Shown: positions 1 to 64,000 of the stretch, in pieces | Numbering within the stretch: position 1 is the stretch's first letter | How the letters are laid out: each line of letters opens with the position of its first letter | Origin: Thermoanaerobaculia bacterium | GTDB lineage: Bacteria; Acidobacteriota; Thermoanaerobaculia; Gp7-AA8 | NCBI GenBank assembly: GCA_041748075.1 | Contig: JBGTDX010000036.1 | Span: 58,505 to 122,504, forward strand | Length of the DNA stretch: 64,000 bases | Reading direction: 5' to 3' | The notes under the pieces: generated by a model | Told to the model about the DNA's origin: nothing | Database searches by the model: none | The model's input: only the letters and a program-made list of their open reading frames with translations | Program-made: the position numbers and the translations under genes

Positions 1-1993
1 CCGGTTCGATCAGCTCTCGCACCTGCAACATGTATGGGGTGGCGTGATCCCGTTGCTCATTGCAGCCACTCTCTGGTACTCGAGGCGACCCGGATGGACT
101 GCCGCCGTCTGGGTCGGAGCTGCATTCCTCTTCAACGGACTGATCAACATTCACTGGCTTCTGTTCGGATCGTTCGCAGCGGTAGCGTCGCTGCTGCTTC
201 TTGCCGCGATCCGGGGAACCCTGCTGAAGGTTCGCTTCTGGATACCCGTCGCAACAGCTCTGTTTGTCTCGAGTCTCCTTTTGCTTCCGGTGCTGATTCC
301 GTATGAGAAGATGTCGGAGCATTACGGAGTGCAACGTGGCAAGGGAGAAGCTGGCGTTTATTCGGCGACCTGGACTGACTGGCTTGCGCCAAGCAGCAGG
401 AACAAGCTTTATGGCTCGTTCGAAATCGTGTCAGCCACTCCCGCAGAGCGATTCCTCTTTCCCGGACTTCTGGCTTTCCTGCTCCTTGGTTCGTGCCTCG
501 CCGCAGTAAGGCGAAACGATCTGCCAGCCGGAGGCTATCCTGCATCCAGCCGAGAGCTGAGCCTGCCGAAGGCGCCGCCTGCCTACCTCCGAATTTCTGA
601 GAAACGCATTCTGCGAATCCTCGACGTGCTAACCGTCATTGGCGTGATTCTCACATACGTCGCGATCACGGATTCGATTCGATGGGTCGTGGATGGACAG
701 GAGAGGTTCAGCATGGACTCCCCCGGTACGCCGGGGATGGCGACCGTTCTGTTTCTACTCCTGCGCTGGTGGATCCGCTATCCGTCGTCGTGGAAGGGAG
801 GCTCGATCCGGGAGACGATCGCCCATTCACGATTTCCCGTCGGTGTGTGGGTTGCGTTGCTTCTCGTGGTCATAGGGGTACTGGGATCTCTCGGGATGAA
901 CAGCTTTTTTCATCAGTTCCTTTTCGAGAAAGTCGGTCCCTTTCGAGGACTCAGGGTCCCCGCCCGGTGGGCGATGATCGCCTATACCGGTCTGGCCGTG
1001 CTGGTTGCCACTGGGCTGCTGCCATTTCTCAGGAGGCCGCGGCGGGCCCGCGTCCTGGTGGGAGTTTTCGCGATCACCCTGATGCTCTACGAGCTTCGCG
1101 CTGCACCGATTCTCTGGTACCTCACTCCTTCACAACCCGAAGTGTATGGCTGGCTCGCTGATGTGCCTGTGAGCGGGGCAGTGCTCGAGTTGCCGATCGG
1201 CAGCGAAGCGGTCGATTCACAGCCCTACGTCTGGACGGAAGTCGGCTACGTTCTGGGCAATGCCTATCACCACAAGCCCCTCGTCAACGGCTTTTCCGGC
1301 TTCGAGCCGCCACTGCACCAGAGGATCGCTACGCTGGCCAACGCGGAGCACATCAGTGACGAGCTTTTCGGTCTCCTCGAACAGATCGGAACTTCTTTGA
1401 TCGTCGTCCATGCCGATCGCCTCGGACCCGCCCACGATGCGACGCGTGACTGGCTGGAACGTGGACTCGATTCCGGCCGCCTGGTCTTCCTGCGGCGTTT
1501 TCAGCATGACATGAGCGGCGACTACCTGTTCGCTATCGTTGCCAATGAAAGGAATATCGGACTCCTCCGCGGTGACTGGGAAAGCGACATCGCCGGCCGC
1601 ACGCAGCTCGACAACATGAGGATTTTCCTGGCCGGGGAGGGAAGGACGTACAACGCCGGAGCCTTCGGAACGTTCGATGTACTTCGCAATCACGACGAAT
1701 TGAAAGGTCCTGCTAAAATTCACGGCTGGGTGCTGAGCGCCGACGGCGTCTCGGCAGTCAATCTTCGATTCCAGAACGGCGCTGTCGTGATTCCCACCGA
1801 ACTCGTGCATCGTCAGGATGTGAAGGACGTCTATCCCTGGTATCCGCTCGTTGAGAAGCCGGGATTCCATGTCGAGTTGCCAGGCCGTCCGCCAGGGGTG
1901 AAACGCCAGACAGACCTGCAACTCGAGATCATCGACGATCAGGGAAGGAGCATCAGGTTGGCACCGCTGGCGCTTACCTGGAAGGTTCGTTGA
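1..1993 (+). CDS. Polytopic membrane protein with large C-terminal extracytoplasmic domain (possible GT-C-type glycosyltransferase); 5' end truncated by window edge
   Basis: Reading frame is open from position 2 with no stop, so the gene starts upstream of the window. Multiple hydrophobic TM segments are followed by a ~300 aa soluble C-terminal domain. No family motif recognised with confidence. Confidence 0.5.
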   Translation, partial: RFDQLSHLQHVWGGVIPLLIAATLWYSRRPGWTAAVWVGAAFLFNGLINIHWLLFGSFAAVASLLLLAAIRGTLLKVRFWIPVATALFVSSLLLLPVLIPYEKMSEHYGVQRGKGEAGVYSATWTDWLAPSSRNKLYGSFEIVSATPAERFLFPGLLAFLLLGSCLAAVRRNDLPAGGYPASSRELSLPKAPPAYLRISEKRILRILDVLTVIGVILTYVAITDSIRWVVDGQERFSMDSPGTPGMATVLFLLLRWWIRYPSSWKGGSIRETIAHSRFPVGVWVALLLVVIGVLGSLGMNSFFHQFLFEKVGPFRGLRVPARWAMIAYTGLAVLVATGLLPFLRRPRRARVLVGVFAITLMLYELRAAPILWYLTPSQPEVYGWLADVPVSGAVLELPIGSEAVDSQPYVWTEVGYVLGNAYHHKPLVNGFSGFEPPLHQRIATLANAEHISDELFGLLEQIGTSLIVVHADRLGPAHDATRDWLERGLDSGRLVFLRRFQHDMSGDYLFAIVANERNIGLLRGDWESDIAGRTQLDNMRIFLAGEGRTYNAGAFGTFDVLRNHDELKGPAKIHGWVLSADGVSAVNLRFQNGAVVIPTELVHRQDVKDVYPWYPLVEKPGFHVELPGRPPGVKRQTDLQLEIIDDQGRSIRLAPLALTWKVR

Positions 1994-2006
1994 GCCGCGA
2001 ACGCGC

Positions 2007-3878
2007 CTACTTCGGCATTTTGAACGACACGGCCACGGGCATCCACGTGCGGACGCGCTGGCCGTCCTTCATCGCGGGAGTGAACTGCCATGCACGCACT
2101 GCGGTGATAGCGGATTCATTGAGTCCGATATTGCGTGAATCACCACGCATGATGCGGGCTTCCAGAACCCTGCCCGTTTCTGAAACCAGAGCGCTCACGA
2201 TGACGCTTCCCTCGATCCTCCTGCTTCTCGCCAGCGGCGGATAGACCGGCTCGACGGAACGTACGACCGCCGGAGCCCGGTCGACTTTCACGAGCTCGAT
2301 GAGCTCGCCCTCGCGCGCGAGCGTGACGGGTGGGGGAGTTGCAGCGGGCAGAGGAGTCGCGACGGGGGTGCTGCTCGGGATTGCCTCGCGCCCGACTTCT
2401 TCCCTCAGGCGTTCCTGTTCTTCGGGAGCCGCGGCCACGGAAGTCTGTATGGAGGCAACCGGGGTGGCCGTCGTTCGGCGTTCCGGCGGCTTCACCTCTG
2501 CTTGTCGCTGGCGTCGTAATTCTTCGTCATGCTTCGCCTGCAGTTTGAGCATTTCCTCCTGCAGCCGCGCGTTCACCGCAGCCTCGAAAGCCGCCTCACG
2601 TGCCGCGGTGTCGTCGAGCGGAGGAGGTTCCCCTGTCGTCATGGCCGGCTCGGCGATCACATCCGCGACAGGTAAGGGGACCACGGGAGGTGTCTGCGTC
2701 GTCTCGATCGCTCCGGCCTTTTCCTTCGCGACTGGCGGATCCGCTGGAGCGAACCTGAGGTAGGCCGCGGCGAGTCCAGATGACACGATCAGGAATGCTG
2801 CCGCTGCATACAGAACTCTGTTACGTTTCGAGCTCGATGGGGCGATGGCGCCAGGAGCGGCGGTCGCCGATGGGCGCAAGCTCCCCGCGGCATTGATTCT
2901 CGCCTCCTGTTTCTGCTCCAGCTGTTCCTGTTCGAAGTCCTTTCTCAGCAGGGTATGCAGATAGAATGCGAGATTGAACGTTGTCGGTTCGGAGCTGCCA
3001 TCGTGGAGCAGGTTTGCGATCGCCTCCCGGAGCTCCCCCGCGGAACCGCAACGTGCGGCGGGGTCGGGCCCGAGGCACCGGATCAGAATCGTCTGCAACC
3101 CCGGGTCGAGCGGGTCGCCGGAGAGGCAGCTGCGTCCCTGTTGGATCCGGTCGATGTTCTGTTCAGAAGTGCGGCATTCCGGCAGGACGTCACCGGTCAG
3201 GAGAAGATAGAGTAAAGAGCCCGCCGAGTAGATGTCAGACAGCGGAGTGGGTGCGTCGCCGCGGACCACTTCGGGCGCGAGAAAGGGGCGAACGAGAGAC
3301 GCTGTGCCGTCGACTTCCAGAGCGGCCTGCGTAACGCGCCCCAACTCCTGACCGGTGACGCGAACATCGCCGTCTCCCGTGATCCAAACGAAGTGCGGAA
3401 GCAGGCCGCCGTGAACGAGCTGATTTCCGTCGTACGTCAGATCGTGAGTTGCCTCGAGTGCCAGGGCGATCTTTTCTGTTATGGCCAGCGCCAGGTCTAA
3501 CGGCATCGGAAGCCGACCACCGGCACTATTCTTTGCCCGGTCGGAGATCAGCGCGAGAGACCGGCCACCTTCATGCTCGTGGAGGAGCAGGTTCGTTCCG
3601 TCGGCGGGTACGATGCGCTGGCGCCGTGCGATCGCAGGGCCTCGTAATCCGGGAAGTACGGCCTCTGCTCGCGCCGCAGCTTCGCGCATCGCGGCCGCTG
3701 GGATGTGGGGAAACCGGCGCAGAGCGAAGGGCGCCGCTCCCGGCTCTGACGTCACGTCCAGGGCGCGCCATGTCTCGCAGACCGCGTCCGACTCGAGCTT
3801 CCCGAGGAGCAGGTAGCTGCCGGATTGCTCAATAGTCTTGGCACGCAGGCGCATCAAATGGTCCGGGACGGCTTGCAA
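2007..3878 (-). CDS. Ser/Thr protein kinase-like (degenerate, pseudokinase) domain - TM helix - Pro-rich linker - TonB C-terminal domain fusion protein
   Basis: N-terminal kinase fold recognisable (APE motif LAPEVV, subdomain IX DIYSAGSLLYLLLTG). Catalytic motifs are degenerate: ALR instead of VAIK, HGGLLPHF instead of HRDLKPEN, TGQ instead of DFG. Single TM (VLYAAAAFLIVSSGLAAAYL). C-terminus matches the TonB_C consensus (YPPLARSRRIEGSVIVSALVSETGRV...AVRAWQFTPAMKDGQRVRTW). Confidence 0.7.
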   Translation of the reverse strand: MQAVPDHLMRLRAKTIEQSGSYLLLGKLESDAVCETWRALDVTSEPGAAPFALRRFPHIPAAAMREAAARAEAVLPGLRGPAIARRQRIVPADGTNLLLHEHEGGRSLALISDRAKNSAGGRLPMPLDLALAITEKIALALEATHDLTYDGNQLVHGGLLPHFVWITGDGDVRVTGQELGRVTQAALEVDGTASLVRPFLAPEVVRGDAPTPLSDIYSAGSLLYLLLTGDVLPECRTSEQNIDRIQQGRSCLSGDPLDPGLQTILIRCLGPDPAARCGSAGELREAIANLLHDGSSEPTTFNLAFYLHTLLRKDFEQEQLEQKQEARINAAGSLRPSATAAPGAIAPSSSKRNRVLYAAAAFLIVSSGLAAAYLRFAPADPPVAKEKAGAIETTQTPPVVPLPVADVIAEPAMTTGEPPPLDDTAAREAAFEAAVNARLQEEMLKLQAKHDEELRRQRQAEVKPPERRTTATPVASIQTSVAAAPEEQERLREEVGREAIPSSTPVATPLPAATPPPVTLAREGELIELVKVDRAPAVVRSVEPVYPPLARSRRIEGSVIVSALVSETGRVLEARIMRGDSRNIGLNESAITAVRAWQFTPAMKDGQRVRTWMPVAVSFKMPK

Positions 3879-3922
3879 ATCAAACTAACACCGGGTCGCG
3901 TGAGCGTCAATCATGCGACAGG

Positions 3923-4954
3923 TCACGGTGTCTGTGCAGCCTTCTTTTCCCGTTCGCGCCGTTCGCGCCAATAATCGCGCTGGTAGGTCTGGACCGCACG
4001 ATTGTGCTCGGCAAGCGTCCGTGAGAATACGTGCGAGCCGTCGTTGCGGGAGACGAAGTAGAGGAAGTCCGTATTTGCGGGTGCGGATGCGGCGCGAAGG
4101 GATGCCAGTCCGGGGTTGGCAATGGGTCCGGGCGGAAAGCCCCGCTTCACATAGGTGTTGTAAGGGGAGTCGAGCTTGAGGTCATCCTTTCGGATATTGC
4201 CTTTCCACGTACCGTTGAGCTTCATGGCGTAGATGACCGTCGGATCTGCCTGGAGCGGCATCCTGATCCGAGTGCGGTTGAGATAAACCGAGGCGACGAT
4301 GGGGCGCTCATGCTCGAGGCGTGCTTCTGTCTCGACGATCGAGGCGAGCGTGACGGTCTCGTGCAGGTCGAGACCGGTTTCTATGAATGCGAGCTCGCCA
4401 CCGAACTGTTTGCGGAAATTCTGCACCATGGTCCGGACGATCGCGGCAGGCCTTGTGCCCGGGGCAAGCGTATAGGTATCGGGGAAAAGATATCCCTCGA
4501 GACTCGTAGCCTCCGGATCGAGGTCCCGGACCAGCTCAGCGTCATCGGTCAGATCACGCCATTCGTCCTCGCTCCCGAAGCCCTCTGCGGCCATGATTGC
4601 AGCGATCTGGAAACGGTCGAGTCCCTCGCGAATCGTCACCGAGTGAAGTACGACATCACCCTCGATCAGCTTCTCCAGTACGGCCACCGGAGATGCAGCT
4701 CCCGAGAATTCGTAAACGCCGGCCTTGAGCGAATCGCCACGGCGGATCGTCTTGAGGTAAATCAGAGGGACGAAGTCGTCACGAAGGACCCCTGCGGTCC
4801 GTAGGTGCTCGAGGATTGCACCGCTGTGCAGCCCCTTCCTGACTTCAACCCGCACTTGCGGCTCATCGAAGTTCTTGTAGGGCGTCGTCATCGCGCGCCA
4901 GAGAAAGAAGCCCAGCGCTACGGTGAACAGGACCCCGAAGACTGCGAGGATCAT
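3923..4954 (-). CDS. mltG: Endolytic murein transglycosylase MltG (YceG family)
   Basis: N-terminal TM anchor then YceG-like domain. Lies immediately downstream of ruvX, the conserved yqgF-yceG arrangement. Confidence 0.8.
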   Translation of the reverse strand: MILAVFGVLFTVALGFFLWRAMTTPYKNFDEPQVRVEVRKGLHSGAILEHLRTAGVLRDDFVPLIYLKTIRRGDSLKAGVYEFSGAASPVAVLEKLIEGDVVLHSVTIREGLDRFQIAAIMAAEGFGSEDEWRDLTDDAELVRDLDPEATSLEGYLFPDTYTLAPGTRPAAIVRTMVQNFRKQFGGELAFIETGLDLHETVTLASIVETEARLEHERPIVASVYLNRTRIRMPLQADPTVIYAMKLNGTWKGNIRKDDLKLDSPYNTYVKRGFPPGPIANPGLASLRAASAPANTDFLYFVSRNDGSHVFSRTLAEHNRAVQTYQRDYWRERREREKKAAQTP

Positions 4955-5016
4955 CAGCGAAGTCGCAAGGCCTCCGCACCCGCGGCGTTTCTCACCTTTG
5001 TAGCGACGCGGGCGGG

Positions 5017-5439
5017 CTATGACGGCCTCCGGTGCCTGGCATCCAGGTAAGACTGAAGAATGACGCTGGCCGCTTCCATATCGATCCGTGAGTCGAGTTT
5101 TCGTCCTTTTTTGCCTGCACTTCGAAGGCGGGAGGTCGCTTCGACCGTTGTGAGCGCCTCATCCCAGAGGACGACTTCTTTGCAGGTTCTCTGCCTGAGG
5201 GCTTCTGCAAGCGATTCAAACCGCGCCTCAGTCGCTGACGCATCCATTCGTTTCGACCTGGGAATCCCGAGCACGATGGTCCCGACCTCGAGCTCGTCGG
5301 CGAGTTCGGCGATCGCATCGAGGACGCCCTGAAGATCCCCTCGATTGGCGATCACCGAGTGTGGCGTGGCCAGGACTCCCGATACGCTCACAGCAATTCC
5401 GACGCGCCTGCTTCCCATGTCGACTGCTAGAAATGACAT
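5017..5439 (-). CDS. ruvX: Putative pre-16S rRNA nuclease / Holliday junction resolvase-like RuvX (YqgF)
   Basis: MSFLAVDMGSRRVGIAVS... matches the YqgF N-terminus (LGLDxGxKRIGVAxS). The ORF-track ORF (5017..5772) has a ~110 aa non-homologous N-terminal extension. Start chosen at the internal ATG (5439); 5451 is an alternative. Confidence 0.75.
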   Translation of the reverse strand: MSFLAVDMGSRRVGIAVSVSGVLATPHSVIANRGDLQGVLDAIAELADELEVGTIVLGIPRSKRMDASATEARFESLAEALRQRTCKEVVLWDEALTTVEATSRLRSAGKKGRKLDSRIDMEAASVILQSYLDARHRRPS

Positions 5440-5589
5440 TCCGGCAGCCATTGTAACGGCTGTACAGATCGCGACCGCGGGGACGCTGGCCCTGGCCCTG
5501 GCCGTGGAACCTGCGGTTCGCTTTGACGTTGCGCTGACGCTGCATGGCGATACTCCTCCCATCAATTGCGGCGCGGGCCGCCCGATCCC

Positions 5590-6741
5590 ATGAAAAACTT
5601 CAATCTGGACGCGATTCTCGAAACGATGCTCCGCTCTTCCGACCGGGTGTCGGATCTGAATTTCTCCGTCGGCCGGCCGCCGCAGGTGGAGGTCGATGGA
5701 CAACTCGTTCCGATCACCTTTCCCGGCCTGCCTCAACTGACTCCGTTCCAGACCGAGATCATTGCGCTGCATATGCTGCGGGGTGATCGTGATCTGACCC
5801 GGACTCTCCTCGCTACTGGCTCGGTGGATCTCTCATACGCAATTCCCGGGAAGACGCGCTTCCGTGTGAACATTTTTTCTCAGCGCGGCACATACGCGAT
5901 CGTTCTTCGTGTCATTCCTGTGGGAGTTCCGACGCTCGACGAGCTCGGGGTGGCGCAGGAGCTGAAAAAAGTCTCCAGACTGAAGAACGGTATCGTCCTG
6001 GTCACTGGTCCGACAGGCTCAGGCAAGTCCACGACGCTGGCTGCCATCATCAATCAGATCAACCATGAGTCCGCGTACCACATCGTAACGATCGAGGACC
6101 CCGTCGAGTACCTTCACAGACATGTCAAGTCGACCATCAACCAGCGGGAGGTCGGCGCGGACACCAGGTCCTTTGCTCTGGCTCTTCGTGCGGCTCTCCG
6201 CCAGGCACCCAAGGTAATCCTCATCGGAGAAATGCGTGACGTGGAAACGATCGAGATTGCCATGGAGGCTGCGGAGACGGGGCATCTGGTGCTCTCGACC
6301 CTCCACACGATCGATGCGGCAAAGACAGTCGACCGTATCATCGGAGTCTTTCCCAAGGAGCAGGAGCAGCAGATCCGGACACGTTTCGCGCAATCGTTCC
6401 GGTATGTCATTTCTCAGAAACTCCTTCCAAAGGCCGGTGGAGGGCGGCAGGTGCTCATGGAAGTGCTCAAGTCGAGCATGCGGACACGTGAATACATCAT
6501 GAAGGGTGAGACCGACGGCAGGTCGCTCACCGACGCCATGCACGACGGATCCACCGATGGAATGCAGACGTTCGATGATGAGCTCGAGAGAATGTGGGAG
6601 CAGAAGATCATCAGCCGAGAGACGGCGCTCGCCTATGCGTCGAACCCGACGAACCTGGCGCTCCGCCTCACCTCCGAGTCGGAGGAAGAATCCGGCACCG
6701 AGGAACCTCAATCAGATTCGATGTTATCGATGCTGGAGTAA
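5590..6741 (+). CDS. pilT: Type IV pilus retraction ATPase PilT (PilT/PilU family)
   Basis: Walker A GPTGSGKSTT plus Asp box, Walker B and His box typical of PilT. Start set at the internal ATG (MKNFNLDAILETML...), which aligns with PilT N-termini. Acidic C-terminal tail. Confidence 0.85.
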   Translation: MKNFNLDAILETMLRSSDRVSDLNFSVGRPPQVEVDGQLVPITFPGLPQLTPFQTEIIALHMLRGDRDLTRTLLATGSVDLSYAIPGKTRFRVNIFSQRGTYAIVLRVIPVGVPTLDELGVAQELKKVSRLKNGIVLVTGPTGSGKSTTLAAIINQINHESAYHIVTIEDPVEYLHRHVKSTINQREVGADTRSFALALRAALRQAPKVILIGEMRDVETIEIAMEAAETGHLVLSTLHTIDAAKTVDRIIGVFPKEQEQQIRTRFAQSFRYVISQKLLPKAGGGRQVLMEVLKSSMRTREYIMKGETDGRSLTDAMHDGSTDGMQTFDDELERMWEQKIISRETALAYASNPTNLALRLTSESEEESGTEEPQSDSMLSMLE

Positions 6742-6743
6742 CC

Positions 6744-7310
6744 ATGATCGCGATCACCTGCAATTCCTGCCGCAAGCCGCTTTCCATCGACGAAACGAAG
6801 CTTCCGATGAAGGAAGTGTCCTTCCCATGCCCGATCTGCGCCGAGCGGGTAACGGTCGATCGCCGGACGTTGCAGCCTGCGCGACCGGTTGCCATACCCG
6901 AAGGCGAGCTCGAGATAGTGAGGCCATGTCTGGTCGTGGGCGCTGACGATCCCGCCGTTGCCGAGGCGTGTCATGCCCTCGGATTCCAGCCGCGGCATTT
7001 CGCTTCGGCAGATGCCGCGCGCGAGTATTTCATTCAGGAGTTCCCCGCCCTCGTGGTGCTTCGACCGACCGAAATGACGGCTCCACCGCTTGCTGGCATG
7101 CTGCCCGTGACATCCATGGGCCCGTCCGATCGTCGGCGGGCTTTCATTATCCTGGTGGCGGACAATCTGCGCACATTTGACGGTAACGCCGCATTTCTCT
7201 ATGGAGTGAATCTAGTCGTCGCCACGAAGGATCTGGGCGCAATCAAGCAGATCTTCAGGGAGGCGGATCTGCATCATCGCAGGCTGTACCAGGGAATGAC
7301 GGCAGCGTAG
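6744..7310 (+). CDS. MJ0042-type zinc-ribbon protein with C-terminal CheY-like (pseudo-receiver) fold
   Basis: Starts 2 nt after the pilT stop (taaccATG). CxxC...CPxC zinc ribbon (ITCNSCRK...FPCPICAE) followed by alternating beta-alpha hydrophobic strands (CLVVGADD, ALVVL, FIILVAD, VNLVVATKD) with no obvious phospho-acceptor Asp context. Confidence 0.5.
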   Translation: MIAITCNSCRKPLSIDETKLPMKEVSFPCPICAERVTVDRRTLQPARPVAIPEGELEIVRPCLVVGADDPAVAEACHALGFQPRHFASADAAREYFIQEFPALVVLRPTEMTAPPLAGMLPVTSMGPSDRRRAFIILVADNLRTFDGNAAFLYGVNLVVATKDLGAIKQIFREADLHHRRLYQGMTAA

Positions 7311-7428
7311 AAAGCGGATCGAATTCTTTCACGGGCGGCGGACTTCGCGGAGATTTCAACCGCGCTTTTGTCCGGGCGCCCTGACTCACGGGCTCTGGGG
7401 TTTCGAGCAGTACCGGATGAGCGAAACC

Positions 7429-8025
7429 CTACCGTGGAATCGTCAACTGGATTGGCGGCTCTTGTTCCAACTCCGCGCGATAGGCTTCGAAGCAAGCGCG
7501 GCAGCGAGCTTCGTAGGATGCGTCTCCCACTTCGACCTGCGCATCTCCGCCCGAGAGCCGCTGCGAGTAGTGCGCTGAGCCTCGGCATCGGACGCACACC
7601 GCGTGCATCTTCGAGACTTCCTCTGCGACAGCCAGGAGCGCCGGCATCGGGCCGAAGGGACGGCGCATGTAGTCCTGATCGAGACCCGCTGCAATGACGC
7701 GAATCCCTGCATCCGCGAGCTGCATGCAGACCTCGACGATCCCGTCGTCGAAGAATTGAACCTCGTCGATCCCAACGATCTGAACTCCGACCTCCACGCG
7801 TGTGCGCAGAACTTCGGACGTCGGAACGGAAATCGCCTTGAGGCGCCGATCGTCGCGCGAGACGACCTCTTCCAAGCTGAAGCGGTCATCAACCAGCGGT
7901 TTGAAGACCTGAACTCTCTGGCGGGCGATGACTGACCTGCGGAGTCTCCGAATGAGCTCTTCCGACTTTCCGGAGAACATACCTCCGGCGATGATCTCGA
8001 TCCATCCTCCTCGATAGGTGTCCAA
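7429..8025 (-). CDS. tdk: Thymidine kinase
   Basis: P-loop GxMFSGKSEEL plus C-terminal zinc-binding CxxC pairs characteristic of type II thymidine kinase. Confidence 0.85.
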   Translation of the reverse strand: MDTYRGGWIEIIAGGMFSGKSEELIRRLRRSVIARQRVQVFKPLVDDRFSLEEVVSRDDRRLKAISVPTSEVLRTRVEVGVQIVGIDEVQFFDDGIVEVCMQLADAGIRVIAAGLDQDYMRRPFGPMPALLAVAEEVSKMHAVCVRCRGSAHYSQRLSGGDAQVEVGDASYEARCRACFEAYRAELEQEPPIQLTIPR

Positions 8026-8048
8026 AAAAGGGCCTCCGTGCCCGCTCC

Positions 8049-8105
8049 CTCACATCCGGTTGTGGGATGTGAGTGGGTTCTGAGTTCTGGGTTCTGGGTT
8101 GACCC
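8049..8105 (+). repeat. Heptamer-repeat element: short hairpin (ctcacatcc...ggatgtgag) followed by GGTTCTG tandem units
   Basis: The CCGGTTGTGGG core plus GTTCTGA/GTTCTGG tandem heptamers also occur at 18.15, 25.2, 28.0, 31.65 and 55.8 kb. Confidence 0.6.
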
Positions 8106-8194
8106 TCTCCGGGAGTCTTGCAGTCCGCTGTGAAAGGATATCAAAACCCGCCTCGCTCTCGCGTCGTGTGTGGTGCGGGCTTTCCTTCCTGGAT

Positions 8195-8224
8195 AAAAAA
8201 AGGTGCCCCCTTCGCGGGGGCACC
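8195..8224 (-). terminator. Rho-independent terminator downstream of the OmpA-like gene
   Basis: GC-rich stem ggtgccccc/gggggcacc with ttcg loop, followed on the minus strand by a 7-nt U tract. Confidence 0.7.
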
Positions 8225-8254
8225 TGAACTGCCGCTGAGTTCCTGGGCGTGCTG

Positions 8255-9667
8255 CTATGGGATCAGGAGGCGGACTACAACTCGACGGTTGGCCTGGCGT
8301 CCTGCCGCCGTGGTGTTGTCACCGATTGCTTCCGTCGTTCCACGTCCTTCCACGGTGATCCGGGAAGCGTCGATACCGTGACGGCTGACGAGATAATCCC
8401 GGGTTGCTTCGGCGCGCCGGCGATCAAGATCGCGGTTTGAGCCGGTGTTCTCACGGTCGTCGGTATATCCGATGACGATCGCGGTGGCTGCAGGTTCCTG
8501 CTTCATCCGCAGGGCCACGTCGTCGAGGATCGCCTTTGCGATGTTGGTCAGGCGTGCTGACCCCGCATCAAAGCGGAGCTCGTCGGTGCGCAGGTCACGC
8601 GGTGCAGCCGGCGGAACTACTGGCGGCGGCGGCGGCGTGACTGGTGGTGGCGGTGGTGGTGGCGGAAGCGGTGGCGGCGGCGGTGGCGCCACTGCGGCCA
8701 GATGAACCGGAGCATAGTGGAGTCCGACCAGTCCACCGTGCGGGCAGTGGTCGTTGTCGCTGCTCCACATCGTGAGGTTGGAACGAACGGCGGCGCTCAT
8801 GGCCCAGCCGCTCGTACCGAACCAGTGACGGATGCCCGTTACTGCGTAGACGATGTCGTCAGGAGAACGGTCGCCTCCCGTGTGGAAGATTGTGTTGATC
8901 TCGCTGACCCAGTTGGTTGACGGCGCGAAAGCCAGAGGGATGTTCAGGCCGGCGTCTAACCGGAATTCGTCCGATACACTGAAGTCCCCGCCGTGGAAGA
9001 AGTCCAGGCGGTTTGCAGCGGTAGCGTCCCGATCGCCGCGAATCTTGTACGTCCCGGCGAAACTGAACTGGCGGTAGTTCCAGTGCAGCCCCGCTCCGAA
9101 ATCGGTGCTGCCGGTCGAGATTCCGCCGTCATCGTCACCCGTGCCGATGTCCGCGAAGAGCGAGAGTGCCAGTCGCGAGGCGTACGTGTTCGGGTCGAGA
9201 AGTCCGAACTTGGTACCGATGTGGAGGTTGCCGATGCCCGAGTCGTCATACTGACCCTGGAACGGATGACCGTTCACGAAGCCGGCAAAATCGCCTGCGT
9301 TCTGATCGAGCCAGACGTACGGGATCGATGCGACGATCTCCCAGCGGTCGGTGATGCCGTAGCCGATCGAAGCACTCAGACGTGAGTCTTCGATGTCGGC
9401 GTCGACATACGGACGGGCGCTCGGAATCCGCATCGCAAGCGGCGCGGGCGAGGCCAGGTAATCGTAGTTATTGAAGTAGATGCTGAACGACCAGTCGCCC
9501 TGGCGAAGCGTATCACCAGTGATGATGTTGAAGAGTCCGGTCTCACCGCTGGCAGTCGGGGCCACCAGGTTGAGCCGATCCTCATAAGTCAGTGTCTGGG
9601 CCGTGGCACCCGGCACCAGCAAGGCAAAACACAGCATAAACAGCAGAGTTCGTGTCACCTGACGCAA
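8255..9667 (-). CDS. OmpA-family outer membrane protein (N-terminal beta-barrel domain, poly-Pro linker, C-terminal OmpA peptidoglycan-binding domain)
   Basis: TTG start with AGGAGG RBS 5 nt upstream. Signal peptide. ~30-residue poly-proline linker. C-terminal OmpA_C motifs (TDDRENTGSNRDLDRRRAEATRDYL...NRRVVV). Confidence 0.85.
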   Translation of the reverse strand: MRQVTRTLLFMLCFALLVPGATAQTLTYEDRLNLVAPTASGETGLFNIITGDTLRQGDWSFSIYFNNYDYLASPAPLAMRIPSARPYVDADIEDSRLSASIGYGITDRWEIVASIPYVWLDQNAGDFAGFVNGHPFQGQYDDSGIGNLHIGTKFGLLDPNTYASRLALSLFADIGTGDDDGGISTGSTDFGAGLHWNYRQFSFAGTYKIRGDRDATAANRLDFFHGGDFSVSDEFRLDAGLNIPLAFAPSTNWVSEINTIFHTGGDRSPDDIVYAVTGIRHWFGTSGWAMSAAVRSNLTMWSSDNDHCPHGGLVGLHYAPVHLAAVAPPPPPPLPPPPPPPPVTPPPPPVVPPAAPRDLRTDELRFDAGSARLTNIAKAILDDVALRMKQEPAATAIVIGYTDDRENTGSNRDLDRRRAEATRDYLVSRHGIDASRITVEGRGTTEAIGDNTTAAGRQANRRVVVRLLIP

Positions 9668-9853
9668 ATCACACCTCCTAAAATTCTTCGCACAGTCTCA
9701 GCGGCGTATTACAATTGGTGCGGCGATACAAAACGTGTGCCATGACCACCCCTTGGGACGTCCGCTAAAACTTTTAATGCGTGAGTTTAGCATAGCGGGC
9801 TCAAGAGGGTGGCCCGCGATCTGCTTGAGGCTAATAAATGATGCGACGAGCCG

Positions 9854-11281
9854 GTGAACGAATCTAGCTCTCTCCCCCGCGTCTGCCTGATACTCGCCAC
9901 GTTCCTCGTGCTCGCGCTGCCGCTCTCCGCGCAGAGCGTTCCGGAGCCGGAGGCTCCCGCCGGTTCCAGCGAAGCACCGCCGCCGGGGCGGGCGATCCAA
10001 TCTTCACCGGAGGTACCCGAGCCGGATCCCGAGTCCGTTCCCCCGGCCACGCCAGATGAGGATCCGATCGAGACCCCTCTTCCCAGTCCGGAGGACCCGC
10101 CGGAGGTTACCTCGGTGTCCCCTCCGGATCCCGCCCCCACCCCGTCCCCGACCAGGAGCGAGCGGCGCGATTCCTTCCCGAATCTGAATATCTACCTTCC
10201 GGAAGGAGAATTCGACATACGACTCAGGCGACTCATCAAGAATGTGTTGTTCGAGGGGCAGGTGAGCTACAACTTCGTGGATGGGGACGTTTCTACGTTT
10301 CTCCGCTACAAGTATTACGCTCGGAACCTAACGTACAAGATCGGCCTGTTCGACTCACTGGAGTTCGAATCGATCGATGATACGAGTGGAGACTTCGATC
10401 GGGTCCGAGGCGCGCTGGTTCAGTTTGAACGGCCCGTCGATTACAACAACCGCTACCTTCTCCTGCTCCAGAATGACCGGCTGCAGTTTGGTGACGTGAA
10501 CGATCCCGACAACAACAAAAGCAACAGCTACGCGAAGATTGCCTACCAGTTCGGGAGCCCGTTCGATGAGCGTCTCAATGCGCTCGCCGGAGAATCCCGA
10601 GGGAGGACCACCCCCGTACTTACGGCGTACCGCGAGCTCGGCCCGCAGAACACAGCTCTCGCGATCGCGCTCACGCAATCCTTTGAAGCCGGCGGCGACT
10701 ACAGCTACACAAAGGTGGAAGCGGAGGGGCTCAAGCGCTGGGAAGTGGGAAGCACGACGTTTCTCGTCTCGCGCGTGCATGTCGGTTCGGTGATCAGCCG
10801 CCAGGACTCCGGACTTGTGCCGGATATCCCCGAGGATCCGGACCAGCAGGAGCTCTTCCGTCGGGCATCGGGCCTGTTCCTCATCCCTCGCTATGACCTG
10901 ATCCGCATCGGCGACCGGGGCGCGATGAAGGCAATCGAGGGGGATGCCCGCGGCACCGACTCCGCGCACATGACGAGCGAGCTTTTTACGCCGATCTTCA
11001 GAAATCGTGACCATCGGACGGGCATCTTCACCTGGACTAACCTCTATGGGATCCTTTATGCCGGTGTCGGCACGGTCGGCTATCGCGACCGAGTTGCCGA
11101 GGCGCTCGTGGGTTATGAATTCGGCGATCTGCTGGTCGACGCAGGGCTGGGATTCGAAGTCAGCCTGTTTGTGCGGGATTACGAAGTCTTCATCAACTGT
11201 GTCTACGCCAGAACGGTTTCCACCCCACAAAGTCTGGAAGGCGATGACATCCGTTTCTCCGTGCGTACGGCGCGATTCTGA
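9854..11281 (+). CDS. Secreted outer-membrane beta-barrel-like protein with acidic Pro/Glu-rich N-terminal extension
   Basis: GTG start. Signal peptide (LALPLSAQS). ~100 aa low-complexity PE-rich region, then a beta-rich domain ending in a terminal Phe (RTARF), the usual OMP C-terminal signature. Confidence 0.6.
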   Translation: MNESSSLPRVCLILATFLVLALPLSAQSVPEPEAPAGSSEAPPPGRAIQSSPEVPEPDPESVPPATPDEDPIETPLPSPEDPPEVTSVSPPDPAPTPSPTRSERRDSFPNLNIYLPEGEFDIRLRRLIKNVLFEGQVSYNFVDGDVSTFLRYKYYARNLTYKIGLFDSLEFESIDDTSGDFDRVRGALVQFERPVDYNNRYLLLLQNDRLQFGDVNDPDNNKSNSYAKIAYQFGSPFDERLNALAGESRGRTTPVLTAYRELGPQNTALAIALTQSFEAGGDYSYTKVEAEGLKRWEVGSTTFLVSRVHVGSVISRQDSGLVPDIPEDPDQQELFRRASGLFLIPRYDLIRIGDRGAMKAIEGDARGTDSAHMTSELFTPIFRNRDHRTGIFTWTNLYGILYAGVGTVGYRDRVAEALVGYEFGDLLVDAGLGFEVSLFVRDYEVFINCVYARTVSTPQSLEGDDIRFSVRTARF

Positions 11282-11288
11282 GATTTGG

Positions 11289-11774
11289 CTACACTCTGTC
11301 GAGCGCCGCGTTGACGCTCCGCACGCCGGAGATTCTGCGGATCACCTGCGTCGCGAGATCCTTCTGCAGTTCTGATTGCACGGTTCCGCGCACTGTGACC
11401 ACTCCGTCGCGCGATGCAACGATCAGGCGGCAACCCTCGAGCGAGCGGGTGAGTGCCAGCTCGCGCTCGGCGTTGAGTACGATTGCCTCATCGTCGGGCA
11501 GCGGAACTACGCTCACCAAATTGGCCACGCGAGGGTACCCGAGGTCTGCAACGATCTGCCCGATTCGGGACGCCTGGTCGGCTCTCGATACCTGCCCTCG
11601 CACGATCGTGATGCCTTCCGACTCGACGATCTGCAGTCGGCTGACGCGAATGCCCTCCTCGGTCAAAGCGGACTCGACAGCAGTGGGAGCGGCCGAGGCG
11701 TCGGTCGGTACGAAGAGAAGGACGAGAGCGGCAGCCAATGCCAACGCTCCATATCGGCTCATGAAGGGGGTCAT
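11289..11774 (-). CDS. BON-domain periplasmic protein (OsmY-like, two BON repeats)
   Basis: Signal peptide then two repeats of the BON pattern (IRVSRLQIVESEGITIVRGQV ... and VTVRGTVQSELQKDLATQVIRRISGVRSVNAAL). Start set at the ATG preceded by AGGAG (the ORF-track start is 63 nt further upstream). Confidence 0.7.
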   Translation of the reverse strand: MTPFMSRYGALALAAALVLLFVPTDASAAPTAVESALTEEGIRVSRLQIVESEGITIVRGQVSRADQASRIGQIVADLGYPRVANLVSVVPLPDDEAIVLNAERELALTRSLEGCRLIVASRDGVVTVRGTVQSELQKDLATQVIRRISGVRSVNAALDRV

Positions 11775-11900
11775 GGGGGCTCCTGAGAAGAGAGGTGAAA
11801 TCTGGAAGCTCATGCCTTCCCATAATCCACGTTTCATGCCAAAGAAAAACCCGCATAAATATGCGGGTTTTCAATAGTTTACGATGTTGCGGGTACGAAC

Positions 11901-13013
11901 TCAGAACCGCAGAAGCGCCCCGACTCCTTCGTAGTTCAAAAGGGGCGAGGGGCCGGGAACGAGCTCCACCTGGGCGCCTTCCGTTTCGGCCGCCGCAATG
12001 AGTTCTTCGCCGAGGTCGACGCTCCGGACGCTCCTGCCACAGGCAGGGCAGCTGAGCGGAACCTGGTGGCCGATCGTGCTGCAGCTCGTGCACTGCCAGC
12101 CCGCCAGGACCGCGTCGGTATGAAGGAACAGGTGAAGGATGCTACGCATGTTTGCAGCGGCCGTGACCGATTCCGGTCCGAGGGCGCCGCGCTCTTTCTT
12201 TCGGCCGGCCTCTTCCAGGGAGACGAGCCGTTCTCCGCGCGTTCGAACCTGATGCTGTCGGATCAGGGTCAGACAAGCCTCGGTGATTTCACCCTGCTCA
12301 CTCCGTATATCGAGGTGGAGAGTGCCGATGACCCTGTCATCAACGCGCTTTGGAAGAAAGCTGCGGAAGTTGGCCAGGTTGCGCTCCTGCCCGCTGATGA
12401 TCACACACGGAAACCGTTCGCTGTCGATCATCCGTGCGAGAACCTCCGCGACCTCCTTATGATGGCGGTCGATGTGGTCCCTGACGTGTCGCTGCATATT
12501 CGCCTGGGACCAGCCGCCCTGATCGTGCGACCGGGGCGTCTCAGGATGTTCCAGGTCGATTTCGTAAAGAATGCGCCCGAATGCCAGCTCGAATATGCGC
12601 GCGTACTTGGCGTCGACCATCACCAGGGCTGCGGGCGGATACTCCTGCCGCAGCTGGGCGAGCGGTTTGAGATGGGGCCGGTTCCCGATGCTGACATGTG
12701 GCGTCAGCGGAACCGGGAGCTCGATCGGAACGAAGAACTCCTGGGCCGGACAGCAGAACATGGCCAGGCCGCGCGTCGCGGGATCGAGCGACTTCGCGAC
12801 GTACTCTTCGATCTGTAGAGTCGCCCGTTCCACCTCGCGCTTGTGACCGTTGACGCTGAGCTCGTCTCTGACGCGCTTGAGCTCGTCTTTGAGATAGAGC
12901 CGGAGGCGGTCTTCCTGGGCTTCGTCTCCCCTCGTGGTGTCGAGGTAGAAACTGACGAAGGCATCGTCGCTGCCTCCCAGGGCTGCAAGCTGCCGGATCT
13001 GTTCGGTAATCAT
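11901..13013 (-). CDS. eRF1/Pelota-like (baeRF / VLRF1 superfamily) three-domain protein with C-terminal zinc-ribbon insert
   Basis: Length and domain spacing resemble the eRF1/Dom34 N, central and C domains. The central region carries a Gly-Gly-x-x-Gln loop (HDQGGWSQ) where release factors carry GGQ. CTSCSTIGHQVPLSCPACG zinc ribbon. Assignment is from memory of the baeRF families, not from a search. Confidence 0.5.
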   Translation of the reverse strand: MITEQIRQLAALGGSDDAFVSFYLDTTRGDEAQEDRLRLYLKDELKRVRDELSVNGHKREVERATLQIEEYVAKSLDPATRGLAMFCCPAQEFFVPIELPVPLTPHVSIGNRPHLKPLAQLRQEYPPAALVMVDAKYARIFELAFGRILYEIDLEHPETPRSHDQGGWSQANMQRHVRDHIDRHHKEVAEVLARMIDSERFPCVIISGQERNLANFRSFLPKRVDDRVIGTLHLDIRSEQGEITEACLTLIRQHQVRTRGERLVSLEEAGRKKERGALGPESVTAAANMRSILHLFLHTDAVLAGWQCTSCSTIGHQVPLSCPACGRSVRSVDLGEELIAAAETEGAQVELVPGPSPLLNYEGVGALLRF

Positions 13014-13237
13014 TCGGGACTCCTCTCGGGTGATGTTGGAGAATGGGGAAGCGACACGGACTCCAGCTCGTCGCCTAAATGCGGAACGAGAGTACGTGCA
13101 CGATGAAGGTGCACGGTCCAGATCAGCAGAAGTAACAGGACGACCAGCAGGCCGATGCCGATCAAAGCTGATAGTCTTCGAATCATCGCACCGTGTAGCT
13201 CATGAGATTTTTAGCAACGGATGTGCCACGGAGGGGA

Positions 13238-13267
13238 AGTACACAGTACACACTACACAGTAGACAG
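13238..13267 (+). repeat. Tandem heptamer repeat (GTACACA x4, degenerate) in the divergent promoter region
   Basis: gtacaca gtacaca ctacaca gtagaca read directly from the sequence, between the baeRF gene and the ADH gene. Confidence 0.5.
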
Positions 13268-13361
13268 AAGGCTGTGAAGACTGAAGACGACAAACTCCGG
13301 TCGCTCCTGTCGACGCCCTTCGGTCTCCTGTCTCCTGCCTGGCTGATCAGATGAGGTTCCA

Positions 13362-14387
13362 TTGAAAGCTGTCGTCATTCGCGAACATGGTGGACTCGAG
13401 CGGCTCGAGCTGGTCGAACATCCCGATCCTGATGACCGGAATCGGGCCATCATATCCGTTCGGGCGGTAGCGCTGAACCATCTCGACATCTGGCTCCGGC
13501 GAGGTGTCCCGGGACACAGGTTCCCGCTGCCGATGATTCCAGGCTCCGAAGTGAGCGGGGTGATCGAGTCGCTCCCGTATGAAGCGGGTCCATTCGTTCC
13601 GGGAGACGAAGTGATCGTGGCGCCCGGAGTCTCATGCGGACTCTGCATTGCCTGTACGAGCGGCAACGATCCTCTCTGCAGGGGCTTCGGCATTCTGGGA
13701 GAGACCGAGAACGGCGGGTGTGCCGCACGGATCGCCGTGCCGGTGAGGAATCTCGTCCCGAAGCCGCCGTCTCTCTCATTCATCGAAGCCGCCGCTCTGC
13801 CGCTGGATTTCCTCACCTCGTGGCACATGCTCGTGGCGAGAGCCGCAGTCAGGCCGGGAGAGACCGTGCTGGTGCATGCCGGCGGGTCCGGCGTGGGTAG
13901 CGCGGCACTTCAGATCGCAAAGCTCTGGGGTGCGGTTGTCATCGCCACCGCCGGAACGAAAGAAAAAATCAACCAGGCGCTCGAGCTCGGAGCAGATCAC
14001 GCCATCCCTTACCGCGAGGTCGACTTCGTTGCCGAAGTGAGAAAGCTCACCGGCAAGCGAGGCGTGGACATCGTAGTCGAGCACGTGGGCGCCGAGACGT
14101 TCGACGGTTCGATGAGGTCGCTCGCGAAGGGTGGACGTCTCGTTACCTGCGGAGCGACGACCGGCGCAGAGGTGACGATCAATCTTCGCCTCGTTTTCTT
14201 CAAGCTGCTCTCGATTCTCGGCTCTACGATGGGTAGTATCGGCGAGCTGCATGAGATCATGAAACATGTGAACGCCGGCAGACTGCGTCCCGTGGTCGGA
14301 AAGGTGCTTCCGCTCGATGCCGTCGCCGAGGGACACCGCCTTCTGGAGAACCGCGAGGTGTTCGGCAAGGTCGTGCTTGAAACCTGA
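13362..14387 (+). CDS. Zn-dependent alcohol dehydrogenase / quinone oxidoreductase (medium-chain dehydrogenase/reductase family)
   Basis: GroES-like N-domain carrying the structural-zinc Cys cluster (CGLCIACTSGNDPLC). Rossmann motif GGSGVGSAALQIAK. Confidence 0.85.
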   Translation: MKAVVIREHGGLERLELVEHPDPDDRNRAIISVRAVALNHLDIWLRRGVPGHRFPLPMIPGSEVSGVIESLPYEAGPFVPGDEVIVAPGVSCGLCIACTSGNDPLCRGFGILGETENGGCAARIAVPVRNLVPKPPSLSFIEAAALPLDFLTSWHMLVARAAVRPGETVLVHAGGSGVGSAALQIAKLWGAVVIATAGTKEKINQALELGADHAIPYREVDFVAEVRKLTGKRGVDIVVEHVGAETFDGSMRSLAKGGRLVTCGATTGAEVTINLRLVFFKLLSILGSTMGSIGELHEIMKHVNAGRLRPVVGKVLPLDAVAEGHRLLENREVFGKVVLET

Positions 14388-14445
14388 ATCTGTCTCTGAG
14401 TTGTGACGGGCTCCGAGCTACAACTACCCACAACCAACATCGTCC

Positions 14446-16233
14446 ATGTCTCCCATCCACGTGCTTCCTGATGCATTGATCAACCAGATCGCCGCCGGCG
14501 AGGTGGTCGAGCGTCCCTCCTCAGTCGTCAAGGAACTGGTGGAGAATTCCATCGATGCGGGTGCGCGGCGCATCGAGATCGTCCTCGAGCAGGGCGGCCG
14601 GAAGCGGATCGAGATCCGTGACGACGGTTGCGGTATGAGCGAGAGCGATGCACTCCTTGCAATCGAGCGCCATGCAACCTCGAAGATCGCACACTTCGAT
14701 GACCTTCTCGCCGTCTCCACGCTCGGGTTCCGCGGGGAAGCCCTCCCGTCCATCGCCAGCGTTTCGCGCTTCACGATGCAGACCTTCGACGGCCTGAGTG
14801 AATCCGGAATCGAGATCTCCTCGGATCCGGCGAGGGGACGGTCGGTCCGTCCGATTGCGCGGGATCGGGGAACGACCATCTCGGTCCTCGAGCTGTTCGA
14901 AAATGTTCCAGCCCGGAGGAAGTTTCTCAAAAGCGCCGATGCCGAGTTTCGCGCGATTGTGTCAGTCGTTTCATCGTATGCGCTTCCGGAACCCTCGCGC
15001 GCCTTCCGGCTCGAGCACAACGGCAGGGTCGTGCTCGACCTGGTTCCCGTCGCCACCCGAAGGCATCGAGTGCTTCAGATCCTCGGCAACGAGGCCGATG
15101 GGCAGCTCGAAGAAATCGATATGACGATTGAAGACTGTACGGCGAGCGGATTCGTGACCCGCGGTCTCCGCTACGGTAGCCGGCGGAACCAGTATTTCTT
15201 CGTGAACGGCCGTCTCGTGAAGGACCGCGTGCTGACGCATGCGGCGAACCGTGCTGCCGATGCGTTCGATTTCGACGGCCATCCGGCAGTCTTCCTCTTT
15301 CTCGACATCGCGCCCGAAACCATCGATGTCAATGTGCATCCGGCGAAGACAGAAGTGCGGTTCCGCGATTCAGGCAAAGTGCATGTAGTCGTCGAGCAGG
15401 GCGTCCGACGGGCCCTCGGAGGAGCCGAGGAAGGAAGAGGGCTGCTCCGGCCGGCTGAAGGGCCCGCCCGCGCGGACTTTCCCGATTCGGAAGTGCGAAA
15501 CGGATCCTCGGCCGCCTCACCAGCCGGAAGTTCTCTTTTTTCTTCCGTAAGTACGAACCAGGGAGTGCGGGAATATGTCGTTCATGAGGTGACACCGCTT
15601 TTCCAGCAGCGTGCCGTCGTACAGCCGCCCGTTGCGTCCTCACCGGACCGCCTTGGTTCGCTTCGCGGCCGGGTGATCGGCCAGTACCGGCTCAGCTACA
15701 TCCTGCTGGATACGCCGGACGGCCTCCGCCTGGTCGATCAGCATGTGGCGCATGAGCGGATCCTGTACGATCGCTTTGCCCGGATGCTGGAAGCGCGCGC
15801 TCCCGAGACGCAGCGCCTGCTCACCCCGTTTTTGTACGACGCAGGAGCCGCCGAGTGCGCCATCCTCGAGTCTCACCTCGACGAGTTGCGCGGGGTCGGT
15901 TTCGAAATCGAACGATTTTCAGGTAACACGTTCGCCGTGAGTGCGATCCCGCTCGCGATGCAGCGAGAGCGCCTCGAGACGTTCTTCGGCAAAGTGATCG
16001 ACGCCTCACTGGACGAGAAGGGCTCACATACGACCCGGCTTCGGGAACGGGTCATTGCTTCCCTCGCATGCCAGGCGGCGATCAAAGTGCACAGGCCGTT
16101 GTCGGGTGAAGAGATGTCACGCCTGGTGGAAGAACTGCTCGAATCATCGAACCCCTACGCATGTCCGCACGGAAGGCCGATCATCGTCGACATCCGCCAC
16201 ATCGACATCGAGAAACACTTTCACCGCAAGTGA
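14446..16233 (+). CDS. mutL: DNA mismatch repair protein MutL
   Basis: GHKL ATPase motifs (ELVENSIDAGA, DDGCGM) in the N-terminal domain, plus the C-terminal dimerisation domain. Confidence 0.9.
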   Translation: MSPIHVLPDALINQIAAGEVVERPSSVVKELVENSIDAGARRIEIVLEQGGRKRIEIRDDGCGMSESDALLAIERHATSKIAHFDDLLAVSTLGFRGEALPSIASVSRFTMQTFDGLSESGIEISSDPARGRSVRPIARDRGTTISVLELFENVPARRKFLKSADAEFRAIVSVVSSYALPEPSRAFRLEHNGRVVLDLVPVATRRHRVLQILGNEADGQLEEIDMTIEDCTASGFVTRGLRYGSRRNQYFFVNGRLVKDRVLTHAANRAADAFDFDGHPAVFLFLDIAPETIDVNVHPAKTEVRFRDSGKVHVVVEQGVRRALGGAEEGRGLLRPAEGPARADFPDSEVRNGSSAASPAGSSLFSSVSTNQGVREYVVHEVTPLFQQRAVVQPPVASSPDRLGSLRGRVIGQYRLSYILLDTPDGLRLVDQHVAHERILYDRFARMLEARAPETQRLLTPFLYDAGAAECAILESHLDELRGVGFEIERFSGNTFAVSAIPLAMQRERLETFFGKVIDASLDEKGSHTTRLRERVIASLACQAAIKVHRPLSGEEMSRLVEELLESSNPYACPHGRPIIVDIRHIDIEKHFHRK

Positions 16234-16252
16234 GCATCAGTTGAGATTCTTC

Positions 16253-16669
16253 AGCGTGCTTCGTTCAGCAGCCAGCATCGCTCCGCGCGATCTCGGACGT
16301 GCGGGTGAGTCGAGAGGTGTCTGGTTCTACCGTTGGCGGGGTTACCGGATCGTGGCGAGAAATCTTCGCTCGAGTGACGGTGAGATCGATCTGGTCGTCA
16401 CGCGGGGGAAGACGATCGCATTCGTCGAGATCAAGTCGCGGCAGACGAAGGACAGAGGGTCGCCGCACGAAGCAGTGAACCGGGCCAAGCAGCTGCAGGT
16501 TGCAAGGCTGGCCGCACGGTTTCTCGCGTCGAGCGGGGAACGGGAGGCCCGCGTCGTCCGATTCGATGTTCTGTCGCTCTACTGGAACGGAAGAAAGTTC
16601 GAGATTGAGTGGTTCCCTGCCGCCTTTGAACTGCAGGCAGACCCCTCCCGCCCATGGAAGCCTAGGTGA
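16253..16669 (+). CDS. yraN: YraN-family (UPF0102) endonuclease-like protein
   Basis: GYRIVARNLRSSDGEIDLVVTRGKTIAFVEIKSRQT matches the YraN core (GYRILARNWRxxxGEIDLIA...VFVEVKxR). Start chosen at the in-frame GTG 17 nt after the mutL stop; the ORF-track ORF begins inside mutL. Confidence 0.55.
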   Translation, partial: SVLRSAASIAPRDLGRAGESRGVWFYRWRGYRIVARNLRSSDGEIDLVVTRGKTIAFVEIKSRQTKDRGSPHEAVNRAKQLQVARLAARFLASSGEREARVVRFDVLSLYWNGRKFEIEWFPAAFELQADPSRPWKPR

Positions 16670-17159
16670 ACATCTCCTCGCGCTCGGGGCTTTCAACGGA
16701 TCCTCGTTTGCTCTGCGTTGCCGCCAGAATCTGTGCGACGAGCAGGAGCATCGCCACGTCGCGCAGGAGCACAGTCTTCATCTCTCCGATCAGAACTTCT
16801 CGCGGCTTGTCTGCCGAGGCGAGGTCGAAGCATCCGCAATTGACCGGATTGTTGCGCGCGAGGTTGATGCCGATCCCGATGATGAAAACGAGAAGCATCG
16901 CTCCGATGAAGACCGCCGCGGTTCGCCGCCAGATTCCGAGAATCAACGCGATGCCCGTGAGCAACTCGATCCAGGGGAGAATCAGTGCGACCAGGTTTAC
17001 CAGTGGGCCTGGAAGCAGGCGGTAGTTGTAGATCATCTGCGCGAAGCTGGGCGGGTCGACGAGTTTCGGAAGCGATGCCACAACAAAAATCACCCCGAGC
17101 GCGATCTGCACGCGGACCGTGAGCCAGGGATGAAGGAGCCAGCGTGAGACGGAGCTCAC
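16662..17159 (-). CDS. MauE/DoxX-family membrane protein
   Basis: Four TM helices and the conserved NCGCF motif. GTG start overlaps the TGA stop of the upstream rhodanese gene (GTGA). Confidence 0.6.
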   Translation of the reverse strand: MSSVSRWLLHPWLTVRVQIALGVIFVVASLPKLVDPPSFAQMIYNYRLLPGPLVNLVALILPWIELLTGIALILGIWRRTAAVFIGAMLLVFIIGIGINLARNNPVNCGCFDLASADKPREVLIGEMKTVLLRDVAMLLLVAQILAATQSKRGSVESPEREEMFT

Positions 17160-17878
17160 TGCTCCGGCCCGCGGGCAACGGCCCGGCCACGCCTCTGCCA
17201 GTCCGGGAACCCTTCCCTGTAAACGAGCACGTTGTCGAAGCCGACTCCCCATAGCTTCTGTCCGAGCATGTGCGAGTCTTCGCACTCTCCGCCGCTGCAG
17301 TAGATGACGACCGGCGCATTCTGGTCTCGACCTTCGTCATAGAGTGCGGCCACACGCGCGTCCGCGTCAGCCTCCCAGACCGGTATGCTTCGCGCGCCGG
17401 CGATGTGACCCTGGTTGAAAGCGTCCGTGCGGCGCGCGTCGATGAAAAGGGACTTGCGTCTGTGGAGCTCGATCACATCTTCAGGGCTGATTTCGACCCA
17501 CGGTCTTTCAGGATCAGGCGGGAATGCCTTCGGCGTCGAGGCCGCGACGGCGGAAGCGGCCGTCGCGGTTGGAGAGGGGAGCGAGGCCGGTTGGGGCTCG
17601 AGGCGTAAAGGCAGGCCCGGATCGGATTGCGGCACCGCTGCCGGCGGGATGGCATCGAGAGCTGGCCGCAGAATCTGTGCTTCCGGCGGAGCGGCGGTGC
17701 TCGTGGCCACGCTCGCTGGAGCCGGAGCCGCGGCGACGGGGACGACGAGAGCGTTTGGATAATCGGCTCGCCACGCTACCTTGCGATTCCGCGCGGCGAC
17801 GGCGTTGGCAACCGTCGCGCAGAGCACGGCGATCACGATGATTGCGACGGCTTCAGCTGCAAATCTCTTCTTGTCCAT
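17156..17878 (-). CDS. Membrane-anchored rhodanese (sulfurtransferase) domain protein
   Basis: N-terminal TM, Ala/Pro-rich linker, rhodanese fold with active-site loop VVIYCSGGEC. Confidence 0.75.
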   Translation of the reverse strand: MDKKRFAAEAVAIIVIAVLCATVANAVAARNRKVAWRADYPNALVVPVAAAPAPASVATSTAAPPEAQILRPALDAIPPAAVPQSDPGLPLRLEPQPASLPSPTATAASAVAASTPKAFPPDPERPWVEISPEDVIELHRRKSLFIDARRTDAFNQGHIAGARSIPVWEADADARVAALYDEGRDQNAPVVIYCSGGECEDSHMLGQKLWGVGFDNVLVYREGFPDWQRRGRAVARGPEQ

Positions 17879-17942
17879 CGTCGGTTACGGTGGCGGACCA
17901 CGTTGAGATCAACGCACAGAGTGCCGGACTCATTCGCGGAAG

Positions 17943-17976
17943 CAAAAATGAGAGGGGCCGCTCTTGCGGCCCCTCT
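17943..17976 (-). terminator. Rho-independent terminator following tRNA-Gly
   Basis: Stem gaggggccgc/gcggcccctc with tctt loop, followed on the minus strand by UUUUU. Confidence 0.65.
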
Positions 17977-17989
17977 GGCTGGATACGAT

Positions 17990-18064
<75 letters not shown>

Positions 18065-18152
18065 TAACGGCTTGTGTACTCTAGGCATTGGCCCGAGAGC
18101 TTGTCAAGCGCCGTCCATAACGGCCGGTCGGCTCTGCGGTATTCCCCCCCGT

Positions 18153-18322
18153 GGGAGTTCTGAGTTCTGAGTTCTGAGTTCTGAGTGGTAGTTCCGGCGT
18201 TCTGGGTTCTCGGAGCCCGGGATCCTTCCAGGATCTGCACCCTCGAGGAAAGAAATCGTCCGCTGCGCTCAAGCATGACACCACGCTCGTACCACTCAGA
18301 ACTCAGAACTCAGAACTCAATT
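18153..18322 (+). repeat. MITE-like palindromic element with ~35-nt terminal inverted repeats made of GAGTTCT heptamers
   Basis: Left arm gagttctgagttctgagttctgagtggta is the reverse complement of right arm taccactcagaactcagaactcagaactc. ~100-nt core. Sits between tRNA-Gly and the 3' end of the sigma54 regulator gene. Confidence 0.65.
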
Positions 18323-19672
18323 GGGTCGCTCCACCTGAATTCCATATGCATGGAGTTTGCGGTAGAGATTCGAGCGTTCCACCCCGAGTGCGTCGGCGGT
18401 GCGGCTGACGTTGCCGGAGTGCTCGCGAAGGCGGGTGAGGATGAACTCTTTTTCGAACTCTTCCCGCGCTTCGCGCAGGGTCATGTCGGATCGGACAAGG
18501 ACGCGGCTCCCTGGGCGGTCTCCGCCGAGCTCGATTGCGTCCCGCTCGATCGTTTCGCCGGGAACGAGAATCGTGAGACGCTCGATCAGGTTGCGCAGCT
18601 CGCGCACGTTTCCAGGCCACGCATAACCGCGAAGGAGTGCTGCTGCGGACGGAGAGAGTTTCTTCGGTTTTCGCCCGGTCTCTGCAGCGAAGCGGCGAAG
18701 AAAGTGTCCGGCCAGAATGATGACGTCATCGCCGCGGGCGCGCAACGGCGGAACATGAATCGGGATCACATTGAGGCGGAAGTAAAGGTCCTCGCGAAAC
18801 GAGCCGTTCGCGATCTCGACGTCGAGATTCTTGTTCGTGGCGGCGATGACGCGGACATCGGCCGAGATGGTCTGCTGGCCGCCGACTTTCTGAAACTTCT
18901 GTTCCTGGAGCACGCGAAGTACTTTTGCCTGCGTACGGAGGCTCATGTCGCCGATCTCGTCCAGGAAGAGCGTTCCACGGTCCGCGAGCTCGAACTTTCC
19001 CTTCCGATCATCGATTGCGCCGGTGAATGCTCCCTTGCGATGTCCGAAGAGCTCCGACTCGATGAGCTCCTCGGGGATAGCCGCGCAGTTCACATCGACA
19101 AACGGGGCATCGGCTCTTCGGGACTGGCGGTGCAGTGCCCTCGCGACGACTTCCTTTCCGCTGCCATTCTCTCCTGTGATCAGCACGCGGCTGCTGGATG
19201 GAGCCGCGCTCTCGATCTGCTGCTCGAGACGTTTCATTGCTTCGCTCTCTCCGATGAGTATTTCCTCGAGCGACAGATGCTCCCGCAGGTTGCGGACTTC
19301 CTCGCGGAGCTTTCGGTCGGCGAGCGCGTGATCGACTGTCAGCAGGACACGCTCGAGTGAGAGAGGCTTTTCGAGGAAATCGTAGGCGCCGAGACGCGTA
19401 GCCTTCACCGCAGTCTCGACGGTGCCGTGACCGGAGATGAGCACGACCGGAGGAGTTCCTCCGACGCTTTTAAGCCGCTCGAGAACGTCGAGGCCGTCGA
19501 CACCCGGAAGCCAGACATCCAGCAGTACGAGATCGAAGTCCTCCCGCGCGTAGGTGGCAAGTCCTTCTTCCCCCGAATCACACAGCACGGTCTCGTGGTC
19601 TTCGTCGCCGAGAATGCGCGCGAGTGTCGTCCGGATCGCCGGCTCGTCGTCGATGATCAGTATTTTAGCCAT
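18317..19672 (-). CDS. Sigma-54-dependent response regulator (NtrC/NtrX family: REC + AAA+ sigma54-activation + Fis-type HTH)
   Basis: MAKILIIDDEP receiver. GESEAMKRLEQQI...ITGENGSGKEVVARALH Walker A. GAFTGA motif. C-terminal HTH. Start set at the ATG matching the receiver N-terminus; the ORF-track start lies 237 nt upstream. Confidence 0.9.
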   Translation of the reverse strand: MAKILIIDDEPAIRTTLARILGDEDHETVLCDSGEEGLATYAREDFDLVLLDVWLPGVDGLDVLERLKSVGGTPPVVLISGHGTVETAVKATRLGAYDFLEKPLSLERVLLTVDHALADRKLREEVRNLREHLSLEEILIGESEAMKRLEQQIESAAPSSSRVLITGENGSGKEVVARALHRQSRRADAPFVDVNCAAIPEELIESELFGHRKGAFTGAIDDRKGKFELADRGTLFLDEIGDMSLRTQAKVLRVLQEQKFQKVGGQQTISADVRVIAATNKNLDVEIANGSFREDLYFRLNVIPIHVPPLRARGDDVIILAGHFLRRFAAETGRKPKKLSPSAAALLRGYAWPGNVRELRNLIERLTILVPGETIERDAIELGGDRPGSRVLVRSDMTLREAREEFEKEFILTRLREHSGNVSRTADALGVERSNLYRKLHAYGIQVERPN

Positions 19673-19715
19673 GACATGTGTATGCGATTTCTGAGTTGCG
19701 GTTCCTCGAGCCGCC

Positions 19716-21860
19716 TCAAGCAGGAATCTCGATCTCGAAGCGCGTTCCGCGGGGAGCCTTGTCGTGAACCGAGATGCGTCCGTCGTGGTCGTGAACGATT
19801 CGATGAACGATCGCGAGGCCGAGTCCCGTGCCTTCGCGCTTGGTCGAAAAGTAGGGGAGGAAGAGCTTTTCCTTGTCGGCATCGGGGATGCCTCGTCCCG
19901 GGTCTTCAACGGTGATGACCAGAGAGTGTTCCTGGGTAGTCGCGCTCAGGAGAATCTCGCCCTGATCTGTGGCTTCGATCGCATTGTCGATCAGATTGAT
20001 GAGCGCCCGGCGGATCTGCTGCGGGTCGAGGATGACGCGGATCGCCGGATCGCAGCGGACGATCAGCGACACTCCCGGTTTGACGTCGCGATAGAGCCGC
20101 GCGACTTCCTCGAAGATTTCTGTTATTGCCGTCTGTTTGAGGTCGATTGCCGGCATTCGGGCGAAGCGCGAAAACTCGTCGACGAGCCGCTTGAGCTGCG
20201 CGACTTCGGACACGATGGTCTCGCAGCCTTCGGTGACAGCGGCTGCCGTGTCGGGATCGCCATTGCGGAACTTCTTCGCGATGCGTTCGGCCGAGAGCTG
20301 GATCGGCGTGAGAGGGTTTTTGATCTCATGGGCGATTCGCCGGGCCGCTTCGCTCCACGCGGCAAGCTTCTGCGCCTGCACCAGTTCGGTCAGATCTTCG
20401 ATCGCCATCACCCAGCCGCCGCGACCTCCGCTGCCCTGAAGCGGCGCCACGGAGATCTCGAGGTAGCGAAGCTCCCCGCCACGGATCAGCGTCAGTTCGC
20501 GGGTTCTTCCTTCCGTGGGTCGTTCCGTGAGATGTTCGCTGAGAATCGACAGATCTCCAGGAAACGCGACATCGAGAGTGGCGAGCGGCGGTGGTTCGGC
20601 GATCTGAAGCATGTGGAGCGCGGCCTGATTGATGCTGAGCAGCCTGAGGTCTTCGCTGAATGCGAGAATTCCGGTCGACACGCTTTCCAGGACCGTCGAG
20701 AGATAGGCACGCTCCTCGTTTATTTTCCGATTCGCCTGCTGGAGCTCCACGTTCGAATCGGTCAGAGCATCACGCTGCGCTTCGAGCTGTGAAGCCATTC
20801 CGTTGAATGACTCGATCAGCACGCCGAATTCATCCGTAGCCTTCACGCCAATTCGATGGCCGTACTCACCCCGCGCCAGCGTCTGTGTCCCTTCTGCCAG
20901 TGCCTGTACCGGAACCGTGATCCTTCGCGATACGAAGATTGCCGTCCAGAGGACTCCGAACAGGATCGAGAGGGTCACGGTGAGGAACAGCGAGGTCTGT
21001 GATGCTTTCAATGCGGCCCGCTGTGAATTGAGTTGCTGAAAGTTTGCGTATGCGACGATGTTCTCATCGAGCATCCGGCTCAGGCTGTTCGGCAGGAAAA
21101 TGCCCGCGATGGCGACCTGCTCGCCTTCCGTGCCGACTCTAACCGCATACCGGATCCATTTACCGCTGTCGACGACGTCGATCTTGCGCGCATGACCGTT
21201 CGCAAGCACCTCTTCGAAGAATCGGGACGGCGGCTCGGAGATCTCGTGAACGGGAATCTTGGGATCCGCCTGCAACCTCATGATCACGCCGGAATCGTAC
21301 GCGCCGACCAGATCTACGTCGTGGTGTGTCCGGACATGAGCCAGAGCCTGATCGAGAGCGGCGGCTCCGTCCCGCGCGACGATGCTGGCCACTTCGCCGG
21401 CGGCCTTCCCCGCCTGAGCTCCGGCGCGCTCCTGAAGTTCCTGTGCGATCGCTTCGCTGTTCTCGAGAAGCGAGCTTACGGGTGTGTTGAACCAGCGGTC
21501 GATCGAGACCCGTAGCAGATCCGTCGCGACGAAAAACAGGACGCCGATCGGCAACAGTGACGTGACCAGATAGGTGGCCACCAGCTTGGAGCGGAATCGC
21601 GCCCCCAGGATGCCCCGCTGGCGCTCGAGGAGCACCTTGAGAATCGCGCGCAGAAGAACGAAAACGATTCCCAGTATGAGAATCAGATTGATGTTCCAGA
21701 GAACGAACAGAAGCAGACGGCTGCTCAGAGCTTCCGTCGTGAGCTCACGGCCACGCTGTATAACGTAGTAGATCAGGCTCGTGACTGTGATGATCAGAAG
21801 CGGCGCGCCGAATACGACGCGCGGATCCTTGCGATAATCCAGTAGCGATCGGTTCTTCAT
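19716..21860 (-). CDS. Sensor histidine kinase (NtrY-like: TM-HAMP-PAS-HisKA-HATPase)
   Basis: H-box AHEIKNPLTPIQLSAERI. N, G1 and G2 boxes (NLIDNAIEA, DPGRGI, GTGLGLAIV). Lies upstream of, and in the same operon as, the sigma54 regulator. Confidence 0.9.
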   Translation of the reverse strand: MKNRSLLDYRKDPRVVFGAPLLIITVTSLIYYVIQRGRELTTEALSSRLLLFVLWNINLILILGIVFVLLRAILKVLLERQRGILGARFRSKLVATYLVTSLLPIGVLFFVATDLLRVSIDRWFNTPVSSLLENSEAIAQELQERAGAQAGKAAGEVASIVARDGAAALDQALAHVRTHHDVDLVGAYDSGVIMRLQADPKIPVHEISEPPSRFFEEVLANGHARKIDVVDSGKWIRYAVRVGTEGEQVAIAGIFLPNSLSRMLDENIVAYANFQQLNSQRAALKASQTSLFLTVTLSILFGVLWTAIFVSRRITVPVQALAEGTQTLARGEYGHRIGVKATDEFGVLIESFNGMASQLEAQRDALTDSNVELQQANRKINEERAYLSTVLESVSTGILAFSEDLRLLSINQAALHMLQIAEPPPLATLDVAFPGDLSILSEHLTERPTEGRTRELTLIRGGELRYLEISVAPLQGSGGRGGWVMAIEDLTELVQAQKLAAWSEAARRIAHEIKNPLTPIQLSAERIAKKFRNGDPDTAAAVTEGCETIVSEVAQLKRLVDEFSRFARMPAIDLKQTAITEIFEEVARLYRDVKPGVSLIVRCDPAIRVILDPQQIRRALINLIDNAIEATDQGEILLSATTQEHSLVITVEDPGRGIPDADKEKLFLPYFSTKREGTGLGLAIVHRIVHDHDGRISVHDKAPRGTRFEIEIPA

Positions 21861-22399
21861 CGCGCGGTCCCGACGCGGGCCTGCTCCCAGCCGGTCGAGA
21901 TGTTCCAGGGAACGATGTGCAGCAGGTAGCCCTGCATCAGGTCCGCCCGTACACGAACCCGTACCTTTTCAGGTCTACGACCTTCGAGCGGCAGCAGTTG
22001 CGTTTCCGAGATGACCGTCATCTCCCGCTCGAGCGCATCGAATCGTGTGAACACCTCGGTGCGGATCAGCCGTCGGTTCCGGCGGTAGTTCAGCAGGTAC
22101 TCCTGCGTGATCGAGTTGTACGTCGCGATGACCTCGACCGTCGCAGTCGAGATCCGCTGATCGAACCAGTTCGGACGCTTTCTGATGAGCTCGAAGTGGT
22201 AGGTGAATCCCGTGGATACACCACTGCGCAGGGCGTCCAGGATCTCCGGCCGCGAGAAGCCGTTTTCCAGCTGGAAGGTGACGTTCACGTGACTCCCGCC
22301 GGCGGACCCTTTGAGTTGGACGATCCGCGCCTCGCTGTCAGCGCGCAGAGTTCCTGAAAAGAGGCCGGCCGCGAGAAACAGAATCAGAAGACGCCTCAT
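21857..22399 (-). CDS. DUF4390-like periplasmic protein, first gene of the HK/RR operon
   Basis: Signal peptide. 4-nt overlap with the kinase start. DUF4390 proteins typically precede NtrY-type kinases (recalled association). Confidence 0.55.
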   Translation of the reverse strand: MRRLLILFLAAGLFSGTLRADSEARIVQLKGSAGGSHVNVTFQLENGFSRPEILDALRSGVSTGFTYHFELIRKRPNWFDQRISTATVEVIATYNSITQEYLLNYRRNRRLIRTEVFTRFDALEREMTVISETQLLPLEGRRPEKVRVRVRADLMQGYLLHIVPWNISTGWEQARVGTAR

Positions 22400-22472
22400 G
22401 TGGCTTTTTTACCACAGCAAGGCGTAACAGCGAATAAAATCTGCGATCCCCGTCAGGAAGCCGACAGGGTGA

Positions 22473-23378
22473 TCAGCTCAGCAACCAGGTGTTCTCGACG
22501 CTGGACAGGGGAACCGGTACTTCGTCGGCTGCATCATCGGTGGTCCAGCAGTGCGGATGATCCAGGATTGCACCGACCAGCTTCGAGTGCATCGCGTGGC
22601 CCGCACGGGTCGCGATGACCTCCCCCAGCAGAGGGCGCCCCAGGAGCGCCAGGTCGCCCAGAAGGTCGAGGATTTTGTGGCGCACGAACTCGTCGCGGAA
22701 TCGCAAAGTTCCGTTCACGACGCCCTGATCGTCGAGCACGATGCAGTTTTCGACCGAGCCGCCTCGCGCCAACCCTGCGGCCCGAAGCTGCTCGACCTCC
22801 CGAAGGAACCCGAAGGTTCTGGCCGGAGCGATCTTGCGCGCGAACTGATCCCCGTCGAGCTGGAAGTGCATGGATTCCCGCCCGATCAGCGGATGATTGA
22901 AGTCGATTTTGTAGCGGACTGCCAGTCTCGAGGCCGGCACGATCCGGATGGATTTCACGCCGTCGACCACCTGGATCGGCTGGGTGATGCGAAGTGCGCT
23001 CACCGTGGAACCGAGGTTCCTCACGCCTGCTGCATCGAGCAGGTGGGCGAAGGGCAGCGCGCTGCCGTCGACGATCGGAACCTCCGGACCATCGATATGA
23101 ATGTCGAGATCGGTGATTCCATATGCGAAAACGGCAGACAGGAGGTGTTCGACCGTTCCGATCGAGACATCGTCTTTACCCACCGTAGTGGCATAATCAA
23201 GTGATGTGGTGCACGCCTGCAGCGCTGGAATCCGCAGGTCATTCAAATCCGTGCGGACGAACGTGAGCCCGCTGCCTGCTTGCGCGGGGTGCAGTTCGAC
23301 TTTGGTGTAGATTCCGGAATGGAGGCCGATTCCCTCGATTCCCACGACAGCGGAAATGGATTTTCGTTCGATTAGCAT
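22473..23378 (-). CDS. lpxC: UDP-3-O-acyl-N-acetylglucosamine deacetylase LpxC
   Basis: MLIERKSISAVVGIEGIGLHSGIYTKVELHPA... matches the LpxC N-terminus (zinc-binding HxxxG and later HKxLD motifs present). ORF-track N-terminal extension discarded. Confidence 0.85.
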   Translation of the reverse strand: MLIERKSISAVVGIEGIGLHSGIYTKVELHPAQAGSGLTFVRTDLNDLRIPALQACTTSLDYATTVGKDDVSIGTVEHLLSAVFAYGITDLDIHIDGPEVPIVDGSALPFAHLLDAAGVRNLGSTVSALRITQPIQVVDGVKSIRIVPASRLAVRYKIDFNHPLIGRESMHFQLDGDQFARKIAPARTFGFLREVEQLRAAGLARGGSVENCIVLDDQGVVNGTLRFRDEFVRHKILDLLGDLALLGRPLLGEVIATRAGHAMHSKLVGAILDHPHCWTTDDAADEVPVPLSSVENTWLLS

Positions 23379-23599
23379 GGACCCTTCGATCAACGGTGGA
23401 CTCTGCAGAGTCACAGAGCAGGGGCGGTGCCACAGGACAGTAATCCGGTGAATCGTAGTAACATCTTTGAAATCATGAGTTTGGTGGATCAGGCCCCGAG
23501 GGTGTCGTGGCGATCTCTGTAGCAGAGTTAGGCCAGTGATGTAGCGGAAAAGGCACACTAACGGTTTCGCGACCGTACGTGTGCGGAGCTGAAGCGAAA

Positions 23600-25183
23600 A
23601 TGACCTCAGAATTCGCCACGATCGAGCCGAAGCTCAAGGAGATTCTCTACCGTTGCCTGGAGGATATTCGCGCTACGAAGGCGGCCCTGTACCTGAGTAA
23701 CTCCGAGACGACCTATGCGATGGTCACGCAATACGGCTTCCGCGATCTCGACCGGAAACAGATCGAAGCAAGGGACGACCTGATCGACCGCCTCATCGTG
23801 AAACGCACGCCGTTTTATGTGAATAGTCTCACCGAGGAGCCGCGGTACTCGCAGACGCTGTTCTCGTCGGGCACCACGCGGATGCTTCTCGCGCCGATTC
23901 ATTCGCGGGGTCGCCTCATCGGGTTTCTCGACCTTCGGGACAAGGCCGCACAGCAGCCGTTCAATACGACCGACATTTCGGACGTGCAGACGATCATCGA
24001 TCAGTTTCTCGATTTCTTTGCGGAACGCGGCCTCTATGGCCTGAAGACATCCTCGAGCGATGTTTCCCGGGTCTCGCTTGCCCCGGTAGCACAGCCGAAC
24101 ACCGCGATGAACAGCATCGATGATGCACGCCGGGCCGTGGCGCGCGGCATCCTAAGGGCGCGGCCCATTGCCAGCGTCCTGACCGAAGCGCAGCTCGACG
24201 CCGGAGCTGCGATCCTTCCGGCAGTGCTCTCACTTCCGGGCGCCGAGGTCGCCGCTCTCTCTTCGTTCGGCCAGAACACGGGCGGACGGAGAATTGCCGC
24301 CAGAGCCGAACTGTCGGTCGACGCGAGTGAGAAACTCGAGGAGAAGCTCGTTGCATGGCTCCGCAAACGGGGCGAGCCCGAGACCGTCACGTCGTCGAGT
24401 ACCTCCTTTCCACTCGGGAAAGCGCCAGCGATTGATGCAAACAGGCTCGGCGCAATTCTCAGCGCCTCGATCAAGCTCGGTAACTTGCGCGGTGTGGTTC
24501 TGACCGCCGGTTTCGACGGCCAGCCAACCGTTCATACCCGCGGTCTTCTGGCCGGGATGCTCAAGCAGTGCACCGAGATTCTCGGTTACGCCGTCGAGCA
24601 CGAGGCAAGCCGGGCGAGCAGGACCAGGATCGCAGAAAAGCTGCTCGAGCCGGATTTCCAGCGGTTCCCCCTGCTGGCCGCTCACTGCAAACGCGTGTCG
24701 GAACTTGCCGAGCGCCTCGCCATCTTTGCAGGTCTTACAGCGGAAAACGCCGAGCACGCCCGCCTGGCGGGTATGGTTCACGACGTCGGCATGCGGTTGC
24801 TGGACTATCACCATCTCTATCGGAAGGCGACGGTGACGGCCGAGGACCTGAAGATTCTCAGGGAGCATGCCGTGGTGGGGGCTGCGCTGGTAGCCGACTC
24901 GGCTCTCGGGCCCGAGATCGCGAACATCGTCCTGTGCCATCACGAGCGCCCGGACGGCGGAGGCTATCCCAACGGGCTGTCGGGCGACAGCATCCCGGTT
25001 GTCTCGCGGGTAATCCATGTCTGCGAGGCGTTCGATGCAATGACGGCCGCCGATTCGTACCAGACGGCCGTTCCCGTGCCCGCTGCCCTCTCGCGGATCC
25101 GCCGCGTGGCCGGCGCACAACTCGACGAAGATCTCGCAAACAAATTCATCGAGATGCAGACCACCCAGCCGCGGCTGCCCTAG
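23600..25183 (+). CDS. GAF-domain protein with C-terminal HD-GYP phosphodiesterase domain
   Basis: HD...HHERxDGxGYP signature (MVHDVGM ... CHHERPDGGGYPNGL). The N-terminal ~330 aa is consistent with tandem GAF-like domains. Confidence 0.8.
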   Translation: MTSEFATIEPKLKEILYRCLEDIRATKAALYLSNSETTYAMVTQYGFRDLDRKQIEARDDLIDRLIVKRTPFYVNSLTEEPRYSQTLFSSGTTRMLLAPIHSRGRLIGFLDLRDKAAQQPFNTTDISDVQTIIDQFLDFFAERGLYGLKTSSSDVSRVSLAPVAQPNTAMNSIDDARRAVARGILRARPIASVLTEAQLDAGAAILPAVLSLPGAEVAALSSFGQNTGGRRIAARAELSVDASEKLEEKLVAWLRKRGEPETVTSSSTSFPLGKAPAIDANRLGAILSASIKLGNLRGVVLTAGFDGQPTVHTRGLLAGMLKQCTEILGYAVEHEASRASRTRIAEKLLEPDFQRFPLLAAHCKRVSELAERLAIFAGLTAENAEHARLAGMVHDVGMRLLDYHHLYRKATVTAEDLKILREHAVVGAALVADSALGPEIANIVLCHHERPDGGGYPNGLSGDSIPVVSRVIHVCEAFDAMTAADSYQTAVPVPAALSRIRRVAGAQLDEDLANKFIEMQTTQPRLP

Positions 25184-25186
25184 CTT

Positions 25187-25412
25187 GCCCGCCCTCCCTC
25201 CCGGTTGTGGGTTCTGCACGCCCAAGCGCCCATAAGCCCGCACGGGTCTGGGTTCTGCACACCCACCAGGCCGCCGGTTCTGGGTTCTGAGTTCCCACCC
25301 TTCCCCTGCGTTGGGAGGGCGGGAACCCAGAACCCACAACCGTGTGGTGGGTGGGTGTGCACAACTCACAACCGGTTGGGCGGTCGGGCGGTCGGGGGGG
25401 GAGGCGGTGTAG
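25187..25412 (+). repeat. Large imperfect palindromic repeat element containing CCGGTTGTGGGTTCTG units
   Basis: gccctccctcccggttgtgggttctg (25190-25213) and its reverse complement cagaacccacaaccg...gggagggcggg (25312-25343) flank GGGTTCTG tandem units. The same core occurs at 8.06 kb. Confidence 0.6.
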
Positions 25413-25425
25413 AATCCCCTCCCCG

Positions 25426-25896
25426 ATGGCTGCAACCAAGGATTCGGGCGAAAAGCTCATCGCCAGCAACAAGAAAGCCTTCCATGAGTACTTCGTTTTG
25501 GACAGGTTCGAAGCGGGGCTCGTACTGACGGGTACGGAGGTCAAGTCTCTGCGGGACGGACATGCGAACTTCAAGGACAGCTATATCCTTCTCAAAGGTG
25601 GGGAGGCGTTTCTGTTCGGCGCGCACATTTCTCCCTATTCGCACGGAAATCTCGAGAACCATGATCCGGAGCGCACCCGGAAGCTGCTGCTTCACCGGCG
25701 CGAGATCGAAAAACTCACGACCCAGGTCGTGGAAAAAGGCCTCACTGTCGTTCCGCTGCGCCTTTACTTCAAAGGTGGCCGCGTGAAGGTGGAGATCGCA
25801 GTGGTGCGCGGAAAGAAGCTCTATGACAAGCGGGAGACTGAAAAGCGGCGCGAGATGGACCGCGAGACCGCCGCGGCAATCAAGTCAGGTCGATGA
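25426..25896 (+). CDS. smpB: SsrA-binding protein SmpB
   Basis: KLIASNKKAFHEYFVLDRFEAGLVLTGTEVKSLR...GKKLYDKR is a canonical SmpB sequence. Confidence 0.9.
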   Translation: MAATKDSGEKLIASNKKAFHEYFVLDRFEAGLVLTGTEVKSLRDGHANFKDSYILLKGGEAFLFGAHISPYSHGNLENHDPERTRKLLLHRREIEKLTTQVVEKGLTVVPLRLYFKGGRVKVEIAVVRGKKLYDKRETEKRREMDRETAAAIKSGR

Positions 25897-26001
25897 GCAC
25901 GAACGGTTCAGATCTGAAGAATGAAGCTTCGAGCAGTGGGCTTCAGTCTTCAACTTTGAGCCTTTGACTTCACACTCAACTTTCGGGAGACCATTCAGTT
26001 C

Positions 26002-27060
26002 ATGAAGAAGAAAAACATCGTCCACGTTGTCGGTACCGGCACGATCGGAGAGCCGCTCATCGGACTTTTCACCGATTTCCAGGAGCAGTGGGGAATCGAT
26101 GAGGTCACATTTCACAAACGCACACCCAAAGCCGACGATCGTGCAATGGTCGAGCAGGTCCTTCGCAAGGGTGCCAAGCTCGTGGTCGACGAGAACGCAC
26201 GGCCCGAGTTCGAGTCGCTGGGTCATCGCGTCTCGTTCGATGCGGAAGAAGCGATCGATCGCGCCACCGTCGTGGTCGACTGTACGCCCGCGGGAAATGA
26301 CAACAGGGCGCGCTACTACGACCGGATGAAAGGACCTCTCGGCTTTATCGCCCAGGGTTCCGAGTTCGGATTCGGAAAGCCCTACGCGCGCGGAATCAAT
26401 GATGCCGTGGTCTCAGCCGACGAGCGGTTCCTGCAGGTCGTGTCATGCAACACCCACAATATTGCGGTGCTGATCAAGACGATCGCTGAGACTGACGGAA
26501 CGATAGCCCTCGAAGGTGGCAGGTTCGTCTGCATGCGCCGCGCAAACGACGTCTCCGATTCGAAGTCCTTTCTCGCGGCTCCCGAGGCTGGCAAGCACGA
26601 TGATCCCGAGTTCGGCACGCACCACGCCCGCGACGCCTACCACCTCTTCACTACGATCGGTGAGAAGCTGAATCTCTTCTCGTCCGCCATCAAGATCAAT
26701 ACGCAGTATATGCACACGCTCTGGTTCGACCTCGATCTTCGAAGGGATACTACGCTCGAGGAAGTCCGGGCGGCTTTCCGGAACAATCCCCGTGTTGCGA
26801 TTACGAACAAGCGCTCGTCGAATCAGATCTTCTCGTTCGGGCGCGACCACGGATACTTCGGGCGCATCCTCTCGCAGACGGTCGTCCCGATCCCAACGAT
26901 CGCCGTTCCGAACTCGCGCAAAGTCGTCGGCTTCTGTTACACGCCGCAGGACGGCAACTCGCTCTTGTCCTCGGTTGCTGCAACGCTTCAGTACCTTCAT
27001 CCGGAGGGTTTCGAAGAGCGCCTCGAGGTCCTCAGGCCGTACATGTTCCGGGAGATCTGA
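26002..27060 (+). CDS. Archaeal-type (type II) glyceraldehyde-3-phosphate dehydrogenase-like NAD(P)-dependent dehydrogenase
   Basis: N-terminal Rossmann GTGTIG and active-site motif VVSCNTHN, compared with type II GAPDH SCNTT. Length ~350 aa. Assigned from recalled motifs only. Confidence 0.5.
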   Translation: MKKKNIVHVVGTGTIGEPLIGLFTDFQEQWGIDEVTFHKRTPKADDRAMVEQVLRKGAKLVVDENARPEFESLGHRVSFDAEEAIDRATVVVDCTPAGNDNRARYYDRMKGPLGFIAQGSEFGFGKPYARGINDAVVSADERFLQVVSCNTHNIAVLIKTIAETDGTIALEGGRFVCMRRANDVSDSKSFLAAPEAGKHDDPEFGTHHARDAYHLFTTIGEKLNLFSSAIKINTQYMHTLWFDLDLRRDTTLEEVRAAFRNNPRVAITNKRSSNQIFSFGRDHGYFGRILSQTVVPIPTIAVPNSRKVVGFCYTPQDGNSLLSSVAATLQYLHPEGFEERLEVLRPYMFREI

Positions 27061-27172
27061 GCTCTCTCGCCGCTCGCGGCGTTCCAGCTGGTGCGACCGG
27101 CACGGCGGACGGGTTGTGCCTGCCTTTCGCGCGTGGAACGGCCTGCCTGCGACGTGTTAAAGTCCCCTCTCC

Positions 27173-28015
27173 ATGGCCTGGTTCAAGAAGGAAAAGAAGC
27201 CGAAAGAGCCCGTCGAGCAACGGGCCACGATCCCGGAAGGTCTCTGGGTCAAGTGTGACGACTGCAAGGAGATCGTCTACAAGAAGGAAATCGAGGTCAA
27301 CCAGAACGTCTGTCCGAAGTGCGGCCATCACATACGCCTCTCGGCGCGCGAACGCTTCGCGCAGCTTTTCGACGACGGGGCATACAAGGAGTTTGCCGCG
27401 AACGTCAAGTCAGGAGACCCCCTGGAGTTTCGCGATACGAAGCGTTATCGGGACCGGCTCAAGGTTTACGAATCGCGGGTCGGCCGGGGGGATGCTGTAC
27501 TCTGCGCCGAGGGGAAACTCGAGACGATGCCGGTCGTGATCTGCGCCATGGAGTACGCATTCATGGGGGGGTCGATGGGCTCGGTGGTCGGCGAGAAGAT
27601 CACCCAGGCCGCCGAACGCTCGCTCGACAAGAAGATTCCTCTTCTGATTGTCTCCTGCTCCGGGGGAGCGCGAATGCAGGAGGGAATTCTCTCACTGATG
27701 CAGATGGCGAAAATTTCCGCTGCGCTCAGCCGGCTCAGCGACGCCCGGATCCCTTACATCTCGATCCTTACAGACCCGACCACTGGTGGCGTTACCGCTT
27801 CGTACGCCATGCTGGGCGATCTGAACGTCGCAGAACCGAAGGCCCTCATCGGCTTTGCCGGCCCGCGCGTGATCGAGCAGACGATACGGCAGACGCTTCC
27901 CGAAGGATTCCAGCGGTCCGAATTTCTCCTCGAGCACGGAATGGTCGACGTCATCACGCCACGCTCAGAGATGAAGCAGGTAATCGCGAAGTTTCTCCGG
28001 CACATGAGGAACTGA
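27173..28015 (+). CDS. accD: Acetyl-CoA carboxylase carboxyltransferase subunit beta
   Basis: N-terminal zinc ribbon CDDC...CPKCGHH. Carboxyltransferase domain (GGSMGSVVGEKI, GGARMQEG). Confidence 0.9.
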   Translation: MAWFKKEKKPKEPVEQRATIPEGLWVKCDDCKEIVYKKEIEVNQNVCPKCGHHIRLSARERFAQLFDDGAYKEFAANVKSGDPLEFRDTKRYRDRLKVYESRVGRGDAVLCAEGKLETMPVVICAMEYAFMGGSMGSVVGEKITQAAERSLDKKIPLLIVSCSGGARMQEGILSLMQMAKISAALSRLSDARIPYISILTDPTTGGVTASYAMLGDLNVAEPKALIGFAGPRVIEQTIRQTLPEGFQRSEFLLEHGMVDVITPRSEMKQVIAKFLRHMRN

Positions 28016-28100
28016 AGAATTCAGAATTGAGAATTCAGAATTCAGAAAAGCGCGGAACACCAGTTGGAGATCTTTTCTGAATTCTGAGTTCTCAATTCTT
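28016..28100 (+). repeat. Heptamer-repeat hairpin element (GAATTCA/GAGTTCT units) between accD and folC
   Basis: gaattcagaattgagaattcagaattcagaaaag is the reverse complement of cttttctgaattctgagttctcaattcttgattc, giving ~32-nt arms and a 21-nt loop. Confidence 0.65.
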
Positions 28101-29451
28101 GATTCTTCCAGCCATGTTCGGACTCGACGAGCAGCTTCGGTATCTCGATTCACTCCAGGCGAGCGGAATCCGGCCCGGACTCGATCGAGTGCGCGCGCTG
28201 CTCGAGCTCGCGGGCTCGCCAGAGCGTCGGTATCGCTCTGTGATCGTAGCCGGAACGAACGGCAAGGGCTCCACCGCTGCGATGCTCTCCGCCATTCTCA
28301 CGGCATCGGGTTACCGCACCGGCCTCTACACATCACCGCATCTTGTCGACATCCGGGAGCGCTGGATGATCGGGGGCGAACCGGTCAGCTCCGGTATCCT
28401 GCTCACCGCGATTGCGCGGCTCCGGGAAGCCGATGAGCGATGCGACTTTACTCCGACATACTTCGAGGCGCTGACCCTCGTTGCCTTCATCGCATTCGAG
28501 CTCGCCGGTTGTGACGTCGCGGTGCTCGAAGTCGGAATGGGCGGACGGCTGGATGCTACCAATGTCGTGGAGCCCCTCGCATCGGTGATCACGCCACTCG
28601 GCATGGATCACACGGAATATCTGGGAGCAACGATCGAGGAGATTGCGTCGGAGAAAGCCGGCATCATCCACAGGGGCTCGATTGCGATCACGTCCAATCG
28701 CGATCCCCGAGTCCTGTCCATCCTCAGTGATCGGGCCCGCGACGTCGGCGCACTGTTGCACCGCACGGCGGAAGAGGCAGTCATCACCAACGTGAGCTCG
28801 CGGATTGACGGGGTGCGGTTCGACCTCCGGACTCCTGTCGCCGGATACTCTCTCGAGAGTCCTCTGCCAGGTGATCATCAGGTGAACAACGTTGCACTGG
28901 CAGTGCGGGCGGCCGAGCTTCTTGCTCCATCACTGACGTCGATCGGCGTCTCATCGATCGAGCAGGGTGTGGCATCCGTTCAGTGGAGAGGCCGGCTCGA
29001 ACTGTTTCACCACGGCGATAAACTCGTCGTCGTCGACGGGGGACACAACTCGCATGCAGCGACTGCCATCGCCACGTTCATCAGTGCGCACCTGCCGCCG
29101 CCGCGCACCCTGGTGTTTGGCATCATGAGCGACAAGGATGTCGAGCCGACCGCGGCGGTCCTCTTCCCAATGTTCCAACGCATCGTGGTCACCAGACCCG
29201 ATCCCGATCGGGCGGTGTCGCTCGTCGCACTTTCAGAAGTCGCCCGACGCATCGGCCTCGACGTGGAAGGAATCGAGGCGCCCGAGGATGCCATCGCTCA
29301 CGCGCTGTCGCTCGAGCCGACGGCTGTGGTGATCTGCGGTTCGCTGTATCTTGCCGGGGCGGCAGTGGCCTTTTTTGACCGTAGAGCGACGACGAGGGAT
29401 GCGAGGACGAGTGCCATCGACAGAAACCATGACAGCGCGACGAGCGTGTGA
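28099..29451 (+). CDS. folC: Bifunctional folylpolyglutamate synthase / dihydrofolate synthase
   Basis: Mur-ligase P-loop VAGTNGKGST plus later folC motifs. Conserved accD-folC neighbourhood. The 3' ~150 nt overlaps the convergent gene. Confidence 0.85.
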   Translation: MILPAMFGLDEQLRYLDSLQASGIRPGLDRVRALLELAGSPERRYRSVIVAGTNGKGSTAAMLSAILTASGYRTGLYTSPHLVDIRERWMIGGEPVSSGILLTAIARLREADERCDFTPTYFEALTLVAFIAFELAGCDVAVLEVGMGGRLDATNVVEPLASVITPLGMDHTEYLGATIEEIASEKAGIIHRGSIAITSNRDPRVLSILSDRARDVGALLHRTAEEAVITNVSSRIDGVRFDLRTPVAGYSLESPLPGDHQVNNVALAVRAAELLAPSLTSIGVSSIEQGVASVQWRGRLELFHHGDKLVVVDGGHNSHAATAIATFISAHLPPPRTLVFGIMSDKDVEPTAAVLFPMFQRIVVTRPDPDRAVSLVALSEVARRIGLDVEGIEAPEDAIAHALSLEPTAVVICGSLYLAGAAVAFFDRRATTRDARTSAIDRNHDSATSV

Positions 29452-31586
29452 CGCCTTCCGAACTGCAGGACGATGTCCGTGCTTCCCGCCGGGACGATGA
29501 CACCGAGGCGATCGAGGTTCAGAGGAACCGTTTCAAGTCGTTGCCCGCCATTGCTTGCGGACCAGGCCGAGAAGTAGCTCTGGTTAATGAGAAGGAGGCC
29601 CGCTTCCGGTGCGTCCACTTCGATGAGGACCTTCTGCCCTGCAAGTGCAACCTTGTTCACCGTGACCGCTCCCGTCGGGATTTTCCGGCCGAGCGGACCG
29701 ACGGTCTGCTTCCGCTCGTCGAAGCCCGGATGTTCGATGGTCCGGACGGCCTGTTGGATCGAGCCAACGGGCGCCAGCCCGCGGACGGGGAAAACCATGG
29801 GCAGAGGATCGGCTACCCGATACGCGTGCAGCTCGTTTCCGTTCACCTGAATGCTGCCGAGCCTCGCCATTCCGGGGCTCGCCGCGGGACTACGGGTGAG
29901 CACTGTTCGCGTGCCGGTGAGCCTGAGATAACGGGATTGGAGCCATGCGGGCGCCGCGCTCATCCGCTCGTTTACGATGCGCGAGAGGCCGGAATACATG
30001 CCGTCCGGTGAGCGGTCGAATGTGTAAGCGACGCCGAACGAGGTGCCGAAGAGAGGATCGAGCATCGCCGCAGCGATCCGGTATCGGGCCCGCGCATGGG
30101 GCTCTGCCAGCTCGAGCGGTTCGGTACCGACCGTGCGCCAGACGGGTGAGGCGACGGCGGCGAGCAGTGCCGGCTCTTCGCGATAGTGACGGGCAAAGTC
30201 GACCGGTGCGGCACGCGCTGCCCAGTAGGCGAGCAGGGGAAACGTCAGCAGCAGCACGGCAAGATTGCGTCGCGTCGGTGAACGAAGCTGCGCGGCGAAG
30301 AGCGTTGCCGCAGCGATCGCTGTTCCAGCGATGGTGCGGAGCTGTAAAGGCGGCGGAACAACCTGGCCAATCAGGGCAGCAACCAGAACGACGAGCAGCA
30401 ACGCGCCGGCCGTCCGCAACAGAACGATTTCTCTTTTTCTCAGATCCGTCGTGGCCAGCCATATCGAGATCAGCAGCACGATCAATATCGTGATGTGCAG
30501 CGAGAGCTTTTCGGGATAGCGCAGCGCCCGGAACAGCTCGAAACGCTCCACCAGCCAGTTCATGATCGGATTGAATCTGCCCAGGGCGATGAAGAGCAGA
30601 GCTCCGGCGGCAGCTTTGAGCCGCATGCGGGGTGCGCCGCCGGCGATGAGCGACGCCGCGGCGATGCCGCCGATCAGGAGTGACGGAAAAAACGGCGGCC
30701 AGCCGCCTGCGCGCCCTCCTGTCCTGTAGCCGGTCTCACCGTAGTCGAGCGCGAGTCCCAGGTATGGACCGATGAGCATCTCCAGCAGCCTCTCTGGCCG
30801 CAGAGAAGCTGCGAGTACGGTGCGTGCGGAATACGTATGCATTCCACGTTCGACCTCGCCTGCGATTTCGCCATAGGAGATGAAGAGAGGCGAGGCGATG
30901 GCGCAGGCGACCAGGGCCGCGAGGGCCACCTGCCGCAGGCCAGCCCACGTGAGCCGGCCCGCGCCCAGTATCAGAACGATGATTGCAGTTCCGAATATCG
31001 TCACGGGCTCGGTGCCCAGCGCGAGTAATCCGCACGAAGCTCCCAGAAGAAGCCCGCTTCGCAGGGTCGGTGCGGCAAGCAGCTGTTCCGCCGTGAGCAG
31101 GACCAGAGGAACCAGAGCCAGCGCGGTCACGAAGTTGTAGAACGCGAGGCAGGACATCGCGACGCCGCTGAGCAGATAGATCCCTGATGCGATGCCTGCG
31201 TTCGTCTGCGTGGCACCGAACAGGCGGGCGAGTGCGCGCATCGTGAAGAACGCTGCCACCAGATGCAGGAGAAAGTGAAGATTGAATGCGACCATGGGCG
31301 AGAAAATCAGATAGAGCAGGTTGTCCGGGTAGAACGTGAGCGTGTTCGGATTGCCGGCGAGCGGCTGGCCTCCCCCCGCGGCGAAGTTCCAGAACGGAAT
31401 GTCTCCGCCGCGCATCACAGCCGCCGAATAAACCTTCACTGGGTAATGCGTCGAAAAGTTGTCCCGGAAGTAAAAGAAGAGGGTAGAACTGCAGAGTCCG
31501 ATCGCGATCGCGACGATGGTGAATCGCAGAGCTGGCACCGGAAGGCGCGTCGACACACCGGCATTATCACCTGTGGCCGCGCGCAT
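29298..31586 (-). CDS. YfhO-like polytopic membrane protein (GT-C-type glycosyltransferase, paralog 1)
   Basis: ~13 predicted TM helices N-terminally then a large extracytoplasmic C-terminal domain. Shares the motif FYPDNLLYLIF with paralogs at 38.2 kb (FYPPQWLVLL) and 45.9 kb (FYPPALVFLL). Confidence 0.65.
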   Translation of the reverse strand: MRAATGDNAGVSTRLPVPALRFTIVAIAIGLCSSTLFFYFRDNFSTHYPVKVYSAAVMRGGDIPFWNFAAGGGQPLAGNPNTLTFYPDNLLYLIFSPMVAFNLHFLLHLVAAFFTMRALARLFGATQTNAGIASGIYLLSGVAMSCLAFYNFVTALALVPLVLLTAEQLLAAPTLRSGLLLGASCGLLALGTEPVTIFGTAIIVLILGAGRLTWAGLRQVALAALVACAIASPLFISYGEIAGEVERGMHTYSARTVLAASLRPERLLEMLIGPYLGLALDYGETGYRTGGRAGGWPPFFPSLLIGGIAAASLIAGGAPRMRLKAAAGALLFIALGRFNPIMNWLVERFELFRALRYPEKLSLHITILIVLLISIWLATTDLRKREIVLLRTAGALLLVVLVAALIGQVVPPPLQLRTIAGTAIAAATLFAAQLRSPTRRNLAVLLLTFPLLAYWAARAAPVDFARHYREEPALLAAVASPVWRTVGTEPLELAEPHARARYRIAAAMLDPLFGTSFGVAYTFDRSPDGMYSGLSRIVNERMSAAPAWLQSRYLRLTGTRTVLTRSPAASPGMARLGSIQVNGNELHAYRVADPLPMVFPVRGLAPVGSIQQAVRTIEHPGFDERKQTVGPLGRKIPTGAVTVNKVALAGQKVLIEVDAPEAGLLLINQSYFSAWSASNGGQRLETVPLNLDRLGVIVPAGSTDIVLQFGRRHTLVALSWFLSMALVLASLVVALRSKKATAAPARYSEPQITTAVGSSDSA

Positions 31587-31649
31587 GGGCTCGTTTTAGG
31601 TCCGCGGCCGGTCCGAATGAAGGAATCTGGCGCCGGCGGTTCGCACCTC

Positions 31650-31684
31650 GTTCTGCATTCTGTATTCTCAATTCTGAATTCTCC
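31650..31684 (+). repeat. Degenerate heptamer tandem repeat (GTTCTGC/ATTCTGT/ATTCTCA/ATTCTGA) upstream of glyA
   Basis: Read directly; same periodicity and core (TTCTG) as the other elements. Confidence 0.45.
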
Positions 31685-31724
31685 ACCCATGTCGTAAGAT
31701 CACTCTGGCGCTCCGGGCGGGCGC

Positions 31725-33017
31725 ATGGAGAACAGGAACATGTCGAAGGTTGAATCTTCCTCGGCTACCGGGCACGACTTTCTGGAACGTGAGCTGCTCG
31801 CCGCCGATCCCGAGATCGCGAACGCGATCGCCCTGGAAACGAAACGCCAGAATGAAACGCTCGAGCTGATCGCCTCGGAGAACCACGTTTCGAAGCCCGT
31901 CCTGACCGCTGCGGGCTCGGTCTTCACGAACAAGTACGCGGAAGGGTATCCGGGAAAACGCTACTACGGCGGGTGCGGTCCCACGGACATCGTCGAGACC
32001 ATCGCCATCGAAAGAGCCAGGGAGCTCTTCGGCGCCGAGCACGCGAATGTGCAGCCCCACTCCGGCTCCCAGGCGAACATGTCGGTCTACTTCGCGATGC
32101 TCAAGCCGGGCGACGTAATCATGGGGATGGACCTGTCCCACGGCGGGCATCTCACGCATGGGCATCCTCTTTCGTACAGTGGCCGGGACTTCAAGGTCGT
32201 AGCGTATGGCGTGAAGAAGGACACCGAGACGATCGACTACGATCAGATGCAAAGACTCGCGGAAGAAAACCGGCCGCGGATGATCATCTGCGGAGCTTCC
32301 GCCTACTCCCGTGTCATCGACTTCGGCCGGATCCGGCAGATTGCGGACAGCGTAGGCGCTCTGATGATGGCCGACATCGCGCACATCGCGGGCCTGGTCG
32401 TCGCGGGCGAGCACCCTTCGCCCGTTCCCCATGCCGACTTCGTCACGACGACGACGCACAAGACGCTCCGGGGTCCACGTTCAGGCCTGGTTCTCTGCAA
32501 GGAGAAGTTTGCAAAGGAGCTCGACCGCGCCGTCTTTCCCGGAGTGCAGGGAGGCCCGCTTGTTCACATCATAGCGGCGAAGGCGGTCGCGTTTCGCGAA
32601 GCGCTCACCGACGAGTTCCGTGAGTATCAGCGTCAGATCGTTCGCAACGCCAAAGTGCTGGCGCAGACGGTCGCGGATGCAGACTTCCGTATCGTGTCCG
32701 GCGGGACGGACAACCATCTTTTCCTCACCGATGTCTTCTCGAAGCAGATCACCGGGAAGGAAGGGGAGAAGATGATGGAGGATGCCGGTATCACAGTGAA
32801 CAAGAACACGATCCCGTTCGATCAGAACAAGCCGATGATCGCTTCGGGACTCCGGATAGGGACCCCGGCCGTTACGACTCGAGGGATGCGGGAAGAGGAA
32901 ATGAAGGAGATCGGCGGTCTGATCGCGCGTGTGCTCGATTCGAAAGGGGCGCCGGATGTCCTGGAGAGCGTGCACGATGAAGTGCTCGCACTCTGCAGGC
33001 GGTTCCCGATCTATTAG
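31725..33017 (+). CDS. glyA: Serine hydroxymethyltransferase
   Basis: [14 protein letters not shown]-lysine region [14 protein letters not shown]. Full-length match to GlyA. Start could be the second ATG at 31740. Confidence 0.95.
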
Positions 33018-33230
33018 CGTTCCCTGCGAAGTAGGCTCGTAGCCGAAGCCGTCGTAGGTTGCGGTCGTACGTCGCCGGTTGGGGAACGTAGCCCGCTCGA
33101 TGCGCGAGATCACCGCGGAGGCTACGTTCCGATTGGGAAACGGAAACGGAACCGGCCACAGTGACGGCTGCGGCGCGCCCTCCGCCCCCCTCACCGCTCT
33201 CATCCTCACCCATGTGCGAAAATGGCCGTA

Positions 33231-33917
33231 ATGCCGAAAAAGAAGGCGCCGTACTATCCGATCTATCTCGACATCGAAGATCGTGATGTGCTGATCGTCG
33301 GAGGCGGCGGGGTCTGCGCGCGGAAGGCGGCCGTTCTGCTTCGGTACGGAGCCCGGGTCACTGTCGTCAGCCCCGTAGTCGCCGAGGAGGTTCGGCGGAT
33401 GGCAGACGCAGGGCAGATCGTGCTGCTGGAAAAAAGCTACGAGCCGGACGACCTCGCCGGCAGCACGCTCGTGATCGCCTCGACCGATGATGCCTGTGTC
33501 AATGCCCGCGTGGCGCGCGATTCCAGGCGGATGCGCATTCCGGTGAATGTCGTTGACGTGACCCATCTCTGCGATTTCATCGTGCCCTCGGTCGTCGAGC
33601 AGGGATCGGTCCAGATTGCAGTTTCCACCAGCGGAAAATCGCCCGCGCTCGCAAGGGAGCTGCGGGCAGCGATCGAAGCGTCGATTGGCCCCGAGTGGAG
33701 TGAGGTCAACGACCTCCTGGGCCGCCTCCGTCCGATCGCGAAGAAGGCGCTCGCCTCGGACCGCGATCGGAAGGAACTGTTCGACTCGATCCTGAACTCC
33801 GGCGTGGTCAATCTGATCCGCGATGGCAGGCGCGACCAGGCCATCGAGCGGATCGCCGCCCTCTGCCGCGAGCGGGGAGTGCCTACCGCGGAGCTCCTGC
33901 CGCCCATCCCGGACTGA
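33231..33917 (+). CDS. Siroheme synthase N-terminal-domain protein (precorrin-2 dehydrogenase / sirohydrochlorin ferrochelatase, SirC/Met8-like)
   Basis: NAD-binding VLIVGGGGVCARKAAVLLRYGARVTVVSP and overall CysG N-domain layout. No uroporphyrinogen methyltransferase domain. Confidence 0.7.
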   Translation: MPKKKAPYYPIYLDIEDRDVLIVGGGGVCARKAAVLLRYGARVTVVSPVVAEEVRRMADAGQIVLLEKSYEPDDLAGSTLVIASTDDACVNARVARDSRRMRIPVNVVDVTHLCDFIVPSVVEQGSVQIAVSTSGKSPALARELRAAIEASIGPEWSEVNDLLGRLRPIAKKALASDRDRKELFDSILNSGVVNLIRDGRRDQAIERIAALCRERGVPTAELLPPIPD

Positions 33918-33920
33918 GGT

Positions 33921-35618
33921 ATGCGAAGCGATCGCAAGGCACTTCTCCTGGTGGTCGCGGTATGGGCCATCAGCACGGGACTCTGGCTCAACCCCGGAAT
34001 AACGAAGCCGGATGGAGTCGGCTATTACGTGTATCTCCCATCGCTCCGGATCGACGGCGACCTGCTGTTCTTCAATGAATGGGATCGCTTCGGGATGATC
34101 GACCGGGGAGTGATTCTCCACAAAGAGGTCACCGCGACGGATCATCTCGGCAACCACTGGACGATCGGGAGTGCGCTCTACTGGTTGCCCTCGTTCCTGT
34201 TCGCTGATCTTCTGCGGACGATTCCGGCGCTTGCGCTGTTTCCGCCCGACGGGGTCTCTCTTCCGTACAACGTGGCAGTTGGCTTCGCAAGCGCGGTTGC
34301 CGGACTGCTGACACTCCTGATGGGATTCCGCGTTGCACGGGAGTTCGTGCCGGTATTTCCCGCTGCTCTCGCAACGATGGGGCTCTGGTTCGGATCGCCG
34401 CTGCTTTTTTATTCAGTGAGGAATCCGATTCTCGGGCATGCGACGTCCGCATTTGCGTGCGGGCTTGTGTTGCTGCTCAGCCTCCGGCTGCGAGTCGAAC
34501 GGGCAGCGTTCTGCTGGTTTGCTACGGGGCTTGCGGCCGGTTTCGCATTCGCGGTGCGCCCGCAGAACGGAACGTTTCTTCTGATGCCATTCGTGATCGC
34601 GGCGGGCTCCGAACGCCCGCCTCTTCAGCGGATCGGTCTGGTTCTCAGCGGCTTCGCCGTGGCCGCATTGCCGCAGGTGATCGTCAGTTTCGTGCTCTAC
34701 GGTACTCCGTACGGATTTCTCACGGGTGGCGGCGCGGCAAAGCCCTTCGCCGCGTTCGAACGGATATGGATCTGGGAGCCGATCCTCTCCTGGTACCACG
34801 GTCTGATTCCATGGAGCCCCATCATTGCGCTGGGGCTCGCGGGGCTCATCCTGCTCTGGCGACGCGACCGGCTGCTGGCAGCCGCGGGGCTTTACGCGTT
34901 CGCTTCGCAGTGGTTCGTCAACGCGACCCTCGAGCGATCGTTCTGGGGTGCGCATGCGTTCGGTCAGCGACGGTTCGACAACTGCACGATCTTCTTTCTG
35001 CTCGGCGCCGCAGTGCTTCTCTCCCGATGGCCGCGCGCAGTGCAGGTGAGCATCGTGGCAGCGACCTCTGTCTGGACGATGTCGATATTCTTCGCGGCGA
35101 TGGGGCCTCTCGATCTCGGTGCGTACTACACGCCGGCTGAGCTGGCTGCCCTGCAGTGGGCGTCCCTTTCGAGTGTAGCCGGCTACCTGAAGCCGTTCGC
35201 CTCGGTTCCTCAGGCGATGAAGGGGATTGTCGCGCTTGTCTGCCTCTGCCTCTGTGCTGCATGGGTCGCAGCGGGCGTTCTGCTGTGGCGCTTCCGAAAA
35301 AACGGCGTTGCGCCGATTGCCGTCTTCGCCGCGGTTTACTTCCTCGTCATGAGCGGTGTCCTCGCATTCGCGGGAAGCACGGGACGAAGCCGGCTGATTC
35401 ACATGCAGTCGCTGATCGGCTTCAACCGGACGGTCAGCGCAGCGCTTGGCGGAGCCGACGCACGGACCGGTCTTCTGGCGGACGAAGCGAGGTACCTCAG
35501 AAAGGCGGGTCGCATCGAGGAAGCTGAGGCAACTGAAATGGAGTTGGCCGCGCTCGAACGCGCGCGGCGCGCCGGCATCGAGCGGCTGCGCGCGATGGCA
35601 GAGGAGGAGCGAAGGTGA
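33921..35618 (+). CDS. Polytopic membrane protein, putative GT-C-type glycosyltransferase with C-terminal coiled-coil/TPR-like tail
   Basis: More than 10 TM helices with a first extracytoplasmic loop rich in Asp/Tyr (PDGVGYYVYLPSLRIDGD). 4-nt overlap with the next gene. Confidence 0.5.
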   Translation: MRSDRKALLLVVAVWAISTGLWLNPGITKPDGVGYYVYLPSLRIDGDLLFFNEWDRFGMIDRGVILHKEVTATDHLGNHWTIGSALYWLPSFLFADLLRTIPALALFPPDGVSLPYNVAVGFASAVAGLLTLLMGFRVAREFVPVFPAALATMGLWFGSPLLFYSVRNPILGHATSAFACGLVLLLSLRLRVERAAFCWFATGLAAGFAFAVRPQNGTFLLMPFVIAAGSERPPLQRIGLVLSGFAVAALPQVIVSFVLYGTPYGFLTGGGAAKPFAAFERIWIWEPILSWYHGLIPWSPIIALGLAGLILLWRRDRLLAAAGLYAFASQWFVNATLERSFWGAHAFGQRRFDNCTIFFLLGAAVLLSRWPRAVQVSIVAATSVWTMSIFFAAMGPLDLGAYYTPAELAALQWASLSSVAGYLKPFASVPQAMKGIVALVCLCLCAAWVAAGVLLWRFRKNGVAPIAVFAAVYFLVMSGVLAFAGSTGRSRLIHMQSLIGFNRTVSAALGGADARTGLLADEARYLRKAGRIEEAEATEMELAALERARRAGIERLRAMAEEERR

Positions 35619-37180
35619 CGCGGTCCCGACTCGTGCTCGCCGCATGGCTGATGCTGGCACTTCTGCTCGTGCCGGTCTTCCCGCACTTCATTTCTCCGAA
35701 CGAATTCAGCCGCTGGGCGGTTGCCGCCGCCGTCGTGGAGCAGCGAACCATCGAAGTCTCGACGCTCTTGCCCATCCTCGGCTCACGACTCGAAGATCTC
35801 TCGGAGGTCGATGGACGGATTTACTCCAACAAAGCGCCCGGAGGGGTTCTCGTCGCCCTGCCGGGGTACCTCGCCGCCCGCGTGATCGCCGGGCCGCCAT
35901 CCGCGAGCTCGCTGCGGCCCGTTGTCTACGCGATGCGATGGGCGGGGTCGACCCTGCCTCTGCTGGTGCTGGCCGTAGTCATGGTGAGGCTCGCCCGCCG
36001 CTCCGGTGCGAGCGAAGACGCCGGCGCCTTTCTTCTGCTCTCCATGTTGTTCGGCACCATTTGTTTCACGTATGGCCTCCTTCTCTTTTCGCACGCGCTC
36101 ATCGCCGCGGCCCTGTTTCTCGCGTGGGTGCTGTTGTACACACGAAAGGCTGGCGGCGTCGGAGGCGATTATGCAGCCGGTGCCCTCGTGGGGCTCGCCG
36201 TACTCTCGGAGTATCCGGCCGCAGTTCCTGCCGCGGTTCTGGTGCTCGGTTCGTTTCGCCGTCACGATCCCTCCAGGCTCGTTCGAATCCTGCTCGGCGG
36301 CGCGCCATTCGCAATCATGCTGGCTGCGTACAACACAGCAGCCTTCGGTGGGCCGTTCCATCTCTCGTCGGGATATGAGCGTGCAGGTGAGTTCCGGGAG
36401 CTCGCGGGCTCCGGCCTCTTTGGAATCGGGCTGCCTTCTCCCGCGATCCTGCTGCGGCTGCTCTTTGACCCATCGAAGGGACTGCTGCTGTTTTCACCTC
36501 TGCTTCTTCTCGCGCCGATGGGATGGAAGCCTCTGCGCGCCGCCCTGGGCCGGCGCGCTTTGTTCACCCTGGTTGCTGCGCCGCTGTCGATCCTGCTTCT
36601 TTATTCGGGATATCCGAACTGGCACGGAGGCTGGACCGTCGGTCCGCGCTATCTTGTAGCGGCGTTACCATTTCTCTGTTTTCCGCTTGCATTCGTCTGG
36701 CGGGGGCGACTCGCCGCCTGCCTTGCTGGATACTCCGTGACGGCAGTTGTGGTCACGTCTCTGGTGTTTCCCTTCGTGCCGCCGGCGTTTCCTTTCCCCT
36801 GGGGATCGTTCGCGTTTCCTCTCATGCGTGACGGTCTGATCACGCCGAATGCTCTGCATTTCGTTTCTAGCGGGCTCGCGGTGATCGTTCCGGTGCTCGT
36901 GGTGATGATCGCACTGGTCGCGGTTTTCAGGAGCCGGGAGCTGCTGTTTGTAGCGGCGGGGATTCTTTTCGCGATGGCCATCGGCCATGTCGCCGAGCGT
37001 CATGTCGATCGATCGATCGGTGTGAGGATTCAGAGAGGTTACGTAGCGGAAGTCTACTTCCTGGATCGGGGTGCGCTGCCGGAGAGCGCCGGGCCGGGTG
37101 TGCCCCTTCCCGCCAGGCTCATCGAACGGTTGCGTTATGAAATGACGTTGCCGCCGACATCGTGGCCTTTCGAGGACTGA
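35615..37180 (+). CDS. Polytopic membrane protein, putative GT-C (ArnT/PMT-like) glycosyltransferase
   Basis: 12+ TM helices and N-terminal layout reminiscent of the PMT_2 family. Translationally coupled to the upstream GT-C-like gene. Confidence 0.55.
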   Translation: MTRSRLVLAAWLMLALLLVPVFPHFISPNEFSRWAVAAAVVEQRTIEVSTLLPILGSRLEDLSEVDGRIYSNKAPGGVLVALPGYLAARVIAGPPSASSLRPVVYAMRWAGSTLPLLVLAVVMVRLARRSGASEDAGAFLLLSMLFGTICFTYGLLLFSHALIAAALFLAWVLLYTRKAGGVGGDYAAGALVGLAVLSEYPAAVPAAVLVLGSFRRHDPSRLVRILLGGAPFAIMLAAYNTAAFGGPFHLSSGYERAGEFRELAGSGLFGIGLPSPAILLRLLFDPSKGLLLFSPLLLLAPMGWKPLRAALGRRALFTLVAAPLSILLLYSGYPNWHGGWTVGPRYLVAALPFLCFPLAFVWRGRLAACLAGYSVTAVVVTSLVFPFVPPAFPFPWGSFAFPLMRDGLITPNALHFVSSGLAVIVPVLVVMIALVAVFRSRELLFVAAGILFAMAIGHVAERHVDRSIGVRIQRGYVAEVYFLDRGALPESAGPGVPLPARLIERLRYEMTLPPTSWPFED

Positions 37181-37221
37181 GCCGAGGGCTTCCGGCAGAA
37201 TCGCCGCGCACGTTCGTTCCG

Positions 37222-38067
37222 TCAGGAGCGGTTGGAAACCTGTTCGGGGACCTCGGCTGGAACCGGAGGCGTGTCCTGCACTTTTTTCGTCCGGAAAATC
37301 GGATGCGAGTAAAGCTGCTTCTTGTGCAGCTTGTAGAAAAACATCGTCTTGAGAATTCCCAGTCCGTAGCGGGAGGCGCGCCAGAACCCGATCTGGGAAG
37401 CCTCCGGGAAATACCGCGTCTGGATGGGGACCTCGCGGATCACCATCTTGCTCGCCACTCCCTGAGCGATGATCTCAGTGTCGAAGATGAAGTCGTCCGA
37501 GTTCGCCTCGAGGTTGACCGTCTCGAGATAGTGGCGCGAATAGGCGCGGAAACCGGAGTGATATTCGGAGAGGAAGACGTAAAACGTCGCGTTCTCGATC
37601 ATGGTCAGAAAGAGGTTGGCGAAGTACTTCCACTTCGGCATGCCACCCTCGATGGGGCGGCCGCCCAGCATGCGCGAGCCGAACACCGCGTCGCATTCAT
37701 CGTTGAGCAGGGGCTTCACGAGCTCCGGGACGATCGTGGGGTCGTACTGGTGATCCGGATGCACCATGACCATGATCTCGCCGCCCAGCTCATCCATCGC
37801 GGTCCGGTAGCATGTTTTCTGGTTGCCGCCGTACCCCCGGTTCCGGGTGTGAACGACGGTGCGGATGCCGAGCTCCCTGGCCACCTCGACGGTCCGGTCG
37901 CGAGAGAGGTCATCGACCAGAAGGATCTCGTCGACCCACTCCTGGGGAATGTCGTTGTAGGTCGCGACCAGGGTTTTTTCCGCGTTGTAGGCAGGAAGGA
38001 CGACCACGACCTTCTTCGAGCGGCGGGGAGGAATCTCGTCCATATGAGGAGGGCTGGAGAATATCAC
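37222..38067 (-). CDS. GT2-family polyprenol-phosphate glycosyltransferase (Dpm1/CsbB/GtrB-like)
   Basis: VVVVLPAYNAEKTL...VDDLSRDRT and DxD region typical of GT-A GT2 enzymes. No TM core. Size of undecaprenyl-phosphate sugar synthases. Confidence 0.8.
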   Translation of the reverse strand: MIFSSPPHMDEIPPRRSKKVVVVLPAYNAEKTLVATYNDIPQEWVDEILLVDDLSRDRTVEVARELGIRTVVHTRNRGYGGNQKTCYRTAMDELGGEIMVMVHPDHQYDPTIVPELVKPLLNDECDAVFGSRMLGGRPIEGGMPKWKYFANLFLTMIENATFYVFLSEYHSGFRAYSRHYLETVNLEANSDDFIFDTEIIAQGVASKMVIREVPIQTRYFPEASQIGFWRASRYGLGILKTMFFYKLHKKQLYSHPIFRTKKVQDTPPVPAEVPEQVSNRS

Positions 38068-38178
38068 ACGGAATGCAGGAGGACGGAATGCTGAATCCTG
38101 CGTAAAGAACCGAGTCGCGCGGCTTTACTACTGCAGCGCCATCGGTTATACGAGAGCCCGTGAAGCCCGGAGGGAGTC

Positions 38179-38216
38179 CCATTCAACATTCTGCATTCCA
38201 CATCCAACATTCCGTC
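38179..38216 (+). repeat. Degenerate heptamer tandem repeat (CATTCAA/CATTCTG/CATTCCA/CATCCAA/CATTCCG) upstream of the YfhO-like gene
   Basis: Five consecutive 7-nt units read directly from the sequence. Confidence 0.4.
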
Positions 38217-38236
38217 CGCCGTTTTCAAACTCACCA

Positions 38237-40627
38237 ATGAACATGATTCCGGGTCAGAGGCGTGACTGGCTCGCGGTCCTGCTATTGCTCGGACTGGCCA
38301 CGCTTTTTTTTGCCGATGTCCTGTTCCTCGGCCGCAGCCTCTACCTGCGGGACCTGACCCGCTACTACTATCCGACCAAGAAGATCGTTCGCGAGGTGAT
38401 TTTCAGCGGCGAGATGCCGTACTGGAACCGCTTTTATTCGGCCGGCCAGCCGATGGCTGCGAATCCGGAGTACGAGATCTTTTACCCGCCGCAGTGGCTC
38501 GTCCTTCTGCCGTCGTACGACTTCGGCTACAGACTGCACATCGTCTTTCACGTTTATCTTGCCATCGCCGGGATGTACCTGCTGCTGCGTTCGATGAATC
38601 TTCAGATCCGCACGGCCTTCTTCGGAGCGGTGGTGTTCGCGCTGGGGGGCGTCTACCTGTCGCTGGTGAACCTGCTCCCGATCATGTTTGCGGTCGCCTG
38701 GATGCCGCTGATCTTTCTGTTCACACGGCGGTGCTTGTTGATGCCGAACCTGAGAGATTTTTCGCTGGCGGCGCTTCTCATGGGTCTGCAGATGCTCGTG
38801 GGAGAACCGACGACACTCGTTCAGACCTGGTTCCTGATGGGCTGTTACGGACTTTACCGGGCGTGGCATAACCCCGGCCGGCTCAGCGTCGTTGCGAGAA
38901 ACACGCTTCTCATCGGACTGCTTGGCGTAGCCGGACTGCTCGTCGGCGCCGTGCAGATGTTTCCGGCGATCGATCACGTGGGCGACTCGATCCGCTCGCG
39001 CCCGTTCGACTTCAGCCTCGTCACGGCATGGAGCATGCCGTACGCGAAGCCATTCGAGCTCATCTTTCCAAACGTCTTCGGACACATGGCAAAAGACAAT
39101 GTCGTCTGGTACTGGGCGAGCGGCCTGTACAAAGGTACCGGCTCGGCGTTCCTCTACAGCATCTATCCAGGGCTCGGAACCGCAGCACTTTTCCTTGCTG
39201 CCATAGCGGTGCGGCCGCGGGGCGGAGGTCTGGTGCTGGCCATCGTGGCAGCCTCGACCGTGCTGGCCCTCGGCGGCAACACGCCGCTGTTCCGGTTGCT
39301 CTATGACCTGAAGCTGGGCACGTCCGTCCGGTATCCGGAAAAATTCGCAATGATGGGACTCTTCGCGCTGCTGATGCTCGGTTGTTTCATGTTCGAGCGC
39401 GTGCTTCGCCGCGACCGCGCCGTGATTCAGGCGGCAATGGGTATCGCGCTCGGAACGGCGATCGTCGCCGGAGCGATTCTGATCTTCTCCTTCACCCCCT
39501 GGTACCAGGAGGCGTTCTCGAAACTGTGGGGAACCCGCGCTACCGGTCCGGCGAAGATCATGGCGGATATCTATCGGATCGACTGGGCCGTAGCGCTTGC
39601 GAGAGGGTTGATCCTGGTGGGACTGCTGTGGTGGGCAAAGGAAAAGGGGACTCCGACCCGGTGGTTTGCAGCCTTCATGCTTTTCGTCCTGCTTGATCTC
39701 GGAATGATCGGAAAGGAGCTGACGCCGACCCATGGCCGCGATTTCTTCACGCCCCCTCCGGTGGCCGCAACGTTCGATCAGGACAGGGAAAATTACAGGA
39801 TCTTTCACGAGGCCGACTGGTACGGCTCGACCGACACGGCCCGGAAGTATTTCTCGACGGGGAGCTCTGTCTACTGGGTCGTGCGCAATGGCCTCTACCC
39901 GATGACGCCCGCGACGTGGGGATTCTCCATGGTACTCGAGCGCGACTATGACAAGACGGCGCTGCTTCCCACCGTCGATCTGGTCGACGCGATGTGGAAG
40001 GTCAAGCAGGAACGGCCGGATGACTGGAGCGAGATCTTCATGGCTATGTCGAACGCCCGGTATCGCTCCGCCTTCGTGCCCTTTGAAGAGGAAGCGAAAC
40101 GGGTCAAGGGCAATCACAGGATCTCACGCCCCATGGAATTCGAGCGCGTGGAGGCGTGGCCCCGATATTACTTTGCCGAACAGATGGTGCGCGTCGAGGA
40201 TGCCGCCGAGTTCACGAAGATGCTGAGCGAGGCCTCATGGAGCCGAAGTGTCGCTTTCGTCCACATCCCGGCCTTCGAGCCCGCGGAGGGAGTCGTGAAA
40301 TCGGTCGAGGAGACGAACAACACGGCTCGAATCGAAGTCGAGAGCGAAGGCCGATCGTTTCTGGTCATGAGCGTGACGCCGCATAAGTACTGGAGTGCGA
40401 CCCTCGACGGCACGCCCGTCGAGCTGCATGTCACGAACATCGGGTACCAGGGAGTTGTCATTCCCCCGGGCCGGCATGTCGTGGAGATGCGCTACCGGAA
40501 TGATGTCGTCGTTGCGTCCGGCGGCATTTCAGTCCTCGCGACGTTGTGTCTGATCCCCATGGCCATCTTCCGGTGCAGGGCAACGGGCGCGGCCGAGCCG
40601 CGCGCGCATTCGCAGGGTGTCGAATAG
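38237..40627 (+). CDS. YfhO-like polytopic membrane protein (GT-C-type glycosyltransferase, paralog 2)
   Basis: 796 aa with N-terminal multi-TM core and C-terminal beta-rich periplasmic domain plus a final TM. Shares motifs with paralogs 1 and 3. Confidence 0.7.
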   Translation: MNMIPGQRRDWLAVLLLLGLATLFFADVLFLGRSLYLRDLTRYYYPTKKIVREVIFSGEMPYWNRFYSAGQPMAANPEYEIFYPPQWLVLLPSYDFGYRLHIVFHVYLAIAGMYLLLRSMNLQIRTAFFGAVVFALGGVYLSLVNLLPIMFAVAWMPLIFLFTRRCLLMPNLRDFSLAALLMGLQMLVGEPTTLVQTWFLMGCYGLYRAWHNPGRLSVVARNTLLIGLLGVAGLLVGAVQMFPAIDHVGDSIRSRPFDFSLVTAWSMPYAKPFELIFPNVFGHMAKDNVVWYWASGLYKGTGSAFLYSIYPGLGTAALFLAAIAVRPRGGGLVLAIVAASTVLALGGNTPLFRLLYDLKLGTSVRYPEKFAMMGLFALLMLGCFMFERVLRRDRAVIQAAMGIALGTAIVAGAILIFSFTPWYQEAFSKLWGTRATGPAKIMADIYRIDWAVALARGLILVGLLWWAKEKGTPTRWFAAFMLFVLLDLGMIGKELTPTHGRDFFTPPPVAATFDQDRENYRIFHEADWYGSTDTARKYFSTGSSVYWVVRNGLYPMTPATWGFSMVLERDYDKTALLPTVDLVDAMWKVKQERPDDWSEIFMAMSNARYRSAFVPFEEEAKRVKGNHRISRPMEFERVEAWPRYYFAEQMVRVEDAAEFTKMLSEASWSRSVAFVHIPAFEPAEGVVKSVEETNNTARIEVESEGRSFLVMSVTPHKYWSATLDGTPVELHVTNIGYQGVVIPPGRHVVEMRYRNDVVVASGGISVLATLCLIPMAIFRCRATGAAEPRAHSQGVE

Positions 40628-41305
40628 CATTCGGAGAGAATCGCGAACGATCCTCACGCGCGAATCGCTCGAGTTGATCCAGACCACGGGTACCTCCCGG
40701 ATTCTGTAGCCCATCTGGCACGCGATCATCAGCATTTCCACGTCCCATGCGAAGCGATCGACGGTGGCCCGCTCGAATACGCGCTTTGCTGTTTCCCGAC
40801 GGAGCAGTTTGAAACCGCACTGCGTATCGGCGAACGGCAGTCCGGTGATGGTGCCCATCAATGCGTTGAAAACCTTTCCCATGCGCTGACGGTACCAGGC
40901 CTGACGCACCCTTACCTCGGATTGTTCGAGAGCTCTCGATCCGATGACCAGATCAGACGACTCGAATGCGTTGAGTAGTTTCGAGAGCTCTTCGATCGGT
41001 GTTGACAGGTCGGCGTCACTGATCAGTACGGCTTCGCCGGTAGCCTCCATGATGCCTCTGCGGATCGCGTATCCTTTCCCGGCATTGGACCGGTATCCGA
41101 CCAGACGGAAAGGAACGACATCCGACGATGTGGCGTTGACGACTGCGGCCGTTTCGTCGCGGCTGCCGTCATCGACGATAATCACTTCATGGATGTTTCC
41201 CTCGCGCGCTGCAAACCCGGCGATGCGTTCGATCGTATCCGGAAGGCGGCGCGCCTCGTTGTACGCTGGGATGACGACCGAGATCGATCGTGGTGAGGAA
41301 TTCAT
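40529..41305 (-). CDS. GT2-family polyprenol-phosphate glycosyltransferase (dolichyl-phosphate hexosyltransferase-like)
   Basis: SVVIPAYNEARRL...IIVDDGSRDET...ISDADLSTP and QCGFKL motifs typical of DPM1/GtrB-like GT2. Divergent from the M20 gene (21-nt spacer). The 3' end overlaps the YfhO-like gene by 99 nt. Confidence 0.8.
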   Translation of the reverse strand: MNSSPRSISVVIPAYNEARRLPDTIERIAGFAAREGNIHEVIIVDDGSRDETAAVVNATSSDVVPFRLVGYRSNAGKGYAIRRGIMEATGEAVLISDADLSTPIEELSKLLNAFESSDLVIGSRALEQSEVRVRQAWYRQRMGKVFNALMGTITGLPFADTQCGFKLLRRETAKRVFERATVDRFAWDVEMLMIACQMGYRIREVPVVWINSSDSRVRIVRDSLRMLFDTLRMRARLGRARCPAPEDGHGDQTQRRED

Positions 41306-41326
41306 GCCGGGAAGGGTAAACCAGAT

Positions 41327-42721
41327 TTGAAGCGTGTGCGTCTGTCCCGTGGTTTCTACGTTGCCGTATTGCTTGCGGTCTCAGTGACCCTCCTGATCGC
41401 CGGCTGGTCGCTGTATGTGAAAAAGACGACTCCGGAAGAGCTGCTCTACGTACCGAAGCGGGCAGTCATGACGCCGGAGCTCGAGCTGCTGCGCCGGTAC
41501 GTGCAGATCGATACGACCAATCCTCCGGGCAACGAAACGGAGGGCGCCACGTTTCTGGTCGATGTACTGAAGCGCCACGGTATCGAGTCGGAGCTCATCG
41601 AATCGGCTCCCGGCCGCGGAAACGTCTACGCCCGCATCGAGGGACGCCGTCCCGGAGAGGGACTGTTGCTGCTCAATCACATCGACGTGGTGGCTGCTGA
41701 TCCGGAGCGATGGAGCAAGCCTCCATTCGAGGGAGACGTGGAGCACAACATGATGTACGGGCGGGGAACGCTCGACATGAAAGGCGTTGGCATTACCCAG
41801 CTCCTTGCATTCATCGAGCTTGCGCGTTCCGGCCGCGTTCCGGAGCGCGACGTTGTTTTCCTTGCGACCGCCGATGAGGAGCAGGGAAGCCGGCTTGGTA
41901 TCGAATGGCTGCTCGAGCATCGGCCGGATGTCATCGAGGGTGTGCGCTACGCGGTCAATGAAGGGGGAATCACCGAGACCATCAAAGAGGAAGTCGTCTA
42001 TTTCGCCGTGGAGATTGGTTCGCGGCAGATGGTCTCGCTCAGGCTCAGCGCCTCCGATCGCGATACGATCCGGCGGATCCGGCTGGAGCTCGAGCCGGAG
42101 TTCACCTCCAGGGATCCCGAGCGTGTTCTTCCCGAGGTGCGCGAGTATTTCCGGTCGATTGCGCCGAAGAGGCTGGCCTTCGCCCCGTATCTTCAGGACA
42201 TCGACGGTACCATCGGGCAGGGCGAGTTCTGGAGGCTGCCCGAGCCCTATCGAGCCCTGACGCGGAACGACATTCTCATGGACGGCCCGTCGGAGCGAGG
42301 CGAGGGGTTCGAAGCCGATCTCTATCTCATCAATCTGCCGGACGAAGATCCCGATCAGGTAATCGCCCGGTTCCGCGAGCGGCTCTCGGGTCACGATGTC
42401 GACATCGAAGTCGTGCGCAAGATGGGCCCTGCGCCAATTTCCTCGACCGATACACCGATGTTCCGTCTCATCGTCGAAACAGTGCAGCGGGAGTACGGCA
42501 GCAACGTGACGGTGGGGCCATTCATCCTTCACGCCGGGACGACGGATTCACGCTACCTGCGCGGAAAAGGCATCGATGTATACGGCGTCTGGCCCTTTCC
42601 GGTCGACTATCACCAGTCGCAGGGTATTCATGGAGCAGACGAGAGAGTGCGTCTCGACTGGTTCATGAGCGGAGTGAGCATGATGAAAAATCTGGTTCGC
42701 GAATACGCCACCGTCGAGTGA
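41327..42721 (+). CDS. Secreted/membrane-anchored M20-family metallopeptidase (paralog A)
   Basis: TTG start. N-terminal signal-anchor. M20 metal-binding motifs (NHIDVV, TADEE, NEGG) and dimerisation domain. Confidence 0.8.
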   Translation: MKRVRLSRGFYVAVLLAVSVTLLIAGWSLYVKKTTPEELLYVPKRAVMTPELELLRRYVQIDTTNPPGNETEGATFLVDVLKRHGIESELIESAPGRGNVYARIEGRRPGEGLLLLNHIDVVAADPERWSKPPFEGDVEHNMMYGRGTLDMKGVGITQLLAFIELARSGRVPERDVVFLATADEEQGSRLGIEWLLEHRPDVIEGVRYAVNEGGITETIKEEVVYFAVEIGSRQMVSLRLSASDRDTIRRIRLELEPEFTSRDPERVLPEVREYFRSIAPKRLAFAPYLQDIDGTIGQGEFWRLPEPYRALTRNDILMDGPSERGEGFEADLYLINLPDEDPDQVIARFRERLSGHDVDIEVVRKMGPAPISSTDTPMFRLIVETVQREYGSNVTVGPFILHAGTTDSRYLRGKGIDVYGVWPFPVDYHQSQGIHGADERVRLDWFMSGVSMMKNLVREYATVE

Positions 42722-43064
42722 AGGACCGTGTGACCGTCTCACACTTCATCGTTCGACCTGCATCCTGAGTCGAACGCGCAGCCGCCCGAGAACGTGTTCA
42801 ACGTCCGATCGTCGAAAGGTCTGAGGACTCGCGAGGCAGGGAATCGACTTACAGTATTCCGCTGAGCCCGATTGCCACTCGTTGGCAGAAACGGGTGACG
42901 AAAAATGTCATACGCCGCGTCCCATGTGTCTTTCTGGTTTTGTAAGTGTTTGTAAACAAAGAAAGATTTTGGCTGGCCAAGGTTGGTACAACCCTTGACT
43001 ATAGGGAACCCAGAATCGGTCTCAAACAGGCGACAATTCAACCCTATCAACAGGAGGCTTTCAC

Positions 43065-43565
43065 ATGATGTCCCGGAAACAGAAAGGTTTTACCCTCATC
43101 GAGCTGCTCATCGTGGTCGCGATCATCGGCATTCTCGCCGCCATCGCCATCCCGAACCTGCTCACCGCCATGCAGCGCTCCAAGCAGAAACGCACCATGG
43201 CTGACATGCGCGGCATCGCCACCGCATGGGAAGCCCGCGCGGTCGACGAGAACCGTTACAACGCCGCGGGTGTCACGTTCCCCACAGTCACGCCGACGCA
43301 GGCTCAGATGGCTGGCATGCTCTCCCCCACCTACATCAAGACCCTCCCGCCCAATGACGGCTGGAACAACGCGTGGGACTACTACATCGATGCGGCTGTC
43401 GGTTCCACCAGCGCCTCGGCCCAGAACTACTTCATTCGATCCAGGGGCCGGGACAACCTGGCGATTACCGCTCCTGTCGATGGTGCGACGACCAACTTCG
43501 ATTGTGACATCGTCTACACCAACGGCAGCTTCGTGGTCTATCCGGATGGAGTTCAGCAGAACTGA
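43065..43565 (+). CDS. Type IV pilin / pseudopilin-like protein (paralog 1)
   Basis: AGGAGG RBS. Class III signal peptide KG|FTLIELLIVVAIIGILAAIAIP with Glu at position +5. ~165 aa. Confidence 0.8.
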   Translation: MMSRKQKGFTLIELLIVVAIIGILAAIAIPNLLTAMQRSKQKRTMADMRGIATAWEARAVDENRYNAAGVTFPTVTPTQAQMAGMLSPTYIKTLPPNDGWNNAWDYYIDAAVGSTSASAQNYFIRSRGRDNLAITAPVDGATTNFDCDIVYTNGSFVVYPDGVQQN

Positions 43566-43599
43566 ACGGGTGATCTTCAGGTATCGTGAGGTCGGTGAG

Positions 43600-43629
43600 A
43601 GGGCGTCCTGTGGACGCCCTTTCTTTTTG
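43600..43629 (+). terminator. Rho-independent terminator after pilin paralog 1
   Basis: Perfect 9-bp stem agggcgtcc/ggacgccct with tgtg loop, followed by TTCTTTTTG. Confidence 0.8.
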
Positions 43630-43687
43630 TGAGATCGAGCCGGACCCGGCAGGGACGTCCGCGCGTGCCCGTTCAGGAGGAGATTCA

Positions 43688-44194
43688 ATGCGACGTTCCA
43701 CTGAGAACAGCAGCGGGTTCACCCTAGTCGAGATGATGATCGTACTAGGCGTCGTGGGGGTCCTCGCTGCAATAGCGGTTGCCGCTTTCGGCAACGCGAT
43801 GAATCGGACCCGCCAGAAAAAATCGATGGCCGATATGCGGGCCGTCGCGATTGCGTGGGAGTCGCGCGCATCCGACCACGGAAGGTACAACGCCGCCGGG
43901 TTCACCTACCCGTCGGACGATTACAACCCCGGTGACATGGTGGGCCATCTGACACCAACCTACATCCGCCATCTGCCTCGTGCTGACGGATGGGCGAACG
44001 CTTTTGATTTCGCGGCCGACGAGTCGCTCGGAGCCGTGTCCGAGGTGCAGACCTACGCGATCCGTTCCCGGGGACGGGACGGTATTGCCGAGGGTCCGGT
44101 CTATGCGTCGACTCAGACGACCCGGTTCGACTGCGACATCATCTTCTCGAACGGCAATTTCGCCGTTTATCCGCAGGGCGTGACGCTGGAGTGA
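43688..44194 (+). CDS. Type IV pilin / pseudopilin-like protein (paralog 2)
   Basis: RBS caggagga. SG|FTLVEMMIVLGVVGVLAAIAVA prepilin N-terminus. Body is collinear with paralog 1 (shared KKSMADMRAVAIAWE, TYIRHLP, YAIRSRGRD and RFDCDIIFSNGNFAVYPQGV blocks). Confidence 0.75.
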   Translation: MRRSTENSSGFTLVEMMIVLGVVGVLAAIAVAAFGNAMNRTRQKKSMADMRAVAIAWESRASDHGRYNAAGFTYPSDDYNPGDMVGHLTPTYIRHLPRADGWANAFDFAADESLGAVSEVQTYAIRSRGRDGIAEGPVYASTQTTRFDCDIIFSNGNFAVYPQGVTLE

Positions 44195-44391
44195 TTCGCC
44201 TGCTCGTGGCGAACCTGCAGCGGAGGACGGTCATTGTGGCGAGCGAATGAACCACTCATCGGTACGTTTCCGCGGAGCAGGCTTCATTAGCAGCGATAAT
44301 GGCTGACGCCAACGTGGCGAAAATGGACCGGCACGCGGCGTTATCCGTGCACTCCCGCACGTCCCCGTGTAAGCTGTAGGTTGTCCGCCTC

Positions 44392-45798
44392 ATGACATTG
44401 CCTCGACGCTTACTCGGATGCCTCGCGCTGCTGCTGATCGTCCTCTCGGGCGGCTCCTGCAGGAAGTCGGAAGCCGTGGCGGAAGATCCCGCCGATCTCG
44501 AGGCGGAGCAGTACTTCATCAGCTATCTCCGGATCGATACGTCGAACCCGCCGGGCAACGAGACCGCCGCCGCCAACTTCTTTCATCAGATTTTTCAGAA
44601 GGAAGGAATCGAATCCCGACTGGTTGGCCCGAACCCCGCCCGGATGTCGGTATACGCGCGGCTGCGCTCGGGCGGTTCTGCGCCTGCGCTGGTGCTCATG
44701 CACCATCTCGATGTCGTGCCTGCCGATGACGCGCACTGGACGGTTCCTCCGTTCGAGGGAGTCTCGAAGGGCGGTTACATCTGGGGCCGGGGTGCGCTCG
44801 ACATCAAGTCCATGGGCGTTGCAAACCTCATGGCGATGCTCGACCTGAAACGATCCGGAGCCACCCTGAATCGCGATGTGATTTTTCTCGGAGTCGCTGA
44901 CGAGGAAGTGGGTGGAGCCATGGGAGCTCAGTTCCTGCTCGAGAAACACCCCGAGCTCTTCGAGGGGATCGGGTACGTGCTCAACGAAGGAGGATCGAAC
45001 GAGACGATCGTCGATTACGTTTCGTACTGGGGAATTGAGATCGCGCAGAAAGTTCCTCTCTGGGTGCGCATCTCCACGAAGGGAAGGGCGGAGCATGCGG
45101 CGGTTCCCCCCGACTCGGGCGGCAGCGCGGCGCAGCTGCTCGATATTCTCCGTGACCTCCAGGCCATGCCGCGGCCGTATCACCTCACCCCCGCCGTGCG
45201 TGACTACTTTCTCTCATTGGCGAAAGCGAAGAAGGGAGAGAAGCAGGAGATGCTGCTGAATCCCGAACGTTACGAGAACAACCCGCAGCTCGCCGCGAGG
45301 CTCCCTGCCGGCAGCCGGTCCCTTTTGACCCATACGATGGCGATCACGCGACTTCAGGCGGGCAGTGTGATCAACGCCATGCCCACGGAGGCTTCCGCAT
45401 GGCTGGACTTCCGTCTTCTGCCCGGTTCGTCACCCCAGGCGATGGTCAGAGAGCTCGATAGAGTGATTGGAGATCGGGGAGAGCTCGAGGTCGTGCTCGC
45501 GGGGATCACGACGCCGCCTGCGCCGTCGAATACCGATCTTTATCAGGCACTCGAACGTGTGATGCGGCGCGCCGAGCCGCGCTCGGTAGTCGGGCCGCTC
45601 GTTTCCGCGGGCACCTCTGACAGCCGCTTTTTCCGTGCGCGCGGAGTTCCTACCTACGGGATCTCTCCGTTCAAAGTGAATTACTACGATGGAGACACTG
45701 TCCACGGACCGGATGAGCGGATCCGGAGGACGTTCTTTCTCCAGGGTGTCGGGGTGATGAAGCAGATCGTTCGCGAATTCTGTGTCGAACGGGGATGA
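44392..45798 (+). CDS. M20-family metallopeptidase lipoprotein (paralog B)
   Basis: Lipoprotein-type signal (LIVLSGGSC). Same M20 motifs as paralog A (HHLDVV, VADEE, NEGG). The two N-terminal regions are close paralogs. Confidence 0.8.
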   Translation: MTLPRRLLGCLALLLIVLSGGSCRKSEAVAEDPADLEAEQYFISYLRIDTSNPPGNETAAANFFHQIFQKEGIESRLVGPNPARMSVYARLRSGGSAPALVLMHHLDVVPADDAHWTVPPFEGVSKGGYIWGRGALDIKSMGVANLMAMLDLKRSGATLNRDVIFLGVADEEVGGAMGAQFLLEKHPELFEGIGYVLNEGGSNETIVDYVSYWGIEIAQKVPLWVRISTKGRAEHAAVPPDSGGSAAQLLDILRDLQAMPRPYHLTPAVRDYFLSLAKAKKGEKQEMLLNPERYENNPQLAARLPAGSRSLLTHTMAITRLQAGSVINAMPTEASAWLDFRLLPGSSPQAMVRELDRVIGDRGELEVVLAGITTPPAPSNTDLYQALERVMRRAEPRSVVGPLVSAGTSDSRFFRARGVPTYGISPFKVNYYDGDTVHGPDERIRRTFFLQGVGVMKQIVREFCVERG

Positions 45799-45862
45799 AG
45801 GTTCCCGGAATCCTGAGCCCGCCGGGCCGGACAGGAGATGTTCGACCACTCGAGGTCGCACC

Positions 45863-47989
45863 GTGAGGGCCAGATTTCTCTACGCTGCACTTGTTGCCCT
45901 CGCGCTCGTCCCGTTTCTTCCGGCATTGATTCGTGGCGAGGTCTTCACCCTCCGCGATCACAGCGACTACTTCATTCCCCTGCATCAGTACACGACGGAC
46001 CAGATCCTGGCCGGAGAGCTTCCGCTCTGGAATCCCCTGAACGGGAACGGTGAGCAGTGGCTGGCCAATCCGCAGACGGCGGTTTTTTATCCGCCCGCGC
46101 TCGTGTTCCTTCTTCTGCCGTTCGCAACGGCATACGTGCTCTTTCTGGCGCTGCACGTCGCAGTCCTTGCCGCGGGATCTTTCCTGCTCTTCAGGCGATG
46201 GGTGGATCGAGGTCCCGCGTTCTTCGGTGCGGTGTGTCTTTCGCTTTCCGGACCGACGCTCTCTCTGCTGGATGTATCGAACAACCTGCGAACGTTCGCA
46301 TGGATCCCGCTGGTTCTCTGGGCCGCACTCGAGAGAACAGGAACTGAGTCCCGGCTGCCGGTGACAGTTCCCTCGACGCTTCTCGCCCTGCTCTTTCTGG
46401 GAGGCGAGCCGTTTCTGGCCCTCGTCGGGGCGTTGCTGTTCAGCATCATCGCCGTAAGCAGAAAGCGTTCGGGAGCGCTGCGGGAAATCGGTCAGGCCGG
46501 CATCCTGGCGGCGCTTCTCTCGATGGTACAGATCATTCCATTTCTGGGGATGCTGGCCGGAAGCGATCGCGCGAGCGGCTTCGAGCGCGAGCTTGCCTTC
46601 CGCGAGTCGCTGCATCCCGCCGACTGGTCGCTCCTGACACTTTCTCCAGCGCTGTCGGGAGGCGAGGGTCTGATTGAGTCTTCGCAGAGTTACATCCCGA
46701 TCCTTTACGCCGGTACGGCGGTAGTCTTCCTTGCACTCCTGGGCGTGGCAGGCGCGCTGCGACGCGACGCTGCGCATCGGAGCGTCGTGTTCGCATTCAC
46801 CGGTCTCTTCGCCGGCGTTGCCGTAGTTGCGGCGGGCAGCCACCTCGGTTCTGCAGCCGAGGTACTCGTCGCATTGAAGGTGACGGTGAACCGGTACCCG
46901 GCACGCCTCATCCCCTTTGGAGCTCTGGCTGTTTGTGCGCTCGCGGCCATTGGGGCTCACTCGCTGCGAATGTCAGGGCGGGGAACGCGCGCTGCCGCGC
47001 TCGCAGCGCTTGTCGCGCTCGTGGCGTATTCGGTCAGTAATCATGACCCGGTAGATCCGGCGGCGGTTCCGCTGGCGGCCGGGCTTCTGGCCCTGCAGGG
47101 TCTGCTTCTCCTTCTCATGATTTTGAAGCCGGACCGGTTGCGTCTGATCGTGCCGCTGGGGCTCCTGGTTGCCGCAGACCTCCTCGTTGCTGCACGGCCT
47201 CTGCTCATGACGGGCCCACATCCGGCAGAACTTCCGGCGTTCGTCGGCGGGATCGAGCCGTCGATGAAAATTGCGCGCCTTCCGGACCTGGACCGCCGCA
47301 GCGACTCCTCGCGCCTGGATTCATTGCCCGGCTACACGAATCTTGCGGCGGAAGTCCACAACATCTCGACGGCGGCTCCAGTGAGCGATCGCCGCGCGAT
47401 GCAGCTTCACGACCAGGCGCTATTCACGCCGGACGCCGCGTTGTTGCGATTCATGTCGGTTGGCTATCTCATTACCAATCGGCCGTTGAGTGCGCCTGGT
47501 ATCGCGCCGGTTGCAACGTCGGGTGCTGTACGGCTCCATACCCTTGCGGGTGCGTGGCCGATGGCGACACTCTGGAAGGACTCGCGCCCGCTGGAAGCTG
47601 TGCTGAACAGCTTCGAGTCACCAGGTGCGGCAATCCATCTGAAGCCGGATGGCGAGGCCCACATTCAACGGATGGGCAGCAGCGAGGCGGTCGTGCGAAT
47701 ATCGACGGATGCACCCGCAATGCTCGTACTGAATCAACTCGATGCAGCAGGATGGACAGTTTCCGTGGATGGAGAACCCGCAGAAGGATTACGGGTGGGC
47801 GGACTCTTCCGCGCCGTGCGCGTTCCGGAGGGAGATCACCTCGTGCACTGGCGATACGCGCCTCCGTTTTTCACGATCGGTCTCATGATTTCGCTGTTGA
47901 CTGCGCTGTTTCTGGTCATGATGACAATTCATTTGTCACGCAGCGCGCGAGGTGTTGTAGGATGGCGAAACAGACGCGCCAGACGTTGA
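45863..47989 (+). CDS. YfhO-like polytopic membrane protein (GT-C-type glycosyltransferase, paralog 3)
   Basis: Start set at the in-frame GTG giving MRARFLYAALVALALVPF. The ORF-track start at 45782 would overlap the M20 gene and encodes a non-hydrophobic leader. Shares motif block with paralogs 1 and 2. Confidence 0.6.
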   Translation: MRARFLYAALVALALVPFLPALIRGEVFTLRDHSDYFIPLHQYTTDQILAGELPLWNPLNGNGEQWLANPQTAVFYPPALVFLLLPFATAYVLFLALHVAVLAAGSFLLFRRWVDRGPAFFGAVCLSLSGPTLSLLDVSNNLRTFAWIPLVLWAALERTGTESRLPVTVPSTLLALLFLGGEPFLALVGALLFSIIAVSRKRSGALREIGQAGILAALLSMVQIIPFLGMLAGSDRASGFERELAFRESLHPADWSLLTLSPALSGGEGLIESSQSYIPILYAGTAVVFLALLGVAGALRRDAAHRSVVFAFTGLFAGVAVVAAGSHLGSAAEVLVALKVTVNRYPARLIPFGALAVCALAAIGAHSLRMSGRGTRAAALAALVALVAYSVSNHDPVDPAAVPLAAGLLALQGLLLLLMILKPDRLRLIVPLGLLVAADLLVAARPLLMTGPHPAELPAFVGGIEPSMKIARLPDLDRRSDSSRLDSLPGYTNLAAEVHNISTAAPVSDRRAMQLHDQALFTPDAALLRFMSVGYLITNRPLSAPGIAPVATSGAVRLHTLAGAWPMATLWKDSRPLEAVLNSFESPGAAIHLKPDGEAHIQRMGSSEAVVRISTDAPAMLVLNQLDAAGWTVSVDGEPAEGLRVGGLFRAVRVPEGDHLVHWRYAPPFFTIGLMISLLTALFLVMMTIHLSRSARGVVGWRNRRARR

Positions 47990-48083
47990 AACGCTGTGAA
48001 TCATGATTCATAAAGTTCTCGCAATGATCCCGGCGAGCCCGTAGTAGAATGTCGCACTTCCGATCCCACATCCGAGGAAGTTC

Positions 48084-48398
48084 ATGCAGAGCATCGATGA
48101 TCGTCTGAATCAGATAATCCGCGAGTTGATTGGTAACGGAATTACTCTGGTGCAGGCAGTGGAAGCCTTCGAAGGCAAATACATCGTGGCCGCGATGGAA
48201 GCGAATCGCGGAAACATCACCAAAGCCTCGCGGCTTCTCGGCGTGCACCGCAACACGCTTCACAATAAATTGCGTTCGCAGACGATGCTCAACGGTTTCG
48301 CGGCATCCGCTCGGCCGGTGCGGCGCAGAGTTCAGGCGAGAAGTGCCAGGACGGCATCGGTTCGCGAGACGCCGCGTAAACCCAGAAAATCCAGATAG
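48084..48398 (+). CDS. Small Fis-family HTH DNA-binding protein
   Basis: EANRGNITKASRLLGVHRNTLHNKLRS is a strong match to the Fis/NtrC-type HTH_8. 104 aa with basic C-terminal tail. Confidence 0.7.
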   Translation: MQSIDDRLNQIIRELIGNGITLVQAVEAFEGKYIVAAMEANRGNITKASRLLGVHRNTLHNKLRSQTMLNGFAASARPVRRRVQARSARTASVRETPRKPRKSR

Positions 48399-48428
48399 CT
48401 TTTTCCTTCCCGAGGTTCTCTGTCTTCC

Positions 48429-50636
48429 GTGTCTGATCTCGAACTGAAAGAACAGATCACCGCATTGCTGCGAGCGAAGGGCAACCGGGTGCTTGCCATC
48501 CGGGACATTCATGAGCGGCTCGGCGCGTCCACCGGAGTCGAGCACGACCGCGAAGAGATCGAGCGGGCGGTCGAAGAGATGGAGCGCTCCGGACAGCTCA
48601 TCGCCGTTCGAGGCAAACGCTATTCCCTGCTTGAGTTTACGCCCTATGCGGCGGGGCGGATCCGGGTGTTCTCAGACGGCGATGCCTCGGTCGGCCCCTC
48701 CGATCCCGAGTCCCTGGGATACCACATCTCGCGACGAGCCCTGAAGGGCGCGATGAACGGCGATCTCGTAATGCTGCTGGTCGACCGAAAAAAGAAAGCA
48801 AAGGAATTTCGCGGGCGACAGCTGCTCGAAGCCGAAGTCTCGAAGGTTCTTCAGCGCGCGCATCGCACTGTGGTCGGAAGATTCCATCTCGACGATCGCC
48901 CATGGGTGACGCCCTTCGATAAGAAGCTCGATTCGGACATTCGGATTCCGCCCGATGCGACCATGGACGCGCGTGACGGCGAGATGGTGAACGTCGAGAT
49001 CGAACGGTATGCATCCCAGAACGCCGACGCAAGCGGCCGCGTGGTCGAGGTCCTGGGTATGATCGGAGATCCGGGCGTCGACATCGAAATCGTCATCCGC
49101 AAACACGGCATCCCGCATCAGTTTCCCGACGATGTTCTCCGGACAGCGGATTCGATTCCCTCGGAGATCTCTGTGGACGAGATCGCCGGTCGTGTCGATC
49201 TTCGCGAGCGCGTCATCATTACGATCGATGGTGAGACCGCGAAGGACTTCGATGATGCGGTCGATGTCGAGCGGCTCGACAACGGCAACTATCAACTCGG
49301 CGTACACATCGCCGACGTCTCGCACTACGTCACAGAAGGTTCTCTGCTCGATCGTGAGGGTTTCGAGCGTGGAACGTCGGTTTATTTTCCGGGCCGCGCC
49401 GTGCCGATGCTGCCGGAGCGGTTGTCGAACGGAATCTGTTCGCTCAACCCACGCGTCGACCGCCTCACATTCTCCGCAGTCCTGGAGATCGACCCGAAAG
49501 GCCGTGTGCTCGATCGCAGGATGTTCCGTTCCGTGATCCGCACGAGCGAGCGCATGACGTACACCGATGTGAATGCGCTCCTGACAGATCCGGATCCGGA
49601 GCTCGAGGAGCGGTATCGCAACATCCTGGACCATCTCCGGCGGATGCACGAGCTCTACGAGATTCTGAGGAAGCGGAGAACGGCCCGCGGATCGATCGAC
49701 TTCGACCTGCCGTCGGCGGACGTACTTCTCGGCGAGCAGGGAGAGATCGAATCGATCATCGCAACTCAGAGAAACGTCGCGCACCGGCTTGTTGAAGAAT
49801 TCATGCTCGCCGCGAACGAGGCTGTTGCCCGCCAGCTGGTCCTCGCTTCCCAGCCCGGACTCTTTCGCGTGCACCAGCAACCGGATCCTCGAAAGCTGGA
49901 AGACCTCAAGAGCGTCCTCGAAGAGTTCAAAGTGCCGCTGCGCGGAGACATCGAAGAGATCCGCCCCGGTGAGCTCCAGCGTGTACTGAACAAAGTGGCG
50001 GGAACCCCCGAGAGCCTGTTCCTCACCGAGCTGGTGCTGCGTTCCATGAAGCGCGCGTTCTACGCTAATGAATCACTCGGGCACTTCGCCCTGGCCCTTC
50101 AGCACTACTGCCACTTCACCTCTCCCATCCGACGCTACCCCGACCTGATCGTTCATCGACGACTGGGAGAGCTCGTGGCGGAAGGCCCACTCCATGGCGA
50201 CCAACTGGCCAGGGTGGAGTCGAAGCATCCCGCCATCGCGCTGCAATCGAGCGAACGCGAGCGAAGGGCTGAAGAGGCGGAACGGGAAGTGCTCGAATGG
50301 AAGAAGGTCGTCTTCATGCGCGACAAGGTCGGTCTCGAGTTCGACGGCCGGATCACCGGGGTGATGCCCTTTGGTCTGTTCGTGGAGCTGGAGGAAGTCT
50401 TCGTGCAGGGGATGGTCCCGGTTGCGACCATCGGAGGCGACTTCTGGGTCTTTGCCGAGCGGGAGCACCGGCTGCGAGGGGAGCAGAGCGCCCGCGAATT
50501 CCGGCTCGGGGATCCTGTTCGTGTCCGAGTCGAGAGCATCGACGAGGACCGCCGTCAGATCGAGTTCCGTCTGGTCGCTTCGGGTGGCGTTCCGATTGCA
50601 CAGCGGGAACGTGAATCGGGGCGCCGGAGACGGTGA
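48429..50636 (+). CDS. rnr: Ribonuclease R (RNB family 3'-5' exoribonuclease with C-terminal S1 domain)
   Basis: RNB catalytic motifs (DFDDAV, HIADVSHYV). Cold-shock-like N-terminus. S1 domain near the C-terminus. Confidence 0.9.
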   Translation: MSDLELKEQITALLRAKGNRVLAIRDIHERLGASTGVEHDREEIERAVEEMERSGQLIAVRGKRYSLLEFTPYAAGRIRVFSDGDASVGPSDPESLGYHISRRALKGAMNGDLVMLLVDRKKKAKEFRGRQLLEAEVSKVLQRAHRTVVGRFHLDDRPWVTPFDKKLDSDIRIPPDATMDARDGEMVNVEIERYASQNADASGRVVEVLGMIGDPGVDIEIVIRKHGIPHQFPDDVLRTADSIPSEISVDEIAGRVDLRERVIITIDGETAKDFDDAVDVERLDNGNYQLGVHIADVSHYVTEGSLLDREGFERGTSVYFPGRAVPMLPERLSNGICSLNPRVDRLTFSAVLEIDPKGRVLDRRMFRSVIRTSERMTYTDVNALLTDPDPELEERYRNILDHLRRMHELYEILRKRRTARGSIDFDLPSADVLLGEQGEIESIIATQRNVAHRLVEEFMLAANEAVARQLVLASQPGLFRVHQQPDPRKLEDLKSVLEEFKVPLRGDIEEIRPGELQRVLNKVAGTPESLFLTELVLRSMKRAFYANESLGHFALALQHYCHFTSPIRRYPDLIVHRRLGELVAEGPLHGDQLARVESKHPAIALQSSERERRAEEAEREVLEWKKVVFMRDKVGLEFDGRITGVMPFGLFVELEEVFVQGMVPVATIGGDFWVFAEREHRLRGEQSAREFRLGDPVRVRVESIDEDRRQIEFRLVASGGVPIAQRERESGRRRR

Positions 50637-50726
50637 GCCTGACAAATGACGACTGCGGCGTCATTCGTCATTCCTTCTTGCCCCTTTCTGCGCAATTGGT
50701 TATCTTCATGATGAGAGTGACGGAAG

Positions 50727-51812
50727 ATGGCGGATCAGAGAGACATTGAAGCGGAATTTCAACGGCTCGTCGCGCGGCGGCTCAACCTCGAATCGCGGCT
50801 TCAGAAGGTTCAGGGTGACTTGTCTGCCGAGGCTCTCGACGAGCACGATCATGCATACGCGGGAATCCAGCTCGGCCTTCTCAAGCTGTTCAAGGCCTCG
50901 AGCGGTGATCCGGAGCGGATCAAGATCATGCTGGAAGTCATCCGGATCATGGAGAACAAGCTCGTCTACCTGCAGAACTTCGTGATCGAGCCGACCCCCG
51001 AAAACAGAAAGCTCGCATCCCTCGTCGGGGACTTCGTTCTCGACATGGGATCGACCGCCGACGGGCTCACGCAGCTCGAAGTCACCTACTACACGGGAGT
51101 GACGTCACTGTACGCGGGGGAGATCGATCACGCGCGGGAGGCATTCCGCCAGGCGTGCGAATCGGAGGAGTCCGACGAGGCCAACGACATCAAGTTCAAA
51201 TCGTATGTCATCCTCGGGAATCTGACTCACGAGCGGCACGAGTACGAAGCGGCGCGCGCGCTCCACGATGAGTCGCTCCGTTACTCACAAAACAACAACG
51301 TCACAGCGCAGGCCCTCGCGCTCAAGGCTCTCAACTCGTACGCTTTGAAAGAGTACGACGACGCGCTCGCGATGTTCGAAGAGTCGCTTCAGCTCTTCGA
51401 CCGGGAGGAGGCATTCTTCAACTCCTACTTCCATCGGAACGCCCTGCTGTTTTCGGCTTCGATCTATTCGCAGCGGAAGGAATACGCCCGGGCGGAGTCG
51501 TATTACCGGCAGGTTCTCGATGAGGCGCAGCCGGATTCCTACGACCACTTCGACGCGCTCTCACAACTGGGCCGAATTTACTACTCGACGAACCGTTACG
51601 ACGAAGCGGCTCGAACGTTCTCCGAGGCGATAGCGACTCACAACGCGACGGAGAACGAGTACCTGGTGGATACCTACTTCTGGCTCGCGCGCACTCACAT
51701 AAAGCAGGACGATGCCGTTGCCGCCAGGACATATCTGGAGAAGATTGCCGCGTCGGACGTCAAGTACGAGAGGCGCGGACAGGCCGAGGAGATGCTCGCC
51801 AGGGTTTCGTAG
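50727..51812 (+). CDS. TPR-repeat protein
   Basis: Repeated 34-residue helical units with the W/LG/Y/A/F/A/P spacing. No enzymatic motif. Confidence 0.55.
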   Translation: MADQRDIEAEFQRLVARRLNLESRLQKVQGDLSAEALDEHDHAYAGIQLGLLKLFKASSGDPERIKIMLEVIRIMENKLVYLQNFVIEPTPENRKLASLVGDFVLDMGSTADGLTQLEVTYYTGVTSLYAGEIDHAREAFRQACESEESDEANDIKFKSYVILGNLTHERHEYEAARALHDESLRYSQNNNVTAQALALKALNSYALKEYDDALAMFEESLQLFDREEAFFNSYFHRNALLFSASIYSQRKEYARAESYYRQVLDEAQPDSYDHFDALSQLGRIYYSTNRYDEAARTFSEAIATHNATENEYLVDTYFWLARTHIKQDDAVAARTYLEKIAASDVKYERRGQAEEMLARVS

Positions 51813-51905
51813 CGTGAGCTCGCGTCATAAGGTCGCTCAAAGGTACGTCGTACCTCGCCGCCGGACACATGCGGCGGCAACTGAGCGCGGGCAGCCGTTT
51901 CTCAC

Positions 51906-53099
51906 TCAGACGAATCGCACGAGGATGAATGCGATGTCGTCGCGAAATTCGTCGGTGGCCGAAAAGCTCGTCACGTCGTCGTACACAGCGTCGTAGACTC
52001 TTGACAGGTCCTTCACGTCTTCCCGTTCCAGGATGGCCGCAATGCGATCGATCCCATAGAACTCTCCGTCGACCGTACGCCGATCGGTGAGGCCGTCTGT
52101 GTAGAGGAACATCAGATCTCCGGGCGCCACCTCCACCTGATGCTCCTCGAATCCAAGCCCTGGTCTGGCTCCGACCAAATGGCCGGGTCGTTCAGTGGCA
52201 ATCGCTTTTCCTTTGCTGGCCTCGTAGTGAAGGAAGGGTGGATGGGCTCCGTTGGAAAAGGTGATGTTTTTGCCCGAGGGATCGAGCCTGAGAATCTGGG
52301 CAGTTGCGTACTGGGCCGGAAGACTGGCGCTCACCAGATAGTCATTCAATCGGGCCATGAATGCGGCCAGGGAGGGAGAATCGACGGCCTCGGAGTGAAG
52401 AAACGTCTTGAGAAGCGACACCAGGATCGCCGCGGGCAAACCGTGTCCGGAGACGTCGGCTACGAACATGTAGAGCGAGTCGCGCTGGGTGAAGTAGTCG
52501 TAAAAGTCGCCCGAGAGCGTCTCGGTCGGGATGTACGATGATCGAATTTCCGCGTGGGGCGTGGAGAAGTTTCTTTCAGGCAGCAGAGCTTCCTGAACGC
52601 GGCGGGCGATCTGGAGATCGCTGTTGAGGCGCTGATTGAGCTCCATGATCTTGTCGGACTTGTAACTGAGCTCCTCATAGAGTTGCCGGAGCTGTGCGGC
52701 CTGTTCGACGATGCGGTCCTGGTAAGCCTTCACCCGCAGGAGTGCGCGCACGCGGGCCAGAATGACCTCGATATCGGATGACTTGGTGACGAAATCGTCC
52801 GCTCCGGCGTCGAGGCCTTCGATCAGATTTCGAGACGAATCCGCTCCCGTGAGCATCAGCACGGGGATGGTCTGGAGTGCGGGATCGTTCTTGATCCGGC
52901 GGCATACCTCATAGCCGTCGAGTCCCGGCATCCGGTAGTCCACCAGAACGCAATTCGGTGAGACGTCCGGAATGATCCGCAGGCCTTCCTCTCCGGAGGA
53001 TGCGCAGTCGACCTTGTAGCCGGCGTTCTCGAGAACGCGACGGATCAGCTGCGCGTCGTTCGGATTGTCGTCGATGACGACGATGCGGTCACTCTTCAT
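51906..53099 (-). CDS. Response-regulator receiver fused to PP2C/SpoIIE-type phosphatase (RsbU-like)
   Basis: MKSDRIVVIDDNPNDAQLI... REC with phospho-acceptor context VLVDYRMPGLDG. C-terminal PP2C motifs (SGDFYDY, VADVSGHG, YTDGLTD). ORF-track N-terminal extension discarded. Confidence 0.8.
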   Translation of the reverse strand: MKSDRIVVIDDNPNDAQLIRRVLENAGYKVDCASSGEEGLRIIPDVSPNCVLVDYRMPGLDGYEVCRRIKNDPALQTIPVLMLTGADSSRNLIEGLDAGADDFVTKSSDIEVILARVRALLRVKAYQDRIVEQAAQLRQLYEELSYKSDKIMELNQRLNSDLQIARRVQEALLPERNFSTPHAEIRSSYIPTETLSGDFYDYFTQRDSLYMFVADVSGHGLPAAILVSLLKTFLHSEAVDSPSLAAFMARLNDYLVSASLPAQYATAQILRLDPSGKNITFSNGAHPPFLHYEASKGKAIATERPGHLVGARPGLGFEEHQVEVAPGDLMFLYTDGLTDRRTVDGEFYGIDRIAAILEREDVKDLSRVYDAVYDDVTSFSATDEFRDDIAFILVRFV

Positions 53100-53161
53100 G
53101 AAGGACAGCCATCGTAAACGCTGGCCTTCGCGGTGTAAACTCCGCTCGGGATGGCATGGGA

Positions 53162-53758
53162 ATGAAGTTGATCGTGGGGTTGGGAAATCCCGGCGCGGAA
53201 TACGAGAGCACACGCCACAACATCGGGTTCCGCGTCGTCGAAGCATTCGCCGCCCGGTACCGGATCGCCGTGGACCGCCATGAAAAGAACGCGATGGTCG
53301 GAAAAGGGCGGGTGGCGGGCAATGCCGTAGTCATTGCAAAACCGCTCACGTTCATGAACGTTTCCGGCTCGGCCGTGTCCCTGCTCGTCAGGGCGCATCT
53401 CGAGGCTCCTTCGGACCTGCTGGTCGTCTATGACGATGTCGACCTTCCTCTCGGAAAGATCCGAATCAGAGAAGGCGGATCGCCAGGGACGCACAATGGA
53501 ATGAAATCGATCGTAGACGCACTTGGTACCGACAGGTTTCCCCGACTGCGCTTCGGGATTCGCGGCGAAGACTTCGACGGCCGCCGGGATCTCGCGGATT
53601 TCGTGCTCGACCGTTTCGAGGAGGACGAGCAGGAGCAGGTCGCCGCAGGCGTTACCCGTGCCGTCGAAGCAGTTTTTCTGTTTGCAAGAGATGACCTTCG
53701 GCGGGCGATGAATCAGTTCAACCGTGATCCCGTTCCCGTCGAACCGGAGACTACCTGA
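53162..53758 (+). CDS. pth: Peptidyl-tRNA hydrolase
   Basis: MKLIVGLGNPGAEYESTRHNIGF...GTHNGMKS is a canonical Pth sequence. Confidence 0.9.
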   Translation: MKLIVGLGNPGAEYESTRHNIGFRVVEAFAARYRIAVDRHEKNAMVGKGRVAGNAVVIAKPLTFMNVSGSAVSLLVRAHLEAPSDLLVVYDDVDLPLGKIRIREGGSPGTHNGMKSIVDALGTDRFPRLRFGIRGEDFDGRRDLADFVLDRFEEDEQEQVAAGVTRAVEAVFLFARDDLRRAMNQFNRDPVPVEPETT

Positions 53759-55357
53759 ATGCGACATCTTCCCGCCACACTCGGAGAGCTTCGTGCGTCA
53801 GGCTACCGCCTGCGCAGTATCAAAGACGAATTGCGCGAGAACCTGCTTGGACGCCTGACCGCTGGCGAGCCGCTGTTCGAAGGAATTCACGGCTACGAAC
53901 GCACTGTGATCCCGGCCATTCAGAACGCGATCCTCTCGCGCCATGACATCATCCTTCTCGGGCTCAGAGGGCAGGCGAAGACACGCATCCTCCGTTCTCT
54001 CACGGACCTGCTCGATGAGCACATTCCCGTGATCGTAGGCTGCGAGATCAACGATTCCCCCTTCGAGCCTATCTGCAAGTCCTGCCGGCACAAAGCCTCG
54101 GAAAAAGGCGAAGAACTTCATGTCGAGTGGCTCGAGCCTGCCGAGCGTTATCGCGAGAAGCTCGCGACCCCCGATGTCACCGTGGCCGACCTGATCGGCG
54201 ACATCGATCCGATCAAAGCGGCAAATCAGCGACTGACTTATGCTGACGAAGAATCCATCCATTACGGGATCATTCCTCGAACGAACCGCGGCATTTTCGC
54301 CATCAACGAGCTGCCCGATCTCGCTCCACGGATTCAGGTCGCCCTGCTCAACATTCTCGAGGAGCGCGACCTGCAGATCCGCGGATTCCCGGTTCGCATC
54401 CCTCTGGACGTGATGCTGGTCTTCAGCGCCAACCCCGAAGACTACACGAGCCGGGGAAACATCATCACACCACTCAAGGACCGGATCGACTCGCAGATCC
54501 TCACGCACTACCCCGCGAGTGTCGAGACGGCGATGCGCATCACGCGCCAGGAGGCCTGGCTCGAACGGAAGGGTCTCGAAGCGACGATCGAGATCCCTGA
54601 GCTCGTCCATCAGCTCGTCGAACATGTCGGCTTCATAGCTCGCGAGTCCGAGCTCGTCGATCAGTCGTCTGGAGTCTCGGCCCGGATGTCGATCTCGGCG
54701 ATCGAGATCCTTCACTCGAATCTCGAGCGCCGCGCGGCACTCACTGGCGACTCGCTCGTCTACCCCAGACTCGCCGATCTGTCGATGATCCTTCCAGCAA
54801 TCACCGGGAAGGTCGAGATGGTCTACGAAGGCGAACAGCAGGGCTCCGAGGTCGTTGCAAGGAAGCTGCTGGGAGAAGCGGTGCTGCGGTTGTTCAGCGA
54901 GAAGTTTCCGCCGGTGGAGCGTGCTGGCAGATCGGCTGGCCCCGAAAGGCAGCGCCGCGGCTACGGTGAGCTCAACTTCGACGACGAAGGGAACTTCGGC
55001 AATCAGGAGAGAAAGAAGCCGGCGGCCGCGAGAGCTGACGCGGACTCCGGGAGTCCCCGGGTCCGCGGTGAAGCCGATTACGACACGATCGTCGAATGGT
55101 TCATGCAGGGAAACAAGATCACGCTCTCGGACGAGCAGCCTTTCGAGGTCTTCTTTGCCGAGCTGTCGCGTGTGCCGCTCCTTGCCGAAACGGCAGGGAA
55201 GTTCATGAATCCCCGGCATGACGGAGAGCTCGCCCTTGGGATGGAAATGATTCTGGAGGCCCTGCATCAGGCGCTGCGCCTGACCCGGGAGGATCTCGAT
55301 TCCACCATCACGTTCTCGGAACTGATGAAATTCAACATCCTCCGGACGGTGACCTGA
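53759..55357 (+). CDS. Magnesium-chelatase ChlI/BchI-family AAA+ ATPase homolog (orphan, with ~200 aa C-terminal extension)
   Basis: Start codon abuts the pth stop (TGAATG). Non-canonical Walker A LLGLRGQAKT, then the Cys-containing insertion GCEINDSPFEPICKSCRH (compare BchI EGCxxNCDP...LCxxCR), Walker B IFAINELPD, and a sensor/arginine-finger region. Confidence 0.65.
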   Translation: MRHLPATLGELRASGYRLRSIKDELRENLLGRLTAGEPLFEGIHGYERTVIPAIQNAILSRHDIILLGLRGQAKTRILRSLTDLLDEHIPVIVGCEINDSPFEPICKSCRHKASEKGEELHVEWLEPAERYREKLATPDVTVADLIGDIDPIKAANQRLTYADEESIHYGIIPRTNRGIFAINELPDLAPRIQVALLNILEERDLQIRGFPVRIPLDVMLVFSANPEDYTSRGNIITPLKDRIDSQILTHYPASVETAMRITRQEAWLERKGLEATIEIPELVHQLVEHVGFIARESELVDQSSGVSARMSISAIEILHSNLERRAALTGDSLVYPRLADLSMILPAITGKVEMVYEGEQQGSEVVARKLLGEAVLRLFSEKFPPVERAGRSAGPERQRRGYGELNFDDEGNFGNQERKKPAAARADADSGSPRVRGEADYDTIVEWFMQGNKITLSDEQPFEVFFAELSRVPLLAETAGKFMNPRHDGELALGMEMILEALHQALRLTREDLDSTITFSELMKFNILRTVT

Positions 55358-55360
55358 GCC

Positions 55361-55780
55361 ATGCCGCGTGTCTCTACCCGGATCTCGGGCAGTCTCGCCA
55401 GACAGATGGATCGGCTGGTTCGGGAGGGGTGGTATCGCGATGAAGAAGCGCTCGTTGCAGCCGCTCTGGAGCACTTCGTCGAGCACCGTTCGTTCCTTGG
55501 TGACTCCCCGGAGCTACTTGCTCAGGTCGCCTCCGATGCACTCGAAAATTCAAAGCCGGAGACCGCCCTGAAGTTCGCTGTGCGCGCGCTGACCCTTCTG
55601 GGGACGGGTCCGGGCGTCGATCTCGAGCTGTACAAGACACTCGTCGAGTTGAGGGTGCAGAGTCTGCTCGTCCTCGGACGCGATGCCGAGGCGAGAAGCT
55701 GCCTCGAAGAAGCGCGGGAGAAGTTGCCCAACAGTCCGGGAATCACAGGATGGATGAGACGAATGACGAATGACGAATGA
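55361..55780 (+). CDS. Ribbon-helix-helix (CopG/Arc-like) domain protein with helical C-terminal region
   Basis: N-terminal ISGSLARQMDRLVREGWYRDEEALVAAAL fits the beta-strand/helix/helix RHH pattern. The last ~8 codons are encoded by a GACGAAT heptamer repeat, so the 3' end is uncertain. Confidence 0.4.
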   Translation: MPRVSTRISGSLARQMDRLVREGWYRDEEALVAAALEHFVEHRSFLGDSPELLAQVASDALENSKPETALKFAVRALTLLGTGPGVDLELYKTLVELRVQSLLVLGRDAEARSCLEEAREKLPNSPGITGWMRRMTNDE

Positions 55781-55812
55781 CGAGTAAACCCGCAATCCGC
55801 AACCCAGAACCC
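55756..55812 (+). repeat. Heptamer tandem repeat (GACGAAT x4) plus CGCAATC/CGCAACC/CAGAACC units
   Basis: gagacgaatgacgaatgacgaatgacgag then cgcaatccgcaacccagaaccc. Overlaps the stop of the RHH ORF and the region upstream of the VWA gene. Confidence 0.55.
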
Positions 55813-55816
55813 TGAC

Positions 55817-56911
55817 ATGCGCCATCGCTACGGTTACCTCGACCCCGAGCTTCTCCAGCGCCTCCTCAGCGAAATCGGACTGCGGCGGCTGTTCAACCAC
55901 CTGCTTCTGCAGACGGGCGGAGACGTTGACGAGGCGATGGAATGGATGCGTGCGCTGCAGGAGAGGGGGTTGCTCGATCCGTCGATCGACCTCGATGCAT
56001 TCTTCGCCAGGCTGATGGATCACAACGTCATCGGCAGGGATGGCGAGGGAAACCTGACGCTTACCGCCGAAGGTGAGCGGTCCATCCGGCGGGACGCGCT
56101 GGACGAGATCTTCGGCGGACTCAAGAAGGCCAGCGCCGGCTACCACTCGGTGGCTTCTGCGGGTCAGGGAAGCGAGCGTCTGACCGAGACACGGGCGTGG
56201 CGTTTCGGTGACGACCCCACCTCCATCGACGGCGTCCGCACGCTGCAGAATGCGCTGAGAAACGGCGACCCCTCGGAACGGATCACGATCACCGAAGACG
56301 ACTTCGAGGTGTTCGAAACGGAGCACAACAGCAGCTGCGCCACGGTTGTGATGATCGACATCTCCCACTCCATGATTCTTTATGGCGAGGACCGGATCAC
56401 ACCAGCCAAGAAGGTGGCCCTCGCCCTTACCGAGTTGATCCTGACGAAATATCCCAAGGATGCGATCAACGTGGTGCTGTTCGGCGACGAGGCGACGGAG
56501 GTGCCGATCTCCGAGATCTCCTACGTTCAGGTCGGTCCGTATCACACCAACACGCGCGCGGGCCTCCAGCTCGCGCAGAACATTCTCCGGAGGCACAAGC
56601 ATACGAACAAGCAGATCTTCATGATTACGGACGGCAAACCTTCGGCTCTCACCGAGAGCGGACGTCTCTACACCAACTCATTCGGGCTCGACATGAAAAT
56701 CGTGAATCGCACGCTCGAAGAGGCGGATCGTTGCCGCCGCGCGCAGATTCCCATCACGACCTTCATGCTGGCCACTGACCCCACGCTGGTCAATTTTGTC
56801 GAACAGCTTTCCCGGATCAACCGGGGGCGGGCGTTTTACACATCTCCCGACCGGCTCGGTGAGTACATCCTGGCGGACTACATCCGCAACCGTCGCAAGT
56901 TCGTGCATTAG
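55817..56911 (+). CDS. von Willebrand factor A (VWA) domain protein, ChlD/BchD C-terminal-like
   Basis: MIDAS motif DISHS...T...D ([10 protein letters not shown] ... MITDGKPS) in the C-terminal ~200 aa. Unique N-terminal ~150 aa. Confidence 0.75.
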
Positions 56912-57013
56912 GGAGAGTGAGCAGTCGCGCCGGGCTTTGCAAGGTCACTCCGAGCTCAGGCTCTACACGACAGACCGGAATCCGCCGGTCCCTCCGCGCT
57001 GTTCCCCATCCCG

Positions 57014-58663
57014 GTGCGTTCCTTTCTCCCGGCCTTCCTCGCGTTGCTCCTCGCGCTTCCTCTCACCGCGAACGATCTGGTCTACAGGCAACTTCAGTCG
57101 GGACGCTCGAACGGCCCGGCAACGATCCACGAGTACGGGCTTTTCGGCGAAGGTGAGATCATCGCAATTCTCGATACCGGACTCGACTACGATAGCTGCT
57201 ACTTCGCCGAGCCGGATGGATCGCCGCCTCCGGTCAATCTCTCACTTCCCGGCGGCGTTCTCCAGAGAGCGAACGTAGACCACAGGCGGCGGAAGGTCAT
57301 CGCGTACAACTTCCTTTATTCCTGTGCTGGAAATCCCGGCGCTCCCGGTTGTGAGGATCCTTCGGATCCGCGTGCGTACGATAATCAGGGACACGGTACG
57401 CATGCGGCAGCAGTTGCCGCCGGGGACCGAGGCCAGCCGCTGATTCACGATCTCGCCGATTCAATCGCGCCGGGCGCGCAACTGGTCATCCAGGATGCGG
57501 GATTCATCGGCGGCGACGATTGCACACAGCGTCCGGGGCTCGGGTGTCCACTTCGCGACCTTGGTCCGGTGCTCGAGCAGGCATATGAGCAGGGCTCACG
57601 CATCCACTCGAACTCATGGGGGGACCGGCAGGGCACCCCGCAGCCTATGACTCCGCCGACGGCGAACTATTCAAAGGCAGCCGCGGAGATCGACGCGTTC
57701 GTGCATGAACATCAGGACATGCTGGTGATCTTCAATACGGGGAACGCGGGCCAGCTCGGGTCCTCATCCGTGTCGGCGCCAGGCGTGGCGAAGAACGCAA
57801 TCCAGGTCGGAGGGGTGATCTCGTTCGAGGGGGAGCAGGCCGTCGCATCGTTCAGCGGCCGAGGTCCCACCCGGGATGGTCGAATCAAGCCCGATCTCGT
57901 CGCGCCCGCAACCATTACGGCCGGAGACAGCGACTTTGACGTCACGAGCGGAAGCTGCGATGTATCCCGTCAGACAGGGACCTCATGGTCCGCCCCCGCA
58001 GTTGCCGGCGCGGCAGCGCTCATAAGGGATTATTTCGCGAGTGGTTTCTATCCGGGTGGGTTCCGCTCGAGCGGCCCGCCGATGCGCGCAAGCGCCGCGC
58101 TGGTGAAGGCGGTGCTGATCGCCTCGGCCCGAAGCGTAGCGTGGGATGCGGCTACCGGACGTCTGATCCCGAGCGGCGCGGTTCCCTCGTTTCAGCAGGG
58201 CTTCGGCATGCCTGCACTCGACGATGCCCTCCATTTCGCAGGTCAGCCGCGAAGGCTGCTGGTTCTCGATCTGCAATCCGACCGCGGGCTTGCAGCCGGA
58301 GACGGGATGTCGATTCGATTACACGTGAGGGCGGTCACGCCTCTCAGAGTCGTCCTCGTCTGGACGGACCCTCCCGCGGAACCGCGCGGCCCGAGTGACC
58401 CGGCTCCGGTACTTGTAAATGATCTCGATCTCAGCATCCTCACGCCGGATGGCCGACGGCTGCTGGGCAACGATACGGCAGACAGTGCGGCTCGTGACCA
58501 GGTGAACAACGTCGAGGCAGTACTGATCCATGAACCTGTGCAGGGAGACTACGTGATCTCGATCTCCGGCGAACATCTGGCGCTCGGAGCACGCCAGGGC
58601 TATTCTCTTGTCGTGACCGGCGACATGGTGCTGACTGCGCGAAGCCGTCCTGCCCGCCGGTAG
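57014..58663 (+). CDS. Secreted subtilisin-like serine protease (peptidase S8)
   Basis: Signal peptide. Catalytic triad motifs [35 protein letters not shown]. Confidence 0.85.
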
Positions 58664-58712
58664 AAAGGCAAGTCGTCACCCCGCTTCCATCTTTCCGCTA
58701 TCATTCACGGCC

Positions 58713-59996
58713 ATGATTTCCCGTGAATATCTTCGTGAGAATGCAGACGCCTATCGCGATGCGCTGCGGAACCGGGGCGCGTCGGTCGACCTGGATCGCT
58801 TCCTGGAACTGGACGCCGAGCGTCGCCGCTTCATCGCGAAAGTCGAGACGCTGAAGAACCAGAGGAACGTTGCATCGCATGAGATCGCCAGGCTACGAAA
58901 GGCGAAAGAGGACGCCGCCGCCCCGATCGAAGCGATGCGTCTGGTTGGCGATGAGATCAAGGAGCTCGACCGGAGCCTCGCGGAAATCGAGCAGGCGCTC
59001 GAAGAGCTCGAGCTCGGCTTTCCCAACGTTCCACACGACTCGGTTCCCGTGGGTGCCGATGAGTCTGCGAACCGCGAAGAGCGCGTCTGGGGCGAGCGGC
59101 CATCCTTTTCATTCACGCCGAGAGAACACTGGGAGATTGGCGAGCAGCTCGGCATTCTCGATTTCGACCGCGCGGCGAAGATCGCCGGAGCCCGCTTCTC
59201 GGTGCTTTTCGGTGCGGGCGCGAAGCTCGAGCGCGCTTTGATCACGTTCATGCTCGACCTTCATTCCGGACGGCATGGCTACACGGAAGTCTGGCCGCCG
59301 GCGATCGTCAACGGCACGTCGATGCGGGGAACGGGACAGCTGCCGAAGTTCGAAGAGGATCTGTTCAAGCTTCGCGGCGATCGAGACCTCTATCTCATCT
59401 CCACGGCCGAAGTGCCCGTAACGAACCTGCACCGTGACGAGATCCTCGGAGCCGAGGAGTTGACCATCTCTTATTGCGCGTACACCCCCTGTTTCCGGAG
59501 TGAGGCCGGGTCGTACGGGAAGGACACGCGAGGGTTGATACGGCAGCACCAGTTCGACAAGGTCGAGCTCGTGAAGTTCGCGCGTCCCGAGGATTCGTGG
59601 GATGAGCACGAGAGGCTCACGGAAGACGCGTGCGAGGTGCTGCGGCAGCTCGGTCTGTATCATCGCGTCGTGACGCTCTCGACGGGAGACATGGGTTTCG
59701 CAGCCGCAAAGACATACGACATCGAGGTCTGGCTCCCGGGGCAGAATACGTTCCGCGAAATCTCGTCGTGTACGAACTTCGGCGACTTCCAGGCACGGCG
59801 GGCGAACATCCGTTACAGGCGCGACGAAAAGAAAACCGCCTTCGTTCATACGCTGAATGGCTCGGGCCTCGCAGTGGGACGCACGCTCGTGGCGATCCTG
59901 GAGAACTATCAGCAGGCGGACGGTTCGGTCGTCCTTCCGGAGCCGCTCCGGAGGTACATGGGAACGGACCGACTCACGCCCACGAGGAAAGCCTGA
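58713..59996 (+). CDS. serS: Seryl-tRNA synthetase
   Basis: N-terminal coiled-coil tRNA-binding arm. Class II motifs 2 and 3 ([43 protein letters not shown]). Confidence 0.95.
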
Positions 59997-60024
59997 GCTC
60001 GAGCCTGGAAGAGGAGACTTCCTG

Positions 60025-60780
60025 ATGACAACACCTCTGATCGGCATTGGAGCAGACGTGAGGGATTCCGGTTCACGGCACGGCGAACAGGCGTCTGGTC
60101 AGATGTCGTATATACAGTCGCTGCTGCGTGCCGGGGCGATTCCGCTGCTCGTTCCGCCGCAGCCGGAGAATATCGGGCAGCTGCTGGAATCACTTGACGG
60201 AGTGCTGCTCACCGGGGGGAGAGACTGTGATCCTTCCCTCTGGGGAGAAGAACGCCACCCTTCCTTCAATCCGATGGATGTCCGCCGTCAGGAGAACGAT
60301 CTCGCGCTCGCCCGTGGCGCGCGGCAACTGGGGGTCCCTACCCTGGGCGTCTGTCTGGGAATGCAGATCATGAGCATCGCAGCGGGGGGAACTCTCATCC
60401 AGGACATCCGTTCGGAGATCGATTCCGGAGTCGAGCATGAGAACGGGCCGGAAGGACGCAGGCGGCATGAAGTGCGCATCGAAGAAAAGACGATCCTTTC
60501 GTCAATCCTCGGCAGGCCTCGTCTGGAAGTGAATTCCTCCCATCATCAGGCCGTTCGGACCGCCGGTGAAGACCTTCGGATCACAGCGTGGGCTCCGGAT
60601 GGCATTGCCGAAGCGGTGGAGGACGGTAAACTTCCGTTTTACATTGGTCTCCAGTGGCATCCGGAGGACATGACGGGTGAGGATTCGGCAGAACGAATCT
60701 TTCACGCATTCGTCGCGGCGGCGAGAAAGCGTGCAGATTCACGCACACTTCACGTCGCTTCTGCAGAGCAACTCGTCTGA
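60025..60780 (+). CDS. Class I glutamine amidotransferase-like hydrolase (peptidase C26 / gamma-glutamyl-GABA hydrolase PuuD family)
   Basis: GAGGAG RBS 5 nt upstream of the chosen ATG. Catalytic GVCLGMQ nucleophile elbow and the downstream HH..E region. ORF-track N-terminal extension overlaps serS and is discarded. Confidence 0.8.
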   Translation: MTTPLIGIGADVRDSGSRHGEQASGQMSYIQSLLRAGAIPLLVPPQPENIGQLLESLDGVLLTGGRDCDPSLWGEERHPSFNPMDVRRQENDLALARGARQLGVPTLGVCLGMQIMSIAAGGTLIQDIRSEIDSGVEHENGPEGRRRHEVRIEEKTILSSILGRPRLEVNSSHHQAVRTAGEDLRITAWAPDGIAEAVEDGKLPFYIGLQWHPEDMTGEDSAERIFHAFVAAARKRADSRTLHVASAEQLV

Positions 60781-60846
60781 CAAATCCTCGGAATAGCTGA
60801 GTATGGAAGCAGGTTGGAGCCGTTCGGAACCTCGAAGGAAGACTGA

Positions 60847-61695
60847 TTGACGAAGAGAATCCTGATTCTGGTGCTCGCCGCATTCCTGCTCAACGTTGCC
60901 GAGCTCGACGCGAGCAGCTTCCTTACCTCGCTCGAGGCCGCGAAGGCCGCGGCGAAGAAGAAGGACCAGATCATCTTCGTCGATCTCTTCGCCGACTGGT
61001 GTGGCTGGTGTCACCGGATGAAGCGCGAGGTGTTTCCGTCGGAGACATTCCAGAACGCCACAAAGGACATGGTGCTGCTGCGGGTCGATACCGAAGATCG
61101 GGGAGAAGGCGCGCAACTGGCGCGCGCCTACAAGGTTCGCCAGCTTCCCACGTTTCTCCTGATCGACGCCGATGGGCTGCTCGCCGGGTCACTCTACGGG
61201 TACTCGCCAGCCGAGAAGTTCACCAAACGTCTCATTGCCGCCTATTCCGACTACGAGGTTTTCAAAGAGACGCTCAGCCGTGAGTCGACGCTGGGGTCCG
61301 ACTATCCGAAACGGCTTGCGATCGCTGAAGAGTTTTTAAGCCGCGGCGGGCATGAACAGGGAGAGAAGCGGCTGACCGCGCTGATCAGCGAACCCAAGGT
61401 GCCTCACGAGATCCGGGACCTGTCCTTCTACCATCTCGCCGCGAGCCAGCTCGCCCGGAAGGAGTACGCACCGGCGCGCGAGACTCTTCAGAAGTTTTTC
61501 TCGGTGCAGACTTCGGGTGACTCACTCGAGCGGGCGCGGCTGATGATGAGCCAGATCTATTTCGAAGAGGGCAACTATCCGAAGGCGCTCGCGGAGTTGA
61601 AGGGCTTCAAGCAGAAGTTTCCGGCGTCGCCTCTGATCGAGCAGGTCGAAGCGATGCTCCCGCAGCTCGAGAGCGCGGTCGCGAGGAAGAACTGA
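60847..61695 (+). CDS. Periplasmic thioredoxin-fold protein with C-terminal TPR-like domain
   Basis: TTG start. Signal peptide. Thioredoxin active site WCGWC. Helical repeat C-terminal half. Confidence 0.7.
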   Translation: MTKRILILVLAAFLLNVAELDASSFLTSLEAAKAAAKKKDQIIFVDLFADWCGWCHRMKREVFPSETFQNATKDMVLLRVDTEDRGEGAQLARAYKVRQLPTFLLIDADGLLAGSLYGYSPAEKFTKRLIAAYSDYEVFKETLSRESTLGSDYPKRLAIAEEFLSRGGHEQGEKRLTALISEPKVPHEIRDLSFYHLAASQLARKEYAPARETLQKFFSVQTSGDSLERARLMMSQIYFEEGNYPKALAELKGFKQKFPASPLIEQVEAMLPQLESAVARKN

Positions 61696-61699
61696 CGGT

Positions 61700-63550
61700 T
61701 TGGACGTCCCGCGAAAATCAGCGGTAGCAGCCCTGCTTTTCCTCGCTGCGGTGAGCGTCACCGCGCAGATATCACCGTTCGGTTCCCCCTCTGCACCCGC
61801 TCCCCGCATCTCACTCGAAGTCAGGCTCGATCCTGTCGGGAGCGGCGACCGGCTCACAGGGCGCGCGATCGCCACCATCGAGGACGGGTGGCATGTCAAT
61901 TCTCATACACCTTCAGATGAGTTCCTCATCCCCACGGTGCTCTCGATCGACTCGCCTCTGCTTCGGGACCTTCGCATCACCTACCCACCGCACGAGATGC
62001 GGACCTTTGGCTTCGCCGAGGACGAACTGGCCGTCTACGAAGGGCGCGTGAACATTCCTTTCACCGCGACGAGGACCGGCGGTGGAAGTGTGGAAGCGAA
62101 GCTTCGCTATCAGGCTTGTAACGACACGATCTGTCTGCCGCCAACGACGGCGCTTGCACGATTCAATATTCCGGCCCCTTCAGTCGCCGGACCCGACGCA
62201 GGCTTACCGGAATCCACGCCGGCGTCGGTTGAAACGCAGCCAGCTGCCGCGGAGCTGCCGGACTCGTCCCCGGTCGTTCCCGCCACCCCTCCGCTCGATC
62301 CTGAGACATTCACCCCGCTCTCGAGCGCCCCTTCGGCCCCCCCCGGTCTTTTCGGGAGCGACGTATCAGCTACCCTTGCGTCGCGTGGGCTGCTCCTCAC
62401 TCTTGTGTCGGTGTTCGTGCTCGGCCTGGCGTTGAACCTCACTCCTTGCGTCTATCCCCTTATACCGATCACGATCGCTTTCTTTTCTTCTCAGAGCGAG
62501 GGAAGCCGATCGCGCCGTGTCCTTCTCTCGGTCAGCTACGTTCTTGGTATCGCCGCGACCTACTCGGCCCTCGGAGTATTTTCTGCGCTGACCGGCAGGC
62601 TCTTCGGAGCCTGGCTTCAGCTTCCGTCCGTATTGATCTTCTTTGCTGTCCTGATGCTCGTGCTTGCTGCATCGATGTTCGGCGCGTTCGACATCCGGGT
62701 GCCGCACTTCATCTCGGACCGTGCGGGTGCCCGGAGTGGAGTCGTCGGAGCACTCGTGATGGGACTGCTCGTCGGGATCGTCGCCGCGCCGTGCGTCGGA
62801 CCATTCGTGATTTCGCTCATTGCCCTTGTGGGCCAGTCGGGCAGCGTACCTCTGGGATTTACCCTCTTTTTCGTTCTCGCTCTCGGTCTGGGCGTTCCTT
62901 ACCTTTTTCTCGGTATCTTCTCCTCAGGCCTCGACTCGATCCCCCGCTCCGGAATCTGGATGGATCACATCAAGCGGGCGATGGGATTCGTTCTCATCGG
63001 CATGGCGTTCTATTTCGTCTGGCCGCAGACCGGCGACACCGTGTTTCGTCTCGGGGTTGGTCTGAGCCTTCTGGTAGGCGCCGTTTTCCTCTTTATCAAG
63101 GGCAGGCGTGCGCAGGCGGGTAGAGCCGTCGCCATCGTTTGCGGAATAGTGCTGCTGGCAGCTTCAGCGTGGTTCCTGTATCCACGACCCGTTGCGGAAG
63201 GAGTCGAGTGGACTCCCTACGATGAAACGCTCCTGGTTCAGGCCCGGGAGAGCGGCAGTCCGGTCATCATCGATTTCTACGCGGATTGGTGTCTGCCCTG
63301 CAAGGAGCTCGACGCGAGGACGTTTACCGATCCGGCGGTCATCGCTGAGTCGGAACGGTTTGTCCGGCTGAAGGCGGATCTGACCCAGGCGGAGGATCCG
63401 CAGACCGTCCGCCTGACCTCGGAGTATCAGATCATAGGAGTCCCGACGATTGCATTCATCGACGGGAGCGGCACGGAAATCCTGCCGATCCGCCTGACGG
63501 GTTTCGAGAATTCCGAGAAGTTCCTCCGGCGAATGCAGCAGGTGCGGTGA
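61700..63550 (+). CDS. dsbD: Thiol:disulfide interchange protein DsbD (N-terminal periplasmic domain, CcdA-like TM core, C-terminal thioredoxin domain)
   Basis: Signal peptide. N-domain Cys pair (QACNDTICLPP). TM core with conserved Cys residues (TPCVYP, APCVGPF). C-terminal WCLPCK thioredoxin motif. Confidence 0.85.
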   Translation: MDVPRKSAVAALLFLAAVSVTAQISPFGSPSAPAPRISLEVRLDPVGSGDRLTGRAIATIEDGWHVNSHTPSDEFLIPTVLSIDSPLLRDLRITYPPHEMRTFGFAEDELAVYEGRVNIPFTATRTGGGSVEAKLRYQACNDTICLPPTTALARFNIPAPSVAGPDAGLPESTPASVETQPAAAELPDSSPVVPATPPLDPETFTPLSSAPSAPPGLFGSDVSATLASRGLLLTLVSVFVLGLALNLTPCVYPLIPITIAFFSSQSEGSRSRRVLLSVSYVLGIAATYSALGVFSALTGRLFGAWLQLPSVLIFFAVLMLVLAASMFGAFDIRVPHFISDRAGARSGVVGALVMGLLVGIVAAPCVGPFVISLIALVGQSGSVPLGFTLFFVLALGLGVPYLFLGIFSSGLDSIPRSGIWMDHIKRAMGFVLIGMAFYFVWPQTGDTVFRLGVGLSLLVGAVFLFIKGRRAQAGRAVAIVCGIVLLAASAWFLYPRPVAEGVEWTPYDETLLVQARESGSPVIIDFYADWCLPCKELDARTFTDPAVIAESERFVRLKADLTQAEDPQTVRLTSEYQIIGVPTIAFIDGSGTEILPIRLTGFENSEKFLRRMQQVR

Positions 63551-63561
63551 AGGTCCGCCCG

Positions 63562-64000
63562 TCAACGGCCAAACGTATACGAAGCCATCAGCATCAGCCG
63601 GTTGCTCTCGAGCTCGATGCCGGGATCGAGCAGGCTCGAGCGGTCGGTTTCGATCCGTTCGTACTCGATGGCCGGAATGATCTGCCACCCGCTCAGGCCG
63701 AGAGGAATCTGGACACCTGTTTCCACCCGAAAGCCTGTGGTATCCGTGTCCGTGCTCACGCCGAGAAGGTTGAGATCGGCCGTTCCGAGGTAACCGCGAA
63801 CGAGTCCATACCATCCGATGGGGCGGATTGTCGGTGTGTGCAGATTGATTCCGAGAACGAGCGCCTGATGATCGAATTCGAGGTCCTGGCTGAAGAAGAG
63901 GATTCCGCCGAACTCGACCGAGTCGACACGTACGCCGCCCTCGATGTCTATGAAGGGTGTGACTGCATATCCGAGTGTTCCTTCGAAGCGGCTTCTGGAG
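63562..64000 (-). CDS. Outer-membrane beta-barrel-like protein, 3' portion (gene begins beyond the window edge)
   Basis: Minus-strand frame is open from 63999 down to the stop at 63562 (the ORF track lists only the GTG-initiated tail). Alternating hydrophobic beta-strand pattern ending in ...LMLMASYTFGR. Confidence 0.45.
   Translation of the reverse strand, partial: SRSRFEGTLGYAVTPFIDIEGGVRVDSVEFGGILFFSQDLEFDHQALVLGINLHTPTIRPIGWYGLVRGYLGTADLNLLGVSTDTDTTGFRVETGVQIPLGLSGWQIIPAIEYERIETDRSSLLDPGIELESNRLMLMASYTFGR

Follow-up and report, generated by a model that had tools for sequence, protein, structure and literature searches.

We describe here a locus from a soil acidobacterium of the class Thermoanaerobaculia that probably encodes a lipid-linked periplasmic glycosylation pathway of the 'three-component type', with one conserved donor synthase, a variable set of GT-C transferases, a closely tied M20 metallohydrolase, and type IV pilins as the leading acceptor candidates; we put the probability of this reading at about 0.6. 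The window (the whole 64-kb stretch of DNA analysed) contains five membrane proteins of the GT-C type (A to E), two GT2 enzymes (GT2a and GT2b), two M20 metallohydrolases (M20a and M20b) and two pilin genes (pilA and pilB) among housekeeping genes, and each of the eleven genes listed in the initial annotation of this DNA corresponds to an open reading frame at the same coordinates or a few codons from them. The block is flanked by folC and RNase R and is interrupted by glyA (31725-33017) and cysG(N), the sirohaem-synthase N-domain gene (33222-33917); its GC content is flat (0.59-0.64), and neither mobility genes nor a compositional anomaly is seen within it. The term 'island' used in the initial annotation is thus not appropriate: with housekeeping genes interleaved and a gene order that is ancestral in the class, the block is a stretch of core Thermoanaerobaculia chromosome.

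Transferases, donor synthases, hydrolases and pilins

Protein D (796 aa; 38237-40627, forward strand) is assigned to the YfhO family of GT-C glycosyltransferases through its orthologs and its modelled structure. Its own Pfam YfhO score of 22.9 bits is under the gathering cut-off (28.5), and nearly all of its orthologs carry PF09586. The best Foldseek matches of its AF2 model (pLDDT 83.8) are AftD, AglB, ArnT, STT3 and EmbA/B, and two stretches are invariant: R38-D39 of loop 1 and, within the periplasmic domain, E568-R-D-Y-D-K-T574. D is the predicted core transferase of the conserved module, a role assigned from family membership. Protein A (762 aa; 29298-31586, reverse strand) by itself has no match in Pfam or NCBIfam, and is recognized as a YfhO-superfamily paralog by BLASTP (E = 6e-21 with D), by hhalign against the D-family profile (probability 99.7%, 700 columns), and by the shared loop-1 motif 'RD...YP...PxWN...NP...FYP'; it has a multi-TM module at the N-terminus and, C-terminally, a periplasmic domain and a single TM helix. 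Protein E (735 aa from the GTG at 45782; 45782-47989, forward strand) passes the Pfam YfhO gathering score (5.2e-15; 55.3 versus 28.5 bits), matches the D-family profile (probability 99.6%, 659 columns), and gives weak matches to NCBIfam PgfM1 and PgfM2. Its start is ambiguous, lying either at 45782, where it overlaps M20b by 17 nt, or at a second GTG at 45863, which leaves a 65-nt gap and is preceded by a GAGG 8 nt away. The proteins A, D and E are paralogous to one another, with 27-30% identity over their N-terminal ~200-400 residues (BLASTP 6e-21 to 1e-13). The initial annotation gave three YfhO paralogs in its text and four in its title; BLASTP and hhalign confirm the three, and tblastn searches of the whole window with A, D and E as queries yield no others.

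Protein B (565 aa; 33921-35618, forward strand) is a divergent GT-C of the PMT_2/ArnT type (GT39/GT83-like). Pfam PMT_2 is matched by 17 of 36 members of its family (best 1.1e-8), NCBI labels one ortholog 'glycosyltransferase family 39 protein', and a near-invariant 'PDGxGYxxYLPS...DxDLxFxNEW' motif follows TM1. Protein C (521 aa; 35615-37180, forward strand), whose reading frame shares 4 nt (GTGA) with that of B, belongs to an undescribed family and is assigned by fold comparison, with ArnT as the closest solved fold (15% identity between the C model and ArnT). All five large membrane proteins are of the GT-C glycosyltransferase type rather than transporters, as had been proposed, and family and fold assignment found no transporters among them.

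GT2a (281 aa; 37222-38067, reverse strand; Pfam GT2 1.7e-20) is a soluble or peripheral enzyme of the polyprenol-phosphate sugar synthase type, divergent from D with a 169-bp spacer between them; its best PDB match is P. furiosus DPMS (5mlz, 2e-12), followed by ArnC. GT2b (258 aa; 40529-41305, reverse strand; Pfam GT2 2.3e-26) is of the ArnC/DPMS/GtrB type, with a canonical DAD motif and PDB matches to ArnC (2e-19), DPMS (2e-17) and GtrB (1.2e-14); it is inserted between these two genes' neighbours D and M20a, on the strand opposite to both, and shares 99 nt with D at their 3' ends. Neither protein has a TM helix, unlike GtrB and ArnC, and neither reaches the curated cut-off of any named NCBIfam equivalog, the nearest models being AglJ, PpgS and Dol-P-hexose transferase (the top matches of GT2a) together with ArnC. 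Both are closer to polyprenol-phosphate sugar synthases than to any other solved GT2 and probably load sugars onto lipid carriers. Their earlier description as Dpm1/CsbB/GtrB-type enzymes agrees with their Glycos_transf_2 domains and these solved relatives.

M20a (464 aa; 41327-42721, forward strand; Pfam Peptidase_M20 4.8e-30) is a putative membrane-anchored periplasmic metallohydrolase with a TM helix at residues 11-29, and its residues H118, D150, E184/E185 and E212 align to the zinc ligands and catalytic base of ACY1 and DapE. M20b (468 aa; 44392-45798, forward strand; Peptidase_M20 3.4e-31, M20_dimer 2.3e-12), encoded directly upstream of E, has an N-terminal hydrophobic signal ending ...LSGGSC and is predicted to be secreted or lipid-anchored. 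The two are 35% identical, and both have an N-terminal hydrophobic anchor or signal and intact metal ligands.

The pilA gene (166 aa; 43065-43565, forward strand) encodes a type IV pilin or GspG-like prepilin (N_methyl 2.6e-11, T2SSG 4.6e-5), probably the major pilin, whose leader ends at KG and is followed by FTLIEL. Directly 3' of it is an intrinsic-terminator-like hairpin (43597-43623, forward strand; a 12-bp stem with 8 G-C pairs, then a T-run), which heads the list of terminator-like sites between 29000 and 48600 and has the longest stem there. Because pilA has its own terminator and lies ~340 bp from M20a, it is not obviously co-transcribed with the module. The product of pilB (43688-44194, forward strand) is 51% identical to that of pilA (BLASTP 2e-59); its ORF opens at 43586, so that the pilA terminator falls within a 5' extension, and has the N_methyl motif at ORF residues 41-65, the start being most likely M35 at 43688 rather than 43586. 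The two type IV pilin paralogs flanked by two M20 proteins that the initial annotation described are confirmed, with an N_methyl motif in both pilins. Within the pilin family the N-terminal 55 residues are near-invariant and the variable loops are moderately Ser/Thr-enriched (16.8% S+T); the pilins have no long Ser/Thr-rich disordered tail of the kind present in streptococcal acceptors.

A predicted pathway and its candidate acceptors

In the pathway that we propose, each step of which is assigned from family membership, GT2a, and here also GT2b, would use a nucleotide sugar to load polyprenol phosphate with a sugar on the cytoplasmic side of the membrane, and a flippase encoded elsewhere would carry the lipid-linked sugar to the periplasmic side. 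The 64-kb window has no ORF for a GtrA-like or other small flippase. The GT-Cs with active-site loops in the periplasm, D, A and E (YfhO), B (PMT_2/ArnT) and C (undescribed), would then pass the sugar to different acceptors, with the conserved TM module binding the donor and the divergent periplasmic domains picking the acceptor. M20a would most likely act together with D on the same substrate, either in an amide- or peptide-trimming step or as a physical partner, and M20b-E would be a second pair of the D-M20a kind.

A similar arrangement is found in CsbB/YfhO of B. subtilis and GtlA/GtlB of Listeria, where, as here, the GT2 synthase gene adjoins that of a YfhO-family GT-C with a large extracytoplasmic C-terminal domain, and the flippase (GtcA) is encoded elsewhere, as appears to be the case here. 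The present locus differs in that GT2a lacks C-terminal TM helices, the YfhO paralogs number three and are joined by two other GT-Cs, and the neighbourhood includes a conserved M20 hydrolase partner as well as pilins; sequence identity is low enough to leave D and A under the Pfam YfhO cut-off. A diderm acidobacterium is not expected to make lipoteichoic acid. That polymer is glycosylated by YfhO-family enzymes and a GT2 in Bacillus and Listeria (PMC5836110). In streptococci, YfhO-family enzymes and GtrB/PgfS-type GT2s instead O-glycosylate Ser/Thr-rich regions of extracytoplasmic proteins (PMC12041528), as with PgfS/PgfM1/PgfM2 of S. mutans and GtrB/PgtC2 of S. pyogenes and S. pneumoniae (PMC12041528, PMC5856776). 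The Pgf-type loci have several YfhO paralogs each, as here, and acceptor (adhesin) genes in the same cluster; however, in streptococci the acceptor regions are long, disordered and rich in Ser/Thr, whereas the pilins here have short Ser/Thr-enriched loops, there is no PgfE epimerase gene in our block, and there is no M20 partner in theirs. A precedent for the acceptor comes from P. aeruginosa, in which pilin is glycosylated by a GT-C encoded beside pilA (bioRxiv 10.1101/2020.04.19.049825). This enzyme, TfpW, adjoins the major pilin gene in group IV strains and uses a polyprenol-phosphate monosaccharide donor for periplasmic O-glycosylation (arabinosylation) of pilin, but it belongs with the Emb-like GT-Cs rather than the YfhO family, carries a TPR domain, and lies downstream of pilA with its donor pathway (DPA) elsewhere, whereas here the GT-C and donor synthase are upstream of the pilin with the M20 gene between. 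By analogy with TfpW and PgfM1/PgtC2, type IV pilins are the leading candidate acceptor.

It is possible, although on balance doubtful, that the same enzymology serves lipid A or LPS core, O-antigen, exopolysaccharide or peptidoglycan, with the pilins mere neighbours and M20a either acting on a peptide or amide part (such as the peptidoglycan stem peptide) or unrelated. Most characterised diderm three-component systems do modify O-antigens or lipid A (GtrABC, ArnC/ArnT; PMC11127046), and the founding YfhO members glycosylate teichoic acids, not proteins (PMC5836110). The PMT_2/ArnT type of B, the ArnC match of GT2b, the ArnT-like fold of C and the terminator of pilA all point the same way, and the organism makes LPS, since an LpxC gene is present at 22473-23558. 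Compared with the ArnC/ArnT route, which transfers aminoarabinose to lipid A, the block has no homologs of ArnA, ArnB, ArnD, ArnE or ArnF, and GT2b lacks the TM helices of ArnC. GtrA/GtrB/GtrC and the pentofuranose systems (PMC11127046) share the logic of cytoplasmic GT2, flippase and periplasmic GT-C, but the window has no GtrA gene, and the block belongs to the core chromosome and not to a phage or an O-antigen cluster, with many GT-Cs per donor synthase. Against acceptors of this kind, the scanned ORFs of the block include no Wzx, Wzy, WaaL or ABC exporter for LPS or EPS assembly, O-glycosylation of proteins by YfhO-family transferases has by now been documented (PMC12041528), and envelope-glycan acceptors would leave unexplained why a pilin gene follows the module in every locus scored while other neighbours vary.

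Conservation of the module among the Thermoanaerobaculia

Conservation in related genomes, which the initial annotation had named as a check, is evident in 80 independent metagenome loci, all from one lineage (Thermoanaerobaculia) and with 49-57% identity to D; the clustering is therefore not due to chance. The order folC-A-glyA-cysG(N)-[B/C]-GT2a-D-M20a-pilin recurs across these metagenomes, with accD also kept in the same order with folC, glyA and cysG-N. D has GT2a upstream of it in 64 of 66 loci, on the same strand in 27 and on the opposite strand in 37, so that the adjacency survives inversion of GT2a, and GT2a-D reproduces the pairing seen in CsbB/YfhO, the analogy drawn earlier, and in PgfS/PgfM1. 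An M20 gene is downstream of D in 63/68 loci and a pilin gene (product ~65% identical) follows it in 47/47; in 26 related loci A is flanked by folC and glyA, and the cysG(N)-GT2a gap holds B in 17 of the 44 with this interval resolved. In most loci scored the stop codon of D touches or overlaps the start codon of M20, most commonly with a 4-nt overlap (14 loci). At one locus (L006) D and M20a form an in-frame YfhO::M20 fusion, a single 1304-aa protein whose junction (TM, basic linker, TM) keeps both globular domains periplasmic; this is one case in 70 loci, and there is none among the 150 best M20a representatives.

GT2a-D-M20a is the tightest conserved unit, and the wider core adds the pilin. 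The initial annotation had missed this unit. B, C, GT2b and M20b-E are variable additions; among 87 related loci GT2b is present in a single one (L008) and is a lineage-specific addition, and M20b is absent from all 87. M20b-E relates to D-M20a with 35% (M20) and 28% (YfhO) identity in reversed gene order and is a second, anciently diverged M20-YfhO pair, which argues for independent pairing of M20 with YfhO.

Since all of the loci come from one lineage in which the housekeeping order of folC, glyA and cysG-N is kept, part of the synteny may reflect inheritance rather than selection. That there is no common pathway at all, with GT-Cs, GT2s, M20s and pilins having unrelated housekeeping roles in a frozen ancestral order, is nevertheless improbable. 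The kept order of the unrelated housekeeping genes accD, folC, glyA and cysG-N and the origin of all loci in a single class would fit such an explanation, as would the genome (L005) in which C is alone between queA and pyrimidine genes, away from any GT2 or YfhO gene. But local rearrangements are frequent and yet spare the core: GT2a is inverted in ~40% of loci and still adjoins D, the presence of B, of C and of extra copies of D varies, and the PilT/Zn-ribbon genes have moved away from the locus in the source genome. The overlapping D and M20a codons, the fusion, and the second M20-YfhO pair argue likewise, and characterised operons provide an independent match to the pairing of GT2 with YfhO (PMC5836110, PMC12041528). 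Very unlikely is a role for the YfhO-like proteins as GT-C-fold scaffolds, translocases or polymerases with M20a as the catalytic component, for example of a pilin- or envelope-protein-processing complex, because the acidic loop-1 motif (R38-D39 in D, with counterparts in both A and E) shows the invariance to be expected of a GT-C active site, and a highly conserved, dedicated GT2 of the donor-synthase type is always adjacent.

We found no earlier description in the literature of a peptidase and pilin linkage with such glycosylation genes. The mean identity of GT2a is ~78%, equal to that of SHMT, whereas the GT-Cs are at ~44-50% and vary in copy number, which fits one donor synthase serving many transferases. 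The locus is a lineage-typical version of a known envelope-decorating route.

Putative transferases of the block

The large membrane proteins A (29298-31586, minus strand), D (38237-40627, plus strand) and E (45782 or 45863 to 47989, plus strand) can be assigned by profile comparison to the YfhO family. E scores 55.3 bits against Pfam YfhO (PF09586), above the gathering cut-off of 28.5 bits, D stays below it at 22.9 bits, and A has no match. Nearly all of the listed D orthologs carry PF09586, and hhalign against a 33-sequence D-family profile aligns A with 99.7% probability over 700 columns and E with 99.6% over 659 columns; E is thus a direct member, and D and A belong by transitivity. The three proteins share 27-30% identity in mutual BLASTP comparisons across the N-terminal membrane module, with weaker C-terminal matches. 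Each has the YfhO architecture of an N-terminal multi-TM GT-C module, a large extracytoplasmic domain and a single C-terminal TM helix (A 715-733, D 757-775 and E 696-714 by hydropathy), which is preceded by approximately 240-270 non-hydrophobic residues. A tblastn search of the window yielded no fourth YfhO paralog, so that the four YfhO-like proteins of the initial annotation are reduced to three.

An exact-sequence look-up with D returned no match, and searching the PDB sequences with B, C and D yielded nothing meaningful, such that profiles and models were needed for classification. In the model of D (pLDDT 83.8) a helical TM bundle precedes a beta-rich domain (607-753) and a terminal helix (756-777), and the structural matches of this model are AftD, AglB, ArnT, STT3 and EmbA/B. 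The predicted GT-C fold of C and D rules out a transporter identity for the large membrane proteins, the outcome that the initial annotation had named as fatal to its own proposal. Within the D family R38-D39 is invariant in loop 1, whose membrane side is assigned from its position after TM1, and the counterparts are 'FRD' in A and 'LRD' in E.

B (33921-35618, plus strand) appears to be a divergent GT-C of the PMT_2/ArnT type (GT39-GT83). Its PMT_2 membership is marginal: B itself does not match PF13231, and 17 of 36 B-family members do (best 1.1e-8). C (35615-37180, plus strand) is better described as belonging to a separate GT-C family, since only one of 35 family members matches PMT_2 and no curated family is reached above cut-off by C; the family is well conserved and lies outside every curated model. 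Neither is C a further YfhO protein, because comparing the C and D families by hhalign gives a probability of 0.2%, that is, no relationship. Loop 1 contains invariant N29-E30, E47 and D61 in the C family, and a nearly invariant D31 and invariant D47 in the B family. The start/stop overlap of B and C, which had been described as translationally coupled, is confirmed as GTGA, with GAGGAGGAG upstream. A protein encoded on a 299-kb contig matches C at 100% identity. In L005 (10001-11578) a C ortholog with 54% identity is flanked by queA and by genes of pyrimidine synthesis, and the 10 kb around it are free of GT2, YfhO, M20 and pilin genes, showing that the C family is not obligatorily linked to the other genes discussed here.

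The GT-A domains of GT2a (37222-38067, minus strand) and GT2b (40529-41305, minus strand) are most similar to the DPMS/GtrB/ArnC/PpgS subgroup, in agreement with their earlier description as polyprenol-phosphate sugar synthases. The nearest solved structures are Pyrococcus furiosus DPMS (5mlz, 2e-12) followed by ArnC for GT2a, and ArnC (2e-19), DPMS (2e-17) and GtrB (1.2e-14) for GT2b. The top NCBIfam models are AglJ, PpgS and Dol-P-hexose transferase for GT2a and ArnC for GT2b, but all scores are at most 84 bits, far under the curated cut-offs of 182-529 bits; no named equivalog is therefore reached and no sugar can be named. GtrB, ArnC and PfDPMS are anchored by C-terminal TM helices, whereas hydropathy reveals no TM segment in GT2a or GT2b. 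However, TM-less polyprenol-phosphate sugar synthases exist, including PpgS, the catalytic domain of mycobacterial Ppm1 and human DPM1, and this difference does not exclude synthase activity.

There is no small flippase ORF resembling GtrA, GtcA or ArnE/F in the 64-kb window, and the locus thus falls short of a three-component system of the GtrABC type. The sole small ORF with at least three TM helices encodes a MauE/DoxX protein (16662-17285) that is not a GtrA-type flippase; it adjoins a gene for a rhodanese-domain protein (16662-17878 for the pair, minus strand). By analogy with gtcA in Bacillus, the flippase may be encoded elsewhere.

Gene order in related genomes

We retrieved 80 metagenome loci containing D orthologs (49-57% identity), all from one class, and mapped the window proteins onto them, counting only where sequence was sufficient. 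GT2a lies upstream of D, or of a few consecutive D paralogs, in 64 of 66 loci, on the same strand as D in 27 of these and on the opposite strand in 37. The gene for the M20 metallohydrolase (M20a, 41327-42721, plus strand) is directly downstream of D in 63 of 68 loci; among the five exceptions, another D paralog intervenes in three, GT2b intervenes in one, and nothing was found in one. A pilin gene follows M20 in every case that could be scored (47/47), as a single gene in 32 loci and as a pair in 15. Mean identities to the window proteins are 78% for GT2a, 78% for SHMT, 65% for the pilin pilA, 50% for D, 50% for M20a, 48% for C, 46% for A and 44% for B.

Other parts of the block are more fluid. 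The slot between GT2a and cysG(N), a sirohaem-synthase N-domain gene (33222-33917, plus strand), was resolved in 44 loci and is empty in 14, contains B in 17, C in ten and both in one, and includes an extra D paralog in two. Additional tandem D paralogs are present in 16 loci, with a maximum of four YfhO-type genes in L042 (265-10307); here and in L017, L020, L030, L057 and L086, arrays of 2-4 paralogs that are 38-47% identical to D surround GT2a, indicating that transferase copy number is strongly variable between related genomes. GT2b is found only in the window and in L008, and no gene resembling M20b (the second M20 protein, 44392-45798, plus strand) or E is present in the 87 related loci searched; GT2b and M20b–E are the only lineage-specific parts of the block.

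In one 5.9-Mb genome (L004) the order is accD, folC, A (minus strand), glyA, cysG(N), C, GT2 (minus strand), YfhO, M20, three pilins, Zn-ribbon, PilT, ruvX and yceG. A second genome (L006) is similar, but here YfhO and M20 form one fused gene (YfhO::M20), and the GT2 gene shares its strand and terminates 4 nt ahead of it. The PilT-like ATPase and Zn-ribbon genes follow directly after the pilins in both genomes. In the window the PilT-like T2SSE ATPase (5566-6741, plus strand) and Zn_ribbon_4 protein (6594-7310, plus strand) adjoin ruvX and yceG, so that a rearrangement has placed approximately 36 kb between them and the pilins.

The description of the block as an island, and with it horizontal acquisition, is ruled out by flat composition (GC 0.59-0.64 across the window) and by a gene order common to more than 80 loci of the class. 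Housekeeping genes lie within the block and on both sides of it, including folC (28099-29451, plus strand), glyA (SHMT; 31725-33017, plus strand) and the RNase R gene (48429-50636, plus strand). The remainder of the window carries typical core-chromosome genes (LpxC, MutL, SerRS, DsbD, RuvX, YceG and others), and its nearest relatives are metagenome-assembled genomes of Thermoanaerobaculia (Acidobacteriota). The combination and paralog number that had been called unusual are real, but the 80-locus mapping identifies them as a lineage trait rather than an acquisition.

Several additional features of the region were noted. Two convergent gene pairs overlap at their 3' ends, folC and A by 154 nt (29298-29451; an overlap is also present in L004 and L007), and D and GT2b by 99 nt (40529-40627). 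At the left edge of the window a partial 649-aa ORF (44-1993, plus strand) encodes several TM helices and, C-terminal to them, a large soluble part; it matches no Pfam family, shows no detectable resemblance to A-E, and may represent another large membrane protein of the envelope. The next gene (2007-3878, minus strand) encodes a protein-kinase-like domain and a C-terminal TonB_C domain. Its place beside yceG is kept in L006, where a weak PMT_2 protein of 597 aa is encoded just past it, at the position corresponding to 44-1993. A bacterial archaeo-eukaryotic release-factor-like protein of baeRF family 10 (E 1.9e-28) is encoded at 11901-13013 (minus strand).

The M20 proteins and the pilins

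M20a and M20b are 35% identical, match Pfam M20 (5e-30 and 3e-31, respectively), and each has an N-terminal anchor or signal. Both retain the features that define peptidase family M20, namely the Pfam domain, the metal ligands H, D, E, E/D and H, and the general-base Glu. Residues H118, D150, E184/E185 and E212 of M20a align with the ligand motifs of ACY1 and DapE, and the C-terminal 'HGADE' and 'HGPDE' motifs can be read directly from the sequences; M20a is thus predicted to be catalytically competent.

The longest M20 frame overlaps the D stop codon or starts a few bases from it in most loci scored, a 4-nt overlap being the commonest configuration (14 loci). In L006 the two genes form a single in-frame fusion (10001-13915) of 1304 aa, whose junction consists of the YfhO C-terminal TM helix, a basic linker of approximately 30 residues and the M20 TM anchor, a predicted topology that keeps both globular domains periplasmic. 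An exhaustive HMMER search with M20a revealed no further fusion among the best 150 representatives, all of 514 aa or less. In locus L073, considered as a second fusion, the D frame ends within the M20 region, so that the two frames probably just overlap. M20b and E constitute a second M20–YfhO pair; with 35% identity to M20a and 28% to D these are ancient paralogs, and since the gene order is opposite they did not arise by simple duplication of D–M20a.

Local rearrangement is frequent, as illustrated by GT2a inversion, the variable content of B, C and extra D paralogs, and relocation of the PilT/Zn-ribbon pair, yet GT2a, D and M20a remain contiguous. This contiguity, together with the overlap and fusion of D and M20 and the second M20b–E pair, leads us to argue that GT2a, D and M20a probably work together beyond mere co-inheritance, with the caveats that the fusion is a single case and that the loci all belong to one class.

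The pilins pilA (43065-43565, plus strand) and pilB (about 43688-44194, plus strand) are 51% identical and have canonical class III leaders, with G-1, F+1, E+5 and a hydrophobic N-terminal helix. N_methyl matches are 2.6e-11 and 5.9e-7, the junctions are KG|FTLIELL and SG|FTLVEMM, and pilA scores above cut-off for TIGR02532. Among the pilins the N-terminal 55 residues are nearly invariant and the variable loops are enriched in Ser/Thr, which make up 16.8% of residues overall and 40-90% of local columns; in the window pilA these loops include TFPTVTPT, GSTSAS and GATT. For a possible assembly of the pilins by T4P machinery the context is indirect, namely the PilT-like ATPase that adjoins the pilins in L004 and L006 and is encoded at 5566-6741 in the window.

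Candidate acceptors and wider meaning

The system that we propose would work like CsbB/YfhO, PgfS/PgfM1, GtrB/PgtC2, ArnC/ArnT and GtrABC. From family membership, GT2a would load a monosaccharide onto polyprenol phosphate on the cytoplasmic side, a flippase encoded outside the window would carry the lipid-linked sugar across the membrane, and the GT-C enzymes would transfer the sugar in the periplasm via acidic residues that are invariant in loop 1 (R38-D39 in D, N29-E30 and D61 in C, and D31 and D47 in B). Similarity among the GT-C paralogs is highest in the membrane module and lowest in the periplasmic domain, and GT2a is conserved far above any GT-C, a pattern that fits a single donor shared by several acceptor-specific transferases. 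Enzymes of the M20 family cleave amide bonds adjoining an amino-acid carboxylate, and M20a, if competent as its sequence suggests, could trim a peptide or acyl group from the same candidate substrate as D.

Two acceptors of D come into question, each of them tentatively. The pilin is suggested by its invariable position after M20, its Ser/Thr-enriched loops, the PilT-like ATPase following in relatives, and precedents: the GT-C TfpW, whose gene adjoins pilA, uses a polyprenol-phosphate donor to glycosylate the pilin (bioRxiv 10.1101/2020.04.19.049825), and YfhO-family PgtC2 with GtrB, as well as PgfM1 with PgfS, O-glycosylate extracytoplasmic proteins (PMC12041528). Against a pilin acceptor, a terminator with a 12-bp stem directly 3' of pilA makes this gene its own transcription unit, and the pilins do not have long Ser/Thr-rich disordered tails. 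The main rival, a glycan or lipid acceptor (LPS, lipid A or EPS), is likewise possible but doubtful; it draws on the ArnT-like character of B and C, the ArnC-like character of GT2b, and the glycan targets of most three-component systems that have been characterised in diderms (PMC11127046). Non-protein acceptors are more likely for B and C than for D. The most specific form of the pilin reading, to which we give a probability of only about 0.2, is that GT2a–D–M20a is a dedicated pilin-modification module, in which D would O-glycosylate the pilin with a single sugar from a polyprenol-phosphate donor, and M20a, membrane-tethered and complexed with D, would act on the same substrate, either trimming the pilin or cleaving an acyl group off an amino-acid-like component of the modification. 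Cyanobacterial Ogt was considered as a pilin glycosyltransferase analogue and set aside, its paper containing none of the terms GT-C, transmembrane, PMT, family 39 or dolichyl.

Periplasmic lipid-linked GT-C glycosylation has been studied in depth among Firmicutes, Proteobacteria and mycobacteria; we found no description of it in the literature on Acidobacteriota, which are abundant soil bacteria, and nothing relevant on Thermoanaerobaculia pilin glycosyltransferases. The locus is mainly of specialist interest and opens no long-standing question. What is new is the host lineage, the YfhO-type expansion in a diderm, family C, the conserved YfhO–M20 pairing and the fixed pilin neighbour. The YfhO family, whose enzymes have been called universal in Firmicutes, is here expanded in a diderm lineage, where the acceptor is probably not teichoic acid, and C adds a GT-C family that has no curated model. 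The conserved partner of a GT-C is a periplasmic M20 metallohydrolase, with overlapping start and stop codons and one fusion; our literature searches found no description of YfhO with M20, which points to a processing step not yet described. The invariable pilin neighbour provides a concrete, testable candidate for pilin glycosylation outside the PglL/TfpO paradigm. If GT2a, D and M20a do modify the pilin, they would represent a new pilin glycosylation route unrelated to both PglL/TfpO and TfpW, and the first described functional pair of a GT-C and a metallopeptidase.

Follow-up and report, generated by a model that had tools for sequence, protein, structure and literature searches.

The locus lies in a 64,000-nt stretch of DNA, here called the window, from an uncultured soil-type bacterium of the Thermoanaerobaculia. 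It comprises, in order, GT2a, YfhO1, GT2b, M20A, pil1, pil2, M20B and YfhO2, with only the two GT2 genes on the minus strand (Table 1). GT2b is convergent with YfhO1, overlapping it by 99 nt, and its start lies 21 bp from that of M20A. The open reading frames and domains that the initial annotation gave around the pilins were confirmed by the ORF list and by profile searches. The window also encodes a secreted S8 subtilase and six large polytopic membrane proteins, with LpxC nearby.

Table 1 Genes and control elements of the locus, in window positions
Feature	Position	Strand	Description
YfhO0	29298..31586	-	Third YfhO-like gene, equally distant from YfhO1 and YfhO2
GT2a	37222..38067	-	Short DPM1/AglJ/PpgS-like family-2 glycosyltransferase, putative polyprenyl-phosphate-sugar synthase; divergent from YfhO1
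YfhO1	38237..40627	+	796-aa polytopic GT-C-fold membrane glycosyltransferase, YfhO type
GT2b	40529..41305	-	Second family-2 glycosyltransferase, between YfhO1 and M20A
M20A	41327..42721	+	Signal-anchored extracytoplasmic M20 metallohydrolase; derived paralog with degenerate lid domain
Palindrome TGAC-N7-GTCA	42896..42910	+	Putative enhancer-binding-protein site 5' of pil1
Promoter element TGGTAC-N5-TTGA	42984..42998	+	Sigma-54 type, 5' of pil1
pil1	43065..43565	+	Type IVa major-pilin-like prepilin; leader ends in G, followed by FTLIE
Intrinsic terminator	43597..43623	+	3' of pil1; 12-bp stem with 8 GC pairs, then T-run
pil2	43688..44194	+	Fast-evolving second pilin; ORF open from 43586
M20B	44392..45798	+	Exported M20 metallohydrolase, possibly lipid-anchored; canonical lid (dimerisation) domain
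YfhO2	45782..47989	+	YfhO-family GT-C membrane protein, coupled to M20B; alternative start GTG at 45863

Both M20 proteins matched PF01546 (M20A, 105.4 bits; M20B, 109.2 bits; cut-off 24.6), and the five metal ligands (His and Asp of HxD, the bridging Asp, a Glu and the C-terminal His) as well as the catalytic Glu are intact in M20A, M20B and their close orthologs. M20B, a member of a broadly distributed, PRK07906/PRK09133-like family that stands alone in other phyla, also matched the lid profile PF07687 (47.2 bits) and retains all catalytic and lid motifs (GxxxH, NxxP). A PF07687 search of M20A returned no match, and the GxxxH and NxxP motifs are deleted in 23/23 A-clade sequences; a distant A subclade has lost the C-terminal metal-binding His as well. 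The AF2 model of M20A (pLDDT 90) shows a DapE-like two-domain fold in which a lid-like alpha/beta domain is still modelled.

Secretion signals had been assigned to both proteins, a signal anchor to M20A and a lipobox to M20B. The anchor stood, the N-terminal TM helix of M20A being conserved among orthologs, and so did the signal peptide of M20B. This peptide ends in SGGSC (LSGGSC in the window), which fits the loose PROSITE-type lipobox pattern [LVI][ASTVI][GAS]C at the end of a signal peptide. The lipobox itself is less secure: 13 close orthologs share the Cys that follows the signal h-region, but in most of them it is preceded by Q, H, E or F, a non-canonical -1 residue, and distant M20B orthologs have an ordinary signal peptide without the Cys. 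Both M20s are predicted to be extracytoplasmic and membrane-tethered, M20B possibly through a lipid anchor.

M20A and M20B are 35% identical over 441 aa (E 9e-81), in agreement with their annotation as paralogs. The N-terminal IDTxNPPG block, previously taken as a mark of this relationship, turned out to be family-wide, since the motif retrieved at least 600 stretches and many phyla are represented among the 80 loci kept; the block is therefore no evidence of close M20A/M20B paralogy. In a neighbour-joining tree (200 bootstraps), A and B grouped together against the M20s of other phyla (88.5%), as expected of closest paralogs, and the A clade was recovered at 100%. The tree thus makes M20A and M20B probable nearest paralogs. 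More than 100 M20A orthologs have at least 49% identity to it. As judged from these comparisons, the two are old paralogs, of which M20A is a lid-degenerate derivative.

YfhO1 and YfhO2 share 28% identity. PF09586 (cut-off 28.5) gave 55.3 bits for YfhO2 and 22.9 bits for YfhO1, and precomputed PF09586 matches exist for most YfhO1 orthologs; YfhO0 had no PF09586 match. The 14 best PDB fold matches of the YfhO1 AF2 model (pLDDT 82, pTM 0.86) are nearly all GT-C enzymes, namely AftD, ArnT, STT3, Pmt4 and EmbA/B (E 1e-4 to 4e-2, probability about 1.0, TM 0.3-0.5). Moreover, R38-D39 is invariant in the first extracytoplasmic loop. As modelled, YfhO1 has the polytopic N-terminal module and the conserved acidic residue in the first loop that characterize the GT-C fold.

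The M20 and GT-C genes are tightly joined. YfhO1 and M20A have a 4-nt stop/start overlap in 6 loci, and in 8/11 loci YfhO2 has a possible start that would give the same 4-nt overlap with the M20B stop. One metagenomic contig carries a single fused 1304-aa YfhO1::M20A ORF in which the M20A TM anchor is retained; this is one case among about 240 homologs listed, and an indel error is possible. In the window itself, GT2b breaks the YfhO1-M20A coupling and the YfhO2 start is ambiguous, the gene call in a 98%-identical relative beginning 65 nt after M20B. Among M20 loci of other clades or phyla, 0/47 had a pilin and 0/47 an adjacent membrane protein of at least 8 TM segments. Gene layout thus indicates that translation of each M20 is, as a rule, coupled to that of a GT-C gene, with a fusion of the two in one case. 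The robust unit is M20 plus YfhO-type GT-C transferase, arranged as YfhO1>M20A and M20B>YfhO2; the overlaps of both pairs and the fused ORF strongly support the "peptidase plus GT-C unit" of the initial annotation. This partnership is conserved and previously undescribed.

The two pilins are 51% identical. Pil1 matched PF07963 (43 bits) and PF08334 (23.9 bits), with predicted cleavage between KQKG and FTLIE, and pil2 matched PF07963 (29 bits), with predicted cleavage between NSSG and FTLVE; both have the features of class III signal peptides (a short, basic leader that ends in Gly, then Phe+1 and Glu+5 in a hydrophobic alpha1 segment). The pil1 N-terminus resembles PilA of Geobacter and Myxococcus, and also GspG. 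For the T2SS major pseudopilin GspG, pil1 (67 bits) and pil2 (47.7 bits) both scored below the TIGR01710 equivalog cut-off of 88.85. Pil2 lacks P22/N23 and forms a long branch beside pil1 in the pilin tree, according to which the pilin copies are recent and lineage-specific.

A TGGYAY-N5-TTGM element, for which 0.03 regex hits are expected per 260 nt, precedes 11/11 first pilin genes of the close group and 4 distant-group pilins. A palindrome lies ~70-110 nt 5' of the element in 10/11 of these close-group loci (L003 fails the regex), and TGAC-N7-GTCA also occurs ahead of distant-group pilins. A motif search upstream of pil2 found neither a sigma-54 element nor a palindrome. Pil1 forms its own sigma-54 unit with a strong terminator, and so is transcribed separately from the M20 genes. 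Pilin homologs lie 3' of PilB-PilT-PilC-PilS-PilR in L100, adjoin a prepilin peptidase and GspH/PilV/PilW/PilX in L045, and adjoin PilT in L012 and L161; PilT of the window is ~36 kb from the pilins. Among loci with full-length pilin homologs, only 5/43 contain an M20, and 0/12 of those with at least 1.5 kb on both sides. Where the M20 is missing, the downstream neighbours of the pilin homologs are Wzy_C or PMT_2-type membrane enzymes.

Both GT2s matched PF00535 (GT2a, 74 bits; GT2b, 93 bits). The best NCBIfam matches were AglJ and PpgS for GT2a, all below cut-offs, and an ArnC-like family for GT2b (81 bits, below cut-off); PpgS was matched by both, again below family cut-offs. In 11 close relatives the locus extends to GT2a, which is 75-85% identical there and adjoins YfhO1 in nearly all. 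GT2b is found only in the window, L003, L017 and L162, being absent from the other 10 close relatives.

The synteny expected of a genuine module was found in relatives: the arrangement is kept in the Thermoanaerobaculia loci L003, L010, L017 and L162. YfhO1 lies 5' of M20A in 13/13 close loci, YfhO2 lies 3' of M20B in 14/14, and a pilin directly follows M20A in 9/9 assessable close loci as well as in L161 and L162. The M20B-YfhO2 pair is away from any pilin in 5/10 assessable relatives, and an A3 subclade has YfhO-like>M20A-like without a pilin. The more distant L036, L049 and L075 have the order M20A-pilin-M20B-pilin-YfhO1-like, with the YfhO1-like gene directly 3' of a pilin, and L045 has the same core followed by the prepilin peptidase and minor-pilin genes mentioned above; this distant group has both M20s but only the YfhO1-like gene. 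These data show that two subgroups, deeply diverged (33-43% M20 identity) and with otherwise unrelated flanks, have both kept the M20A-pilin-M20B linkage.

The initial annotation had explained the locus as a mirror produced by a single segmental duplication, which put one peptidase and GT-C unit on either side of the pilin pair. Paralog pairs do flank the pilins in mirrored order, and the probable nearest-paralog relationship of the M20s would suit such an event. However, the mirror holds for gene order only. All paired genes are on the plus strand, which excludes an inverted duplication, and the internal order is reversed between the units (YfhO1>M20A versus M20B>YfhO2), which excludes a tandem one. 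No DNA-level repeat arms were found at the locus, the only similarity being a 44-nt direct match encoding the IDTxNPPG motif. The divergences within the pairs are unequal, M20A is closer to its many orthologs than to M20B, and the pilins were copied recently. YfhO0, YfhO1 and YfhO2 are all equally distant from one another. In addition, the distant group has a tandem M20-pilin layout with both M20s and a single YfhO1-like gene, half of the assessable relatives carry the right-hand unit at a site not linked to pilins, and GT2b is a variable insertion without a right-hand counterpart at the locus. The segmental-duplication model is therefore largely refuted, and we rate it as very improbable; the present order reflects juxtaposition of blocks and rearrangement. 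Of the earlier interpretation, the M20/GT-C unit, the paralogy and the synteny stood, and the duplication did not.

For function, our best explanation, to which we give about an even chance, is a conserved Thermoanaerobaculia envelope locus in which two ancient M20/YfhO-type GT-C units surround one or more sigma-54-driven major type IV pilin genes beside DPM1/PpgS-like GT2s, and which would serve periplasmic glycosylation with the pilin as likely acceptor. In the cytoplasm, the GT2s would attach a sugar to polyprenyl phosphate. The lipid-linked sugar would be flipped, the YfhO-type GT-Cs would pass the sugar to a periplasmic acceptor, most probably pilin, and the tethered M20 hydrolases would be accessory partners of the GT-Cs. 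The M20s might remove N-acyl groups from the glycan or edit it in some other way, either while it is lipid-linked or after its transfer, following the logic of ArnC-ArnD-ArnT and of PpgS-deacylase-Rv3779, or might trim the variable C-terminal tail of the acceptor. M20A may form a heterodimer with M20B, borrowing the M20B lid residues. The earlier proposal, in which the peptidases and transferases would work on the pilin or on its glycan, is plausible. In a bolder version, which we find rather doubtful, M20 metallohydrolases would be obligate partners of YfhO-type GT-Cs, recruited to be co-translated with them and occasionally fused to them. Working together on type IV pilin, the two enzymes would either edit a glycan that is lipid-linked or protein-bound, for instance by N-deacylation, or prepare the acceptor. 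The lid-degenerate M20A would then need a partner in order to function, either M20B in a heterodimer or YfhO1 as a docking site. If true, M20 and YfhO-type GT-C would form a two-enzyme periplasmic unit not described before.

The M20-GT-C units could also be real pairs that modify another envelope acceptor (LPS, exopolysaccharide or another protein), the pilins being neighbours by inherited synteny only. The M20B-YfhO2 pairs and A3 loci without pilins, the transcriptional autonomy of pil1 and the rarity of M20s beside pilin homologs favour this possibility and also count against pilin glycosylation, and the six polytopic membrane proteins with LpxC nearby are a further point for another acceptor. 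We nevertheless consider another acceptor somewhat unlikely, because the M20A-pilin-M20B core is kept across the diverged subgroups with unrelated flanks, abuts a prepilin peptidase and minor-pilin operon in L045, and includes a pilin directly after M20A in every assessable close locus. The glycosylation reading is further burdened by the possible indel error in the single fusion, by the broken YfhO1-M20A coupling and ambiguous YfhO2 start in the window, and by the fact that no small GtrA/GtcA-like flippase gene was noticed among the genes of the locus. M20 chemistry also counts against it: these enzymes normally need a free alpha-carboxylate, and we know of none that deacylates a sugar.

Alternatively, the M20s may be ordinary periplasmic exopeptidases for peptide nutrition, and their position beside the GT-C and pilin genes would then say nothing about mechanism. 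M20B, with its full set of canonical catalytic and lid residues and its broad family, would fit this role, as would the secreted S8 subtilase. However, the 4-nt overlaps in two independent pairs and the fused ORF argue for stoichiometric M20/GT-C co-production, the M20A clade has lost lid residues used by canonical M20 peptidases (its distant members also the metal-binding His), and none of the 47 outgroup M20 genes has such neighbours. A purely nutritional role is hence quite improbable.

The preferred reading, glycosylation by the GT2s and GT-Cs with M20 partners, has partial precedents. In Bacillus, Listeria and Staphylococcus, CsbB/GtlA (GT2) and YfhO/GtlB (GT-C) glycosylate teichoic acids (PMC5836110; PMC11983588). 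Similarly, a small GT2 gene adjoins a YfhO-family polytopic GT-C gene here, GT2a lying beside YfhO1 both in the window and, with few exceptions, in the 11 close relatives that cover it, and the putative synthase role of GT2a would imply the same logic of a cytoplasmic lipid-phosphate-sugar synthase followed by extracytoplasmic transfer. In contrast to that system, the host is a Gram-negative-type acidobacterium without teichoic acids, and its short GT2s do not have the TM helices found at the C-terminus of CsbB and GtrB. The locus also contains pilin genes, and the M20 hydrolase to which each GT-C is coupled is without counterpart in the known systems.

In Pseudomonas aeruginosa, pilin accessory genes beside pilA encode TfpW, a GT-C arabinosyltransferase that glycosylates pilin, and TfpO/PilO, a Wzy_C-type O-oligosaccharyltransferase (bioRxiv 10.1101/2020.04.19.049825; PMC11841053). 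The likeness, drawn from gene context, is a polytopic glycosyltransferase gene beside the major pilin gene, most directly in L036, L049 and L075, and a sigma-54-type promoter, such as pilA has; in contrast to P. aeruginosa, M20 genes separate the GT-C genes of the window from the pilins. To our knowledge, no M20 hydrolase is a pilin accessory protein.

The ArnC-ArnD-ArnT pathway for Ara4N on lipid A proceeds from a GT2 through a deacylase to a GT-C, ArnD being a CE4-type deformylase and not an M20. The PpgS-Rv3779 route for mycobacterial GalN has the same order with an unknown deacylase (PMC5964476). In both, a lipid-linked N-acyl amino sugar made by the GT2 is deacylated before GT-C transfer; the parallel here is by analogy only, the ArnC-like match of GT2b and the PpgS matches of both GT2s all being below family cut-offs. 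We know of no M20 enzyme that acts on a glycolipid. In the dimeric M20 amidohydrolases DapE and aminoacylase-1 (ACY1), lid His and Asn motifs complete the active site of the partner. M20A and M20B share with these enzymes, carboxypeptidase G2 and Sso-CP2 the two-domain fold, the H/D/E/E/H metal ligands and the catalytic Glu, and M20B also the canonical dimerisation domain with its His, whereas M20A lacks the lid His and Asn motifs. Unlike all of them, M20A and M20B are predicted to be exported and membrane-tethered, and they are paralogs encoded in pairs with GT-C genes.

ORF listing and domain scans of the window confirmed the gene order described in the initial annotation, in which two type IV pilin genes (pil1 and pil2) are flanked by genes for two M20 metallohydrolase paralogs (M20A and M20B), with YfhO-type GT-C membrane transferases (YfhO1 and YfhO2) and family-2 glycosyltransferases (GT2a and GT2b) in the same locus. 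Independent gene calls of the closest public relative, Thermoanaerobaculia MAG GCA_035512555.1 (98% identity in YfhO1), gave an identical gene order; an exact search for pil1 among public assemblies found no entry.

Genes of the pilin-M20 locus and their positions in the window
Gene	Coordinates	Strand	Basis
GT2a	37222-38067	-	ORF listing and domain scans
YfhO1	38237-40627	+	ORF listing and domain scans
GT2b	40529-41305	-	ORF listing and domain scans
M20A	41327-42721	+	ORF listing and domain scans
pil1	43065-43565	+	ORF listing and domain scans
pil2	43688-44194	+	ORF listing and domain scans
M20B	44392-45798	+	ORF listing and domain scans
YfhO2	45782-47989	+	ORF listing and domain scans

An origin as a mobile or foreign island was rejected: GC is flat across the window (0.59-0.64) and housekeeping genes flank the locus (SHMT, RNase R, MutL, LpxC, SmpB and SerRS), which indicates that it belongs to the core chromosome. 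The upstream neighbours are a third YfhO-like gene (29298-31586, minus strand), SHMT, a sirohaem-synthase-like gene and genes for two large polytopic membrane proteins without Pfam match (33921-35618 and 35615-37180), and downstream of YfhO2 are genes for a stand-alone Fis-type HTH protein, RNase R, a TPR protein and a response-regulator/PP2C protein. Rfam and tRNA scans found nothing within the locus. The Fis-type HTH_8 protein (48084-48398, plus strand, 104 aa) shows 66-86% identity among relatives, in all of which its gene lies directly between YfhO2 and RNase R. Six large polytopic membrane proteins are encoded within 48 kb (44-1993, 29298-31586, 33921-35618, 35615-37180, 38237-40627 and 45782-47989); upstream of GT2a, relatives have either a 565-aa or a 521-aa polytopic protein, and the window and L162 have both. 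A baeRF family 10 (bacterial archaeo-eukaryotic release-factor-like) protein is encoded at 11901-13013 on the minus strand (100 bits).

The proposal that a peptidase and a GT-C transferase form a unit was borne out by stop/start overlaps and by constant adjacency across relatives. In tblastn maps of the close-group loci, YfhO1 lies directly upstream of M20A in 13/13 loci, YfhO2 downstream of M20B in 14/14, and a pilin gene downstream of M20A in all nine loci whose contig reaches far enough. The YfhO1 stop and the M20A start overlap by 4 nt in six loci (L002, L005, L006, L007, L009 and L012), and 8 of 11 loci offer YfhO2 a start 4 nt inside the M20B stop, in three of them as the sole candidate start; the YfhO2 start of the window is ambiguous (45782 or 45863). 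Moreover, YfhO1 and M20A are fused into a single 1304-aa ORF (8001-11915) in L161, an 84-kb metagenomic contig (JGI 3300044834, Ga0467070_0000240), where a pilin gene follows and the TM anchor of M20A is kept, so that the topology is coherent. Genomes neighbouring L161 have the two genes in different frames with a 4-nt GTGA/ATGA overlap, and this single case could be a genuine Rosetta-stone fusion or result from an artefactual indel at the overlap. Among 47 M20 loci from other clades and phyla, neither a pilin nor an adjacent membrane protein with at least eight TM segments was found (0/47 for each). The YfhO1 model (pLDDT 82) matches the GT-C enzymes AftD, ArnT, STT3, Pmt4 and EmbA/B, and an Arg-Asp pair in the first loop is invariant; this GT-C likeness comes from the fold search, as neither YfhO1 nor YfhO2 had a match when their sequences were searched against the PDB. 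Tandem copies of YfhO1 occur in L009 (two), L010 (three) and L012 (two).

Conservation of the arrangement in relatives was likewise upheld, with the full arrangement present in L003, L010, L017 and L162. GT2b is restricted to the window, L003, L017 and L162 (4/15 close loci). In the window (region 40529-41326) it is convergent with YfhO1, overlapping its 3' end by 99 nt. There GT2b breaks the YfhO1-M20A coupling, and only 21 bp separate the divergent GT2b and M20A starts, so each promoter must sit inside the other gene. The pilin-M20B junction is variable: a pilin lies upstream of M20B in five assessable loci (window, L003, L010, L017 and L028) and is missing there in five others (L013, L014, L021, L027 and L032), and one MAG carries the two halves of the locus on separate scaffolds (L012 and L021). 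A PilT-RuvX-MltG-kinase/TonB_C block directly follows the pilins in L012 (13246-18068) and L161 (13271-18075); the corresponding PilT-(RuvX)-MltG-kinase/TonB_C block of the window lies inverted at 2007-6741, ~36 kb upstream of the pilins, indicating that a rearrangement either split the block from the pilin locus or joined it. The protein encoded at 2007-3878 (minus strand) has a weak Ser/Thr kinase-like domain and, at its C-terminus, a TonB_C domain, an architecture kept beside MltG in relatives. No similarity was found between window ORF 44-1993 and the PMT_2-like neighbour in L161.

A distant Thermoanaerobaculia group shows 33-43% M20 identity and unrelated flanks. Its loci L036, L049 and L075 keep the order M20A-pilin(s)-M20B-pilin-YfhO1-like, and in L045 M20A-pilin-M20B-pilin is followed by a prepilin peptidase and GspH/PilV/PilW/PilX minor pilins. 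Because the contiguous M20A-pilin-M20B core is found in both deep subgroups and in basal close-group branches, it is probably ancestral, and its split in some lineages is read as a later event.

How the two halves arose was weighed against the mirror-like segmental duplication proposed in the initial annotation, which would have placed a peptidase and GT-C unit on each side of the pilins. The M20 proteins are indeed paralogous and probably each other's closest paralogs. In a neighbour-joining tree of 91 M20 sequences from 80 genomic loci (200 bootstraps), A and B together split from the M20s of other clades and phyla with 88.5% bootstrap, though their duplication is ancient: M20A and M20B share 35% identity (441 aa), and more than 100 M20A orthologs in the database, all from Thermoanaerobaculia or Acidobacteriota, show 49-97% identity, placing the duplication far before the species. 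The A clade, with three subclades, received 100% bootstrap and M20B alone an unsupported 11.5%, a pattern that fits M20A having branched from a B-like ancestor and evolved fast; the third A subclade (L039 and L056) has YfhO-like followed by M20A-like without pilins. The IDTxNPPG block, previously taken as a sign of close paralogy, is family-wide and thus uninformative on this point. The other pairs share 51% (pil1 and pil2) and 28% identity (YfhO1 and YfhO2), with the third YfhO-like protein equidistant from both YfhO proteins.

A nucleotide repeat search of 37000-48500 did not find duplication arms, and the mirror duplication fails on strand, order, age and the absent counterpart of GT2. A tandem duplication of an M20-pilin unit could not be established either, as the M20 A/B split is not mirrored in the pilin tree, in which pilin duplicates are recent and lineage-specific. 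The unit and its conservation stand, and the proposed duplication does not. Ancient M20-GT-C partnerships set on either side of a major pilin gene fit the evidence.

Both pilins have canonical class III leaders and a GspG-like globular part scoring under the GspG equivalog cut-off, and are type IVa major-pilin-like since their homologs elsewhere sit behind PilB-T-C-S-R. Pil2 is a fast-evolving copy without P22/N23, and the C-terminal tail is variable (...P[EDQ]G[VT]Q, followed by 1-4 residues that vary). Alignment of the upstream regions of relatives, through which alone it is visible, revealed a sigma-54-type element before pil1 (TGGTAC-N5-TTGA, 42984-42998; consensus TGGYAY-N5-TTGM), with a palindrome (TGAC-N7-GTCA, 42896-42910) ~90 nt further upstream. 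The element precedes the first pilin gene in 11/11 close-group loci, 10 of which also match the palindrome regex, and four distant-group pilins have both elements before them (background expectation of the promoter regex, 0.03 per 260 nt). Scanning the window with the strict sigma-54 consensus (up to two mismatches) found none near pil1, and the window has no sigma-54 activator gene. In the sigma-70 and terminator scan, total counts were at shuffle level and only a strong predicted terminator 3' of pil1 (43597-43623) stood out. Due to the conserved promoter-type elements before it and this terminator after it, pil1 is predicted to be a self-contained unit lying between the two M20 genes. The M20 link to this pilin family is clade-specific: among 43 metagenome loci with full-length pilin homologs, only five have an M20, against 0/12 of those with at least 1.5 kb on both sides. 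M20-less homologs are often followed by Wzy_C (TfpO/PilO-like) or PMT_2/TPR membrane enzymes, so a membrane glycosylation enzyme beside this pilin family is common.

As previously proposed, M20A and M20B both appear to be exported, by an N-terminal TM helix or signal peptide. All M20A orthologs have one such helix. The signal peptide of M20B ends, among close orthologs, in a conserved Cys with a usually non-canonical -1 residue, and is a plain one among distant orthologs. Every metal ligand and the catalytic Glu are unchanged across M20A, M20B and close orthologs. The GxxxH and NxxP motifs of the lid (the M20 dimerisation domain) are deleted throughout the A clade; in M20B and 47 outgroup proteins the lid His and Asn are retained, with the neighbouring Gly and Pro present in almost every sequence. 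Correspondingly, M20B has an M20_dimer Pfam match and M20A has none, and the AF2 model of M20A (pLDDT 90) retains a DapE-like two-domain fold. M20A is a clean case of an M20 paralog that lacks the lid catalytic residues and keeps the metal site, and may therefore act in a heterodimer or as a scaffold. In the distant M20A-like proteins (the first M20 gene in each of L036, L045, L049, L060, L061 and L075), the C-terminal metal-binding His is also replaced by Asp, Gly or Ala, and this additional loss points to a pseudoenzyme or to a changed metal site.

The locus represents a conserved candidate enzyme partnership that is previously undescribed: literature searches, which also covered Thermoanaerobaculia and pili, gave no paper on an M20-pilin, M20-GT-C or YfhO-pilin linkage. 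Should the coupling have no function, what remains is a well-conserved stretch of the Thermoanaerobaculia chromosome. If it is functional, it would add a hydrolase step to GT2 > flip > GT-C extracytoplasmic glycosylation, offer a candidate enzyme class for a "missing deacylase" type step in such pathways, and represent a novel type of pilin accessory gene within an Acidobacteriota class that is widespread but uncultured. Three known systems serve as analogies for an inferred periplasmic glycosylation pathway whose acceptor is most probably the pilin and in which the M20 hydrolases would be tethered GT-C partners that may edit the glycan or lipid-linked donor or, alternatively, trim the variable C-terminal tail of the pilin. 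These systems are the extracytoplasmic glycosylation by CsbB/YfhO (PMC5836110), the GT-C enzyme TfpW encoded adjacent to pilA (bioRxiv 10.1101/2020.04.19.049825; PMC11841053), and the GT2 > deacylase > GT-C routes, among them a mycobacterial one whose deacylase has yet to be found (PMC5964476).

Follow-up and report, generated by a model that had tools for sequence, protein, structure and literature searches.

The closest described counterparts of the gene pair analysed here are the Rv0958/Rv0959-type proteins, which share with it full-length ATPase homology including a Walker B motif ending in Asn-Glu (NE), a partner that combines Rv0959_3rd with a VWA/MIDAS domain, and same-strand adjacency of the two genes. 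Family orthologues include MSMEG_5512 (M. smegmatis) and MMAR_4541 (M. marinum). Previously, a set of B12-resistant mutants included one whose transposon lies 49 bp upstream of the M. marinum orthologue, the expression of Rv0958 in dormant M. tuberculosis was found to rise alongside that of tetrapyrrole genes (its role there being annotation-based), and the M. smegmatis orthologue was recovered by an RNA-polymerase-targeted cross-linking pull-down. We found no function-defining experiment on any family member, and the literature only repeats the annotation ‘magnesium chelatase’, which agrees with a preliminary description of the locus that regarded the function of the pair as not yet described. 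Family annotations vary (‘magnesium chelatase’, ‘sigma-54-interacting regulator’, ‘Ca-activated chloride channel homolog’, ‘VWA domain-containing protein’), and RefSeq plasmid records name the ATPase ‘sigma 54-interacting transcriptional regulator’.

Several other systems share parts of this design. The chelatase proteins ChlI/BchI with ChlD/BchD, and ChlID (TIGR02442), have in common with the pair the logic of an AAA+ ring and a MIDAS partner. MoxR-type pairs (RavA-ViaA, CbbQ-CbbO, NorQ-NorD, CoxD-CoxE) are likewise remodelling or maturation modules made of an AAA+ gene and a VWA/MIDAS gene, and the present ATPase matches AAA_5; these systems adjoin client genes, whereas no client neighbour is conserved in the Rv0958/Rv0959 family. 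A VWA-like protein also accompanies PrkA/YeaG (YeaG-YeaH, DUF444), whose AAA+ core is related to the present one, as is that of archaeal LonB. Rea1/midasin, which acts in eukaryotic ribosome assembly, offers a possible functional analogy, through its AAA_5-type ATPase and a MIDAS by which an acidic client residue is gripped; midasin carries its six AAA modules on one giant polypeptide, and its likeness to our locus is at the level of domain superfamilies.

Gene layout and family membership

The window, a 64-kb stretch of Thermoanaerobaculia DNA, contains one copy of the widespread and highly conserved Rv0958/Rv0959-type two-gene module, a family that is already catalogued. The ChlI-like ATPase gene (53759-55357, plus strand, 532 aa) matched AAA_5, Sigma54_activat and Mg_chelatase, and the gene of its VWA/MIDAS partner (55817-56911, plus strand, 364 aa) matched VWA_2 (1.8e-9). 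Between them lies a small gene of 139 aa (55361-55780, plus strand; TPR_14), 3 nt from the ATPase gene and 36 nt from the VWA gene. A perfect 7-nt tandem repeat (GACGAAT x 3.7; 55758-55783, plus strand; TRF score 52, 100% matches) covers its final codons and its stop codon. Upstream we found pth, encoding peptidyl-tRNA hydrolase (53156-53758, plus strand; Pfam Pept_tRNA_hydro 1.6e-62, TIGR00447 4.9e-53), and downstream the gene of a secreted S8 subtilase (57014-58663, plus strand; Peptidase_S8 1.1e-34). The genes of the preliminary description are real, with ORFs where it had placed them and domains matched by Pfam, and the abutment of the pth stop and the ATPase start (TGAATG) can be seen in the junction sequence, ACC TGA ATG.

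The pair had been called an orphan, and this did not hold. Thousands of family members are recorded in databases, from nine phyla or more, and adjacency of the AAA+ and VWA genes was observed in Acidobacteriota, Bacteroidota, Ignavibacteria, Chlorobi, Planctomycetota, Zixibacteria, Fibrobacteria, Thermomicrobia and Actinomycetota. Among loci with adequate flanks, the VWA gene adjoins the ATPase gene in 57/68, and the two genes share a strand in 67/67; their order varies, and the gap between them has a median of ~108 nt. The remaining loci (11/68; Rhodothermales and others, plus L003) have no adjacent VWA gene, indicating that coupling is not obligatory at the level of gene order. Across phyla, the conservation of both proteins is unusually high (~50% identity), and their identities to the window proteins co-vary (r = 0.89).

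In a Tsukamurella record with the order purN-purH-AAA-VWA, the ATPase is 41% identical to that of the window over aa 4-519, and residues 363-658 of the 659-aa partner are 31% identical to aa 66-361 of the window VWA protein. We take the order in M. tuberculosis to be the same, purN (Rv0956)-purH (Rv0957)-Rv0958-Rv0959. The window ATPase is also 45% identical to a Micromonospora protein (P0261), and the Micromonospora locus encodes an AAA protein with a 650-aa partner carrying Mb0984_helical, Rv0959_3rd and VWA_2. Unlike the 364-aa window protein, partners from Actinomycetota and Thermomicrobium reach 650-700 aa and have an extra N-terminal helical region (Mb0984_helical), and the actinobacterial loci have neither the small gene nor linkage to pth.

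Comparison of gene neighbourhoods, which had been proposed as a check, showed that the AAA+/VWA pair is kept across phyla and that no third gene is conserved: no neighbour recurred among the 107 genes that flank the pair in other phyla (at most 4/107). The pth gene lies upstream of the ATPase gene only in Thermoanaerobaculia (L001-L005, L007, L084, L085), where the arrangement is also flanked by RNase R and serS. The S8 gene is directly downstream in L001, L084 and L085; in L004 and L007 it lies at a distance of 2-3.5 kb, L002 has none, and it is not present outside Thermoanaerobaculia loci. The neighbours that had made the context seem unusual are real, but having pth, the small gene and the subtilisin there is peculiar to this one class of Acidobacteriota. 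We regard pth as operon context outside the conserved module, and the subtilase is probably a mere neighbour of it.

Motifs of the ATPase and its VWA partner

The ATPase has an N-terminal extension, an AAA+ core (aa ~40-390), a low-complexity linker (aa 391-447) and a conserved C-terminal domain (aa 448-532). Its Pfam matches to AAA_5 (1e-8) and Mg_chelatase (1.3e-4) include a marginal one, since Mg_chelatase (PF01078) scored 21.9 vs 20.3 with no single stretch passing alone. A family profile searched against the PDB found ChlI (1.2e-15), archaeal LonB (5e-13) and BchI (1.9e-12), and no MoxR, RavA or CbbQ structure at E <= 0.01. Membership in MoxR (AAA_3, PF07726) was rejected at 16.5 bits vs a gathering cut-off of 27; AAA_3 was matched by 11/20 relatives at E <= 0.01, behind Sigma54_activat, AAA_5 and Mg_chelatase.

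We confirmed the variant Walker A motif GLRGQAKT at aa 68-75 (53960-53983, plus strand), which reads GLRGQ[AG]K[TS] in 73/73 aligned relatives with an invariant K74. ChlI, the closest solved relative, shares the insertion that follows: in a phmmer alignment to ChlI 8osf, GCEINDSPFEPICKSCRH (aa 94-111; 54038-54091, plus strand) stands opposite ChlI's own IPVVANDPFNSDPSDPDLMSDEV, indicating that the insertion is positionally homologous. The ‘signature insertion’ of ChlI/BchI that had been reported therefore does align with ChlI, and a lack of such homology, named beforehand as grounds for dropping the assignment, was not observed. The Cys-rich part, however, is lineage-variable and is no ChlI signature; the Cys triad is found in 11/73 relatives, is Ser/Ser/Ala in Bacteroidota and is missing from ChlI.

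The Walker B motif IFAINE (aa 179-184; 54293-54310, plus strand) has Asn for Asp, aligns with ChlI ILYVDE, and takes the form F[AVT][IVM]NE in 73/73 loci; one distant representative (P0323) has DE. With NE at this position, the ATPase might be slow, or a nucleotide-gated switch instead of a motor. Besides K74, the conserved positions include E184, sensor-1 N225, R242 and R309. In comparison with ChlI, the second Gly of Walker A is replaced by Ala and the Walker B Asp by Asn, and the ATPase has additional N- and C-terminal domains; the canonical Mg-chelatase motifs (GxxGxGK[ST] and hhhhDE) are replaced here by GLRGQAKT and IFAINE.

The VWA partner begins with a helical region (aa 1-~135) that may resemble a winged helix and ends in a VWA domain (aa ~170-364); its structure model was poor (pLDDT 55). 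The MIDAS DxSxS motif, DISHS (aa 181-185; 56357-56371, plus strand), is inside a near-invariant 21-residue segment. The MIDAS layout (D181-x-S183-x-S185 ... T244/T246 ... D272) is intact, and D181, S183, H184, S185, T244, T246 and D272 are invariant in 24 VWA sequences from ~8 phyla. A database protein 100% identical to the partner (P0391) carries PF27098 (Rv0959_3rd) and PF13519, as do all 120 listed relatives and L001, L002, L083 and L084, the PF27098 assignments being precomputed database matches. The VWA domain most closely resembles the ChlD type: 23/24 VWA relatives matched the VWA part of TIGR02442, and the window partner matched positions 416-584 only, which are this VWA part, at 25 bits vs a cut-off of 779. 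These profile and motif matches bear out the proposed pairing of a ChlI-like AAA+ ATPase with a ChlD-type VWA/MIDAS protein. A class I D-type partner (AAA-like N-domain, acidic/Pro-rich linker, VWA) was rejected as a description of the protein, which has a helical N-terminus and VWA, and the Pfam domain search found no AAA domain in its 364 aa.

The small protein encoded between the pair

The small protein had been described as a ribbon-helix-helix (RHH) protein, and this stood in part. It appears to be an RHH-like N-terminus (aa ~1-45) fused to about two TPR-like repeats (aa ~46-139), which make up about two thirds of its length; the RHH part is weakly supported. The window protein matched only TPR_14 (25.9 bits vs a cut-off of 23.5) and no RHH model; TPR_14 was also matched by 33/34 relatives. 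Weak matches to RHH_1 (PF01402) were found in 6/34 relatives (best E 1.5e-3), and relatives carry the JGI label ‘Arc/MetJ-type RHH’. The AF2 monomer model (pLDDT 85) has a disordered N-terminal strand region (aa 1-9 unstructured), two helices (10-21 and 28-41) and then five TPR-like helices, which is compatible with an RHH whose strand would form on dimerising. The best Foldseek matches were peptide-binding TPR domains (RPAP3, Hop TPR1), although weak (E~0.01).

The protein has 1074 homologues, a mean column identity of 66% and an invariant FLGDSP motif. Its gene separates the AAA and VWA genes in L001, L002, L004-L007, L084 and L085, and was found in every complete Thermoanaerobaculia locus examined. 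Relative to the ATPase stop, the start of the small gene varies between a 4-nt overlap and a 3-nt gap in the window, L001 and L002, and lies ~70 nt away in L084 and L085. In the clade with the small gene, the ATPase linker is the longest (89-97 aa vs 52-65 aa in most others).

Proposed role and alternative explanations

Gene anatomy, motif conservation, family membership, phyletic spread and the lack of a conserved third gene were read directly from the data. To explain them, we favour a self-contained Rv0958/Rv0959-type module, in which a ChlI-like AAA+ ring and a MIDAS adaptor probably remodel a client. The ATPase, which belongs to the helix-2-insert/pre-sensor-1-hairpin group, would presumably assemble into a hexameric ring. 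The VWA protein would serve as the adaptor, its MIDAS gripping an acidic residue of the client or of the ATPase itself, and ATP binding and hydrolysis in the ring would lead to remodelling, assembly or release of the client. This mechanism is the most likely one by analogy with ChlI-ChlD, MoxR-type ATPases with VWA partners, and Rea1/midasin. The NE Walker B, the loci that have no adjacent VWA gene (11/68) and the poor VWA structure model count against this reading. In Thermoanaerobaculia the module lies downstream of pth, with probable translational coupling to it, and a small RHH-TPR protein would have been acquired between the two genes. Most plausibly, this protein is an adaptor specific to the lineage, with its TPR part binding a peptide from the client or from the linker or tail of the ATPase; its RHH part could also, or instead, make it an autoregulator.

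Alternatively, the pair could provide the I/D-like motor subunits of a class I ATP-dependent metal chelatase whose ChlH/CobN-type cargo subunit is encoded elsewhere in the genome; such an enzyme could, for example, insert cobalt or magnesium, or carry out another tetrapyrrole metalation or de-metalation. Its closest sequence relatives are ChlI/BchI, BchD and ChlID-type ‘putative cobaltochelatases’, and both the M. marinum B12-resistance insertion and the rise of Rv0958 with tetrapyrrole genes in dormancy point the same way. The window also contains the sirC-like gene noted earlier, at 33222-33917 (NAD_binding_7 and Sirohm_synth_M), which sits 20 kb from the pair amid unrelated genes. Against this, scores were 10-25 times under the cut-offs: 32.8 bits vs 466.95 for BchI-ChlI (TIGR02030), 35.7 vs 500 for BchD-ChlD, and 30.7 vs 779 for Cob-chelat-sub. 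On this ChlID-type model a placement among the cobaltochelatases, the other refuting outcome named beforehand, was not seen. The partner is without the AAA-like N-domain of ChlD, and Walker B is NE. In line with the preliminary description, no ChlH/CobN or porphyrin gene was found near the pair in the window or among the neighbours of ~80 loci, and the window has no ORF >796 aa, so a full-length ChlH/CobN cannot be encoded there. Furthermore, the family occurs in a Chlorobi MAG and in Flavobacteriia and Chitinophagia, and the latter two usually have no CobN/ChlH-type chelatases. By the features tested the pair is not a Mg- or Co-chelatase; we consider a chelatase motor unlikely, and a tetrapyrrole chelatase subunit is an improbable client. 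A Lon/PrkA-like regulator of proteolysis, cooperating with the adjacent S8 peptidase, is very unlikely. LonB modules came second only to ChlI in the profile search and AAA_PrkA was matched by 5/20 members (4e-7), but the similarity is limited to the stretch of the core from Walker B to sensor 2, neither the ATPase nor the VWA protein has a protease domain, and there is no kinase domain or SpoVR/YcgB-type third gene. The S8 N-terminus is hydrophobic and signal-peptide-like, suggesting export away from a cytoplasmic ATPase, and the S8 gene is absent or displaced in three loci of the class (L002, L004, L007).

It is hardly credible that the pair is a sigma-54-dependent activator or an anti-phage vWA-MoxR conflict system, even though 19/20 members matched Sigma54_activat, 4/20 weakly matched bpMoxR, and RefSeq uses the sigma-54 name. 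The defining GAFTGA motif is missing, also as G[AS]F[TS]GA, which already contradicts an activator identity, and no HTH/DNA-binding domain was matched. The family also occurs in Actinomycetota, which to our knowledge have no sigma-54. PADLOC models matched none of the ATPase, the small protein and the VWA protein, the family had no phage matches, and the plasmid collection (PLSDB) gave only 4 matches, all of them non-mobilizable, chromid-like records of 0.4-11.9 Mb. By these searches the family is neither mobile nor a known defence system; its gene context is also stable and housekeeping-like, and its sequences are very highly conserved. A more serious question is whether the RHH-TPR gene has any functional link to the pair: it could be a passenger, such as a domesticated gene of antitoxin or regulator type that inserted at a permissive intergenic site. 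In other phyla the AAA/VWA slot is occupied by unrelated insertions, namely RelE/ParE-like TA modules (L016), GIY-YIG (L073), a DUF559-like gene (L038), an HpcH-like aldolase (L009, L011), an MBL hydrolase (L053) and an M1 peptidase (L007), so this gene could be a passenger too. RHH folds are typical of antitoxins, and the protein weakly matched epsilon antitoxin in the PDB (E 0.18). However, no toxin partner is present, and the constant presence of the gene close to the ATPase stop, its strong conservation including FLGDSP, and the longest linker in the carrier clade all argue for a tie to the pair. We therefore regard the passenger explanation as doubtful, while giving it some weight.

Returning to the remodelling module, the pair might be the bacterial equivalent of Rea1/midasin and other MIDAS-dependent remodellers, with a universal, strongly conserved gene-expression client (ribosome, RNA polymerase or a tRNA-linked complex). 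Cross-phylum conservation, the lack of a linked client gene and the RNA-polymerase pull-down in M. smegmatis are compatible with such a client, to which we give only a slim chance. If true, the gene order in Thermoanaerobaculia (pth coupling, RNase R, serS and an added TPR protein as adaptor) would give a first hint from genomes that the module takes part in translation quality control. Categorically the window holds nothing new, yet it marks a gap: an AAA+/MIDAS module that is ~50% identical from Acidobacteriota and Bacteroidota to Actinomycetota, including Rv0958/Rv0959. The failed chelatase, MoxR and bacterial enhancer-binding tests, the Asn-for-Asp Walker B and the lack of a conserved client gene are inputs for characterising this family, and the Thermoanaerobaculia-specific RHH-TPR protein may provide a handle on its binding partner.

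Gene layout around the pair

The ORF map and the junction sequences revealed four tightly packed genes on the plus strand: pth (53156-53758; Pfam/NCBIfam match at 1.6e-62), the gene of a 532-aa AAA+ ATPase (53759-55357), a small gene encoding 139 aa (55361-55780) and the gene of a 364-aa VWA protein (55817-56911; VWA_2 at 1.8e-9). The pth/ATPase junction reads ACC TGA ATG, the ATG of the ATPase lying directly 3' of the pth TGA stop, and the next spacers are 3 nt (ATPase to small gene) and 36 nt (small gene to VWA gene). An S8 peptidase gene (57014-58663, 549 aa; Peptidase_S8 at 1.1e-34), whose product has a signal-like N-terminus, starts 102 nt after the VWA gene. A sirC-like gene (33222-33917; NAD_binding_7 and Sirohm_synth_M) is located 20 kb from the pair and adjoins SHMT and unrelated ORFs. 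The ORF map, junctions and domain matches agree with the preliminary description on this layout, on the TGAATG junction, on the variant Walker A GLRGQAKT (ATPase aa 68-75) and on the distance to the sirC-like gene. No ORF of the window exceeds 796 aa, so that a full-length ChlH or CobN cannot be encoded in it.

Scanning 50-60 kb for promoters, terminators and Rfam families returned nothing over background, and a search for operator-like repeats in the 56-nt interval 5' of pth found just short repeats at chance level. This divergent interval (53100-53155) separates pth from a response-regulator-SpoIIE gene on the minus strand and contains two copies of GTAAAC 17 nt apart, the interval being too short to evaluate them. 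Taken at its longest, the ORF of this response-regulator-PP2C (SpoIIE) gene (51906-53246, minus) overlaps pth; its likely start is the Met of MKSDRIVVIDD at about 53099, and its homologues are 377-397 aa long. Directly 3' of the sirC-like gene, we also observed four consecutive large plus-strand ORFs (33921-40627; 565, 521, 310 and 796 aa) with no Pfam match at E <= 1e-5, in a region where the AT skew is strongly negative (-0.24 at 34-38 kb).

The ATPase and its MIDAS-bearing partner

The ATPase matched AAA_5 (1e-8), Sigma54_activat (6e-5) and Mg_chelatase (1.3e-4), and its top phmmer match in the PDB was ChlI (8osf, 4e-8). With a profile built from 20 diverse relatives, ChlI (1.2e-15) ranked above archaeal LonB (5e-13) and BchI (1.9e-12), followed by sigma-54 activators and MCM; no MoxR, RavA or CbbQ chain was returned at E <= 0.01. 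Among the 20 relatives, 19 matched Sigma54_activat, 18 AAA_5, 17 Mg_chelatase, 11 AAA_3, and 5 each AAA_PrkA and MCM. The profile ranking and the Pfam matches place the ATPase in the helix-2-insert / pre-sensor-1 group, outside every curated family.

The Walker A reads GLRGQ[AG]K[TS] family-wide, and the Walker B is F[AVT][IVM]NE in 73/73 loci, with Asn where Asp is usual. Catalytic-type residues are kept (K74, E184, N225 as sensor 1, R242 and R309), and a motif search found no GAFTGA loop in the ATPase. The ATPase is a conserved ChlI-like AAA+ protein with an Asn-variant Walker B, and is probably active. The insertion GCEINDSPFEPICKSCRH (aa 94-111) had been described as a ChlI/BchI signature. 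It does align with ChlI, since the phmmer alignment spans it and sets ipvivgceindspfepickscr of the ATPase opposite IPVVANDPFNSDPSDPDLMSDEV of ChlI, but its Cys triad is complete in only 11 of the 73 loci, found in Thermoanaerobaculia, some Ignavibacteria-like bins and one Planctomycetota. Bacteroidota have Ser/Ser/Ala at these positions. As judged from the alignments, the Cys triad is not a family signature.

In the VWA protein, the MIDAS (D181-x-S183-x-S185, T244/T246, D272) is present in full and without substitution in all 24 sequences compared, which come from about 8 phyla, and sits in a near-invariant stretch of 21 residues. The protein has no sequence relative in the PDB. Since 23/24 members weakly match the VWA part, and only that part, of the ChlID-type model TIGR02442, "ChlD-like VWA" is a fair description; together with the PDB profile of the ATPase, this upholds the ChlI/ChlD-like identity proposed earlier. 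For the N-terminal ~135 aa, profile searches of PDB and Pfam yielded no significant match, only hints of UBA-like and winged-helix domains, and the AF2 model of the VWA protein was poor (pLDDT 55) and unusable.

A widespread pair with a lineage-specific third gene

The pair had been called an orphan, a label that does not hold. Homologues of the ATPase and of the VWA protein number in the thousands each (at least 8000 candidates), and a complete HMMER scan over representatives at 50% identity found 678 clusters at E < 1e-30. PF27098 "Rv0959_3rd" is among the precomputed Pfam assignments of database copies of the VWA protein. In a Micromonospora locus, the gene that follows the ATPase encodes 650 aa with Mb0984_helical, Rv0959_3rd and VWA_2; Thermomicrobium carries the pair too. 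A Tsukamurella record shows the order purN-purH-...-ATPase-VWA, which is also that of M. tuberculosis Rv0956-Rv0959. The window ATPase is 41% identical to the Tsukamurella ATPase over its full length, and aa 66-361 of the VWA protein are 31% identical to Tsukamurella 363-658. A scan of GTDB species representatives confirmed at least 599; the best 80 loci comprise Acidobacteriota, Bacteroidota, Ignavibacteria, Chlorobi, Rhodothermales, Zixibacteria, Eisenbacteria, Planctomycetota and Fibrobacteria. A mobile-element or defence origin was rejected on the absence of the family from phages, its presence in only 4 "plasmid" records (all non-mobilizable, 0.4-11.9 Mb) and the lack of a match among PADLOC models. 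N-terminally extended database matches, considered as fusions, were over-called ORFs or chimeric or frameshifted fragments.

In 68 loci with adequate flanks, the ATPase and VWA genes adjoin in 57. The two genes are always on one strand (67 of 67 loci), AAA>VWA being the order in 25 and VWA>AAA in 42, with a median gap of about 108 nt. Identity to the window proteins co-varies between ATPase and VWA protein (r = 0.89). The VWA partner is obligately MIDAS-bearing and co-evolves with the ATPase. The neighbourhood check proposed in the preliminary description confirmed this adjacency, but nothing else is conserved across phyla: all-against-all ORF clustering of 82 loci found no third gene or client common to phyla, and no Pfam family occurred in more than 4 loci among the 107 nearest neighbours.

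Three Rhodothermales loci (L020:3407-5613, L028:3735-5968, L035:3777-5968) have the ATPase without an adjacent VWA gene. In them the ATPase is preceded by the gene of a conserved 345-aa lipoprotein of no known family and by a gene of 384-398 aa, which in L020, the single one scanned, encodes an HtrA-like trypsin-PDZ protease. A hidden VWA partner in the VWA-less loci (Rhodothermales and L017) was rejected, as the adjoining 345-364-aa ORFs, one of them a lipoprotein, are unrelated by hhalign; the downstream genes encode a TonB-dependent receptor and ThrRS.

The pth gene 5' of the pair and the 139-aa gene within it were found only in Thermoanaerobaculia (L001, L002, L004-L007, L084, L085). A further locus of this class, L003, also has pth; there, neither the VWA gene nor the small gene is adjacent. 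Neither the pth linkage nor the small gene occurs in a second acidobacterial clade (L008-L012) or in any other phylum. The S8 gene lies directly 3' in some Thermoanaerobaculia loci, 2-3.5 kb away in others, and L002 has none. The label of an unusual context does not hold either: the arrangement is confined to this lineage, with the S8 gene not a constant part of it. Between the response-regulator-SpoIIE gene and pth, L001 (6708-7365) and L084 (2084-2744) carry a HepT/MNT (nucleotidyltransferase) toxin-antitoxin pair that is absent from the window. In L003 (7572-7700, 9100-9300) and L005 (7707-8150), the DNA just 3' of the ATPase gene or of the small gene is repetitive, visible in ORF translations as recurring peptide units, with AESQSRRV repeats and ~100-nt units as examples.

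The small protein has 1074 homologues, all of about 137-145 aa; alignment columns average 66% identity, and the motif FLGDSP is invariant. In its AF2 model (pLDDT 85), aa 1-9 are unstructured and helices 10-21 and 28-41 are followed by five TPR-like helices. TPR_14 was matched by 33/34 relatives and RHH_1 by 6/34 (best 1.5e-3), and Foldseek returned peptide-binding TPR domains (RPAP3, Hop TPR1; weak, E~0.01). From the model, these counts and the Foldseek matches, the protein is a putative RHH-like N-terminus joined to a short TPR module and not a plain RHH repressor; the RHH assignment made earlier may apply to the N-terminus, and most of the protein is TPR-like. The ATPase linker is longest in the clade with the small protein (89-97 aa vs 52-65 aa in most others), a match that is a single-lineage coincidence without statistical weight. 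A perfect tandem array of the heptanucleotide GACGAAT (3.7 copies, 55758-55783) covers the last codons and stop of the small gene; as seven is not divisible by three, gain or loss of units would change the C-terminal residues.

Intercalated genes of other phyla, considered as analogues of the small gene, were unrelated passengers (TA modules, GIY-YIG, DUF559-like, HpcH-like aldolase, MBL hydrolase, M1 peptidase). In Bacteroidota, the short VWA-ATPase gap is repeatedly filled by small selfish-looking genes (L016:5945-7489, L038:4940-6001, L050:253-799, L070:5408-6001, L073:5368-6001), read from sequence as two RelE/ParE-like TA pairs, DUF559-like, GIY-YIG and GxxExxY/PD-(D/E)XK-like genes, and looks like an insertion hotspot.

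Possible roles of the pair

By analogy with ChlI-ChlD, MoxR-VWA pairs and midasin, the ATPase would form a hexameric ring, the adaptor would grip an acidic residue via its MIDAS, and ATP would drive remodelling of a client. A tetrapyrrole chelatase motor is one reading of such a pair, and it is weakened by several observations. The ATPase was rejected as BchI-ChlI (32.8 vs an NCBIfam cut-off of 467), BchD-ChlD (35.7 vs 500) and Cob-chelat-sub (30.7 vs 779), scoring 10-25x under the cut-offs. Its partner is without an AAA-like domain. The H-type subunit is missing from every neighbourhood examined; neither the ORF clustering nor the 107-neighbour Pfam survey contained ChlH/CobN or tetrapyrrole genes, bearing out the earlier remark that none are nearby. 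Furthermore, the family occurs in lineages that are not known to have CobN/ChlH chelatases.

Our literature search found no functional study of Rv0958/Rv0959 or orthologues, in line with the earlier view of a function not yet described; published mentions of Rv0958 and orthologues are incidental, and none tested a function. Rv0958 or an orthologue appears on an RNAP-targeted cross-linking AP-MS list, with no DNA recovered with the protein (PMC7092591), and as a ClpC1 interactor (PMC10433963). B12-resistant M. marinum mutants include a transposon insertion upstream of the Rv0958 orthologue (PMC11237697), and dormant M. tuberculosis showed altered Rv0958 expression (PMC10774309). That the pair is a MIDAS-dependent remodeller of gene-expression machinery is a reading we consider improbable.

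Taken together, the locus is one member of a catalogued family, with a lineage-specific third gene, and the genomic behaviour of the pair is housekeeping-like.
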